Assembly: GCA_965655095.1 (NCBI GenBank) | Contig: OZ296648.1 | Coordinates: 110,298,001 to 110,362,000, forward strand | Direction of reading: 5' to 3' | Source of the DNA: Haplodiscus bocki | Taxonomy: Eukaryota | Length of the DNA stretch: 64,000 nt | Shown here: positions 1 through 64,000 of the stretch, piece by piece | Numbering within the stretch: the stretch's first letter is position 1 | Layout: every line of letters starts with the position of its first letter | Notes under the pieces: generated by a model | Seen by the model: the letters and a program-made list of their open reading frames with translations, nothing else | Told to the model about the DNA's origin: nothing | Databases searched by the model: none | Position numbers and translations under genes: made by a program

Positions 1-3000
1 GGTTTCTAAGTCAGTCAGAACTGTCGTAGGAGTGTAGCTGTGTTGAAAAAAATTTGAGACTCTACTGCATTCGCTACACCTCCGGCGTGTGCCGATGTTA
101 GCGAGGCTGCACACAGACATTTAGATAATACATCAATGCCTGAGAGAGCATATTCGTAAATCGGTGAGTGGAGAGGACCAACCATGTCAATTTGCATCAC
201 ATCTCCCGGAAAAAGTTGTTCGTTGAGATTGGCTGCAAGGGAGGGTTCAACTGCTTTTTGTTAACTCTTTTCAGTGTCGAACATGAGAGACACTTTTTGA
301 TGTATTCTGCGAGGAAGTCTGTGAACCCCGGAAAGTAGAATCTTCTACGAAACTCTTGAGCGGTTCGGACAACTCCGAGGGAACCAGCTGTCGGTGAGTT
401 GTGAACTCTATAGATTACTTATCGCAAATGTTTTGCAATGCCCACTTGATGATGCGAAAACTTTCAACATCATCAAAAAATTGACGAGTTAAAATTACTT
501 TTTGTAGTTGGAAACGCCAAAGGTTCTTATGATTTTTTTTAGTTAAAATGAAGCATATATAATAACCTCTGTGCCTCCTTTTTGAAACCAGGCCATAACC
601 TTTCGTAAGCTGGATTTTTTTTTCTGCTCTGTCTGAATGTCTGTCGCTCGTGTGTTCGAAATTGACGTTTCAAAGAAATTCAATGGGTAATTTGCTTGGA
701 TTGAATTAATTTCAGGTTCCTTTTTTCCAAGCAAAAAGTTCAATTGTCTCTTTTAGTAAAGCTATTTTCAAGAATTTCGTTTCAGTTAGTAATTAAATTT
801 TGTAAAGCATCGTTATCTTGTAATTGGGCCAAGAGGTGTTGCGGTATTTGAGGTTGTTTGGTTTTATTTAAGGCACTGTCCGATTCTACCAACAGCATGT
901 ACTCATCGGGTGTTTTGACTTTCATATTTATATCAATTTCTTTCATTGGAATTGCGTCGAGCAATTGTAGTTCCAAGCTGACTTGGATCAGTTGGCATTC
1001 TCGAAAGAAAAAAAGACTATGTTAAAGGAGATCACTCTATCCATAAAACACTTAGTGATGGGTGAAGTAATTTTGACTGAAAAAAACTCGTGAGACTTTT
1101 GTCATCGGTTAAAACAATGACCGGTCTTTTGCACCCGAAATGAAATGAGAAAAATTTTCTAAAGCAAAATAAAGTGTTAAAACATCTTTAAAACAACGTA
1201 GACATTTTTCAACGGTTCAAATTGTGAGAACCAAATGACAGTGGTGCGTAAGATTATTTGTTTGTTGTCCAGGTTTGGCTAGTCTGAGGGTGGTTGTGAT
1301 GATTCGTAAAAGATCTTTCTTTATGGTTTCAAAAGTTCAAGAACGATCATCACTCAAGGAAAATTCAGCATCTTTCCGAAGTAATTTATACCAAGGCATC
1401 AAACTTTGAGCTAGGTTAGGCATAAATGTGCAAAAAAACAAGACAAAACCAACCAATCCTTTTACTTGTCTAGCTGTTGCCGTTAATTTCATTGTCTTAA
1501 AAGATTTCTATACTTTCGCAGGTTCCGGTATAAAAGCTTTGGGTGTGATTGTGTTACCAAGAAAGTCTATCGAGGTCATGCCAAATTCACACTTGTGAGG
1601 GGTCAATCCAATTCCTGATTCAAATATTTGTCTAAGTGTGTGGACCAGTTGTTCAAATGTCTCCACTCCACATCCGATAACGTCCATGAATTGTGTAGGA
1701 TGTTAGCCGCGAGGCAAGAATCAAGGTAATACCTGACAAAAGAGCTAAATCACTGATTTGTTGAAGCCTCGAGTTTATCTTGTGTAAGCGTTTGTTTTCG
1801 AGGCAAAGTTGAAAAATAGGAGGTGGACTGATAAGGGGTCAGCCATTTTTACACAATGATACGATTGTGAACAATCTAAATTGGTAAACTAAGTCTTTCC
1901 TGCAAAATGATTAACGGCGTCTGTAATGTTTGAAATTGGGAAATTGTCATCGCTGTAATCACTTCGAAGGAAGTGATTAACACGCCTCAACTCAATCAAT
2001 ATTGTCAGCTTTCCTGACATTTTGATTTGTGCAAATATTGGACAACTATATTTAGAGTTCGGTAAAAGAGTGATAATGCATATTGCATTAGAGCTAATTC
2101 AATTAAGATTTCATCTCGCAAGTGAATTGGGGTGGGTGGACTTTACATAAAGTGGTAAATCATGCGCTGGTGTCAACTTTACTTTCAACTCAGTTTTTTA
2201 TCTAACGTCAAATCTATGTTTCGCAAAAATGTCGTAATATTCAATTAAACGTTTCTGCATTTGAGAAAATTGATTCTGGTTCAAGATTGAATGCGACCAA
2301 CCAAATTGTGCTGAAAATGTTATCTTGTGTTCGTTCTTTTGCGGATCTAAAAGATCACGTTTCTGAAATTCAGGTATGTTATTGAAAAAATTCCTCGGTA
2401 ATGTGGGCAGGTTATCAGGACTTTGACAGTTTTCTGGTGTGGGAAACTAAATCTTAACATATTCAGGAGGAAGATGTTTAGGTTGTCTGCCCCTGTTTCT
2501 CCCACTCGCTTAGGTTGATTAATTTCTCGAAAATTTCCCCATCTTTCTTTTTCTCAAGAGCCACAATTTCTGGTCGGATTTCAATCAATTCCTCTTCTTC
2601 TTGCGGAGAGAAAACGGAAAACTGCTACTTGTTTGCTTTTTGTAAAATTTATAGCGTGATCATTCAGATAGATTGCTGAAATTGAAGCATTGTTTTCGTT
2701 TCCTACTGTGGCAACAGATGAGGAAAGTCTCAAATTGGTACTATTTTCGAGATGCTCATCTTGGACTATTATTCCAGTATGTCCTTCAAGGATTTTCCTA
2801 AAATCTACTTTCGTCTGTAAAATTTCTTCACGCTGAGGTTTAATTGAGAATTTTTGGCTCATCACAACTGGTTAACGTCGTTTAGGAATGGTTTTGCGTC
2901 CTTCATTAAGAGTTCTTAGTTCATTCAACTCGTAAGTCATTTCTGGCAGTTTGGGTGTGTTTTCGCCCTTGATAATTTCAATACTGTATTTGCAAAAGAA

Positions 3001-3290
3001 TGGGTGACCTAAGACAACGCTGTTCATTGAAGGAAGTCTTAGGAAGGTATCTTCCAGTTTATGCTCAATAATTTTGAATAGCACGTCAATTTGCCCAAGG
3101 ACTTTCACATTGCGCCCTGATGCTACCCTGACATATAAAAATGACGCTTGTTTCAATTCCGAGAGGGAATTTGGCAATGCTTCTCTGAGTTTTTCATAAA
3201 AAATGGCCAGCTTGGCGTTAGCACATGCTCCCGTGTCAATTCTTGCTATTCTCTTTAACATCACTGTCAAATTTCAAAGGTGATTACATC
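1..3290 (-). pseudogene. pol: Gypsy pol pseudogene (aspartic protease, RT, RNase H, integrase)
   Basis: DTGA protease motif, RT and RH remnants, integrase HHCC and core fragments in PR-RT-RH-INT order. Confidence 0.85.
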
Positions 3291-3479
3291 AAACTTTCTC
3301 CTTCAAGGGGAATGACCGCGTTAATCTCGACATCTGTAGGAAGTGGAACTTTGTTTATATTAAAGTTTCGGTTTCTTTCAGGCTGATTGTGAATTAGTTG
3401 GTTTAATTCCGTTGATAAAACAATTACATGATGATTCTCAGTGTAGTTCATTGAATTTAAATTGTTAAAGGCTTCTGGA

Positions 3480-4705
3480 CTGTTGCGTTATTAGTTTTCT
3501 CACTGCTAGTTGAACGGGATTTGTCCACCTCATGAACTGCTTCTGCCTCTCACTTCACGATTCCCCGATGTGTGATTAGCTTAACCACATGAATAGCAAA
3601 CTTTTCGCGAAAAAGCTGTTCTTTCAGTGTGTCCTTCCGCGTTTTCTGTGTTCAAGGTCGTTTCAGCATCTGGATTATAAATTCGTTGAAAATTATTATT
3701 TCTGCTGTCATTGTTTGAATGATTTCCATGATAGTTCCCTCTCTATTTGTTTCTTCTATAATTATTTCCTCTATAGTTTCCTCTGGAATTGTTCCCGTGT
3801 CTTCCTTGATTTTGATTTTGGTTCCGGTAATTATTCGATCCTTAAATATTTTATTATCCTCTATTTCCACTACTTCGATTAAAGCGTCCTCTTCAAATTC
3901 CTTTCCATTTTTGCTGTTCTCGAAATTTTGGCTGCTGGTTTGGCTCGATGTGTCTTGTGGCTGACTGAATTTTTTAGTCAATGAGTTACTTCTAATTTCA
4001 AGAAAATTTTGAGTTCTTGCCATAGAATTTTTCGGAGTTGTCTGTTCTCATTCCATTAAATCCGTCTCTAAATCAGTCATCTACTGGGCATAACTCTCTC
4101 AAAACTAGCTTTCCTCTGGCTTTTGTGCACAATTTTTGGATTGTGCCTGTTTCCGGTTCCTCTAAAGTTCAAGTCGTATAAAATTCGGCATTGGTTTTCA
4201 AACAATCTAATTGTGTATCTCTCGTTCCATTTGAGCAAATTATCTCCTTGTATCATTCTCTCTCGTTTCCCGATCAAATCTGTCTTGGTCACTTTTTACA
4301 GTACCATCAACAGGTGCTGCTGGCTGATCTACTGGTGTTGGATAGGCTTTCATTGCTGAATTCTGAAGTTTTACCGAAAAATCTTCGGGAGACTCAGTTT
4401 TGTGGTTAAATTTCATGTTTTCCAAAGTGGTATAATGAATTTCTCTTCATTTCGGGTTGCAATACCGGTTTTTCAAGGGTGCAATTTTAGACTCTAAGTC
4501 TGCTCTTGTTTTTGCATCTAATGTGTGGAAAAAAAAGTAATGCTGAATCTTTCAAACGAAGTTCTAAGAATCCTACTCTTTGATTTGCTTGGATTCCTGT
4601 AACATTAACTTTACTTCGAAACGGGGACTCAAAGTCGGTCCAGTTGTCCGTTGAACTTCCTCCGTACTTTGGAAGACAAACCGTTGACTGTACGAGAGCT
4701 GCCAT
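3480..4705 (-). pseudogene. gag: Gypsy gag pseudogene
   Basis: Fragments 4487-4705 and 4240-4425 (ESPEDFSVKLQNSAMKAYP), an Asn/Arg-rich tract and a zinc-knuckle relic; broken frame. Confidence 0.72.
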
Positions 4706-5336
4706 TTCTTTTTCAAAAAAAATGTCTATGGATCTGGTTCGCGAGAAATGTCAAAGTGATGAAAACTTAATGAAATGAATCAGTTTGAGAAAGTAATGAG
4801 TGAAAAGAAAGGAAAAAACACTACTACTGCCTTGTTATCAATTCAAGTCATCAAGCGTTCCCTATGAAAACTGTGGTTTCAGGATGAATGATGAAAACAA
4901 TCTTTTCGAGAACAATCGGAGCGCAACTATCCATTGGCTGCTTCTAAGTTAAGCTTCCCAGGTTGGGACTAAGAATAGGACTAACAGAAAAGTAGGACTA
5001 TGTGTTTCTTCATTCTAGGATTGGTGTAGTTCCAGATAGGTGTCTGTCCTTGGCTCGAATAGGGTTAGGTGTCTTCTTCTTTTGATAGGTAGGCCTTTCG
5101 TCTCTAGGATTTAAATTGTTGTATGAAAAGATTCTACCGCCCTTCTTATACCGTTAAGACCAACCAGTGCATCCAGACGTGTTGTGCAGCTGCAGGTATT
5201 CACTGTGTAGCTTGTCGTCGCACCCGAACGGTCGCCATCTAATGTATGTACTCTTACTTCTAGTTTTGCTTCGTTTATGCCAAGGGGGGTTTCAGTATCT
5301 TCAGAAAATTCAGGTGGAATATGTCTCAGATGGCTG

Positions 5337-5341
5337 CGAGG
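5337..5341 (+). repeat. Left target-site duplication CGAGG of the Copia element
   Basis: Identical to 47805-47809 and directly abuts the TG start of the LTR. Confidence 0.92.
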
Positions 5342-5424
5342 TGTGTAAATTGTTAAAGAGTCACTATTTCAGTTATTATGTCGTGGGGCTTAAATTCAAT
5401 GTTATAGCTCTGGCATTTTTCACA
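5342..5424 (+). repeat. Copia 5' LTR (83 bp)
   Basis: TGTGTAAATTG...CATTTTTCACA with short terminal inverted repeats; 8 substitutions and no indels versus 47722-47804. Confidence 0.93.
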
Positions 5425-5435
5425 TGGTATCAGGA
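5425..5435 (+). promoter_or_regulatory. Primer-binding site TGGTATCAGGA
   Basis: Begins with TGG immediately after the LTR-terminal CA; resembles a tRNA-iMet or tRNA-Leu PBS. Confidence 0.8.
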
Positions 5436-5440
5436 ACACA

Positions 5441-7368
5441 ATGGTCTCGTACAAAGCCCCACCCGCATGGACTGAGGACATGACCTTCGAATCGTGGAAT
5501 GCAGAGACTGAATTATGGGTCGCAGTGACGGATTTGAAAAAGGAGCAACACGCACCAGCCGTGACGTTGACATTGGCTATCAGAAGCGAGAAGTCGCGAA
5601 AGAGCTAAGTTTACAGGAGTTGCATGCAGAAGATGGTTTGGCCAAACGTCCGACAAAGCTCAAAGACACATTTGATAAGGAGGCCGTCGACGTGTCTTTC
5701 CAGGACTACGTAAAATTTGAGTCAATTCGACGTTCAGATGATGTTGACATGAGCACATACAATCTAGAGCTCGACAGGGCGCATGCCAGACTTGGGAAAC
5801 ACAGCATGACAGTTCCCGACAGTGTGTTGGCATGCAAGTTATTGTATTCCTCAATTATTGATGCCAAAGAGCGAACGATGGTACTTGCAACCACGCAGAA
5901 ACTCGAGTACAAAATAATGAAGTCCTCGCTGAAACGAATTTCCAAAGATACTGTAAGCGCTCCTTCGTGTTCGACAGGACCTCTGAAGGAAGAGCCTGTT
6001 TTTGTTGCTTCTGATGAAAGCGCAAAATCAGAAGAGACGGCTTTTTGTGTAAATAAATGGCGGAATAAAATGTGGCGGTATCGACTGGTTAACTCCACGA
6101 ATGCAGGAAGAAACCCAGTAGGTGCAAGGGAAAGGTGACTAAATGTGCGACTTGCGGTTCTCTCAACCACTATGCCAAGAAATACCCGGAAAATCCAGAA
6201 AAATACGGCCAGGAGCCCAATAATGAGAAGAGAAAGAATTCCGAAAAAGATGAAGAAGTTTATCTTACCTTTGCCTCATTGCCCGGTGATTTATCGAAAT
6301 GTCTTTGCAAGGCCTTTTTGGACACTGGGTGCACAAGCGTTGCAAAAGAGGAATGGTCCCTGGACTATCTCAGTAAGCTAACGGCATTAGAAAGAAAAAG
6401 CACGACGAACAATGCATCTAGAGTAAAAATAATGTTTGAGGGATGAACAGAAGTTAGTGCGTAGACAAACCTGCGTCTATTGGCAGTTTCAGTTTTCGGA
6501 TAAGAACTCAAATAATTGACGGACATCTGCCGTTCCACATTTCGATTCGGAAAATGAAGAACATGGGTGCGAATTTAAAGCTTTCAGATGGTATTTTGAC
6601 AATCGACTCGGCAGGTGTGTCAGTTGATGTTGAGACTTTGGAATCAGCACATATCGCTGGTTCTATTGTGACACAGAAAAAACATGAAATTGCACTGCTG
6701 ACATTAGAGAATAATCGCCAGATTTTGGAGAGCCTGCACAAACAATTTGGCCACTTCTCGGGAGCAAAACTTAAAGATCCACTGAAATCGGCAGGAAAAC
6801 AGCCACAAGAAGTGTTGGAGTCTGTCGATCGTGTTTGCGAGGAATGTAGCAAATGTCAGAAGTCTGGACGCAATTAAGAAAAACAGTGTGTTTCACTTCC
6901 ATTGTCGCGCCAATTGAATGATGTGGTCGCCATCGACTTATATGAACTAACAGAGCTGGGCGGAGGTGTCTTTTACCTACACGTCATTGAACTTTCTACA
7001 AGTTTCAGTCAGGCGTGCTTGATTTTAGACAAAACTGCAGGAACTATTGTTAACGGTTTCAACAGGGCGTGGATGTTCGCTTTTGGAGCGCCGAATGAAG
7101 TTTTGAGCGACAACGGAAGAGAAATCGATAATGTGGTTTTCAAGGAAAATGGGGAGCAATTCAATTTTTCTGTCAACACAACCGCGGCTCACAGCCCCTG
7201 ATCCAACGGATGTTGTGAACGTCAAAACGTGTTAATCACTGAAACGTTTCTGAAAGTACGTGCTTCGAAGCTTTCCGCCGATTCAGCGCTATGCTTGCAG
7301 TACGGTGTTTTGGCTAAAAAAATGCTTGTCAATGTATCTGGATTCTCACTTTACCAGTTAGTGTATGG
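5441..7368 (+). pseudogene. Single-copy part of the Copia polyprotein: gag, zinc knuckle, protease, integrase N-terminus and core (frameshifted)
   Basis: ATG at 5441 (MVSYKAPPAWTEDMTFESW); KCATCGSLNH knuckle; AFLDTGCTS protease; LHKQFGH...CEECSKC; VAIDL...SDNGRE; SP*SNGCCERQN. Confidence 0.9.
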
Positions 7369-10300
7369 CAAGCTTCCAATTTATCCCAGTGCCCTGAATA
7401 GTGGGCTACCCGCACTTAATACCGATGTTTCATCCGACGTTAACAGAAAGCACCTTGTGGCGCTCAATTCGGCGAGGCCGGCATTTGTTCAAGTGGAATC
7501 ATCTGAAAGGATAAAATGAGCACTGAGATGCAGGTCGAGGCCAGGTAATTCAGTTGTCTCTACTGGAGACAGCGTTTTCTTCTATAGGTCAAAAAAGTGG
7601 CATGGGCCTGGAAATGTCACTGACAAAAATAGAGAAATTATATTTGTTAGACACAGTGGAAGTCTATACAAAGTGCACGATACTGAAGTCAGATTGGTCA
7701 GATATCTGTCCATGTCTACACCGCCACGTGATCGAGTTATTCCCATTCCGACGAATGAAACTCAAAACGGAACTGTATATAACGATGAGTTACCAAGAGA
7801 GTGCGGTGACTCGGAGGCTGAACGGGAAGAACGCGAGCCGAATGATGAATCCGTCCCTACAACAATTAGCAAAGACGACAATAGAGGAAATGAACAAGAA
7901 TCGGGGTTGCAGTCGCAGCTGGTTGTTATTATTTCCCACAAGAAAGTTCTGGTCTCAGGTTATTTGTCTATCCCGAGGAGGAATGAACATATCCGTATAT
8001 TCTCCAACACTTGACAAGAACCCGTGACTGAAATTGTCGTCAGCCAAGCCGGTGGTAATCATAAAAAACGGCTAAATATCGACTGTACCAGCCCTGACAC
8101 ATTAATTGGACAACGGGGTCCAATTGATTTCAAAAACGATGTTTCTCACTGGGAAACCGTCAAAAACACAGAATCCGATTTGTTACGGGTGTGCCAGATG
8201 TTACAGGAGACGAATACGCGGGTGCCCAACGACAGGAACCTCTGTCTTGGCAACAAACCAAGTTTTTCACGCTGTTGATAACGTAGGTCAAACTGCAATT
8301 GACACCAGGTGGGTTCTAACTATCAAATCAGACGGATCTGGTAAGGGCACTGGTTGCTAAAGGCTTCCAGGATCCCGATCTTGATAAACTGGTAAAAACT
8401 TCGCCAACTTGCTCACGGGATGCATTTCGTGTGGTTTCGGCTATTTCAAGTTCCCAAAATTGGATCCATCAGACCTTCGATAAAACCACAGCATTCCTCC
8501 AAGGTAAAGCGATCTGTTTACTTTGTCCCGCCTTCTAAAAGCAAAGTGGCTTCCAAAAACGTCTCATGGAAATTGGACAAAAGCGTATATGGATCAAACG
8601 ATGCGTCCAGGATGTGGTTTGAGAAGGTGTGTGATAAGTGGAAGTTACTTGGCGCCATTCAGTCTGATTTCTATCCATGTATTTTCATATGGAAGAATGG
8701 AAACGGTTTACAAGTATGTTAGCCACGCATGTTGAAAGTTTTTGGATTTCTGGAGAAATTTTGGGTGTACGCTCGTTAATCTGCTGATTGCGAAAGGAAA
8801 GTATCATTGGTATGGTTCAAGATCTTCTAGGCAGATCGTTTGAGAATGGAATTGAGAGCCGCAGGTGCGAATTTTCAAATGAACTTTAGTCAGTATATTC
8901 AGACGATCTCAAATTTACAAATTCAACCTGGTTTGAAAGCTAATGTTGATTTGGATGAAACTTGCAATCAGCGTTGAGAGAGCTCGTTGGAAAACTACTA
9001 TAGCCCGCTATGAATGGTGGACCAGATCTCTCTTCTGATACCAGTAACCTCGCGGCCTGTTTCAGCAGCAAACGTACGCGACCTGAGTCGCGCAAAAAAA
9101 CTCAATCGTAGATTGCAGTCTGAGAAGTATATCCCACTTAGTTTTCCAAATTTGGGTCTTTCAAAGGATTGGAATATACTGGTATTCACTGATGCATCTT
9201 TCTCCATTGTTCGTGATACTAGAACACAAGGGGTATTTTTGATATTTCTCGTCAATGAGAAAACGCTTCAGGCATGCCTTCTTTCATGGCGTAGATCTAG
9301 ACTACGCAGAGTTGCCAGATCTAGACTTTCTGCTGAGGTAATTGCTTGTATTGAAAGAGCAGATACGGCGGTTTTCATCAAGAGACTTCTGTATGGTATT
9401 TTGAACATAAATATCCCTATCTTCGTGAAATTCGACAACCATTCTCTCATGGATGCAGTGTATTCGACTAAGCAAGTAGCCGATAAAAGGCTCGGAGTCG
9501 ATATTTGCTACTTGAGATCTTTAATCAACGACAAACTGGTTGCACAATACAAACAATCTTCTAAACCATCCCAGTGCCCTGAAAAGTGGGCTACCCGCAC
9601 TGAACACCGAGGTTTCATCCGATGTTATCAGAAAAAATCTTGTGGCGCTCAATTCGCCGGGGCAGTCATTCATTCAAGTGGAATCATCTAAAAGGATTAA
9701 AAGAGCACTGAGATGCAAAACGAGGCCAGGTAATTCAAATGTCTCTACTGGAGACAGCGTTTTCTTCTATAGGTCAAAAAAGTGGCATGGGCCTGGCAAA
9801 TTCATTGGAAAAGATGGAAAAATTATTTTTGTTAGACACAGCGGAAGTCTATACAAAGTGCACGATACTGAAGTCAGACTGCTCAGATATCCGTCCATGT
9901 CTACACCGCCACATGATCGAGTTATCCCGATTCCGACGAATGAAACTCAAATAGGAAGTGTATATAACGCTGAGTTACCAAGAGAGTGCGCTGACTCGGA
10001 GGATGAACGGGAAGAACGCGAGCCGAATGATGAATCCGTCCCTACAACAATTAGCAAAGACGACAATCGAGGAAAAGACCAAGAAACGGGGTTGCAGTCG
10101 CAGCTGGTTGCTCGTATTTCCGAAAAGAAAACTTCCGGTCCCAGGTTATTTGTCTATCCCGAGGAGGAATGAACATATCCGTATATTCTCCAACACTTGA
10201 GAAGAACCCGTGACAGAAATTGTTGTCAGCCAAGCCGGTGGTAATCATTAAAACCGGCTAAATATCGACTGTACCAGCCCTGACACATTAATTGGACAAC

Positions 10301-13300
10301 GGGGTCCAATTGATTTCAAAAACGATGTTTCGCACTGGGAAACTGTCAAAAACACAGAATCCGATTTGTTACGGGTGTGCCAGATGTTACAGGAGACGAA
10401 TACGCGGAAGCCCAACGACCCGAACTTCTTTCCTGGCAGACAATTCAAGTTTTTCACGCTGTTGTTAACGTAGGTCAAACTGCAATTGACACCAGATGGG
10501 TTCTAACTACCAAATCAGACGGATCTGGTAAGGGCACTGGTTGCTAAAGGCTTCCAGGATCCCGATCTTGATAAACTGGTAAAAACTTCGCCAACTTGCT
10601 CACGGGATGCATTTCGTGTGGTTTCGGCTATTTCAAGTTCCCAAAATTGGATCCATCAGACCTTCGATAAAACCACAGCATTCCTCCAAGGTAAAGCGAC
10701 CTGTTTACTTTGTCCCGCCTTCTAAAAGCAAAGTGGCTTCAAAAAACGTCTCATGGAAATTGGACAAAAGCGTATATGGATCAAACGATGCGTCCAGGAT
10801 GTGGTTTGAGAAGGTGTGTGATAAGTGGAAGTTACTTGGCGCCATTCAGTCTGATTTCTATCCATGTATTTTCATATGGAAGAACGAAAACGTTTTACAA
10901 GTATGTTAGCCACGCATGTTGATAAACTTTGGATTTCTGGAGAAATTTTGGGTGTACGCTCGTTAATCTGCTGATTGCGAAAGGAAAGTATCATTGGTAT
11001 GGTTCAAGATCTTCTAGGCAGATCGTTTGAGAATGGAATTGAGAGCCGCAGGTGCGAATTTTCAAATGAACTTTAGTCAGTATATTCAGACGATCTCAAA
11101 TTTACAAATTCAACCTGATTTGAAAGCTAATGTTGATTTGGATGAAACTTGCAATCAGCGTTGAGAGAGCTCGTTGGAAAACTACTATAGCCCGCTATGA
11201 ATGGTGGACCAGATCTCTCTTCTGATACCAGTAACCTCGCGGCCTGTTTCAGCAGCAAACGTACGCGACCTGAGTCGCGCAAAAAAACTCAATCGTAGAT
11301 TGCAGTTTGAGAAGTATATCCCACTTAGTTTTCCAAATTTGGGTCTTTCAAAGGATTGGAATATACTGGTATTCACTGATGCATCTTTCTCCATTGTTCG
11401 TGATACTAGAACACAAGGGGTATTTTTGATATTTCTCGTCAATGAGAAAACGCTTCAGGCATGCCTTCTTTCATGGCGTAGATCTACACTACGCAGAGTT
11501 GCCAGATCTAGACTTTCTGCTGAGGTAATTGCTTGTATTGAAAGAGCAGATACGGCGGTTTTCATCAAGAGACTTCTGTATGGTATTCTGAACAGTGATA
11601 TCCCTATCTTCGTGAAATTCGACAACCATTCTCTCATAGATGCAGTGTATTCGACTAAGCAAGTAGCCGATAAAAGGCTCGGAGTCGATATTTGCTACTT
11701 GAGATCCTTAATCAACGACAAACTGGTTGCACAATACAAACAATCTTCTAAACCATCCCAGTGCCCTGAAAAGTGGGCTACCCGCACTGAACACCGAGGT
11801 TTCATCCGATGTTATCAGAAAAAACCTTGTGGCGCTCAATTCGCCGGGGCAGTCATTCATTCAAGTGGAATCATCTAAAAGGATTAAAAGAGCACTGAGA
11901 TGCAAAACGAGGCCAGGTAATTCAAATGTCTCTACTGGAGACAGCGTTTTCTTCTATAGGTCAAAAAAGTGGCATGGGCCTGGCAAATTCATTGGGAAAG
12001 ATGGAAAAATTATTTTTGTTAGACACAGCGGAAGTCTATACAAAGTGCACGATACTGAAGTCAGACTCCTCAGATATCCGTCCATGTCTACACCGCCACA
12101 TGATCGAGCTATCCCGATTCCGACGAATGAAACTCAAATAGGAAGTGTATATAACGCTGAGTTACCAAGAGAGTGCGCTGACTCGGAGGATGAACGGGAA
12201 GAACGCGAGCCGAATGATGAATCCGTCCCTACAACAATTAGCAAAGACGACAATCGAGGAAAAGACCAAGAAACGGGGTTGCAGTCGCAGCTGGTTGTTC
12301 GTATTTCCGACAAGAAAACTTCCGGTCCCAGGTTATTTGTCTATCCCGAGGAGGAATGAACATATCCGTATATTCTCCAACACTTGAGAAGAACCCGTGA
12401 CAGAAATTGTTGTCAGCCAAGCCGGTGGTAATCATTTAAACCGGCTAAATATCGACTGTACCAGCCCTGACACATTAATTGGACAACGGGGTCCAATTGA
12501 TTTCAAAAACGATGTTTCGCACTGGGAAACTGTCAAAAACACAGAATCCGATTTGTTACAGGTGTGCCAGATGTTACAGGAGACGAATACGCGGGAGCCC
12601 AACGACCGGAACTTCTTTCCTGGCAGACAATTCAAGTTTTTCACGCTGTTGTTAACGTAGGTCAAACTGCAATTGACACCAGGTGGGTTCTAACTACCAA
12701 ATCAGACGGATCTGGTAAGGGCACTGGTTGCTAAAGGCTTCCAGGATCCCGATCTTGATAAACTGGTAAAAACTTCGCCAACTTGCTCACGGGATGCATT
12801 TCGTGTGGTTTCGGCTATTTCGAGTTCCCAAAATTGGATCCATCAGACCTTCGATAAAACCACAGCATTCCTCCAAGGTAAAGCGACCTGTTTACTTTGT
12901 CCCGCCTTCTAAAAGCAAAGTGGCTTCAAAAAACGTCTCATGGAAATTGGACAAAAGCGTATATGGATCAAACGATGCGTCCAGGATGTGGTTTGAGAAG
13001 GTGTGTGATAAGTGGAAGTTACTTGGCGCCATTCAGTCTGATTTCTATCCATGTATTTTCATATGGAAGAACGAAAACGTTTTACAAGTATGATAGCCAC
13101 GCATGTTGATAATTTTTGGATTTCTGGAGAAAATTCGGGTGTACGCTCGTTAATCTGCTCATTGCGAAAGGAAAGTATCATTGGTATGGTTCAAGATCTT
13201 CTAGGCAGATCGTTTGAGAATGGAATTGAGAGCCGCAGGTGCGAATTTTCAAATGAACTTTAGTCAGTATATTCAGACGATCTCAAATTTACAAAATTCA

Positions 13301-16300
13301 ACCTGGTTTGAAAGCTAATGTTGATTTGGACGAAACTTGCGATCAGCGTCGAGAGAGCTCGTTGGAAAACTACTATAGCCCGCTATGAATGGTGGACCAG
13401 ATCTCTCTTCTGATACCAGTAACCTCGCGGCCTGTTTCAGCAGCAAAAGTACGCGACCTGAGACGCGCAAAAAAACTCAATCGTAGATTGCAGTTTGAGA
13501 AGTATATCCCACTTACTTTTCCAAATTTTGGTTTTTCAAAGGATTGGAATATACTGGTATTCACTGATGCATCTTTCTCCAATGTTCGTGATACTAGAAC
13601 ACAAGGGGGATTTTTGATATTTCTCGTCAATGAGAAAACGCTTCAGGTATGCCTTCTTTCTTGGCGTAGATCTAGACTACGCAGAGTTGCCAGATCTAGA
13701 CTTTCTGCTGAGGCAATTGCTTGTATTGAAAGAGCAGATACGGCGGTTTTCTTCACGAGACTTCTCTATGGTTTTCTTAACAGTTAAATCCCTACCTTCG
13801 TGAAATCCGACAACCATTCTCTCATAGATGCAGTGTATTCGACTAAGCAAATAGCCGATAAAAGGCTCGGAGTCGATATTTGCTACTTGAGATCCTTAAT
13901 CAACGACAAACTGGTTGCACAATACTAACAATCTTCTAAACCATCCCAGTGCCCGGAATAGTGGGCTACCCGCACTGAACACCGAGGTTTCATCCGATGT
14001 TATCAGAAAAAAACTTGTGGCGCTCAATTCGGCGAGGCAGTCATTCATTCAAGTGGAATCATCTAAAAGGATTAAAAGAGCACTGAGATGCAAAACGAGG
14101 CCAGGTAATTCAAATGTCTCTACTGGAGACAGCGTTTTCTTCTATAGGTCAAAAAAGTGGCATGGGCCGGGCAAATTCATTGGGAAAGATGGAAAAATTA
14201 TTTTTGTTAGACACAGCGGAAGTCTATACAAAGTGCACGATACTGAAGTCAGACTGCTCAGATATCCGTCCATGTCTACACCGCCACATGATCGAGTTAT
14301 CCCGATTCCGACGAATGAAACTCAAATAGGAAGTGTATATAACGCTGAGTTACCAAGAGAGTGCGCTGACTCGGAGAATGAACGGGAAGAACTAGAGCCG
14401 AAGGATGAATCGGTCCCTACAACAATTAGCAAAGACTACAATCGAGGAAATGACCGAGAATCGGGGTTGCAGTCGCAGCTGGTTGTTGGTATTTCCGAAA
14501 AGAAAGTTCCGGTCTCAGGTTATTTGTCTATCCCAAGGACGAATGAACATATCCGTATATTCTCCAACTCTTGAGAAGAACCCGTGACAGGAATTTTTGT
14601 CAGCAAGGCCGGAAAAGCAGGTGGTATTCATAAAAATTGGCTAAATATCGACTATTTCAGCCGTGACACATTAATTGGACAACGGGGTCCAATTGATTTC
14701 AAAAACGATGTTTCGCACTGGGAAACTGTCGAAAACACAGAATCCGTCCTTATTACGGGTGTGCCAGATGTTACAGGAGACGAATACGCGGGAGCCAAAC
14801 GACAGGAACTTCTGTCTTGGCAGACAAACCAAGTTTTTCACGCTGTTGATAACGTAGGTCAAACTGCAATTGAAACCAGGTGGGTTCTAACCACCAAACC
14901 AGACGGATCTGGTAAGGACACTGGTTGCTAAGGTCTTCCAGGATCCCGATCTTGATAAACTGGTAAAAGCTTCGCCAACTTGCTCACGGGACGCATTTCG
15001 TGTGGTTTTGGCTACTTCAAGTTGCCAAAATTGGATCCATCAGACCTTCGATAAAACCACAGCATTCTTCCAAGGTAAACATCTGGAGCGACCTGTTTAC
15101 TTTGTCCCGCCTTCTAAAAGCAAAGTGGCTTCCAAAAATGTCTCATGGAAATTGGACAAAAGCGTATATGGATCAAACGATGCGTCCAGGATGTGGTTTG
15201 AGAAGGTGTGTGATAAGTGGAAGTTACTTGGCGCCATTCAGTCTGATTTCTATCCATGTATTTTCATATGGAAGAACGAAAACGTTTTACAAGTATGATA
15301 GCCACGCATGTTGATAATTTTTGGATTTCTGGAGAAAATTCGGGTGTACGCTCGTTAATCTGCTCATTGCGAAAGGAAAGTATCATTGGTATGGTTCAAG
15401 ATCTTCTAGGCAGATCATTTGAGAATGGAATTGAGAGCCGCAGGTGCGAATAATCAAATGAACTTTAGTCAGTATATTCAGACGATCTCAAATTTACAAA
15501 ATTCAACCTGGTTTGAAAGCTAATGTTGATTTGGACGAAACTTGCGATCAGCGTCGAGAGAGCTCGTTGGAAAACTACTATAGCCCGCTATGAATGGTGG
15601 ACCAGATCTCTCTTCTGATACCAGTAACCTCGCGGCCTGTTTCAGCAGCAAAAGTACGCGACCTGAGACGCGCAAAAAAACTCAATCGTAGATTGCAGTT
15701 TGAGAAGTATATCCCACTTACTTTTCCAAATTTTGGTTTTTCAAAGGATTGGAATATACTGGTATTCACTGATGCATCTTTCTCCAATGTTCGTGATACT
15801 AGAACACAAGGGGGATTTTTGATATTTCTCGTCAATGAGAAAACGCTTCAGGTATGCCTTCTTTCTTGGCGTAGATCTAGACTACGCAGAGTTGCCAGAT
15901 CTAGACTTTCTGCTGAGGCAATTGCTTGTATTGAAAGAGCAGATACGGCGGTTTTCTTCACGAGACTTCTCTATGGTTTTCTTAACAGTTAAATCCCTAC
16001 CTTCGTGAAATCCGACAACCATTCTCTCATAGATGCAGTGTATTCGACTAAGCAAATAGCCGATAAAAGGCTCGGAGTCGATATTTGCTACTTGAGATCC
16101 TTAATCAACGACAAACTGGTTGCACAATACTAACAATCTTCTAAACCATCCCAGTGCCCGGAATAGTGGGCTACCCGCACTGAACACCGAGGTTTCATCC
16201 GATGTTATCAGAAAAAAACTTGTGGCGCTCAATTCGGCGAGGCAGTCATTCATTCAAGTGGAATCATCTAAAAGGATTAAAAGAGCACTGAGATGCAAAA

Positions 16301-19300
16301 CGAGGCCAGGTAATTCAAATGTCTCTACTGGAGACAGCGTTTTCTTCTATAGGTCAAAAAAGTGGCATGGGCCGGGCAAATTCATTGGGAAAGATGGAAA
16401 AATTATTTTTGTTAGACACAGCGGAAGTCTATACAAAGTGCACGATACTGAAGTCAGACTGCTCAGATATCCGTCCATGTCTACACCGCCACATGATCGA
16501 GTTATCCCGATTCCGACGAATGAAACTCAAATAGGAAGTGTATATAACGCTGAGTTACCAAGAGAGTGCGCTGACTCGGAGAATGAACGGGAAGAACGCG
16601 AGCCGAATGATGAATCCGTCCCTACAACAATTAGCAAAGACGACAATCGAGGAAAAGACCAAGAAACGGGGTTGCAGTCGCAGCTGGTTGCTCGTATTTC
16701 CGACAAGAAAACTTCCGGTCCCAGGTTATTTGTCTATCCCAAGGACGAATGAACATATCCGTATATTCTCCAACTCTTGAGAAGAACCCGTGACAGGAAT
16801 TTTTGTCAGCAAGGCCGGAAAAGCAGGTGGTATTCATAAAAATTGGCTAAATATCGACTATTTCAGCCGTGACACATTAATTGGACAACGGGGTCCAATT
16901 GATTTCAAAAACGATGTTTCGCACTGGGAAACTGTCGAAAACACAGAATCCGTCCTTATTACGGGTGTGCCAGATGTTACAGGAGACGAATACGCGGGAG
17001 CCAAACGACAGGAACTTCTGTCTTGGCAGACAAACCAAGTTTTTCACGCTGTTGATAACGTAGGTCAAACTGCAATTGAAACCAGGTGGGTTCTAACCAC
17101 CAAACCAGACGGATCTGGTAAGGACACTGGTTGCTAAGGTCTTCCAGGATCCCGATCTTGATAAACTGGTAAAAGCTTCGCCAACTTGCTCACGGGACGC
17201 ATTTCGTGTGGTTTTGGCTACTTCAAGTTGCCAAAATTGGATCCATCAGACCTTCGATAAAACCACAGCATTCTTCCAAGGTAAACATCTGGAGCGACCT
17301 GTTTACTTTGTCCCGCCTTCTAAAAGCAAAGTGGCTTCCAAAAATGTCTCATGGAAATTGGACAAAAGCGTATATGGATTAAACGATGCGTCCAGGTTGT
17401 GGTTTGAGAAGGTGCGTCATAAGTGGAAGTTACCTGGCGCCATTCAGTCTGATTTCTAACCATGTATTTTCATAAGGAAGAATGAAAAAGGTTTACAAGG
17501 TATCTTTGCCACGCATGTTGATAACTTTTGGAATACTGGAGAAAATTCGGGTGTACGCTCGTTAATCTGCTCATTGCGAAAGGTATGTAACCTTGGTAAG
17601 GTCCAGGAGTTTCCAGCAGATCATTTGGGAAACAAATTGACAGCCGCAGGTGCGAATATTCAAATGAACCTTAGTCAGTATAATCATACGATCTCAAATT
17701 TACAAATTCAACCTGGTTCGAAAGCTAATGTTGATTTGGGCGAAACTTGCGATCAGCGTTGAGAGAGCTCGTTGGAAAACTACTATAGCCCGCTAAGAAT
17801 GGTGGACCAGATCTCCCTTCTGATACCAGTAACCTCGCGGCCTGTTTCAGCAGCAAAAGTACGCGACCTGAGGCGCGCAAAAAACTCAATCGTAGATTGC
17901 AGTTTGAGAAGTATATCCCACTTAGTTTTCCAAGTTTGGGTCTTTCAAAGGATTGGAATATACTGGTATTCACTGATGCTTCTTTCTCCAATCTTCGTGA
18001 CACTAGAACACAAGGGGGATTTTTGATATTTCTCGTCAGTGAGAAAACGCTTCAGGCATGTCTTCTTTCATGGCGTAGATCTAGACTACGCAGAGTTGCC
18101 ATATCTAGACTTTCTGCTGAGGCAATTGCCTGTATTGAAAGAGCAGATACGGCGGTTTTCATCAAGACACTTCTGTATGGTATTCCGAACAGTGATATCC
18201 CATCTTCGTGCAATCCGACAACCATTCTTTCATAGATGCAGTGTATTCGACTAATCAAGTAGCCGATAAAATGCTCGGAGTCGATATTTGTTACTTGAGA
18301 TCCTTAATCAACGAAAAGTTGGTTGCACAATACAACCAATCTTCTAAACCATCCCAGTGCCCTGAATAGTGGGCTACCCGCGCTGAACACCGAGGTTTCA
18401 TCCGATGTTATCAGAAAAAACCTTGTGGCGCTCAATTCGGCGAGGCAGTCATTCATTCAAGTGGAATCATCTCAAAGGATTAAAAGAGCACTGAGATGCA
18501 AAACGAGGCCAGTTAATTCAAATGTCTCTACTGGAGACAGCGTTTTCCTCTATAGGTCAAAAAAGTGGCATGGGCCTGGCAAATTCATTGGGAAAGATGG
18601 AAAAATTATTTTTGTTGGACACAGCGGAAGTCTATATAAAGTGCACGATACTGAAGTCAGACTGGTCAGATATCCGTCCATGTCTACACCGCCACAAGAT
18701 CGAGTTATCCCCATTCCGACGAATGAAACTCAAATAGGAAGTGTATATAACGCTGAGCTACCAAGAAAGTGCGGTGGCTCAGAGGATGAACGGGAAGAAC
18801 GCGAGTCGAATGATGAAGCCGTCCCTAGAACAATTAGCAAAGACGACAATCGAGGAAATGACCAAGAATCGAGGGTGCAGTCGCAGCAGGTTGTTCGTAT
18901 CTCCGACAAGAAAGTTCCTGTCTCAGGTTATTTGTCTATCCCGAGGAGGAATGAACATATCCGTATATTCTCCAACTCTTGAGAAAAACCCGTGACAGGA
19001 AATGTTGCCAGCAAGGCCGGAAGAGCCGGTGGTATTCATAGAACTTGGCTAAATATCGAGTATACCAGCCCTCACATATTAATTGGACAACGGGGACCAA
19101 TTGATTTCCGAAACGATGTTTCGCACTGGGAAACTGTCGAAAACACAAAATCCGTTTTTATTGCGGGTGTACCAGATGTTACAGGAGACGAATACGCGGG
19201 AGCCAAACGACAGGAACTTCTGTCTTGGCAGACAAACCAAGTTTTTTACGCTGTTGCTAACGTAGGTCAAACTGCAATTGACACCAGGTGGGTTCTAACT

Positions 19301-22300
19301 ACCAAATCAGACGGATCTGGTAAAGGCACTGGTTGCTAAGGGCTTCCTGGATCCCGATCTTGATAAACTGGTAAAAGCTTCGCCAACTTCCTCACGGGAC
19401 GCATTTCGTGTGGTTTTGGCTACTTCAAGTTAACAAATTTGGATCCATCGGACCTTCGATAAACCCACAGCATTCTTCCAAGGTAAACATCAGGAGCGAC
19501 CTGTTTATTTGTCCCGCATTCTAAAAGCAAAGTGGCTTCCAAAAATGTCTCATGGAAATTGGACAAAAACGTATATTGATTAAACGATGCGTCCAGGATG
19601 TGGTTTGAGAAGGTGCGTCATAAGTGGAGGTTACCTGGCGCCATTCAGTCTGATTTCTAACCATGTATTTTCATATGGAAGAATGAAAACGGTTTACAAG
19701 GTATCTTTGCCACGCATGTTGATAATTATTGGATTTCTGCAGAAAATTCGGGTGTACGCTCGTTAATCTGCTCATTGCGAAAGGTATGTAACCTTGGTAA
19801 GGTTCAAGATTTTCCAGCAGATCATTTGGGAAACAAATTGACAGCCGCAGGTGCGAATATTCAAATGCACCTTAGTCAGTATAATCAGACGATCTCAAAT
19901 TTACAAATTCAACCTGGTTTGAAAGCTAATGTTGATTTGGATGAAACTTGCGATCAGCGTTGAGAGAGCTCGTTGGAAAACTACTATAGCCCGCTATGAA
20001 TGGTGGACCAGATCTCTCCTCTCATACCAGTAACCTCGCGGCCTGTTTCAGCAGCAAAAGTACGCGACCTGAGGCGCGCAAAAAAACTCAATCGTAGATT
20101 GCAGTTTGAGAAGTAAATCCCACTTAGTTTTCCAAATTTGGGTCTTTCAAATGATTGGAATATACTGGTATTTACTGATGCACCTCTGTCCAATGTTCGT
20201 GAAATTAGAACACAAGGGGGATTTTTGATATTTTTCGTCAATGTGAAAACGCTTCAGGCATGTCTTCCTTCATGGTGTAGCTCTAGACTACGCAAAATTG
20301 ACAGATCGAGACTTTCTGCTGAGGCAATTGCTTGTATTGGAAGAGCAGATACGGCGGTTTTCATCAAGACACTTCTGTATGGTATTCTGAACAGTGATCT
20401 CCTATCTTCGTGAAATTCGACAACCATTCTCTCATAGATGCAGTGTATTCGACTAAGCAAGTCACCGATAAAAGGCTCAGAGTCGGTATTCGAAACTTCA
20501 GATCCTTAATCAACGACAAACTGGTTGCACAATTTCAAGAATTTTCTAAATCACCCAGTGCCCTGAATAGTCGGCTACCCGCGCTGAATACCGATGTTTC
20601 ATCCGACGTTATCAGAAAGCACCTTGTGCCGCTTAATTATGCGAGGCAGGCATTCATTCAAGTGGAATCATCTGAAAGGTTTAATTGAGCACGGAGATGC
20701 AAAACGAGGCCAGGCAATTCAAATGTCTCTACTGGAGACAGAGTTTTCTTCTATAGGTCAAAAAAGTGGCATGGGCCTGGCAAATTCATTGGGAAAGATG
20801 GAAAAATTATATTTGTTAGACACAGCGGAAGTCTATACAAAGTGCACGATACTGAAGTCAGACTGGTCAGATATCCGTCCTTGTCTACACCGCCACATGA
20901 TCGAGTTATCCCCATTCCGACGAATGAAACTCAAATAGGAAGTGTATATAACGCTGAGCTACCAAGAAAGTGCGGTGGCTCAGAGGATGAACGGGATGAA
21001 CGCGAGTCGAATGATGAAGCCGTCCCTAGAACAATTAGCAAAGACGACAACCGAGGAAATGACCAAGAATCGAGGGTGCAGTCGCAGCAGGTTGTTCGTA
21101 TCTCCGACAAGAAAGTTCCTGTCTCAGGTTATTTGTCTATCCCGAGGAGGAATGAACATATCCGTAAATTCTCCAACTCTTGGGAAGAACCCGTGACAGG
21201 AAATGTTGCCAGCAAGGCCGGAAAAGCCGGTGGTATTCATAGAACTTGGCTAAATATCGAGTATACCAGCCCTCACACATTAATTGGACAACGGGGACCA
21301 ATTGATTTCCGAAACGATGTTTCGCACTGGGAAACTGTCGAAAACACAAAATCCGTCCTCATTACGGGTGTCCCAGATGTTACAGGAGACGAATACGCGG
21401 GAGCCAAACGACAGGAACTTCTGTCTTGGCAGACAAACCAAGTTTTTCACGCTGTTGTTAACGTAGGTCAAACTTCAATTGACAGCAAGTGGGTTCTAAC
21501 TACCAAATCAGACGGATCTGATAAGGGCACTGGTTGGTAAGGGCTTCCTGGATCCCGATCTTGATAAACTGGTAAAAGCTTCGCCAACTTGCTCGCGGGA
21601 CACATTTCGTGTGGTTTTGGTTACTTCAAGTTCCCAAACTTGGATCCATCAGACCTTCGAGAAAACCACAGCATTCCTCACAGGTAAACATCTGGAGCGA
21701 CCTGTTTACCTTGTCCCGCCTTATAAAAGCAAAGTGGCTTCCAAAAATGTCTCATGGAAATTGGACAAAAGCGTATATGGATTAAACGATGCGTCCAGGA
21801 TGTGGTTTGAGAAGGTGTGTCATCAGTGGAAGTTACTTGGCGCAATTCAGTCTGACTTCTATCCATGTATTTTCATATGGAAGAATGAAAACGTTTTACA
21901 AGGTATCTTAGCCAAGCATGTTGATAATTTTTGCATTTCTGGAGAAAATTCGGGTGTACGCTCGTTAATCTGCTCATTTCGAAAGGTATCCATCCTTGGT
22001 AAGGTTCAAGATCTTCCAGCAGATCATTTGGGAATCAAATTGACAGCCGCAGGTGCGAATATTCAAATGAACCTTAGTCAGTACTTTCAGACGATCTCAA
22101 AATATCAAATTCAACCCAGTTTGAAAGCTGATGATAATTTGGATGAAACTCTCGATCAGCGTTGAGAGAGCTCGTTGGAAAACTACTATAGCCCGCTACG
22201 AATGGTGGACCAGATCTCTCTTCTGATACCAGTAACCTCGCGGCCTGTTTCAGTAGCAAAAGTACGCGGCCTGTGGCGGGCAAAAAATTTCAATCGTAGA

Positions 22301-25300
22301 TTGCAGTTTGAGAAGTATATCCCAATTTGTTTTCCAAATTTGGGTCTGTCAAAGGATTGGATTATACTGGTTTTTACTGATGCACCTTTGTCCAATGTTC
22401 GTGATATTAGAACACAAGGGGGATTTTTGATATTTTTCGTCAATATGAAAACGCTTCAGGCATGTCTTCCTTCATGGTGTAGCTCTAGACTATGCAAAAT
22501 TGCCAGATCGAGACTTTCTGCTGAGGCAATTGCCTGTATTGGAGGAGCAGATACGGCGGTTTTCATCAAGACACTTCTGTATGGTATTCTGAACAGTGAT
22601 CTCCTATCTTCGTGAAATTCGACAACCATTCTCTCATAGATGCAGTGTATTCGACTAAGCAAGTCACCGATAAAAGGCTCAGAGTCGGTATTCGAAACTT
22701 CAGATCCTTAATCAACGACAAACTGGTTGCACAATTTCAAGAATTTTCTAAATCACCCAGTGCCCTGAATAGTCGGCTACCCGCGCTGAATACCGATGTT
22801 TCATCCGACGTTATCAGAAAGCACCTTGTGCCGCTTAATTATGCGAGGCAGGCATTCATTCAAGTGGAATCATCTGAAAGGATTAAAAGAGCACTGAGAT
22901 GCAGATCGAGGCCAGGTAATTCAGTTGTCTCTACTGGACACAGTGTTTTCTTCTATAGGTCAAAAAAGTGGCATGGGCCTGGCAATGTCACTGGGAAAGA
23001 TGGAGAAATTTTATTTGTTAGACACAGCGGAAGTCTATACAAAGTGCACGATACTGAAGTCAGATTGGTCATATATCCGTCCATGTCTACACCGCCACAT
23101 GATCGAGTTATCCCGATTCCGACGAATGAAACTCAAATGGGAAGTGTATATAACGCTGAGTTACCAAGAGAGTGCGGTGACTCGGAGGATGAACGGGAAG
23201 AACGCGAGCCGAATAATGAATCCGTCCCTACAACAATTAGCAAAGACGACAATAGAGGAAATGACCAAGAATCGGGGTTGCAGTCGCAGCTGGTTGTTCG
23301 TATTTCCGACCAGAAATTTCCGGTCTCAGGTTATTTGTCTATCCCGAGGAGGAATGAACATATCCGTATATTCTCCAACTCTTGAGAAGAACCCGTGACA
23401 GAAATTGTTGTCAACCAAGCCGGTGGTAAACATAAAATTGGCTAAGTATCGACTGTACCAGGCCTGACACTTTAATTGGACAACGTGGTCCAATTGATTT
23501 CAAAAACGATGTTTCGCACTGGGAAACTGTCGAAAACACAGAATCCGTACTTATTGCGGGTGTACCAGATGTTACAGGAGACGAATACGCGGGAGCCAAA
23601 CGACAGGAACTTCTGTCTTGGCAGACAAACCAAGTGTTTCACGCTGTTGATAACGTATGTCAAACTGCAATTGACACCAGGTGGGTTCTAACCACCAAAC
23701 CAGACGGATGTGGTAAGGCCACTAGTTGCTACGGGCTTCCAGGATCCCGATCTTGATAAACTGGTAAAAGCTTCGCCAACTTGCTCACGAGCCGCAATTC
23801 GTGTGGTTTTGGCTACTTCAAGTTGCCAAAATTGGATACATCAGACATTCGATAAAACCACAGCATCCCTCCAAGGTAAACATCTGGAGCGACATGTTTA
23901 CTTTGTCCCGCCTTCTAAAAGCAAAGTGCCTTCCAAAAATATCTCACGGAATTTGGACAAAAGCGTATATGGATTAAACGATGCGTCCAGTATGTGGTTT
24001 GAGAAGGTGTGTGATAAGTGGAAGTTACTTGGCGCCATTCAGTCTGATTTCTATCCATGTATTTTCTTATGGAAGAATGAAAACGGCTTAAAAGGTATCT
24101 TAGCCACGCATGTTGATAATTTTTGGATTTCTCGAGAAAATTCGGGTGTACGCTCGTTAACCTGCTCATTGCGAAAGATATGTATCCTTGGTAAGGTTCA
24201 AGATCTTCCAGCAGATAAATTGGGAATGAAATTGACAGCCGCAGGTGCGAATATTCAAATGAACGTTAGTCAGTATGTTCAGACGATCTCAAAATATCAA
24301 ATTCAACCTGGTTTGAAAGCTGATGATGATTTGGATGAAACTTGCGATCAGCGTTGAGACAGCTCGTTGGAAAACTACTATAGCCCGCTACGAATGGTGG
24401 ACCAGGTCTCTCTTCTGATACCAGTAACCTCGAGGCCTGTTTCAGTAGCAAAAGTACGCGGCCTGAGGCGGGCAAAAAAACTCAATCGTAGATTGCAGTT
24501 TGAGAAGTATATCCCACTTAGTTTTCCAAAATTGGGTCTTTCAAAGGATTGGATTATACTGGTATTTACTGATGCATCTTTGTCCAATGTTCGTGATATT
24601 AAAACACAAGGGGGATTTTTGATATTTTCCGTCAATGTGAAAACGCTTCAGGCATGTCTTCTTTCATGGTGTAGCTCTAGACTACGCAGAATTGCCAGAT
24701 CTAGATTTTCTGCTGAGGCAATTGCCTGTATTGAAGGAGCAGATACGGCGGTTTTCATCAAGACACTTCTGTATGGTATTCTGAAGAGTGATATCCTATC
24801 TTCAAGAAATCCGACAACCATTCTCTCATAGATGCAGTGTATTCCACTAAGCAACTCGCCGATAAAAGGCTCAGGGTCGATATTTGCTACTTGAGATTCT
24901 TATCCAAGGACAAACTGGTTGCAGAATCCAACCAAGCTTCTAAATCATCCCGTTGCCCCGAATATTCGGCTACCCGCGCTGAATACCGATGTTTCATCCG
25001 ACGTTATCAGAAAGCACCTTGTGGCGCATAATTCGGCGAGGCTGGCATTTGTTCAAGTGGAATCATCTGAAAGGATTAAATGAGCACTGAGATGCAAACC
25101 GAGGCCAGGTAATTCAAATGTCTCTACTGGAGACAGCGTTTTCTTCTATAGGTCAAAAAAGTGCCATGGGCCTGGCAATGTCACTGGGAAAGATGGAGAA
25201 AGTATATTTGTTAGACACAGCGGAAGTCTATACAAAGTGCACAATACTGAAGACAGATTGGTCAGATATCCGTCCATGTCTACACCGCCACGTGATCGAG

Positions 25301-28300
25301 TTATCCCCATTCCGACGAATGAAACCCAAAACGGAAGTGTATATAACGCTGAGTTACCAAGAGAGTGCGGTGACTCGGAGGATGAACGGGAAGAACGCGA
25401 GCCGAATGATGAATCCGTCCCTACAACAATTAGCAAAGACGACAATCGAGGAAATGGCCAAGAATCGGGGTTTCAGTCGCAGCTGGTTGTTCGTATTTCC
25501 GACAAGAAAGTTCCCGTCTCAGGGTATTTGTCTATTTCGAGGAGGAATGAACATATCCGTATATTCTCCAACTCCTGAGAAACTCCGTGACAGGAATTGT
25601 TGTCAGCAAGGCCGGAAATCCGGTGGTATTCACAAAAATTGGCTAAATATTGACTTTACCAACCGTGACACATTAATTGGACAACGGGGTCCAATTGACT
25701 TCAAAAACGATGGTTCGCACTGGAAAACTGTCGAAACCACAGAATCCGTCCTTATTACGGGTGTCCAGATGTTACAGGAGACGAATACGCGGGAGCCAAA
25801 CGACAGGAACTTCTGTCTTGGCAGACAAACCAAGTTTTTCACGCTGTTGATAACGTAGGTCAAACTGCAATTGACACCAGGTGGGTTCTAACCACCAAAC
25901 CAGACGGATCTGGTAAGGATACTGGTTGCTAAGGTCTTCCAGGTTCGCGATCTTGATAAACTGGTAAAAGCTTCGCCAACCTGCTCACGAGACGAATTTC
26001 GTGTGGTTTTGGTTACTTCAAGTTCCCAAAATTGGATCCATCAGACCTTCGGGAAAACCACAGCATTCTTCCAAGGTAAACATCTGGAGCGACCTGTTTA
26101 CCTTGTCCCGCCTTGTAAAAGCAAAGTGGCTTCCAACAATATCTCATGGAAGTTGGACAAAAGCGTATATGGATTGAACGATGCGTCCAGGATGTGGTTT
26201 GAGAGGCTGTGTGATAAATGGAGGTTACTTGGCGCCATTCAGTCTAATTTCAATCCATGTATTTTCATATGGAAGAATGAAAACGGTTTACAAGTTATCT
26301 TAGCCATTCATGTCGATAATTTTTGGATTTCTGGAGAAAATTCGGGTGTACGCTCGTTAATCTGCTCATTGCGAAAGGTATTTGTCTTTGGTGAGGTTCA
26401 AGATCTTCAAGCAGATCATTTGGGAATGAACATGACAGCCGCAGCTGCGAATACTCAAATGAACCTTAGTCAGTATAATCAGACGATCTCAAAATATCAA
26501 TTTCAACTTGGTTTGAAAGCTGATGATGATTTGGATGAAACTTGCGATCAGCGTTGAGAGAGCTCGTTGGAAAACTACTATAGCCCGAAACGAATGGTGG
26601 ACCAGATCTCTCTTCTGATACCAGTAACCTCGCGGCCTGTTTCAGTAGAAAAGTACGCGACCTGAGGCGGGCAAAAAATCTCAATCGTAGATTGCTGTTT
26701 GAGAAGTATATCCCACTTAGTTTTCCAAATTTGGGTCTTTCAAAGGATTGGAACATACTGGTATTTACTGGGGCATCTTTGTCCAATGTTCGTGATATTA
26801 GAACACAAGGGGGATTTTTGATGTTTCTCGTTAATGTTAAAACGCTTCAGGCATGCCTTCTTTCATGGTGTAGCTGTAGACTAGGCAGAATTGCCAGATC
26901 TAGACTTTCTGCTGAGGCAATTGCTTGTTTTGAAGGAGCAGATACGGCGGTTTTCATCAAGACATTTCTGTATGGTATTCTGAACAGTGATATCCTATCT
27001 TCGTGAAATCCGACAACCATTCTCTCATAGATGCAGTGTATTCGACTAAGCAATTCGCCGACAAAAGGCTCAGGGTCGATATTTGCTACTTGAGATCTTT
27101 ATTCAACGACAAACTGGTTGCAGAATACAACCGAGCTTCTAAATCATTCCAGTGCCCCCAATATTCGGCTACCCGCGCTGAATACCGATGTTTCATCCGA
27201 CGTCATCAAAAAGCACCTTGTGGCGCTTAATTCGGCGCGGCAGGCATTTGTTCAAGTGGAATCATCTGAAAGGATTAAATGAGCACTGAGATGCAAATCG
27301 AGGCCAGGTAATTCAATTGTCTCTACTGGAGACAGCGTTTTCTTCTATAGGTCAAAAAAGTGCCATGGGCCTGGCAATGTCACTGGGAAAGATGGAGAAA
27401 GTATATTTGTTAGACACAGCGGAAGTCTGTACAAAGTGCACGATACTGAAGTCAGATTGGTCAGATATCCGTCCATGTCTACAGCGCCACGTGATCGAGT
27501 TATCCCCATTCCGACGAATGAAACTCAAAACGGAAGTGTATGTAACGCTGAGTTACCAGGAGAGTGCGCTGACTCGGAGGATGAACGGGAAGAACGCGAG
27601 CCGAATGATGAATCCGTCACTACAACAATTAGCAAAGACGACAATCGAGGAAATGGCCAAGAATCGGGGTTTCAGTCGCAGCTGGTTGTTCGTATTTCCG
27701 ACAAGTAAGTTCCCGTCTCAGGTTATTTGTCTATCTCGAGGAGGAATGAACATATCCGTATATTCTCCAACTCTTGAGAAAACCCGTGACAGGAATTGTT
27801 GTCAGCAAGGCCGGAAATCCGGTGGTATTCACAAAAATTGGCTAAATATTGACTTTACCAGCCGTGACACATTAATTGGACAACGGGGTCCAATTGACTT
27901 CAAAAACGATGGTTCGCACTGGAAAACTGTCGAAACCACAGAATCCGTCCTTATTACGGGTGTCCAGATGTTACAGGAGACGAATACGCGGGAGCCAAAC
28001 GACAGGAACTTCTGTCTTGGCAGACAAACCAAGTTTTTCACGCTGTTGATAACGTAGGTCAAACTGCAATTGACACCAGGTGGGTTCTAACCACCAAACC
28101 AGACGGATCTGGTAAGGACACTGGTTGCTAAGGGCTTCCAGTTTCCCGATCTTGATAAACTGGTAAAAGCTTCGACAACTTGCTCACGAGACGAAAGTCG
28201 TGTGGTTTTGGCTACTTCAAGTTCCCAAAATTGGATCCATCAGACCTTCAAGAAAACCACAGCCTTCCTCCAAGGTAAACATCTGGAGCGACCTGTTTAC

Positions 28301-31300
28301 CTTGTCGCGCCTTGTAAAAGCAAAGTGGCTTCCAAAAATATCTCATGGAAGTTGGACAAAAGCGTATATGGATTAAACGATGCGTCCAGGATGTGGTTTG
28401 AGAGGCTGTGTGATAAATGGAGGTTACTTGGCGCCATTCAGTCTGATTTCAATCCATGTATTTTCATATGGAAGAATGAAAACAGTTTACAAGTTATCTT
28501 AGCCATGCATGTTGATAATTTTTGGATTTCTGGAGAAAATTCGGGTGTACGCTCGTTAATCTGCTCATTGCGAAAGGTATTTGTCTTTGGTAAGGTTCAA
28601 GATCTTCAAGCAGATCATTTGGGAATGAACATGACAGCCGCAGCTGCGAATATTCAAATGAACCTTAGTCAGTATATTCAGACGATCTCAAAATATCAAA
28701 TTCAACTTGGTTTGAAAGCTGATGATGATTTGGATGAAACTTGCGATCAGCGTTGAGAGAGCTCGTTGGAAAACTACTATAGCCCGCTACGAATGGTGGA
28801 CCAGATCTCTGTTCTGATACCAGTAACCTCGCGGCCTGTTTCAGTAGAAAAGTACGCGACCTGAGGCGGGCAAAAAATCTCAATCGTAGATTGCTGTTTG
28901 AGAAGTATATCCCACTTAGTTTTCCAAATTTGGGTCTTTCAAAGGATTGGAACATACTGGTATTTACTGGGGCATCTTTGTCCAATGTTCGTGATATTAG
29001 AACACAAGGGGGATTTTTGATATTTCTCGTTAATGTTAAAACGCATCATGCATGCCTTCTTTCATGGTGTAACTGTAGACTAGGCAGAATTGCCAGATCT
29101 AGACTTTCTGCTGAGGCAATTGCCTGTTTTGAAGGAGCAGATACGGCGGTTTTCATCAAGACATTTCTGTATGGTATTCTGAACAGTGATATCCTACCTT
29201 CGTAAAATCCGACAACCATTCTCTCATAGATGCAGTGTATTCGACTAAGCAATTCGCCGACAAAAGGCTCAGGGTCGATATTTGCTACTTGAGATCTTTA
29301 TTCAACGACAAACTGGTTGCAGAATACAACCGAGCTTCTAAATCATCCCAGTGCCCCGAATATTCGGCTACCCGCGCTGAATACCGATGTTTCATCCGAC
29401 GTCATCAGAAAGCACCTTGTGGCGCTTAATTCGGCGCGGCAGGCATTTGTTCAAGTGGAATCATCTGAAAGGATTAAATGAGCACTGAGATACAATTCGA
29501 GGCCAGGTAATTCAAATGTCTCTACTGGAGACGGCGTTTTCTTCGATAGGTCAAAAAAGTGGCATGGGCCTGGCAATGTCACTGGGAAAGATGCAGGAAG
29601 TATATTTGTTAGACACAGCGGAAGTCTATACAAAGTGCACGATACTGAAGTCCGATTGGTCAGATATCCGTCCATGTCTACACCGCCACATGATCGAGTT
29701 ATCCCCATTCCGACGAATGAAACTCAAAACGGAAGTGTATATAACGCTGAGTTACCAAGAGAGTGCGGTGACTCGGAGGATGAACGGGAAGAACGCGAGC
29801 CGAATGATGAATCCGTCACTACAACAATTAGCAAAGACGACAATCGAGGAAATGACCAAGAATCGGGGTTGCAGTTGCAGCTGGTTGTTCGTTTTTCCAA
29901 CTAGAAATTTCCGGTCTCAGGTTATCTATCTATCCCGAGGAGGAATGAACATATCCGTATGTTCTCCACCTCTTGAGAAGAACCCGTGACAGGAATTGTT
30001 GTCAGCAAGGCCGGAAAAGCCGGTGGTATTCATAAAATTTGGATAAATATCGAGTATACCAGCCGTGACACATTAATTGGACAACGGGGTCCAATTGATT
30101 TCAAAAACGATGTTTCGCACTGGGAAACTGTCGAAAACACAGAATCCGTCCTTATTGCGGGTGTCCCAGATGTTACAGGAGACGAATACGCAGGAGCCAA
30201 ACGACAGGAACTTCTGTCTTGGCAGACAAACCAAGTTTTTCACGCTGTTGATAACGTAGGTCAAACTGCAATTGACACCAGGTGGGTTCTAACTAGCAAG
30301 CCAGACGGATCTGTCAAGGACACTGGTTGCTCAGGGCTTCCAGGATCCCGATCTTTATAAACTGGTAAAAGCCTCGCCAATTTGCTCACGGGACGCATTT
30401 CGTGTGGTTTTGGCTACTTCAAGTTCCCAAAAATGGATCCATCAGACCTTCGAGAAAACCACAGCATTCCTGCAAGGTAAACATTTGGAGCGACCTGTTT
30501 GCCTTGTCCCGCCTTCTAAAAGCAAAGTGGCTTCCAAAAATATCTTACGCAAATGGGACAAAAGCGTATATGGATTGAACGATGTGTCCAGGACGTGTTT
30601 TGAGAGGGTGTGTGATAAATGGAAGTTACTTGGCGCCCTTCAGTCTGATTTCTAACCATGTTTTTTCATATGGAAGAATGAAAACGGTTCACAAGGTATC
30701 TTAGCCACGCATGTTGATATTTTTTGGAGTTCTGGAGAAAATTCGGGTGTACGCTCGTTAATCTGCTCATTGCGAAAGGTATTTATCATTGGTAAGGTTC
30801 AAGATCTTCAAGCAGATCATTTGGGAATGAAATTGACAGCCGCGGGTGCGAATATTCAAATGAACCTTAGTCAGTATATTCAGACGATCTCGAAATATCA
30901 AATTCAACCTGGTTTGAAAGCTGATTATGATTTGGATGAAACTTGCGATCAGCGTTGAGAGAGCTCGTTGGAAAACTACTATAGCCCATTACGAATGGTG
31001 GACCAGATCTCTCTTCTGATACCAGTAACCTCGCGGCCAGTTTAAGTAGCAAAAGTACGCGACCTGAGGCGGGCAAAAAATTTCAATCGTAGATTGCAGT
31101 TTGAGAAGTATATCCCACTTAGTTTTCCAAATTTGGGTCCTTCAAAGGATTGGAATATACTGGTATTTACTGATGCATCTTTGTGCAATGTTCGTGATAT
31201 TAGAACACAAGCGGGATTTTTGATATTTCTCGTCAATGTGAAAACGCTTCAGGCATGTCTTCTTTCATGGTGTAGCTGTAGACTACGCAGAACTGCCAGA

Positions 31301-34300
31301 TCTAGACTTTCTGCTGAGGCAATTGCCTGTATTGAAGGAGCAGATACGGCGGTTTTCATCAAGACAGTTCTGTATGGTATTCTGAACAGTGATATCCTAT
31401 TTTCGTGAAATCCGACAACCATTCTTTCATAGATGCAGTGTTTTCGACTAAGCAAGTCGCCGATAAAAGGCTCAGGGTCGATATTTGCTACTTGAGATCC
31501 TTATTCAACGACAAACTGGTTGCAGAATACAAACAATCTTCTAAATCATCCCAGTGCCCCGAATATTCGGCTACCCGCGCTGAATACCGAAGTTTCATCC
31601 GACGTTATCAGAAAGCAGCTTGTGGCGCATAATTCGGCGAGGCAGGCATTTGTTCAAGTGGAATCATCTGAAAGGATTAAATGAGCACTGAGATGCAAAT
31701 CGAGGCCAGTTAGTTCAATTGTCTCTACTGGAGACAGCGTTTTCTTCTATAGGTCAAAAAAGTGGCATGGGCCTGGCAATGTCACTGGGAAAGATGGAGA
31801 AATTTTATTTGTTAGACACAGCGGAAGTCTATACAAAGTGCACGATACTGAAGTCAGATTGGTCAGATATCCGTCCATGTCAACACCGCCACGTGATCGA
31901 GTTATCCCCATTCCGACGAATGAAACTCAAAACGGAATTGTATATAACGCTGAGTTACCAAGAGAGTGCGGTGACTCGGAGGATGAACGGGAAGAACGCG
32001 AGCCGAATGATGAATCCGTCCCTACAACAATTAGCAAAGACGACAATCGAGGAAATGACCAAGAATGGGGGTTGCAGTTGCAGCTGGTTATTCGTTCTTC
32101 CGACAAGAAAGTTCCGGTCTCAGGTTATCTGTCTATCCCGAGGAGGAATGAACATATCCGTATATTCTCCACCTCTTGAGAAGAACCCGTGACAGGAATT
32201 GTTGTCAGCAAGGCCGGAAAAGCCGGTGGTATTCATAGAATTTGGCTAAATATCGAGTATATCAGCCCCGACACATTAATTGGACAACGGGGTCCAATTG
32301 ATTTCAAAAACGATGTTTCGCACTGGCAAACTGTCGAAAACACAGAATCCGTCCTTATTGCGGGTGTGCCAGATGTTACAGGAGACGATTATGCGGGAGC
32401 CAAACGACAGGAACTTCTGTCTTGGCAGACAAACCAAGTTTTTCACGATGTTGATAACGTAGGTCAAACTGCAATTGACACCAGGTGGGTTCTAACTACC
32501 AAACCAGACGGATCTGGCAAGGACACAGGTTGCTAAAGGCTTCCAGGATCCCGATCTTGATAAACTGATAAAAGCTTCGCCAAACTTGCTCAAGGGACGC
32601 ATTTCGTGCGGTTTTGGCTAATTCAAGTTCTCAAAATTGGATCCATCAGACCTTCGAGAAAACTACAGCATTCCTCCAAGGTAAACATCAGGAGCGACCT
32701 GTTTACCTTGTCCCGCCTTCTAAAAGCAAAGTGGCTTCCAAAAATAACTCATGGAAATTGGACAAAAGCGTATATGGATTAAACGATGCGTCCAGGATGT
32801 GGTTTGAGAAGGTGTGTTATCAGTGGAAGTTACTTGGCGCCGTTCAGTCTGAGTTCTATCCATGTATTTTCATATGGAAGAATGAAAACGGTTTGTAAGG
32901 TATCTTAGCCACGCATGTTGATATTTTTTGGAGTTCTGGAGAAAATTCGGGTGTATGCTCGTTAATCTGCTCATTGCGAAAGGTATTTATCATTGGTAAG
33001 GTTCAAGATCTTCAAGCAGATCATTTGGGAATGAAATTGACAGCCGCGGGTGCGAATATTCAAATGAACCTTAGTCAGTATATTCAGACGATCTCGAAAT
33101 ATCAAATTCAACCTGCTTTGAAAGCTGATTATGATTTGGATGAAACTTGCGATCAGCGTTGAGAGAGCTTGTTGGAAAACTACTATAGCCCATTACGAAT
33201 GGTGGACCAGATCTCTCTTCTGATACCAGTAACCTCGCGGCCAGTTTAAGTAGCAAAAGTACGCGACCTGAGGCGGGCAAAAAATTTCAATCGTAGATTG
33301 CAGTTTGAGGAGTATATCCCACTTAGTTTTCCAAATTTGGGTCTTTCAAAGGATTGGAATATACTGGTATTTACTGATGCATCTTTGTGCAATGTTCGTG
33401 ATATTAGAACACAAGCGGGATTTTCGATATTTCTCGTCAATGTGAAAACGCTTCAGGCATGTCCTCTTTCATGGTGTAGCTGTAGACTACGCAGAACTGC
33501 CAGATATAGACTTTCTGCTGAGGCAATTGCCTGTATTGAAGGAGCAGATACGGCGGTTTTCATCAAGACAGTTCTGTATGGTATCCTGAGCAGTGATATC
33601 CTATTTTCGTGAAATCCGACAATCATTCTCTCATAGATGCAGTGTATTCGACTAAGCAAGTCGCCGATAAAAGGCTCAGGGTCGATATTTGCTACTTGAG
33701 ATCCTTATTCAACGACAAACTGGTTGCAGAATACAAACAATCTTCTAAATCATCCCAGTGCCCCGAATATTCGGCTACCCGCGCTGAATACCGAAGTTTC
33801 ATCCGACGTTATCAGAAAGCACCTTGTGGCGCATAAATCGGCGAGGCAGGCATTTATTCAAGTGGAATCATCTGAAAGGATTAAATGAGCACTGAGATGC
33901 AAATCGAGGCCAGGTAATTCAAATGTCTCTACTGGAGACAGCGTTTTCTTCGATAGGTCAAAAAAGTGGCATGGGCCTGGCAATGTCACTGGGAAAGATG
34001 CAGGAAGTATATTTGTTAGACACAGCGGAAGTCTATACAAAGTGCACGATACTGAAGTCAGATTGGTCAGATATCCGTCCATGTCTACACCGCCACGTGA
34101 TCGAGTTATCCCCATTCCGACGAATGAAACTCAAAACAGAAGTGTATATAACGCTGAGTTACCAAGAGAGTGCGGTGACTCGGAGGATGAACGGGAAGAA
34201 CGCGAGCCGAATGATGAATCCGTCCCTACAACAATTAGCAAAGACGACAATCGAGGAAATGACCAAGAATCGGGGTTGCAGTTGCAGCTGGTTGTTCGTT

Positions 34301-37300
34301 CTTCCGACAAGAAAGTTCTTGTCTCAGGTTATCTGTCTATCCCGAGGAGGAATGAACATATCCGTATATTCTCCACCTCTTGAGAAGAACCCGTGACAGG
34401 AATTGTTGTCAGCAAGGCCGGAAAAGCCGGTGGTATTCATAGAATTTGGCTAAATACCGAGTATACCAGCCCTGACACATTATTTGGACAACGGGGTCCA
34501 ATTGATTTCAAAAACGATGTTTCGCACTGGGAAACCGTCGAAAACACAGAACCCGTCCTTATTGCCGGTGTGCCAGATGTTACAGGAGACGATTATGCGG
34601 GAGCCAAACGACAGGAACTTCTGTCTTGGCAGACAAACCAAGTTTTTCACGCTGTTGATAACGTAGGTCAAACGGCAATTGACACCAGGTGGGTTCTAAT
34701 TACCAAGCCAGACGGATCTGGCAAGGACACAGGTTGCTAAAGGCTTCCAGGATCCCGATCTTGATAAACTGGTAACAGCTTCGCCAAACTTGCTCACGGG
34801 ACGCATTTCGTGCGGTTTTGGCTACTTCAAGTTCCCAAAATTGGATCCATCAGACCTTCGAGAAAACCACAGCATTCCTCCAAGGTAAACATCTGGAGCG
34901 ACCTGTTTACCTTGTCCCGCCTTCTAAAAGCAAAGTGGCTTCAAAAAATAACTCATGGAAATTGGACAAAAGCGTATATGGATTAAACGATGCGTCCAGG
35001 ATGTGGTTTGAGAAGGTGTGTCATAAGTGGAAGTTACTTGGCGCCGTTCAGTCTGATTTCTATCCATGTATTTTCATATTGAAGAATGAAAACGGTTTAC
35101 AAGGTATCTTAGCCACGCATGTTGATATTTTTTGGAGTTCTGGAGAAAATTCGGGTGTACGCTCGTTAATCTGCTCATTGCGAAAGGTATTTATCATTGG
35201 TAAGGTTCAAGATCTTCAAGCAGATCATTTGGGAAAGAAATTGACAGCCGCGGGTGCGAATATTCAAATGGACCTTAGTCAGTATATTCAGACGATCTCG
35301 AAATATCAAATTCAACCTGGTTTGAAAGCTGATGATGATTTGGATGAAACTTGCGATCAGCGTTGAGAGAGCTCGTTGGAAAACTACTATAGCCCGCTAC
35401 GAATGGTGGACCAGATCTCTCTTCTGATACCAGTAACCTCGCGGCCAGTTTAAGTAGCAAAAGTACGCGACCTGAGGCGGGCAAATATTTCAATCGTAGA
35501 TTGCAGTTTGAGAAGTATATCCCACTTAATTTTCCAAATTTGGGTCTTTCAAAGGATTGGAAGATACTGGTATTTACTGATGCATCTTTGTCCAATGTTC
35601 GTGAAATTAGAACACAAGGGGGATTTTTGATATTTCTCGTCGATGTGAAAACGCTTCAGGCTTGTCTTCTTTCATGGTGTAGCTGTAGACTACGCAGAAT
35701 TGCCAGATCTAGACTTTCTGCTGAGGCAATTGCCTGTATTGAAGGAGCAGATACGGCGGTTTTCATCAAGACAGTTCTGTATGGTATCCTGAGCAGTGAT
35801 ATCCTATTTTCGTGAAATCCGACAATCATTCTCTCATAGATGCAGTGTATTCGACTAAGCAAGTCGCCGATAAAAGGCTCAGGGTCGATATTTGCTACTT
35901 GAGATCCTTATTCAACGACAAACTGGTTGCAGAATACAACCAAGCTTTTAAATCATCCCAGTGCCCCGAATATTCGGCTACCCGCGCTGAATACCGAAGT
36001 TTCATCCGACGTTATCAGAAAGCACCTTGTGGCGCTTAATTCGGCGAGGCAGGCATTTGTTCAAGTGGAATCATCTGAAAGGATTAAATGAGCACTGAGA
36101 TGCAAATCGAGGCCAGGTAATTCAAATGTCTCTACTGGAGACAGCGTTTTCTTCGATAGGTCAAAAAAGTGGCATGGGCCTGGCAATGTCACTGGGAAAG
36201 ATGCAGGAAGTATATTTGTTAGACACAGCGGAAGTCTATACAAAGTGCACGATACTGAAGACAGATTGGTCAGATATCCGTCCATGTCTACACCGCCACG
36301 TGATCGAGTTATCCCCATTCCGACGAATGAAACTCAAAACGGAAGTGTATGTAACGCTGAGTTACCAGGAGAGTGCGGTGACTCGGAGGATGAACGGGAA
36401 GAACGCGAGCCGAATGATGAATCCGTCTCTACAACAATTAGCAAAGACGACAATCGAGGAAATGACCAAGAATCGGGGTTGCAGTTGCAGCTGGTTGTTC
36501 GTTTTTCCGACAAGAAAGTTCCGGTCTCAGGTTATCTGTCTATCCCGAGGATGAATGAACGTATCCGTATATTCTCCACCTCTTGAGAAGAACCCGTGAC
36601 AGGAATTGTTGTCAGCAAGGCCGGAAAAGCCGGTGTTATTCATAGAATTTGGCTAAATATCGAGTATACCAGCCCTGACACATTAATTGGACAACGGGGT
36701 CCAATTGATTTCAAAAACGATGTTTCGCACTGGGAAACTGTCGAAAACACAGAATCCGTCCTTATTGCGGGTGTGCCAGATGTTACAGGAGACGATTATG
36801 CGGGAGACAAACGACAAGAACTTCTGTCTTGGCAGACAAACCAAGTTTTTCACGCTGTTGATAACGTAGGTCAAACTGCAATTGACACCAGGTAGGTTCT
36901 AACTACCAAGCCAGACGGATCTGGCAAGGACACAGGTTGCTAAAGGCTTCCAGGATCCCGATCTTAATAAACTGGTAAAAGCTTCGCCAAACTTGCTCAC
37001 GGGACGCATTTCGTGTGGTTTTGGCTACTTCAAGTTCCCAAAATTGGATCCATCAGACCTTCGAGAAAACCACAGCATTCCTCCAAGGTAAACATCTGGA
37101 GCGACCTGTTTACCTTGTCCCGCCTTCTAAAAGCAAAGTGGCTTCCAAAAGTAATTCATGGAAATTGGACAAAAGCGTATATGGATTAAACGATGCGTCC
37201 AGGATGTGGTTTGAGAAGGTTTGTCATAAGTGGAAGTTACTTGGCGCCGTTCAGTCTGATTTCTATCCTTGTATTTTCATATGGAAGAACGAAAACGGTT

Positions 37301-40300
37301 TACAAGGTATCTTAGCCACGCATGTTGATAATTTTTGCATTTCTGGAGAAAATTTGGGTGTACGCTCGGTAATCTGCTCATTGCGAAAGGTATGTATCCT
37401 TGGTAAGGTTCAAGATCTTCCAGCAGATAAACTGAGAATGAAATTGACAGCCGCAGGTACGAATCTTCAAATGAACCTTAGTCAGTATATTCAGACGATC
37501 TCAAAATATCAAATTCAACCCGGTTTGAAAGCTAATGATGATTTGGATGAAACTTGCCATCAGCGTTGAGAGAGCTCGTTGGAAAACTACTATAGCCCGC
37601 TATGAATGGTGGACCAGATCTCTCTTCTGATACCAGTAACCTCGAGGCCTGTTTCAGTAGCAAAAGTACGCCACCTGAGGCGGGCAAAAAATCTCAGTCG
37701 TAGATTGCAGTTTGAGAAGTATATCCCACTTAGTTTTCCAAATTTGGGTCTTTCAAAGGATTGGAATACACTGGTATTTACTGATGCATCTTTGTCCAAT
37801 GTTCGTGATATTAGAACACAAGGGGGATTTTTGATATTTCGCGTCAATGTGAAAACGCTTCAGGCATGTCTTCTTTCTTGGTGTAGCTCTAGACTACGCA
37901 AAATTGCCAGATCTAGACTTTCGGCTGAGGCAATTGCCTGTATTGAAGGAGCAGATACGGCGGTTTTCATCAAGAGACTTCTGCATGGTATTCTGAATAG
38001 TGGTATCCATATCTGCGTGAAATCCGACAACCAATCTCTCGTAGATGCAGTGTATTCGACTAAGCAAGTCGCCGATTAAAAGCTCAGAGTCGATTTTTGC
38101 TACTTCAGATCCTTAATCAACGACAAACTGGTTGCAGAATACACTTGGATACCTACAAAGCATCAGCTGGCCGACACAATGACAAAATCTAGAAGCCAAG
38201 CGACCGAAATTATGATTCCGGTGCTTAGAACAGGCAATTTTCCGAATACCCTGTTTCCCACGTTTAAATGGTTAGAATTTGTGTTATTTGTAACTTACTG
38301 GCCTTTTAAACATGCATAATACATTATTTTTCAACATTCCGGCGCCATATACACTTCATTACATGTATTTGTGGATTTACGGTGAGATTCTGTTGATATA
38401 TTCATTTCGTAACTTCCAGTGCAGCAACCAACAATTGATCATGTAATTAATTACTTGACTACTCATGCGCTGTTAATATATGCTTTTCAAATATGCGAGT
38501 AGGTCACTTCCACTAATAACGGACAATTTGACAACGCTTGCCGTAATATTATCAGAAAGCACCTTGTGGCGCTTAATTCGGCGAGGCAGGCTTTTGTTCA
38601 AGTGGAATCATCTGAAAGGATTAAATGAGCACTGAGATGCAAATCGAGGCCAGGTAATTCAATTGTCTCTACTGGAGACAGCGTTTTCTTCTATAGGTCA
38701 AAAAAGTGCCATGGGCCTGGCAATGTCACTGGGAAAGATGGAGAAAGTATATTTGTTAGACACAGCGGAAGTCTATACAAAGTGCACGATACTGAAGTCA
38801 GATTGGTCAGATATCCGTCCATGTCTACACCGCCACGTGATCGAGTTATCCCCATTCCGACGAATGAAACTCAAAACGGAAGTGTATATAACGCTGAGTT
38901 ACCAAGAGAGTGCGGTGACTCGGAGGATGAACGGGAAGAACGCGAGCCGAATGATGAATCCGTCCCTACAACAATTAGCAAAGACGACAATCGAGGAAAT
39001 GACCAAGAACCGGGGTTGCAGTCGCAGCTGGTTGTTCGTATTTCCGACAAGAAAGTTCCAGTCCCAGGTTTTTTGTCTATCCCAGGAACGAATGAACATA
39101 TCCGTATATTCTCCAACACTTGAGAAGAACCCGCGACAGGAATTGTTGTCAGCAAGGCCGGAAAAGCAGGTGGTATTCATAAAAATTGGCTAAATATCGA
39201 CTATATCAGCCGTGACACATTAATTGGACAACGGGGTCCAATTGATTTCAAAAACGATGTTTCGCACTGGGAAACTGTCGAAAACACAGAATCCGTCCTT
39301 ATTGCGGGTGTGCCAGATGTTACAGGAGACGATTATGCGGGAGCCAAACGACAAGAACTTCTGTCTTGGCAGACAAACCAAGTTTTTCACGCTGTTGATA
39401 ACGTAGGTCAAACGGCAATTGACACCAGGTGGGTTCTAACTACCAAGCCAGACGGATCTGGCAAGGACACTGGATGCTAAGGGCTTCCAGGAACCCGATC
39501 TTGATAAACTGGTAAAAGCTTCGCCAACTTGCTCACGGGACGCATTTCGTGTGGTTTTGGCTGCTTCAAGTTCCCAAAATTGGATCCATCAGACCTTCCA
39601 GAAAACCACAGCATTCCTCCAAGGTAAACATCTGGAGCGACCTGTTTACCTTGTCCCGCCTTCTAAAAGCAAAGTGGCTTCCAAAAGTAACTCATGGAAA
39701 TTGGACAAAAGCGTATATGGATTAAACGATGCGTCCAGGATGTGGTTTGAGAAGGTGTGTCATAAGTCGAAGTTACTTGGCGCAATTCAGTCTGACTTCT
39801 AGCCACGTATTTTCATATTGGAAGAATGAACATGGTTTACAAGTTATCTTAGCCACGCATGTCGATAATTTTTGCATTTCTGGAGAAAATTCGGGTGTAC
39901 GCTCGTTAATCTGCTCATTGCAAAAGGTATGTATCCTTGGTAAGGTTCAAGATCTTCCAGCAGATCAATTGAGAATGAAATTGACAGCCGCAGGTGCGAA
40001 TTTTCAAATGAACCTTAGTCAGTATATTCAGACGATCTCAAAATATCAAATTCAACCCGGTTTGAAAGCTGATGATGATTTGGATGAAACTTGCGATCAG
40101 CGTTGAGAGAGCTCGTTGGAAAACTACTATAGCCCGCTACGAATGGTGGACCAGATCTCTCTTCTGATACCAGTAACCTCGAGGCCTGTTTCAGTAGCAA
40201 AAGTACGCGACCTGAGGCGGGCAAAAAAACTCAGTCGTTGATTGCAGTTTGAGAAGTATATCCTACTTAGTTTTCCGAATTTGGGTCGTTCAAAGGACTG

Positions 40301-43300
40301 GAATACACTGGTATTTACTGATGCATCTTTGTCCAATGTTCGTGATCTTAGAACACAAGAGGGATTTTTGATATTTCTCGTGAATGTGAAAACGCTTCGG
40401 GCATGTCTTCTTTCATGGTGTAGCTCTAGACTACGCAGAATTGCCAGATTTAGACTTTCTGCTGAGGCAATTGCCTGTATTGAAGGAGCAGGTACGGCGG
40501 TTTTCATCAAGACACTTCTGTATGGTATTCCGAACAGTGATATCCTATCTTCGTGAAATCCGACAACCATTCTCTCATAGATGCAGTGTTTTCGATTAAG
40601 CAAGTCGCCGATAAAAGGCTAAGGGTCGATATTTGCTACTTGAGATCCTTATTCAACGACAAACTGGTTGCAAAACACAACCAAGTTTCTAAATCATCCC
40701 AGTGCCCCGAATAATCGGCTGCCCGCGCTGAATACCGATGTTTCATCCGACGTTATCAGAAAGCACCTTGTGGCGCCTAATTCGGCGAGGCAGGCATTTG
40801 TTCAAGGTAAATCATCTGAATGGATTAAATGAGCACTGAGATGCAAATCGAGGCCAGGTAATTCAATTGTCTCTACTGGTGACAGCGTTTTCTTCTATAG
40901 GTCAAAAAAGTGGCATGGGCCTGGCAATGTCACTGGGAAAGATGGAGAAAGTATATTTGTTAGACACAGCGGAAGTCTATACAAAGTGCACGATACTGAA
41001 GTCAGATTGGTCAGATATCCGTCCATGTCAACACCGCCACGTGATCGAGTTATCCCCATTCCGACGAATGAAACTCAAAACGGAATTGTATATAACGCTG
41101 AGTTACCAAGAGAGTGCGGTGACTCGGAGGATGAACGGGAAGAACGCGAGCCGAATGATGAATCCGTCCCTACAACAATTAGCAAAGACGACAATCGAGG
41201 ACATGACCAAGAATTGGGGTTGCAGTTGCAGCTGGTGGTTCGTTTTTCCGACAAGAAAGTTCCGGTCTCAGGTTATCTGTCTATCCCGAGCAGGAATGAA
41301 CATATCCGTATATTCTCCAACTCTTGAGAAGAACCCGTGACAGGAATTGTTGTCAGCAAGGCCTGAAAAGCTGGTGGTATTCATAAAAATTGGCTAAATA
41401 TCGACTGTATCAGCCGTGACACATTAATTGGACAACGGGGTCCAATTGATTTCAAAAACGATGTTTCGCACTGGGAAACTGTCGAAAACACAAAATCCGT
41501 CCTTATTACGGGTGTCCCAGATGTCACAGGAGACAAATACGCGGGAGCCAAACGGCAGGAACTTCTCTCTTGGCAGACAAACCAAGTTTTTCACGCTGTT
41601 GATAACGTAGGTCAAACTGCAATTGACACCAGGTGGGTTCTAACTACCAAGCCAGACGGATCTGGCAAGGACACTGGTTGCTAAGGGCTTCCAGGATCCC
41701 GATCTTGATAAACTGGTAAAACCTTCGCCAACTTGCTCACGGGACGCATTTCGTGTGGTTTTGGCTACTTCAAGTTCCCAAACTTGGATCCATCAGACCT
41801 TCGAGAAAACCACAGCATTCCTCCAAGGTAAACATCTGGAGCGACATGTTTACCTTGTCCCGCCTTCTAAAAGCAAAGTGGCTTCCAAAAATAACTCATG
41901 GAAATTGGACAAAAGCGTATATGGATTAAACGATGCGTCCAGGATGTGGTTTGAGAAGGTGTGTCATAAGTGGAAGTTACTTGGCGCAATTCAGTCTGAC
42001 TTCTATCCATGTATTTTCATATGGAAGAATGAAAACGATTTACAAGTTATCTTAGCCACGCATGTCGATAATTTTTGCAGTTCTGGAGAAAATTCGGGTG
42101 TACGCTCGTTAATCTGCTCATTGCGAAAGGTATGTATCCTTGGTAAGGTTCAAGATCTTCCAGCAGACCAATTGAGAATGAAATTGACAGCCGCAGGTGC
42201 GAATATTCAAATGAACCTTAGTCAGTATCTTCAGACGATCTCAAAATATCAAGTTCAACCCGGTTCGAAAGCTGATGATGATTTGGATGAAACTTGCGAT
42301 CAGCGTTGAGAGAGCTCGTTGGAAAACTACTATAGCCCGCTACGAATGGTGGACCAGGTCTCTCTTCTGATACCAGTAACCTCGAGGCCTGTTTCAGTAG
42401 CAAAAGTACTCGACCTGAGGCGGGCAAAAAAACTCAGTCGTAGATTGCAGTTTGAGAAGTATATCCCGCTTAGTTTTCCAAATTTGGGTCTTCCAAAGGA
42501 TTGGAATATACTGGTATTTACTGATGCATCTTTGTCCAATGTTCGTGATATTAGAACACAAGGGGGATTTTTGATATTCCTCGTCAATGTGAAAATGCTT
42601 CAGGCATGTCTTCTTTCATGGTGTAGCTCTAGACTACGCAGAATTGCCAGATCTAGACTTTCTGCTGAGGCAATTGCCTGTATTGAAGGAGCAGATACGG
42701 CGGTTTTCATCGAGACTTCTGTATGGTATTCTGAAAAGTGATATCCTATCTTCGTGAAATCCGACAACCATTCTCTCACAGATGCAGTGTATTCGACTAA
42801 GCAAGTCGCCGATAAAAGGCTCAGGGTCGATATTTGCTACTTGAGATCCTTATTCAACGACAAACTGGTTGCAGAATACAACGAAGCTTCTAAATTATCC
42901 CAGTGCCCCGAATAATCGGCTACCCGCTCTGAATACCAATGTTTCATCCGACGTTATCAGAAAGCACCTTGTGGCGCCTAATTCGGCGAGGCAGGCTTTT
43001 GTTCAAGGGGAATCATCTGAAAGGATTAAATGAGCACTCAGATGCAGATCGAGGCCAGATAAATCAATTGTCTCTACTGGAGACAGCGTTTTCTTCCATA
43101 GGTCAAAAAGTGGCATGGGCCTGGCAGTGTCACTGGGAAAGATGGAGAAAGTATATTTGTTAGACACAGCGGAAGTCTATACAAAGTGCACGATACTGAA
43201 GTCAGATTGGTCAGATATCCGTCCATGTCTACACCGCCACGTGATCGAGTTATCCCCATTCCGACGAATGAAACTCAAAACGGAATTGTATATAACGCTG

Positions 43301-46300
43301 AGTTACCAAGAGAGTGCGGTGACTCGGAGGATGAACGGGAAGAACGCGAGCCGAATGATGAATCCGTCCCTACAACAATTAGCAAAGACGACAATCGAGG
43401 AAATGACCAAGAATCGGGGTTGCAGTTGCAGCTGGTTGTTCGTTTTTCCGACAAGAAAGTTCCGGTCTCAGGTTATCTGTCTATCCCGAGGAGGAATGAA
43501 CATATCCGTATATTCTCCAACTCTTGTGAAGAACCCGTGACAGGAATTGTTTTCAGCAAGGCCTGAAAAGCTGGTGGTATTCATAAAAATTGGCTAAATA
43601 TCGACTGTATCAGCCGTGACACATTAATTGGACAACGGGGTCCAATTGATTTCAAAAACGATGTTTCGCACTGGGAAACTGTCGAAAACACAAAATCCGT
43701 CCTTATTACGGGTGTCCCAGATGTTACAGGAGACGAATACGCGAGAGCCAAACGACAGGAACTTCTCTCTTGGCAGACAAACCAAGTTTTTCACGCTGTT
43801 GATAACGTAGGTCAAACTGCAATTGACACCAGGTGGGTTCTAACTACCAAGCCAGACGGATCTGGCAACGACACTGGTTGCTAAGGGATTCCAGGATCCC
43901 GATCTTGATAAACTGGTAAAACCTTCGCCAACTTGCTCACGGGACGCATTTCGTGTGGTTTTGGCTACTTCAAGTTCCCAAACTTGGATCCATCAGACCT
44001 TCGAGAAAAGCACAGCATTCCTCCAAGGTAAACATCTGGAGCGACCTGTTTACCTTGTCCCGCCTTCTAAAAGCAAAGTGGCTTCCAAAAATAACTCCTG
44101 GAAATTGGACAAAAGCGTATATCGATTAAACGATGCGTCCAGGATGTGGTTTGAGAAGGTGTGTCATAAGTGGAAGTTACTTGGCGCAATTCAGTCTGAC
44201 TTCTATCCATGTATTTTCATATGGAAGAATGAAAACGGTTTACAAGGTATCTTAGCCACGCATGTCGACAAATTTTGCAGTTCTGGAGAAAATTCGGGTG
44301 TACGCTCGTTAATCTGCTCATTGCGAAAGGTATTTATCATTGGTAAGGTTCAACATCTTCAAGCAGATCATTTGGGAATGAAATTGACAGCCGGGGGTGC
44401 GAATATTCAAATGAACCTTAGTCAGTATATTCAGACGATCTCAAAATATCAAGTTCAACCCGGTTTGGAAGCTGATGATGATTTGGATGGAACTTGCGAT
44501 CAGCGTTGAGAGAGCTCGTTGGAAAACTACTATAGCCCGCTACGAATGGTGGACCAGGTCTCTCTTCTGATACCAGTAACCTCGAGGCCTGTTTCAGTAG
44601 CAAAAGTACTCGACCTGAGGCGGGCAAAAAAACTCAGTCGTAGATTGCAGTTTGAGAAGTATATCCCACTTAGTTTTCCAAATTTGGGTCTTCCAAACGA
44701 TTGGAATATACTGGTATTTACTGATGCATCTTTGTCCAATGTTCGTGATATTAGAACACAAGGGGGATTTTTGATATTCCTCGTCAATGTGAAAACGCTT
44801 CAGGCATGTCTTCTTTCATGGTGTAGCTCTAGACTACGCAGATTTGCCAGATCTAGACTTTCTGCTGAGGCAATTGCCTGTATTGAAGGAGCAGATACGG
44901 CGGTTTTCATCGAGACTTCTGTATGGTATTCTGAAAAGTGATATCCTATCTTCGTGAAATCCACAACCATTCTCTCATAGATGCAGTGTATTCGATTAAG
45001 CAAGTCGGCGATAAAAGGCTCAGGGTCGATATTTGCTACTTGAGATCCTTATTCAACGACAAACTGGTTGCAGAATACAACGAAGCTTCTAAATTATCCC
45101 AGTGCCCCGAAAAATCGGCTACCCGCGCTGAATACCAATGTTTCATCCGACGTTATCAGAAAGCACCTTGTGGCGCCTAATTCGGCGAGGCAGGCATTTG
45201 TTCAAGGGGAATCATCTGAAAGGATTAAATGAGCACTCAGATGCAAATCGAGGCCAGGTAATTCAATTGTCTCTACTGGAGACAGCGTTTTCTTCCATAG
45301 GTCAAAAGGTGGCATGGGCCTGGCAGTGTCACTGGGAAAGATGGAGAAAGTATATTTGTTAGACACAGCGGAAGTCTATACAAAGTGCACGATACTGAAG
45401 TCAGATTGGCAGATATCCGTCCATGTCTACACCGCCACGTGATCGAGTTATCCCCATTTCGACGAATGAAACTCAAAACGGAAGTGTATATAACGCTGAG
45501 TTACCAAGAGAGTGCGGTGACTCGGAGGATGAACGGAAAGAACGCGAGCCGAATGATGAATCCGTCCCTACAACAATTAGCAAAGACGACAATCGAGGAA
45601 ATGACCAAGAATCGGGGTTGCAGTTGCAGCTGGTTGTTCGTTTTTCCGACAAGAAAGTTCCGGTCTCAGGTTATCTGTCTATCCCGAGGAGGAATGAACA
45701 TATCCGTATATTCTCCAACACTTGAGAAGAACCCGTGACAGGAATTGTTGTCAGCAAGGCCGGAAAAGCAGGTGGTTTTCAAAAAAATTGGCTAAATATC
45801 GACTATATCAGCCGTGACACATTAATTTGACAACGGGGTCCAATTGATTTCAAAAACGATGTTTCGCACTGGGAAACTGTCGAAAACACAGAATCCGTCC
45901 TTAATAGGGGTGTCCCAGATGTTACAGGAGACGAATACGCGGGAGCCAAACGACAGGAACTTCTGTCTTGGCAGACAAACCAAGTTTTTCACGCTGTTGA
46001 TAACGTAGGTCAAACTGCAATTGACACCAGGTGGGTTCTAACTACCAAGCCAGACAGATCTGGCAAGGACACTGGTTGCTAAGGGCTTCCAGGATCCCGA
46101 TCTTGATACACTGGTGAAAGCTTCGCCAACTTGCTCCCGGGAGGCATTTCGTGTGGTTTTGGCTACTTCAAGTTCCCAAAATTGGATCCATCAGACCTTC
46201 GAGAAAACCACAGCATTCCCCCAAGGTAAACATCTGGAGCGACCTGTTTACTTTGTCCCGCCTTCTAAAAGCAAAGTGGCTTCCAAAAATATCTCATGGA

Positions 46301-47280
46301 ATTTGGACAAAAGCGTATATGGATTACACGATGCGTCCAGGATGTGGTTTGAGAAGGTGTGTCATAAGTGGAAGTTACTTGGAGCCATTCAGTCTGATTT
46401 CTATCCATGTATTTTCATATGGAAGAAAGAAAACGGTTTACAAGGTATCTTAGCCACGCATGTTGATAATTTTTGCATTTCTGGAGGAAATTCGGGTGTA
46501 CGCTCGTTAATCTGCTCATTGCGAAAGGTATGTATCCTTGGTAAGGTTCAAGATCTTCCAGCAGATCATTTGAGAATGAAATTGACAGCCGCAGGTGCGA
46601 ATATTCAAATGAACCTTAGTCAGTATAGTCAGACGATCTCGAAATATCAAATTCAACCCGGTTTGAAAGCTGATGATGATTTGGATGAAACTTGCGATCA
46701 GCGTTGAGACAGCTCGTTGGAAAACTACTATAGCCCGCTACGAATGGTGGACCAGGTCTCTCTTCTGATACCAGTAACCTCGAGGCCTGTTTCAGTAGCA
46801 AAAGTACTCGACCTGAAGCGGGCAAAAAAACTCAATCGTAGATTGCAATTTGAGAAGTATATCCCACTTAGTTTTCCAAATTTGGGTCTTTCAAAGGATT
46901 GGAATACACTGGTATTTACTGATGCATCTTTGTCCAATGATCGTGATATTAGAACACAAGGGGGATTTTTGATATTTCTCGTTAATGTGAAAACGCTTCA
47001 GGCATGTCTTCTTTCATGGTGTAGCTCTAGGCTACGCAGAATTGCCAGATCTAGACTTTCTGCTGAGGCAATTGCCTGTATTGAAGGAGCAGATACGGCG
47101 GTTTTCATCAAGACACTTCTGCATGGTATTCCGAACAGTGATATCTCATCTTCGTGAAATCCGACAACCATTCTCTCATAGATGCAGTGTATTCGACTAA
47201 GCAAGTCGCCGATAAAAATCTCAGAGTCGATAATTGCTATTTTAGATCCTTAATCAACGACAAACTGCTTGCAGAATCCA
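7369..47280 (+). repeat. Tandem array of 18 units of ~2.2 kb (Copia INT C-terminus + RT + RNase H fragment)
   Basis: Unit starts read from the RH/INT junction: about 7369, 9554, 11741, 13929, 16134, 18337, 20539, 22741, 24933, 27132, 29331, 31534, 33738, 35941, 38550, 40682, 42883, 45082. Period is 2185-2205 bp except around 38.1-38.5 kb. The ORF track repeats the same peptides with this period. Confidence 0.96.
38144..38549 (+). repeat. Internal second copy of the RNase H end and 3' UTR of the Copia element
   Basis: Matches 47281-47685 (about 17 differences in 406 bp by manual count), then jumps back to integrase sequence TATCAGAAAGC. Confidence 0.92.
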
Positions 47281-47423
47281 CTTGGATACCTACAAAGCAT
47301 CAACTGGCCGACACAATGACAAAATCTAGAAGCCAAGAGACCGAAATTATGATTCCGGTGCTTAGAACAGGCAGTTTTCCGAATACCATGTCTCCCACGT
47401 TTAAATGGTTAGAATTTGTGTAA
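47154..47423 (+). pseudogene. Terminal RNase H fragment and stop codon of Copia pol
   Basis: SDNHSLIDAVYST...WIPTKHQLADTMTK, the Copia ADxxTK terminal motif; followed by a ~300-bp 3' UTR and the 3' LTR. Confidence 0.88.
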
Positions 47424-47721
47424 TTTGTAACTTACTGGCCTTTTAAACATGCATAATACATTATTTTTCAACATTCCGGCGCCATATACACTTCATTATA
47501 TGTATTTGTGGATTTACGGTGAGATTCTGTTGATATATTCTTTTCTTAACTTCCAGTGCAGCGACCAACAATTGATTATGTAATTAATTATTAACTACTC
47601 ATGCGCTGTTAATATATGCTTTTCAAATATGCGGGCAGGTCACTTCCACTAATTACGGACAGTTTGACAACGCTTGCCGTAATATGGAAAGAATGATCGA
47701 TGCCTAATTAATCAAGTAATG

Positions 47722-47804
47722 TGTGTAAATTGTTAATGAGTGACTATTTTAGTTATAATGTCATGGGGCTTTAATTCAATGTTATAGCTCGGGCAATTTT
47801 CACA
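47722..47804 (+). repeat. Copia 3' LTR (83 bp)
   Basis: TGTGTAAATTG...CAATTTTCACA; direct repeat of 5342-5424. Confidence 0.93.
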
Positions 47805-47809
47805 CGAGG
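47805..47809 (+). repeat. Right target-site duplication CGAGG
   Basis: Identical to 5337-5341. Confidence 0.92.
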
Positions 47810-48112
47810 TCCCCGCGATTGGACTCGCAACAAGCTTCAATTCAACACCTCGTCAAAGAAGAGATTTTGATAGTTAAATAAGTCAACTTTTTTCTAGAGC
47901 GTTCAAATCTAGTTGTCTCAAACTAACGAGTGTAGATTATTTAATAAGAATGATAAGCCGGAGTAGTTTATCTTAAATATAGCGCCGTTTAGACTCCGGA
48001 AAGTGTAAGGTTTAAGTTTTGTTTATGTTTCCTTTCGAGATAAGTTTTGATGCGCACATTCCTTAGATAACTCTTTTCTGCTTTAGTTTACAACATAACA
48101 TGCAATGTTACA
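47810..48112 (-). mobile_element. Probable remainder of the Gypsy 5' leader and its 5' LTR (48004-48112, 109 bp)
   Basis: The TSD shows this sequence was contiguous with 5336 before the Copia insertion. 48004-48112 is bounded by TGTAA...TTACA inverted ends. The partner LTR is outside the window and no clean PBS is visible. Confidence 0.55.
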
Positions 48113-48327
48113 CACGGTAAGCTTTCTCAAGTACGAATCTTGCAGAAAACGTTCTTTAGAAGAAACCTTTTATTTTTGATATTCTGAAACCCGGAATGTT
48201 GATTTATTCAAATTGGAATAAATTATTTTAAACTGAAGAAAATTACAACAACATGGAATTATTTTACATTTATGTTTCAGTGGGAAACCTACGTTTAAAA
48301 CTAGAAATAATATTTACAAACTGCTGA

Positions 48328-48333
48328 TTTATT
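48328..48333 (-). terminator. Candidate TMEM222 polyadenylation signal AATAAA (others at 48203-48208 and ~48170)
   Basis: TTTATT on the + strand downstream of the stop codon; the region is AT-rich, so a chance match is possible. Confidence 0.35.
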
Positions 48334-48355
48334 TTAACCGTTTCCGAGGGTTTGT

Positions 48356-48500
48356 TCACGATGCGTAACTAGTGCCGAGTACAATGGCAGTAACGATGGC
48401 GCAAAGAATAGCAAAAGGCAGCCACGTGATCACAAATCCCTTGAACGAAGTGTACTTTCCAAATAGCAGCATCAAGAAACAGATTGATACCATATTGTAG
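48356..48500 (-). CDS. TMEM222: TMEM222 coding exon 3 (to TGA)
   Basis: Acceptor TTTGTTTCAG|C; (S)YNMVSICFLMLLFGKYTSFKGFVITWLPFAILCAIVTAIVLGTSYAS*. The three exons total 627 nt, an open frame of 208 aa. Confidence 0.93.
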
Positions 48501-48966
48501 CTGAAACAAACTGCTGGAAATTAGAATACACTACTTCACTAAATGCCTATATCACTGAGCGCCTAAAAATCTTTTATGCTTTTGTAACAAATAACAAGCC
48601 AAGGACAGCTCAGATTAATAAAGCCTAAAAGTTAAAAATTTTCGCATTTCGTCGGTTTCAAATGATTCAAAAATTTTAGATTACTGTAATAGAGGGTCCT
48701 TTTTGAAGTAACAAGCTGAGACAAGCTCGAAGTCGACGCTGCCCATCTGTCGGGCGCGAAAAGTAAACCATAGAGGGGGTATAAAAAATTTAATGAGTAT
48801 GAAAAACCCTTTTTGGTGTTAGTGAGTTATTGTTATAGACTGTACTTACATACTTTAGAATATTATGCCAGGAAAAAAGTAATCTCGAAATTTTTTTTTA
48901 AAAAAGTGACCACAAGAGTCGGCTTTGTTTACCAAAGAAAAGCGCCAACTAAAAGGCGTGGAATAC

Positions 48967-49187
48967 CTGCTGTGTCCGTTGTACTGCATGCTATTGAGAG
49001 CATAAGCAACATGAGAGTGGCAGTTGTCCCAGCAGAGAATGTGCATTCTGTTCTTGTACTCCTCACACGAATCACGAACAGCCCCATCCCATGTGACACC
49101 AGGAGCTTTGATTTTGCGCAAATTCAACTGCCAGTATTTTGTCGGGTTTCCAAACGCCATCTGACCCTCTCCTATTGAGTACGGGCC
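48967..49187 (-). CDS. TMEM222: TMEM222 coding exon 2
   Basis: Acceptor TAG|GGC; GPYSIGEGQMAFGNPTKYWQL...EEYKNRMHILCWDNCHSHVAYALN; phase-2 donor AG|GTATTC; 221 nt. Confidence 0.94.
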
Positions 49188-49503
49188 CTAGCAATGTACA
49201 AACACCATTAAAGTCGATTCAATTGGTAACAGCTCGCTGCTTGGATCTGGTCCAATTATTTCATTAATAATAAATAGTGGTAGGAGATCAGTCTTTAGGG
49301 TTTGAAGATTCAAATTGCAGAAGGCTCTCCACGCGCTCTTTATTGAATAAACCGAATGCTAGTAACAAATCGACCAAAAACAACTGACCTTTGAAGAGGC
49401 AACGTTACTACCAATACTACTGATAACAAGTGTAGTTAATTTTTCAGCTATAATAATTCATTCGCTTCATATTTCATACAAAAACACTGCATCTGAAGAG
49501 ACA

Positions 49504-49640
49504 ATGGCAGATTTAGGTAGACCATGCGACTTTGTGGCCAACAGTCCAGGTTCGCGCCTCGACCACTCAACTTTCATTGGTCACATCTAGGTACATGTGT
49601 CAGTTGTGAACGGATTGGAAAAAAATTGAGACTGTGTTGA
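49504..49640 (+). mobile_element. tRNA-derived SINE-like relic
   Basis: GGTAGACCATGCGACT (D-arm/A-box-like, 49516) and GGTTCGCGCC (B-box-like, 49549) at tRNA-like spacing. Confidence 0.35.
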
Positions 49641-49825
49641 AACACTTGCTTCCGCAAGTGCAATCATCATAATATGAGTCCTTCAGACATTAGCCTTACA
49701 CACCTCCTATTTTTATAAAGCGCAAAGCTGTGCTTCTGAACATTTACGCAAATGGAGTAATTAAGAAACGCTATTAAAAAATTCAATCGCTTGATACTTC
49801 AAATAAAAGTACCCATTCTCAAGCG

Positions 49826-49885
49826 GCAATAGCAGTCAGTAGAGCATGCAACTGCGGCGCAAAAGGTACTAGGTTCAGCTCCTTT
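49826..49885 (+). mobile_element. tRNA-derived SINE-like relic
   Basis: AGTAGAGCATGCAACT (49838) and GGTTCAGCTCC (49872); related to the 49516 and 50440 motifs. Confidence 0.35.
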
Positions 49886-50427
49886 CTATTTGATGAAAAT
49901 CTAGGAACTTTGACAAGTTGTCAACAGATCGAAAAAAATGTCCACAAAAGCCTGTGATAGCAAACCAGCGCCAACGGACGCACAAATGGCAGTAAACAAA
50001 TCGAATAAGTATAACTTACTTTCAAAAAAACTACGATACTACGGGTATTTTCTAATTTTTCCAAATTTTAATTTTTCATTTTTGGCCAGAAAAGACATTT
50101 TTAGGAAATAATGTCATTTTGATACGCATTCTACAGCAAATTTGCCAATTTTGAGAAACTTCAAATTATTTCCGGAAAAAAACCATCTATTTTTCCCCGA
50201 AAAACCCAAATTTTGTACGATTTGAGAAATCTTACTATTTGAGTCTCATTCTACGTCAAATTTTCTACAATTTGGTAACAAAAAATTTTCAAACTCAGAA
50301 CCGGACACTAGCGTCAATCGGACATCAATTAGCAAAACGTTCACAAAAAGTTCGCGTTGAGTGGATAAACTTCCTCCCACATTATAAACATGGCGGAAAA
50401 TAATGAAATTGTCAACTATGAAGCGAA

Positions 50428-50470
50428 GGGCGCTCAATTGGTAGAGCATGCGACTAGATTCGCACGCGGA
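50428..50470 (+). other. tRNA 5'-half-like relic
   Basis: GCTCAATTGGTAGAGCATGCGACT is a typical tRNA D-arm; no T-arm or B box follows. Confidence 0.3.
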
Positions 50471-51259
50471 TAATGCCGTATTCTGCAAAAAAATCTCAGA
50501 GAAATTGTTTGCTGAGAAAAAATCGCAAAAAAGGCCGAAAGTGTGATTTGAAGCTCTTGATCAAGTGAGTGTAACACAGAGGCAAAGCAGAGTTCGCAAA
50601 ATCTGATAACGCAGAAAGATTCATTTTTATGATAACTCGAAACAGCGTTACTTTACTCAGATGATCGAGGGTTTACTTAACTTCTTTCTTGGAACACGAA
50701 ATTTTCTTCTAGAAAAAATGGTTTCGAAAAAATTGCAAAACCTTGTTTTCCCTCGAATAATATCACACTCGAATACCCCAAGCAGGAGTGCCAACGAGCA
50801 AATGTCGGCGGATCATCGAATTTTTACTGATTTTTCCTTTGAAAATAAGGAAAAGTTTTGAGGAAAACTATATAAAAATATTCCTAGTACACCCAGTTTT
50901 ACTTTGACCATCTGCCATTCGATTATGCGCTGTTAGCGACCCAAAAACGTTTGCAAAAAGGGTGGCAGAAAAACGAGTGATTCTAACATTTCGTTGGTAA
51001 CGTTGGTTGAAGATCAATTTATGTTTCAAGAATGGAAGAAAAAAGGGAAAATTGATGAAATTGTATATCATACTCTTAAAGATAAAAATTACATCACTGG
51101 AATGACAGTCAAAAGGTTTGACTTTGCTCCCCAGAAACTAAAAATTAAATACCGATTATGACACAGCCATTCCACTTGAACTGTTTAATTAGGAATTAAA
51201 CAAGGATACGATTCAACAGATACCCGGCATACTGAAAAGTATGTTTTCAGTTTTAATAA

Positions 51260-54200
51260 ATCAGGGCACCGGTGGTGACCCTTTCAAATTCTTCTGAGGT
51301 CGTTCTTCACAGCCAGTTCCCTGCAGCGCGCCATTTTTCCTCAAGATATCAACCAGCGGAGCTACGAACAGGTCGACATCCCCGTCCCTTCGGACATCAA
51401 GACCATTGCTGTTTCAAGACCTCAGCTTCAACTGTTGTCAGCCAAACAAAGAAAAGCTAGTTCAACATTTTCTACGAGGAGAGTTCTAGACATGAGTGAA
51501 GTTGTATTTTGGCCGGATCTGATCAATAATTCACTATCGAGGCACCCAAAGAAAAATTAGTTCTTGCATTTTTGTGAAATGATTGATAAATTCAAGAAAT
51601 TCCGCCATAGAATCAAGACGATTGTCTAAACCGACTTTTAGGAAACCAATTTTCAAATGACTGAAGTCGCCAAGGATCTAGTTTCCAATAGGAAACCAAG
51701 CGATCCTGAGTACATCAACAATCTTCGCCAACTCCACTTTGAACGACAACTGGAACTAATAATTCTTCATATCATCACACGGAGCCAACACAGCCTGGAA
51801 GACGTCCCTAACAAGAAAAAGCGGCTGAATCCCAGAAGAAAGTGTGCACTCAGCGCCAAGCAGGAATCTTGATTCGGGTTGGTCAGTTTCCCTCTCAGTG
51901 ATTCCTTAAAGTAGTCAAAACTGCGAAAGTTAAGTGTCCTCTGATAGCTTTCAGTAGGAATCACATAAAATCTTCCTGGGACGGCTACCTACGAGTAGCA
52001 ACAGCAGCCTAGTCCCGTGACACCCTTTAGTAGCAATAGCGGACCGTTCCCGAAACTGTGATACTTTGAATAGAAATCACCGTACAATCCTGTGATACCT
52101 TTCAGTAAGAATCACAGATATCTCCGAGACAAACGTCTGAACGACAACGACTCTCATCTGCAACTGACTACTACCCGACAATCAAAAAACATCTCGCGGC
52201 AGAGAATGATGAAATCAAAGCCTTTCTTGGGAGAACAGAAGAAGACATCGCTCGAATGTCTCCTAAGGGAAACTGTCCCAACTACGAGCAGCACTCAGTG
52301 AGGAGGTTACACGCAGAGCTCAGTTAGACTTGCGCAACTGTTGCAAAACGAAAACAATTGAATCACGCAACGAGGTCAAATCAGAACTGATGAATCCCAG
52401 AAACACCGACCTGCTATTTCTAATTACCGTTAACGTTCATCTAGAGCAAACCATTAAAAACAACAGCGAAGAATGACAAAATTAGATAGAAGAGTTAGAC
52501 AGATCGAAACATCACGTGAAGATGTATCCTCTTCCCGAAAGAGCAAGGAGACCAATCGAAGAGATGACCATTCACCCCAGGCTAAACTTACTCAGTACCA
52601 GTTGAAAACGCACGGAAAACCCGAAGCAGACAAAGATGGAAAGGTCAGCCTTATTGTTAAACAAGAATCAGATAATCTCGAAACTGTTCTTAGGTTCCTG
52701 CTGGAAAAACCCGCCGTTGACATCTGCAGACTCAAACAGTACAGAAGCACCCAAAAACGTCTCGGAGGATTATTGGTCACTGTTAGAAGCATCTGGGACG
52801 AGAGAAAGATCTTGTCGAAGTGAAGTACCCTGAAAAATTAACCAATTGGAAAATCTTTCTTCCAACAAGTCCGAATGCAAAAGATCAGGCACTTGAACGC
52901 ACAAAAAAACGGAGAGAACTACTGAATGACGAAGAATTCAAGGACAACCCGCAGAGATAAAGTCTCCAACTTGAAACTTTTCATTGAGGTAGTTGAGGTC
53001 AAGGATTTGCGTTGTAAGGATGAGACCGCGCCTTCCAATGAATGACTATTTTGCAAAAGTTGTCGGACTGTGTCAAACATCGTACGCAGCTCAATTATTC
53101 AGGCCCGAAAACAGCTCTGAGCGATTTTCATTTCTGCGAAAAGTTACGACATTCTGTGTGTCTGAAAACTGGCTTGGCGAAAATTTCAGCGATGGAGAAC
53201 TCTTCTTGCCCGAGTACAATCTGATACGCTGCGAACGAGAACTTGGCCAACACGAAGGAGTACTAGTGGGCATCCATTTCAACTGACAGATTGAACATGT
53301 TATTCTTCCCAAACACATGGGTGCTGCTTTGTCGCTATCCATTTTCTAACTGAAAAGCCATTGGTCCTTCTAAGCATGTGAATTCCACGAAGTAACTCCA
53401 ACTATCCTGGCCTTCAAGCCCCCTGGGGTCCCTGCTAGTGACTTTGCAAACTTCCTTCCCAGAGACGATTCCACTGGTTTAGGCAGACATCAACCTTCTA
53501 TCGGCCAGTTGGGAACTGACGTCCAGCACTTTCGCTAAAAAACAACAATGGACAGAGATCTTCCTCAACTATAACTTTACGCAGCTGAACAGAAGGAAAA
53601 GAGGCGTTTAATGGACGTTTGCCCAACGAACACCCCTTGGCAAGTAAATTCCGTAAGTTGCTAGCTTGTCCCTCATCGACAAGGCACCGATGTTGGATGA
53701 TGAACCTCTAGTCGTTGAAAATCACCCAACTTCCGACGTACCACCCAAACGGACCTCACACCACCTCTTCAACTTCAGAACGATGGACCAGGCAAGACTA
53801 GTTCAAGAAATGCAAAAAGATAAATTTGTGCAACTCTGATGAATTAATCCATCACTCATGGCTGAGCACAGGCACGAATCGCTGCAACCGACTGTAGCGC
53901 TTTATACCCCCGTAAAACAGTGCATTGTGCAATGCTTCCCCTGGATCTCTCCTGCAACTTCGAAAGTGTTAAAACAGTTGCAGACTCTGGAAAATTCAAA
54001 GCCGTCTCGAACAAATTCTTTAGGCTGAAAAAGAAAGTTGAACATCACTCATCGGCAGAGCCTGCGATGTATCAAGACAATCCAATTGCCAGTCGGGCCA
54101 CTGACAATAATTTTAGGCAACTCAACTGTGAAGGCTGGCTCAAGATTATCACCCAAAATCACCCATCTGAATGACAAAGCAGTCACACCTATTGATAAAG

Positions 54201-55880
54201 CCAACCTTTCTCATGACTACTTGGCGTCTGTATATAATCCATATCAACCTAACGGTAACTTTACTGACAGAAGAAGTGCTGAAGAGTGCGACTTCGACAG
54301 CAGCAGAGAAAAAGTGTAGCCGGTTCTAATCAATCTTGACGTCGCGAAGGCAACCGGTTCTCACATTTCCCTCCATGCCTTATACGAATTTTCGCGGAAG
54401 GGATATCGAAGTGCTTCTACAATTTCCTCAAAGCAAAGCAGACGTGAAATTTCCATTGGCAGTAGAAGCTAGCATGTATGAAACCCCTGAACAAGGACTG
54501 TTATGAAAAACTCATTGCCAATTATCGTTCGGTTGCACAGTGTACAGCAAGGTGAATGAAAAATGCATATTGACAAATAACTGAAGATATGGCAAAAGAG
54601 ATTATCAGACTGCCAGTTCGGATTTTGTCGCAGATCTTCAATACTCCAACAGATCGTCTCGATGTAAACGTTAGTGGAAAGGAAAGACAGTAGAAGAGAA
54701 ACGCTTGATTTACTCGACTTGAAAAAACATTCGACAAGGTGGATCAAGCGGTTCTAGTTGAAAAATTGAGATCGCAAAGGGTCAGCGGGAGAATGTTCAC
54801 CCTTTTAGTAGATTACCTGAAAGGTCGGAAACAGTATGTCCTGATTGACGGCTCGGAATCATTTAGAAGTGATGTAACCAGCGGTGTCACTCAGCATTCG
54901 AGACTAGGGTCACTCTTCTTCCTTGTCTACATCAGTGACCTTCAGGACGTCATTCCCAGTGTCATCGTCAACACTTTTCTCATGGTAGATTTGTGGAATC
55001 CATTGTCTTTCTCTGCCCAACGTCAGTGAATTTCGAAAGATGGGCGAGTGCCAACCGAATGAAGTTTCACCCGAAAAAGAGCAAAATAATTATTTTCTAT
55101 GGAGATCCCCCGCAATATCAGTTTCACGGAGAAAGCATCGATGAAGTGGATAATCACAGAGACTAGGGCGTAATTGTGTCCAATCTGAACTGGTCAGATC
55201 ACATCTCGAAAAGACTTGAGAAAGCCTATGGATTCTTGGATTCTTCCATCAATTAAAAAGGAGTGTCTCTCAGAGCCTTAAAGCCCGCTTGAAGTTAGAG
55301 CTCAACAAACGAACCTTCTTGTCAGTGCTCCGCTGTGCATCTCCGTGGTGGTTCACTACTTGAGGAGACATGAAAAAGCTGGAGCTCCTTCAACGCCGAC
55401 TGACTAAATGGATCTTGACCTCTGTACCCGAATATAAGGATCGTTTGATCACGTTGTAAATTCTGACAATTCCACTCTAATTGCAAATTTTGGACATTCT
55501 ATAGCTAGAAAAAATCTGCAAAGACAATTATGACTCAGCCCAAAATAACTTATTCACTCTAAAGGGTGGCCCAAAACGTCAAAACAGAAAAATAGCTGTC
55601 ACTAGAACCCCTAAAATTTATTCTTCCCATAATGAATTCTACAGCACGACTTGTCTTCTCTCATTACTACCAGCGATTGACATTACGAAACCAAAAGGGC
55701 TGATGGCCAAGGTTGTCCGATCCCTGTGGCAGCATTTCACCCGAAACTACGACGAAGGCAATCTGTGCTTCTGGAGACTGGGCTGCATATGTCAAACGTG
55801 CACTGGTTAACACTATCAATGTTTTGTTAGATGTATGTCCTCTTCACCCTGGTTTGTTAATCCTTATTATTAATATTATT
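51260..55880 (+). mobile_element. Decayed non-LTR retrotransposon (CR1/L2/Jockey-type LINE) in TMEM222 intron 1, antisense to the gene; 5' boundary approximate
   Basis: ORF1-like fragments at 52.1-52.9 kb; AP endonuclease (CVSENWLGENFSDGELFLPEYNLIRCER; ADINL ~53485); RT (QFGF ~54615, LDLK..FDKVD ~54715-54745, SGVTQHSRLGSLFFLVYISDL); Cys-containing C-terminus (~55765-55805); short TAT-rich tail at ~55864-55880. Confidence 0.85.
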
Positions 55881-56916
55881 CATAGAGCCCTAGATGAAAG
55901 AAACATATTGAGCATTTCGTGAGGAAACTCATTTCGAAAATCAACGAAAGATGCCATCATACTTTGGTAGCAATTTTCAAATATTATTTGCCAGAATTGA
56001 AACTAACCTTCGAAAATCGACTCCAATAATTTTCCTTACGTTAAATATCCCTTTTATTAGGCCTGGTACTAAATTGCTAGCAATTATTCGCACTTCGCCG
56101 CCTCCGGTTTCCTCCTCGACGTAAAGGTAATGAAACCTTCTGAAAAATTTCCTTAAAATCAAAGAACCTGGTCAAATGCTTTAGCGAATTTCGTAAGAGT
56201 TCAACAATTTCCGGAATTATATTGAATGAGATTTCTAGAGAGCGAAGGCTCGAAAAAATCAAATGTGGGGCTACAAATATCTCAAGTTAGGGCTGCTGAA
56301 ACCATACAACAAACCCAAATGTACTGATAACGCGGAAAAAATGCCTCAATCGCGGAACGTCAAACATTGCAACTGACATTTAAAATGTAGAGATGAATTA
56401 AAAAACCTTTATGTCCAACAACATTCATAATGCATTAGTTAACTCGTCTAGGCGCAGATTTTAACAGTTTTTCCAGCAACCGCCAAAGTAAGCTCAATCA
56501 CCCAAAATTAACTGCGGAAATGACATTAAAATTTGATTTTTCTCAAAGTTTTTTGAGGTAGTAAAGCAAGCCTTATACGGACTTGATTCGGTAGTTCTTC
56601 TAAATTCGGGTGGACAATTGTTGATTTATTGCGATAAAAAGTTATCATTCGCTTTCTTGAAGCTGGACTGTGGGAGAAGCCAATCGCTTATTTGTCTCAG
56701 GAAACATTCCATTACAGAAAGAAATTTCAACTTAATGAAAAAATGTTCGCATTTCCCGTTTCATGTAAACATTTTAAGTGCAGAGCCAATCTTTTTCTGA
56801 TTGTGAAAATTTGTGGATTTTCGGTAGCGTTATTTTCCTCGCTATTGTACCGCGACCTTTATTTACAAGCCACCAAAAAAGTGGTATAACATTATCAATT
56901 GAAGATGAAAAATTAC

Positions 56917-57177
56917 CTGGAAATCTCGAATGATTCCATTTTCTTGACATACGCCTGTATGTCCAATGAACGGAAATATCCACGTTATTATCGGCAGCGG
57001 CGTCCACACAATTGAATGAGGATATCTGTGTTTTGATGAAAGCGAATTGTTATTGCTAACCGAGATGTAAGAATGATCATTACTTCCCATGTCAGTGCAG
57101 TTTTGAGAGTTTCCAGTTTTCACTTCAGCTGAAACAATAATCTGCGATTCACATTGGACAAAGCTTTTGGACTGCAT
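56917..57177 (-). CDS. TMEM222: Transmembrane protein 222 (RTE1-like, DUF778), coding exon 1; alternative ATG at 57090
   Basis: [37 protein letters not shown], followed by a phase-0 donor CAG|GTAATT. Confidence 0.92.
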
Positions 57178-57435
57178 CAAACTTGCTACATTACTTGTTC
57201 TGAAAATTGGAACACGTAAACTTGAGGCTATAGTAACCGTGTAAGTTTTTATCAGTATAAAATAAACGTTTTTCACGGATCAAATATATTGTATTGATCT
57301 CTATCTCTCAGTGGGCTTCAGTCTTAGAATTAAGAGTTGCACTAACTATTTTCCGCCGAAATATATTATAGAAGCACAGTCTTCAATTCAGTATATAGAT
57401 TTTTCAACGCTCTTTTGCCAGTTTTGGCTCCGTAC

Positions 57436-57451
57436 TGCGTCAACTGACGCA
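57436..57451. promoter_or_regulatory. Inverted pair of CRE-like half-sites (TGCGTCA-AC-TGACGCA) upstream of TMEM222
   Basis: Perfect 7-bp inverted repeat containing TGACG, ~260 bp upstream of the ATG. Confidence 0.2.
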
Positions 57452-58539
57452 CTAACTGATTTTAGAGTAGAAGTTAAACGCGATTGAGGGGCATCAGACT
57501 AGGACGGTCCGGGTTCGATATCCGCTAGGGCGAGATTTCATATACGTATTTAGCGTTTTCATCAGCTTCCACCAATTTGGAGATATCAAAAGTTCCATTG
57601 TATTCGATTTTTTGTTTTCTTGTGCAAAACCCTTCAAATTTAAGCTTTTGATGAATATCGAATAGACTAGCTCGAATTTCACAAAAAAAAATCAAAACAT
57701 TCCGAAAACGTTTTGAGTTAGTTTTCTAAGAAACTAACAAACATTTCGAGTTAGTTTATAATTGCAGTATCAGTCATGTCTAAAAGAAACAATAAATTAT
57801 TACTGTAACTTTCAGACACTCCAAAGATAACGGTTGCTCACGGAGGCTAGATTGCGTGCACAGCACCCATTGTTTCCAATGGAAGAAGAATGCGGTAATC
57901 CACTCGAGGGTTTTAACATCGTCCCTCATAACATTTTTTGTGCCAGGCAGTTATGTGGGACTCTGTGCTGAATTGAATTTATCAAGGTTATTATCTTTAA
58001 CTTCAATGCCTCTATCTACTTCCGAGTTCCAGTAAACCATCTTTCTCGGAAGATGTAGCCAGTGAGAACAGCCGAACCAATCCTTAATGTTGGTTTGATA
58101 ATATTTTGTTTTGATAAAGAGCTCCAATTCATTTCATTCAATAGTGTACACCAAATTTATTTCAAAGTCACAGAATGGAATGATGTCTGGCTCACTTTTT
58201 TTAAAAAAAATTCAAAATTCTCTACCGGAGCTAAAAAAAAACACTTTTAAGAGTCTGTAAATTCGTTGTTTTTCAAACACTGATCAAATCGTGGCAAAAT
58301 CGTTGAACAATTTTTTCAAAAAAAAATTGGTGTGAAACAAAAAAAAACAAAAGTACCACCTGAAGCTAAAAGCGTCAAACGAACCTAGTGGTTTCAGAAA
58401 CTAAACAAAAAACGCCACTGACGCAAAGTAATATGAAAGTGAAGAACAAAATTTATGCAAAACGTCAAAGTTGAGACAAAATGTCAAAAAAATCCACCAG
58501 TCTAGGGAAAGCACGTGATGCTAAACAAAATACTTAACC

Positions 58540-59470
58540 ACAGCTTAGACTACTTCTGACAACAATGAAAACCACTGGAGATGCAGACGACGAGATGGAA
58601 ATTTACGCAAAACTAAACTGAAAATTGCCAAAGATTAAAAATTCAACTCAAAAATATTGCAAATAGCTATGCGAAAAGTGTTGCTTTAGATTACAAGAAA
58701 TTTCGCCACATAGATTGGATTGGATAAAGCAATTAAGTACCAGGACCAGAACAGTGAGGAACAGTAGATTCCTGAGGCACTTATGCCTGCTACAAAGGCC
58801 AACACATCGATCAGCTGACCAGAGGTGCAAAAACTTGTGTCAGATCAGTTTTTGACCTTACTGAAAACTATTTGGAGCCTTCATATTTCCTGTCGGTTTC
58901 CCTCTTGATATCACGCTTTTTTACAGGTTCCATCCAACATATCGAATTGACGCGAACGAAAATTCGATTGAACTACTGCTCAGAAAACTACTTAGCTTCG
59001 CGCTGAAATAAAAACGAACAATATTTTCAACCGAACCATGACATTACACGCAAACTAGGACAATATCAGAACGAGATTCTTAATTGTGCTGATGAGTTTG
59101 TCCCAAAAAACATAATTTTGCTGCCAAAACCAAAAAAAACCATTGAGCAGGTAAAACTCTTCCGAAATCAAACTCTTGTGACAAAAGAAAAGCTGGAAAT
59201 TCATCAGCAAAAACCATGTTGCTATATGACTAACACAATTCTTCTTGGGCTCAAATGAAAACGCAGACAATAACGTGAGAACGCACCCTGAGGCACAACA
59301 AAGGAATATTGAGTTACTTTAAGTGTGAATCAAACAAGTCCCGAAACCTCAAAAAAATGGATGGAGGCAATACTTCCAATGACTCAGAGCAACGGCAAAT
59401 GCGCAACAACTGATAACGAAAAAGCGGAAGCTTCAGCAATTTTTTCCACCTAATTTTACAAAGGAGTCCA
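58540..59470 (+). mobile_element. Highly decayed LINE ORF2 fragment (endonuclease-to-RT linker region)
   Basis: NGKCATTDNEKAEA...FF at ~59390-59450 resembles the CR1-type DxEKAxxxxxFF linker motif; the rest is too degraded to align by eye. Confidence 0.4.
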
Positions 59471-59737
59471 CCGGCTCATGGTACGTCAATAGAAACTTAG
59501 AACACAAGTCGAAGATGATTAAAGATTATAGAAGAGTGAGCAGACCAGGTGGGCGGTGGAGGTTCCTATGTACTAAGATAGGCTATAGCGAACCGACTTG
59601 AGCCGAGAAGGTACCTCTTTCCCAACCGAGAGCTCTCGGGTGACGTATTGGTAAATTCTGATTGGCCGCCGAGTCGATTGTATTTCGTGCTCGAATTTGG
59701 TTGGGTGCCCAGACGACTGCAATGATTTAAGTTACAG

Positions 59738-59938
59738 TATAGTTCGGCTCAATGTATTAAGATAGATTAAAGTTAGGCACAATTGTAACAAGATAGGGTG
59801 TAGTTCGACTCAATGTATTAAGATAGGGTACAGTTCGGCTCAATGTATTAGGAGAGGGTATAGTTCGGCACAATGTATTTAGATGGGGAATAGTTCGGTG
59901 AGGTATTAAGAAAGAGTATAGTCCAGTAATGTTTTAAG
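59738..59938. repeat. 30-bp minisatellite, about 6.5 degenerate copies (consensus TATAGTTCGGCTCAATGTATTAAGATAGGG)
   Basis: Copies start at about 59738, 59768, 59799, 59829, 59859, 59889 and 59917. Confidence 0.9.
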
Positions 59939-60445
59939 CTCAGTATTATAGGGATTTGTATGGTTTGCGACGGGTCCCAGTATTCATGCAATTCTTCGAC
60001 CGGTGAATTCCGGATTCAACACATGGTTCCTCGCAGGGTAATCCCCGAACTTTGCAATTAACATGTATCAATGAAAACTCCATCCAGGCGAGAATTTAAG
60101 TTGAGCGGAAGGGAGACATTCCTTGGAACCAGGAGTAAAAGTCAACAGAAAAATCTCAAATGAACGTGAAGATTGTAGCCGCTTGACTCTGGCAATCCAA
60201 GAGAAAAAATGGCGAAAAAGATGTAGCAAGTCTTACCCAATTCGGTATACCGTTTTTTTGAAAGACCATAAAAGGAAACCGCTGCCAATGAAAAGCCACA
60301 CGAGCTGTCAAGCACTTTTTCTTACACCTGCAGATAGTGTTTCGACCTATTACTTTCGAAAAAAACAAATGATTGATTTAAAAAAATTTAGAATGTATGT
60401 TTGATAAATACACGACATTAAAAAACTGAAGATTGAATGAACATC

Positions 60446-60805
60446 CTACAAATTAGGCGGTTGAGTGGGAAATCGATCACTCTCGACTAATCGCTGCAGT
60501 TAAAAGTAGGGTAGACCTTTCTCAACATGTTCATACGTAGAAACAGATTGAATTTCTGTTCGGAATGCTCTGTTTTTCGAAGTGAAGGTTACTTTTTACT
60601 GTATTACTCTACGATACTTTTCCACTGGTCCGTCGCCATTCTTTTCCAGTACACATTTGTTGAGACGTTGACTACTGAAATTAAATTTACTGAGGTAACG
60701 TCGAAGCAAAAGTTTGACTCACTACACAGACATACCATCGCGGTACAATTGAACTCGTTTTTGAAGAGACTAGACTCTACTTTATCATGCTGTTTGTTTT
60801 TTTAC
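60446..60805 (-). pseudogene. Protein-primed DNA polymerase B, C-terminal ~115 codons only
   Basis: HDKVESSLFKNEFNCTAMVCLCSES...SSQRLNK.VLEKNGDGPVEKYRRV...NRAFRT...TYE.V.KGLPYF...RLVESD..PTQP.NL* resembles the GLFKxE / KxY / KG / KR C-terminal motifs of Maverick pPolB. Confidence 0.72.
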
Positions 60806-60811
60806 AGTTAT

Positions 60812-60932
60812 TTAAAACAGCAAAGGTCTCATTGGGAAGATTTAGAACTTTTTCAGAGGGAAATGCGCCAACGTACCAATGCTTGAGTAACGGGCTACGA
60901 TTGATTATTCGCTGGAGATTAATGATATCCAT
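60812..60932 (-). pseudogene. Adenain-like cysteine protease, N-terminal ~40 codons only
   Basis: MDIINLQRIINRSPLLKHWYVGAFPSEKVLNLPNETFAVLN; breaks off before the catalytic His. Confidence 0.65.
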
Positions 60933-61019
60933 CTTAGATAATTTTTGCAACAACAACAATTTTGTCAACTGCAAATGAACACATTCGTTTCCCCAATTCA
61001 ATGACTTCAGTAACGTCTT

Positions 61020-62241
61020 GTAGAGGAACAGTAAATTTAGATCCAGTCTCTGTGGTTCTCAATCCAGTTCTGAGTAATGACACTTTTCAGCAGCATCTTG
61101 CATTGAGGTCGAATAAACATTAATACTTTAAGGTCGTTGAAATTAACAATTGGAAATGACGGGATAACATTTTGAAAGTTCATTTGAAAAATATCAGCAT
61201 CATCAAAGTCTACAAATCGCTGACACTTTATGAGGTTTTTAATTTGTCTGAGATCAAAATATTGATAACAGAATGGACCTGCAGTGGGCGATCCAGTGAA
61301 TTCACAGACTGTACGAACTGGATCACTGTTAAATTTGTTTTTTTTTTTGGGTAAACTGGTTTTGTCTGACAGGAATGATGAAATTCTATGCAGCAGTTTC
61401 CAGACAGTTGAACTCCACAAGGGCATAGGCAAGCATGTCCATTCGTTTCCTGTGATAACCGTCCTTGAGAGCAATATGACGAACGTAGAGTGAGCAATCA
61501 ACAATTCCAAGACTAGCGTTGGAGTTTTCGCTAATCATGTAAAAATCAGGCCGGGCTCTGATTGGTCGTGACCTAATTCTTTTTTTTGGATATAGCAATT
61601 CGGAAGTGGAGAAAAAATTAACACCCAGTTCACAATTTAACATGAAGCCATCGGGTCTGCAAAGCATTTTCAATCTCCTTGAGAAAAAAGGTTCAGACAA
61701 AAGCACTTCCATACTTTCATCACGAAATTCTTCAAATGTCGTACCTTTCGCTTTGCAAATTTTCTTTGTAATCACAGATGGCTCGTTTGAAGGTGTTGGA
61801 AAAGTAGGACTTACGCGCATACAATCCATTAGAATTGTAAATTTGCTGGTTGTTGATGTACACTTCAACATTGGCAAAAAGTGAGTGCAAAATGATGTTT
61901 ACATGAATAACGAGAAGAACTGGAGCCTCTTGTTTTTCTCCCGCCGCCGTTCCTTCATCCGTTTTTGCCTCTTCTTTGTGCTCTTTTTTATTTTGTTTGG
62001 TGTTGTAGGTTTCGTAACGACAATCTTTGACAGTTCTCAGTTGCCAAGCCAAGTACGTCTATCTCGAATCAACGTAGTAGTTCTGATCCGTTTGAAATTC
62101 AAACTCTATGCAGTTTTTAGCGAGTGCTGTAGTAGGATAATTTTTTTGTTCGTGGGACAAGACATCGTGAACTACTGGGACTTTCCCTGCACGATTTCCA
62201 GAAACTGCCACAAAATGTTGGCACCGAAAATCACTCGACAT
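61020..62241 (-). pseudogene. Maverick major capsid (double jelly-roll, hexon-like) protein
   Basis: IEFEFQTDQNYYVD, LHSLFANVEVYINNQQIYNSNGLY, ELGVNFFSTSELLYP...RARPDFYMIS; multiple frameshifts. Confidence 0.8.
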
Positions 62242-62254
62242 GATTTATGAAAAA

Positions 62255-62610
62255 ACTTTGTAAAAATGTCTCCTCACGGCCGACTGAATTGTTTTGAAGA
62301 ATTGGCTGGAATGACTAAGCCTGCAATCATTTTTCTGCTACCACTACCCAACCGGTTTTCTCAGAATGTGTCTTCCGGCACTCTTTGCAGCTGTTTTGAA
62401 ATCTTTTCAACCACTAACAACCTCCGCAACGTCCGGCGCAGCGAATTCCAACAAGTCGGCACCTACGTGTTTTGCAGCTGGGAAGATGCATGTACGCAAC
62501 AATGGATGTGCAGTTCGCCCAATAACATGTGCAAGTCCAACGAATCCCCGTCCACGTTGTCGACCAGTACATCTATAGATTGGAATCTCTACTTGTCTTG
62601 AAGCAACCAC
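62255..62610 (-). pseudogene. Small basic Maverick protein with a QRGRGF motif (putative protease-processed core or cement protein)
   Basis: RQRGRGFVGLAHVIGRTAHPLLR...PAAKHVGADLLE; lies between the two capsid genes. Confidence 0.55.
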
Positions 62611-62649
62611 CTTGTAACGTCTCTCAGGTTAGAAATGAATGTTGGAGGC

Positions 62650-63420
62650 TTTTCTAAACATCAAAAAGGTACCAGTGATACCGACAGACACAAGGGGTAT
62701 TTTATCAACACTCGTGTCTCTCAAGTCAAGGTGAGTACCATCGAAAACTTTTTGAGCAGCGGTCTGAATTGTAGGATACTAAAGGTCTGCTAGTTAATGT
62801 ACTGTCCAATAGTTTCAATGTCTCTAGGCTTGAGCTTTGAAATAAAAACGAAAACAATGCAACAACGGGGCATTCGTGTCACCAACAAAATTCGATTCAA
62901 TCACGTTCTTGTATATCATGAGAGAGTGTATGCGGACAATGTCGTAAGCAATTTCAGGTTGGTGAGGTCCTCTTCAACTCAACCGCACTCCAAATTGATT
63001 GCCAACATTACTTCCGAAATATTGTTCCAGGTACATACAAAAGAATGCAAGACCAGATTTTTTATCTGCGAGGTGAAATCTCAATATTGCGTTCCGCGAG
63101 TCACTTTAACTGTGATACAACATCCGGAGTGATTGTGTCATTGTTGATTGAGAGTGTTATTAGCTTGAACAATCTCCGTAATAGGACGGTGAGAACCAGG
63201 TTTCAGACAGTAGAAGTTTAACGAGTTTGAATTTTTTCTGTCGATAAACATGCTTTTGTTCTCCGTAGCACTGTGGTACAAAGACGGGTAAGATTTTTTC
63301 GAGATTGCAATCGCCCAGATTCAGTTGCTCTAGTAAAAAGTTTGTAAAAGAGCTGAGTGAATTGTCTGGAAATAGTTGTACGGATGCAACAGAAACCAAC
63401 CCTGTTGTAAACCGTTTGTA
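62650..63420 (-). pseudogene. Maverick minor capsid (penton-like) protein
   Basis: N-terminal S..LFPDNSLSSFTNFL.EQLNL, internal IESNFVGDTNAPLL, C-terminal HLDLRDT. Confidence 0.7.
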
Positions 63421-64000
63421 TTGTTAAATGACTTGGACCAACTCTTTTTGATAAAAATTACCACGGATAACTTCGTTTGGTTTTTTGTTGTGTATGTTGG
63501 AGGTCTTCTGCAGGAAATTGCAACATTGTCAAAAAGTTCCTGTGTAAACTGTGGCCTATAACCTTGCCTAAAGGGTACATCATACTTCGAGATGCGAACT
63601 CTGTCTCCATTTTCAAACTTCCGTTTTCTGAAATCTTGATATGTTTGCTGTACAGAAAGGACAAAAAATCGGATTTTTATAAGTTTTATAAGTTCTCTGG
63701 TATCATGTCTATCGAAGAATTTCTTCAACAGTTCAGGGTTGTAACGAATTGAGCCAATTCGTGAATATGCTTGTGTGCATAAACTTCTTTGTAACGGTAA
63801 TATATATTTTTCAGGGATCGTGTTGTACGCTCAGCAAATGCAACCCTGCTCTCAATCATTGTAGACTGAATTTGTATGCCTTCATTCCTCCAGCTTTGCC
63901 TAATTTTTTAAACTCTCCAGCAGTTTCTGTTCCTCATTCGTCCTATGTTTTCTTTGGTCAACTCTTCTCTGTAATCATTGTCAAAATTTCTCGAGCCGTT
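63420..64000 (-). pseudogene. Maverick retroviral-like (DDE) integrase, core and C-terminal part
   Basis: STMIESRVAFAERTTRSLKNIYYRY and KFENGDRVRISKYDVPFRQGYRPQFTQELF. Confidence 0.87.

What the first reader, a model, noticed from the sequence alone, without database searches (positions are those of the whole stretch)
5337..47809. A 42.5-kb single LTR retrotransposon: an internal pol segment turned into an 18-unit, 2.2-kb macrosatellite
Seen directly: only two LTRs, one PBS and one gag-PR-INT(N) region, with a perfect CGAGG TSD bracketing 42.5 kb. Between them lie 18 head-to-tail copies of INT(C)-RT-RH, 16 of the 17 joins using the same novel junction (RH ...GCAGAATACA + AC + CAAGCTTC... integrase, original position 7369). 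Collapsing the array gives about 4.7 kb, a normal Copia length. This is therefore neither a cluster of independent insertions nor a tandem of whole elements sharing LTRs; it is a satellite born in place inside coding sequence. Established knowledge: TE-derived satellites usually come from LTR/UTR or short internal repeats, so a 2.2-kb pol-derived unit still sitting in its parent with intact LTRs and TSD is unusual. Inference: this is a snapshot of macrosatellite birth by unequal exchange or rolling-circle/re-replication.
Basis: partly seen in the sequence, partly recalled or inferred. Interest (0 to 1): 0.88.

Follow-up and report, generated by a model that had tools for sequence, protein, structure and literature searches.

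The report
Dead Copia element with amplified pol segment
One old, dead Copia-type retrotransposon had a 2.2-kb piece of its enzyme-coding region copied head-to-tail 18 times in place; it is a clean, datable example of a known way that mobile elements seed large tandem repeats, not a new kind of thing.

Summary
Window 5337-47809 is one Ty1/Copia element. It has two 83-bp LTRs (75/83 identical), a perfect CGAGG target-site duplication, and one PBS/gag/PR/INT-N region.

Inside are 18 head-to-tail units of about 2.2 kb (INT C-terminus, RT, most of RNase H). Sixteen joins share one illegitimate junction, J1. One join, J2, carries a 405-bp copy of the 3' tail.

A 4.74-kb unamplified relative exists on another chromosome. 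J1 occurs nowhere else in the 1.5-Gb genome. A second public assembly is colinear at 99.92% with no unit-size indel, so assembly expansion is very unlikely.

The array is not newborn:
- Units differ by 2-10% and all are riddled with stops.
- Variation is even across codon positions.
- The deepest unit split (JC 0.088) matches the LTR divergence (0.103).
- Divergence rises with distance, units are staggered mosaics, and one 1.1-kb exact repeat at a one-unit offset marks a very recent duplication.

This fits one illegitimate join followed by long-running unequal exchange, not a single rolling-circle burst.

The scan has noted other transposon-derived macrosatellites on other DNA of this genome. 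I confirmed the periodicity of one. I rate this a new member of a known kind, of moderate interest.

The parts
5337..5341 (+). 5' copy of the target-site duplication CGAGG
   Evidence: Read directly; identical to 47805-47809.
5342..5424 (+). 5' LTR, 83 bp, TGTG...CACA
   Evidence: 75/83 identical to the 3' LTR. Only two LTR copies in the window.
5425..5437 (+). Primer-binding site TGGTATCAGGAAC, directly after the LTR
   Evidence: It resembles the tRNA-Met-type PBS TGGTAGCAGAGC reported for GalEa/CoRex Copia elements (PMC3587641).
5438..7368 (+). Single-copy gag, protease and integrase N-terminus plus core. Includes a decayed zinc knuckle CATCGSLNHYAKKY near 6140, the protease motif LDTGCT near 6320, and the rve core at 6902-7198.
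   Evidence: Translations. Pfam rve E=1e-4 here and 39 bits in relative L011. Present once in the window.
7369..38143 (+). Units U1-U14 (INT C-terminus, RT, most of RNase H), about 2.2 kb each, joined by junction J1
   Evidence: BLAST ladder, unit table, junction listing. Pfam RVT_2 55.9 bits on the U8 ORF 23710-24354.
9545..9570 (+). First copy of junction J1 (RH end + 2-nt filler + INT position 7369); example of the 16 J1 joins
   Evidence: With up to 3 mismatches the J1 42-mer occurs 10 times in the whole genome, all inside this array.
13249..17379 (+). Most recent one-unit duplication. Exact repeats 13249-14392 = 15454-16597 (1144 bp) and 14516-15173 = 16722-17379 (658 bp).
38144..38548 (+). 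Internal copy of the 3' tail (RNase H C-terminus plus 3' UTR), ending at junction J2
   Evidence: 388/404 identical to 47281-47690. Short-read contigs bridge J2 in two samples.
38549..47280 (+). Units U15-U18; U15 lacks the first 71 bp
47281..47721 (+). Original 3' tail: RNase H C-terminus (WIPTKHQLADTMTK) and 3' UTR
   Evidence: Translation. Aligns to the tails of relatives.
47722..47804 (+). 3' LTR
47805..47809 (+). 3' copy of the target-site duplication CGAGG

Best explanation
A roughly 4.7-kb Ty1/Copia retrotransposon inserted once, making the CGAGG duplication (shown).

At about the same time or soon after, one illegitimate join with two filler bases connected a point inside RNase H to a point just after the integrase core. 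This made a 2.2-kb tandem duplication of INT(C)-RT-RH (the junction is shown; the repair pathway is inferred).

The two homologous units then misaligned repeatedly during sister-chromatid or homologue exchange, or during replication restart. Each event added or removed about one unit (inferred from the pattern). The array reached 18 units.

A second illegitimate join (J2) duplicated the 3'-most unit(s) together with 405 bp of the tail when divergence was about 4%.

The DNA is non-coding junk that decays neutrally. The array is still turning over, as shown by a near-exact 2-kb repeat at a one-unit offset. No function is implied.
For: Single insertion:
- Two LTRs, one TSD and one gag/PR/INT-N block.
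- The family makes 5-bp TSDs elsewhere, for example GTAAA at L015.
- Unamplified relatives of 4.4-4.9 kb each carry one copy of the unit region.

One founding junction:
- 16 joins are variants of J1.
- J1 is found nowhere else in 1.5 Gb.

Stepwise local growth:
- In the tree, neighbours cluster: (U1-5)(U6-7)U8(U9-10)(U11-14)(U15-18).
- Mean divergence rises from 4.5% at lag 1 to 8.2% at lag 16. Spearman 0.53, with 0 of 5000 permutations as high.
- Units are staggered mosaics. For example, the 5' part of U3 matches U2 and its 3' part matches U4.
- Adjacent joins share private J1 variants in pairs.
- There are exact 1144-bp and 658-bp repeats at a one-unit offset.

Timing: LTR JC 0.103 (95% CI of p 0.043-0.181), deepest unit split 0.088, the 5' 450 bp of U1 0.098, tail against tail copy 0.041.

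Neutral decay:
- Every frame of every unit has 7-55 stops.
- Variable columns by codon position are 72:83:64, p=0.29.

Reality of the array:
- The second assembly, ENA ERZ26859043 ctg88061, is colinear with window 1-56705 at 99.92% identity, with 37 mismatches, 5 small gaps and no unit-size indel.
- Short-read contigs from two samples cover 25-27 of 30 bins at 98% identity or better and bridge J2.
Against: - The repair pathway behind J1 and J2 cannot be read from the sequence. J1 could predate integration, or could come from a deletion across a whole-element tandem.
- The second assembly may come from the same individual's reads, so the copy number rests on one or two individuals.
- The LTR date has a wide error, with 8 differences in 83 bp.
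- Unequal crossing-over, gene conversion and replication slippage leave overlapping signatures and are not separated here.
- The two right-hand breakpoints (7369 and about 7440) lie only 71 bp apart, which a purely random-break model does not predict.
Confidence: 0.8

Rival explanations
1. The first duplication (J1) was made before integration, by a non-homologous template switch of reverse transcriptase from the RNase H region back to the integrase region. A two-unit cDNA integrated, and only the later growth happened in the chromosome.
For: The deepest unit split (JC 0.088-0.098) cannot be told apart from the LTR divergence (0.103). A 2-nt filler at J1 fits RT template-switch junctions as well as end joining; this point rests on general knowledge.
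Against: No other genomic copy carries J1, and all relatives have one unit. The date match is loose because the LTR confidence interval is wide.
Confidence: 0.12
2. The element first became a whole-element tandem sharing an LTR (LTR-int-LTR-int-LTR). Deletions spanning tail-LTR-gag-PR-INT(N) then created J1, and likewise J2. This is how McGurk and Barbash interpret internal-to-internal tandems.
For: PMC5932611 reports that internal-to-internal tandems of LTR elements are present in most strains and are consistent with deletions spanning head-to-tail junctions. The left breakpoint of J2 lies only about 31 bp before the LTR.
Against: It needs two rare events for each junction where one suffices. 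No internal LTR remnant is present. An 83-bp LTR is a poor substrate for LTR-LTR exchange, which is an inference.
Confidence: 0.05
3. The array was made in one burst by rolling-circle replication of an excised circle, or by re-replication, then re-inserted or resolved in place.
For: All units share one junction, as a circle-derived concatemer would.
Against: Divergence is graded with distance and ranges from 0 to 10%. The tree is nested and spatially ordered, and units are staggered mosaics. A burst predicts a star tree with no distance effect. J2 needs a separate event.
Confidence: 0.02
4. The array is an assembly artefact, an over-expanded repeat.
For: Long tandem repeats are error-prone. 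The one near-exact 2-kb repeat at a one-unit offset could in principle be a one-unit error.
Against: Units differ by 2-10% in a tree-like way. A second assembly gives the same 18 units at 99.92% identity. Contigs from two samples match unit-specific sequence and J2.
Confidence: 0.01

Closest known systems
Retrotransposon-derived tandem repeats CRM1TR and CRM4TR of maize (Sharma, Wolfgruber and Presting 2013, PMC3648361)
   Same: The monomer is made wholly of retrotransposon sequence, closed by an illegitimate junction with no usable direct repeat. The repeats are confined to one or two loci, with local homogenisation and growth by non-allelic exchange or conversion over millions of years.
   Different: The maize units come from LTR plus UTR and lie in centromeric regions, and the parent element's boundaries are lost. 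Here the unit is pure pol coding sequence, and the array still sits between the parent's two LTRs and its TSD.
Internal-to-internal TE tandems in Drosophila melanogaster populations (McGurk and Barbash 2018, PMC5932611)
   Same: These are tandem junctions between two internal points of LTR retrotransposons, proposed as substrates that unequal exchange can expand into satellites.
   Different: They were detected from short-read junctions, generally at low copy number, and read as deletions across whole-element tandems. Here the fully assembled 18-unit array, its parent and its history are all visible.
Tandem LTR-retrotransposon structures sharing internal LTRs (Morales-Diaz et al. 2025, PMC11899658)
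   Same: An array arising from a single LTR-retrotransposon insertion, not from independent insertions.
   Different: Those arrays repeat the whole element with shared LTRs. This one has no internal LTR.
Satellites born from tandem subrepeats in the 3' UTR of Ogre/Tat elements (Vondrak et al. 2020, PMC7004042)
   Same: A tandem array embedded inside its parent LTR element.
   Different: Those have short monomers in a hypervariable UTR, are carried by many element copies and were later expanded elsewhere. Here there is a 2.2-kb coding-derived unit, one locus, and no spread.

Membership tests
Ty1/Copia (Pseudoviridae) LTR retrotransposon | Direct LTRs with TG...CA ends flanked by a 5-bp target-site duplication | tested here: met
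   83-bp LTRs TGTG...CACA, 75/83 identical, with CGAGG on both sides. Relatives show 5-bp TSDs.
Ty1/Copia (Pseudoviridae) LTR retrotransposon | Integrase lies upstream of reverse transcriptase (PR-INT-RT-RH order) | tested here: met
   rve at 6902-7198 lies upstream of RVT_2 at 8420-8719. The order is the same in relative L011.
Ty1/Copia (Pseudoviridae) LTR retrotransposon | RT of the RVT_2 (Copia-type) family above Pfam's threshold | tested here: met
   U8 ORF 23710-24354 scores 55.9 bits against RVT_2, cut-off 31.6. Atlas neighbours are RVT_2 clusters.
Ty1/Copia (Pseudoviridae) LTR retrotransposon | tRNA-Met-type PBS next to the 5' LTR, gag zinc knuckle, D(T/S)G protease | tested here: met
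   PBS TGGTATCAGGAAC. Zinc knuckle CX2CX4HX4 with the last C now Y. Protease motif LDTGCT. PBS compared with TGGTAGCAGAGC in PMC3587641.
GalEa-like clade of metazoan Copia elements | RT/RH phylogenetic placement within the GalEa clade | not tested
   Only the small size, short LTRs and similar PBS point this way.
Whole-element LTR-RT tandem (shared internal LTRs) | LTR copies between successive internal regions | tested here: not met
   Word-size-7 BLAST finds LTR sequence only at 5342 and 47722.
Satellite or macrosatellite DNA | Head-to-tail array of kb-scale units at a locus | tested here: met
   18 units of about 2.2 kb over 39.9 kb.
Satellite or macrosatellite DNA | Copy number varies between individuals, or high-copy or multi-locus spread | tested here: inconclusive
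   Two assemblies agree on 18 units but may derive from one individual. There is no other locus with J1 or with tandem units, so there is no spread.
Nested or independent insertions | Extra TSDs, extra LTRs, different junctions for each copy | tested here: not met
   The same junction occurs 16 times. There are no extra LTRs.

The most novel reading that the evidence does not exclude
This array is one output of a genome-wide, sequence-blind process in this species. That process repeatedly turns arbitrary 2-6-kb segments (transposon pieces, gene fragments, a Polinton promoter region) into 20-60-kb macrosatellites. Because this array sits between datable LTRs and still shows a zero-divergence duplication, it could calibrate the rate and step size of that process. 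The scan's notes list at least eight such arrays. I verified only the periodicity of one: 2.66 kb, 93-97% identity, at C1:123.07 Mb.
Probability: 0.25. Interest if true: 0.6.

Novelty: new member of a known kind. Interest (0 to 1): 0.36.

Why it matters
Models of satellite origin propose two stages. First a rare event makes a small tandem, then unequal exchange expands it. Usually only the end product is seen, with the parent sequence and the founding junction lost.

Here every stage is preserved in one locus:
- the parent's LTRs and TSD, which give an internal clock;
- the founding junction with its filler bases;
- a second junction of intermediate age;
- a distance-graded array with staggered mosaics;
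- a duplication too recent to have any mismatch.

That makes it a useful teaching and calibration case, for example for estimating events per unit of neutral divergence. It also shows that pol coding sequence, not only LTR or UTR, can seed a kb-unit array in what appears to be an animal genome. It reveals no new mechanism or function.

Tried and rejected
- Tandem Repeats Finder found nothing in the array because its longest period is 500 bp. The repeat finder on the two LTR regions taken separately was uninformative.
- A fuzzy-regex scan timed out and was replaced by BLAST.
- Pfam on many short ORF pieces gave no hit for gag, protease or RNase H. These were identified by motif only.
- Rfam found no RNA family in the window.
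- No RNA run holds the stretch, so expression is unknown.
- The search for homologous proteins returned only ORFs of the same locus or family from one ENA assembly, so neither the host taxon nor the Copia clade could be named.
- One of the scan's other macrosatellite notes (6.1-kb unit at C1:146.88 Mb) could not be checked, because a 10-kb fetch is too short to show that period.
- Independent or nested insertions, whole-element tandems, a rolling-circle burst and an assembly artefact were considered and rejected or down-weighted (see the rival explanations).
Only natural ORF pieces were translated.
Full report

Yes. A BLAST of the first unit against the window gives a ladder of 18 head-to-tail copies from 7369 to 47280, with a period of about 2.2 kb. 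TRF missed it only because its longest period is 500 bp.

- The 5' LTR is 5342-5424 and the 3' LTR is 47722-47804. Both are 83 bp with TGTG...CACA ends, and 75 of 83 bases are identical.
- CGAGG flanks both sides (5337-5341 and 47805-47809).
- A word-size-7 BLAST finds LTR sequence only at those two places. The PBS/gag and PR/INT-N blocks occur only once. The 3' tail occurs twice.
- Sixteen of the 17 joins are mutated versions of a single junction, J1. It consists of the RNase H end ...GCAGAATACA, two extra bases AC, then CAAGCTTC, which is integrase position 7369.
- The seventeenth join, J2, is different. U14 continues for 405 bp into a copy of the 3' tail (96% identical to 47281-47690), then joins position 72 of the next unit as a blunt join...GTAATAT|TATCAG....

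**2. What is the element?**

- Pfam places an integrase core (rve, 6902-7198) upstream of a Copia-type RT (RVT_2). The best RT hit is 55.9 bits on the U8 ORF 23710-24354. A relative shows the same order.
- Motifs read directly:
  - PBS TGGTATCAGGAAC next to the LTR;
  - a decayed gag zinc knuckle;
  - the protease motif LDTGCT;
  - the RNase H C-terminal stretch WIPTKHQLADTMTK. This last one lies in the tail, so the amplified unit is INT(C)-RT plus most, but not all, of RNase H.
- The genome is 1.5 Gb. The window is C1:110,298,001-110,362,000.
- The genome holds a low-copy family, about eight copies at 78-86% identity. Each has a single unit region. One full copy of about 4.74 kb (L011, chromosome C4) matches the collapsed length of this element.
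- Relatives show 5-bp TSDs.
- With up to 3 mismatches, a 42-base J1 pattern occurs ten times in the genome, all inside this array.

**3. Is it an assembly artefact?**

Very unlikely.

- Units differ from each other by 2-10% in a tree-like pattern. Assemblers do not invent this.
- A protein search unexpectedly hit ORFs on a 311-kb contig of a different public assembly (ENA ERZ26859043, ctg88061, 77.9x).
- I walked along that contig with five look-ups, which gave 57.7 kb. It is colinear with window 1-56705 at 99.92% identity, with 37 mismatches, 5 small gaps and no unit-size indel.
- Differences occur in the flanks as well as in the array, as expected for another haplotype or individual, or for a different consensus of the same data.
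- Short-read-derived contigs from four runs (two samples, one study) match 25-27 of 30 bins of 35500-41499 at 98% identity or better. Contigs bridge J2 in both samples.
- These data may not be fully independent of the reference individual, so copy number in the population is untested.

**4. How did the array form?**

The units are dead. Every frame of every unit has 7-55 stop codons. Within the RT ORF, the variable columns fall evenly on codon positions (72:83:64, p=0.29). Divergence therefore accumulated neutrally after amplification.

The ML tree, rooted with two relatives, groups physical neighbours: (U1-5)(U6-7)U8(U9-10)(U11-14)(U15-18).

Mean divergence rises from 4.5% between adjacent units to 8.2% at lag 16. 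Spearman is 0.53, and 0 of 5000 permutations reach it.

Sliding windows show staggered mosaics:
- the 3' part of U1 matches U2;
- the 5' part of U2 matches U3;
- the 3' part of U3 matches U4;
- the 5' part of U4 matches U5.

This is what out-of-register exchanges with breakpoints inside units produce. Private J1 variants occur in adjacent pairs.

The most recent event left exact repeats of 1144 bp (13249-14392 = 15454-16597) and 658 bp at a one-unit offset.

The edge of the array is the least homogenised. The first 450 bp of U1 are 5.5-12% from all other units.

A single rolling-circle or re-replication burst predicts a star tree and no distance effect, so it is rejected for the bulk of the array.

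**5. Relative dates (JC distances)**

| Comparison | JC distance |
|---|---|
| LTR against LTR | 0.103 (95% CI of p 0.043-0.181) |
| 5' part of U1 against other units | 0.098 |
| Deepest clade split | 0.088 |
| Tail against tail copy (J2) | 0.041 |
| Latest duplication | about 0 |

J1 therefore arose at or soon after insertion. J2 came later. Exchange has continued until very recently. This is an old array that is still dynamic, not a newborn one.

**6. What cannot be decided**

- Whether J1 was made in the chromosome by end joining or a replication template switch, in the cDNA by an RT template switch, or by a deletion across a whole-element tandem. The last is the reading of internal-to-internal tandems in PMC5932611. 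No J1 copy elsewhere and no LTR remnant argue mildly for the in-place, single-event reading.
- Two small oddities are recorded but not explained:
  - The right-hand breakpoints of J1 and J2 lie only 71 bp apart.
  - ATACAC at the RNase H breakpoint is the reverse complement of GTGTAT, just 5' of the integrase breakpoint.

**7. Comparison with the literature**

- Retrotransposon-derived tandem repeats started by illegitimate recombination and grown by non-allelic exchange are documented. Examples are CRM1TR and CRM4TR, and potato centromeric repeats with monomers of 979 bp to 5.4 kb (PMC3648361).
- Arrays embedded in parent elements are known for Ogre 3' UTRs (PMC7004042).
- Whole-element tandems from single insertions are common in plants (PMC11899658).
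- Internal-to-internal TE tandems are reported in most Drosophila strains (PMC5932611).
- What is less usual here is the combination: a purely pol-coding 2.2-kb unit, 18 copies, a fully intact frame of LTRs and TSD, and a readable history.

**8. Context in this genome**

The scan's earlier notes, which are unchecked AI notes, list many macrosatellites built from transposon or gene pieces elsewhere in this genome. I fetched one, at C1:123.07 Mb, and confirmed a 2.66-kb period with 93-97% identity.

This lowers the singularity of the present array. It raises the possibility of a general, sequence-blind amplification tendency in this species, which I give as the novel case.

**9. Verdict**

- This is a new member of a known kind, of moderate interest.

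Noticed in passing
window 56866-57276 (-): An ORF piece matches Pfam RTE1-like (PF05608, 69.8 bits). It is probably an exon of a host TMEM222/RTE1-type gene, about 9 kb downstream of the element.
   Followed up: no
window 59737-59922: A 30-bp minisatellite, 6.2 copies, 75% matches. It is the only array TRF reported in the window.
   Followed up: no
window 7369 and 7440; 38548/38549: The integrase-side breakpoints of the two independent illegitimate junctions, J1 and J2, lie only 71 bp apart. ATACAC at the RNase H breakpoint of J1 is the reverse complement of GTGTAT, just upstream of its integrase breakpoint. This may be a fragile spot or chance.
   Followed up: partly
window 7894-13248 and 33837-37672: All 29 array differences between the two assemblies fall in two clusters, U1-U3 and U13-U14. 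None fall in U4-U12 or U15-U18. In 23 of the 29 the alternative base is the one carried by other units. This could be young private mutations, inter-unit conversion, or polishing cross-talk.
   Followed up: partly
L015 6259-8627 (G000:C2:73.5 Mb): Another family copy carries a small internal tandem duplication of about 160 bp (unit positions 439-601 repeated).
   Followed up: no
L014 2084-9976 (G000:C2:148.05 Mb): In another family copy the 5' end is split into three pieces by about 1.2 kb and 4 kb of foreign DNA, probably nested insertions.
   Followed up: no
L018 and L019 (G000:C1:123,073,371-123,103,370): An unrelated macrosatellite with a 2.66-kb period and 93-97% identity between units, 12.7 Mb downstream on the same chromosome.
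   Followed up: partly
window 1-3060: According to an earlier scan note, an env-bearing Gypsy element overlaps the start of the window. ORFs there gave no Pfam hit in my quick check.
   Followed up: no
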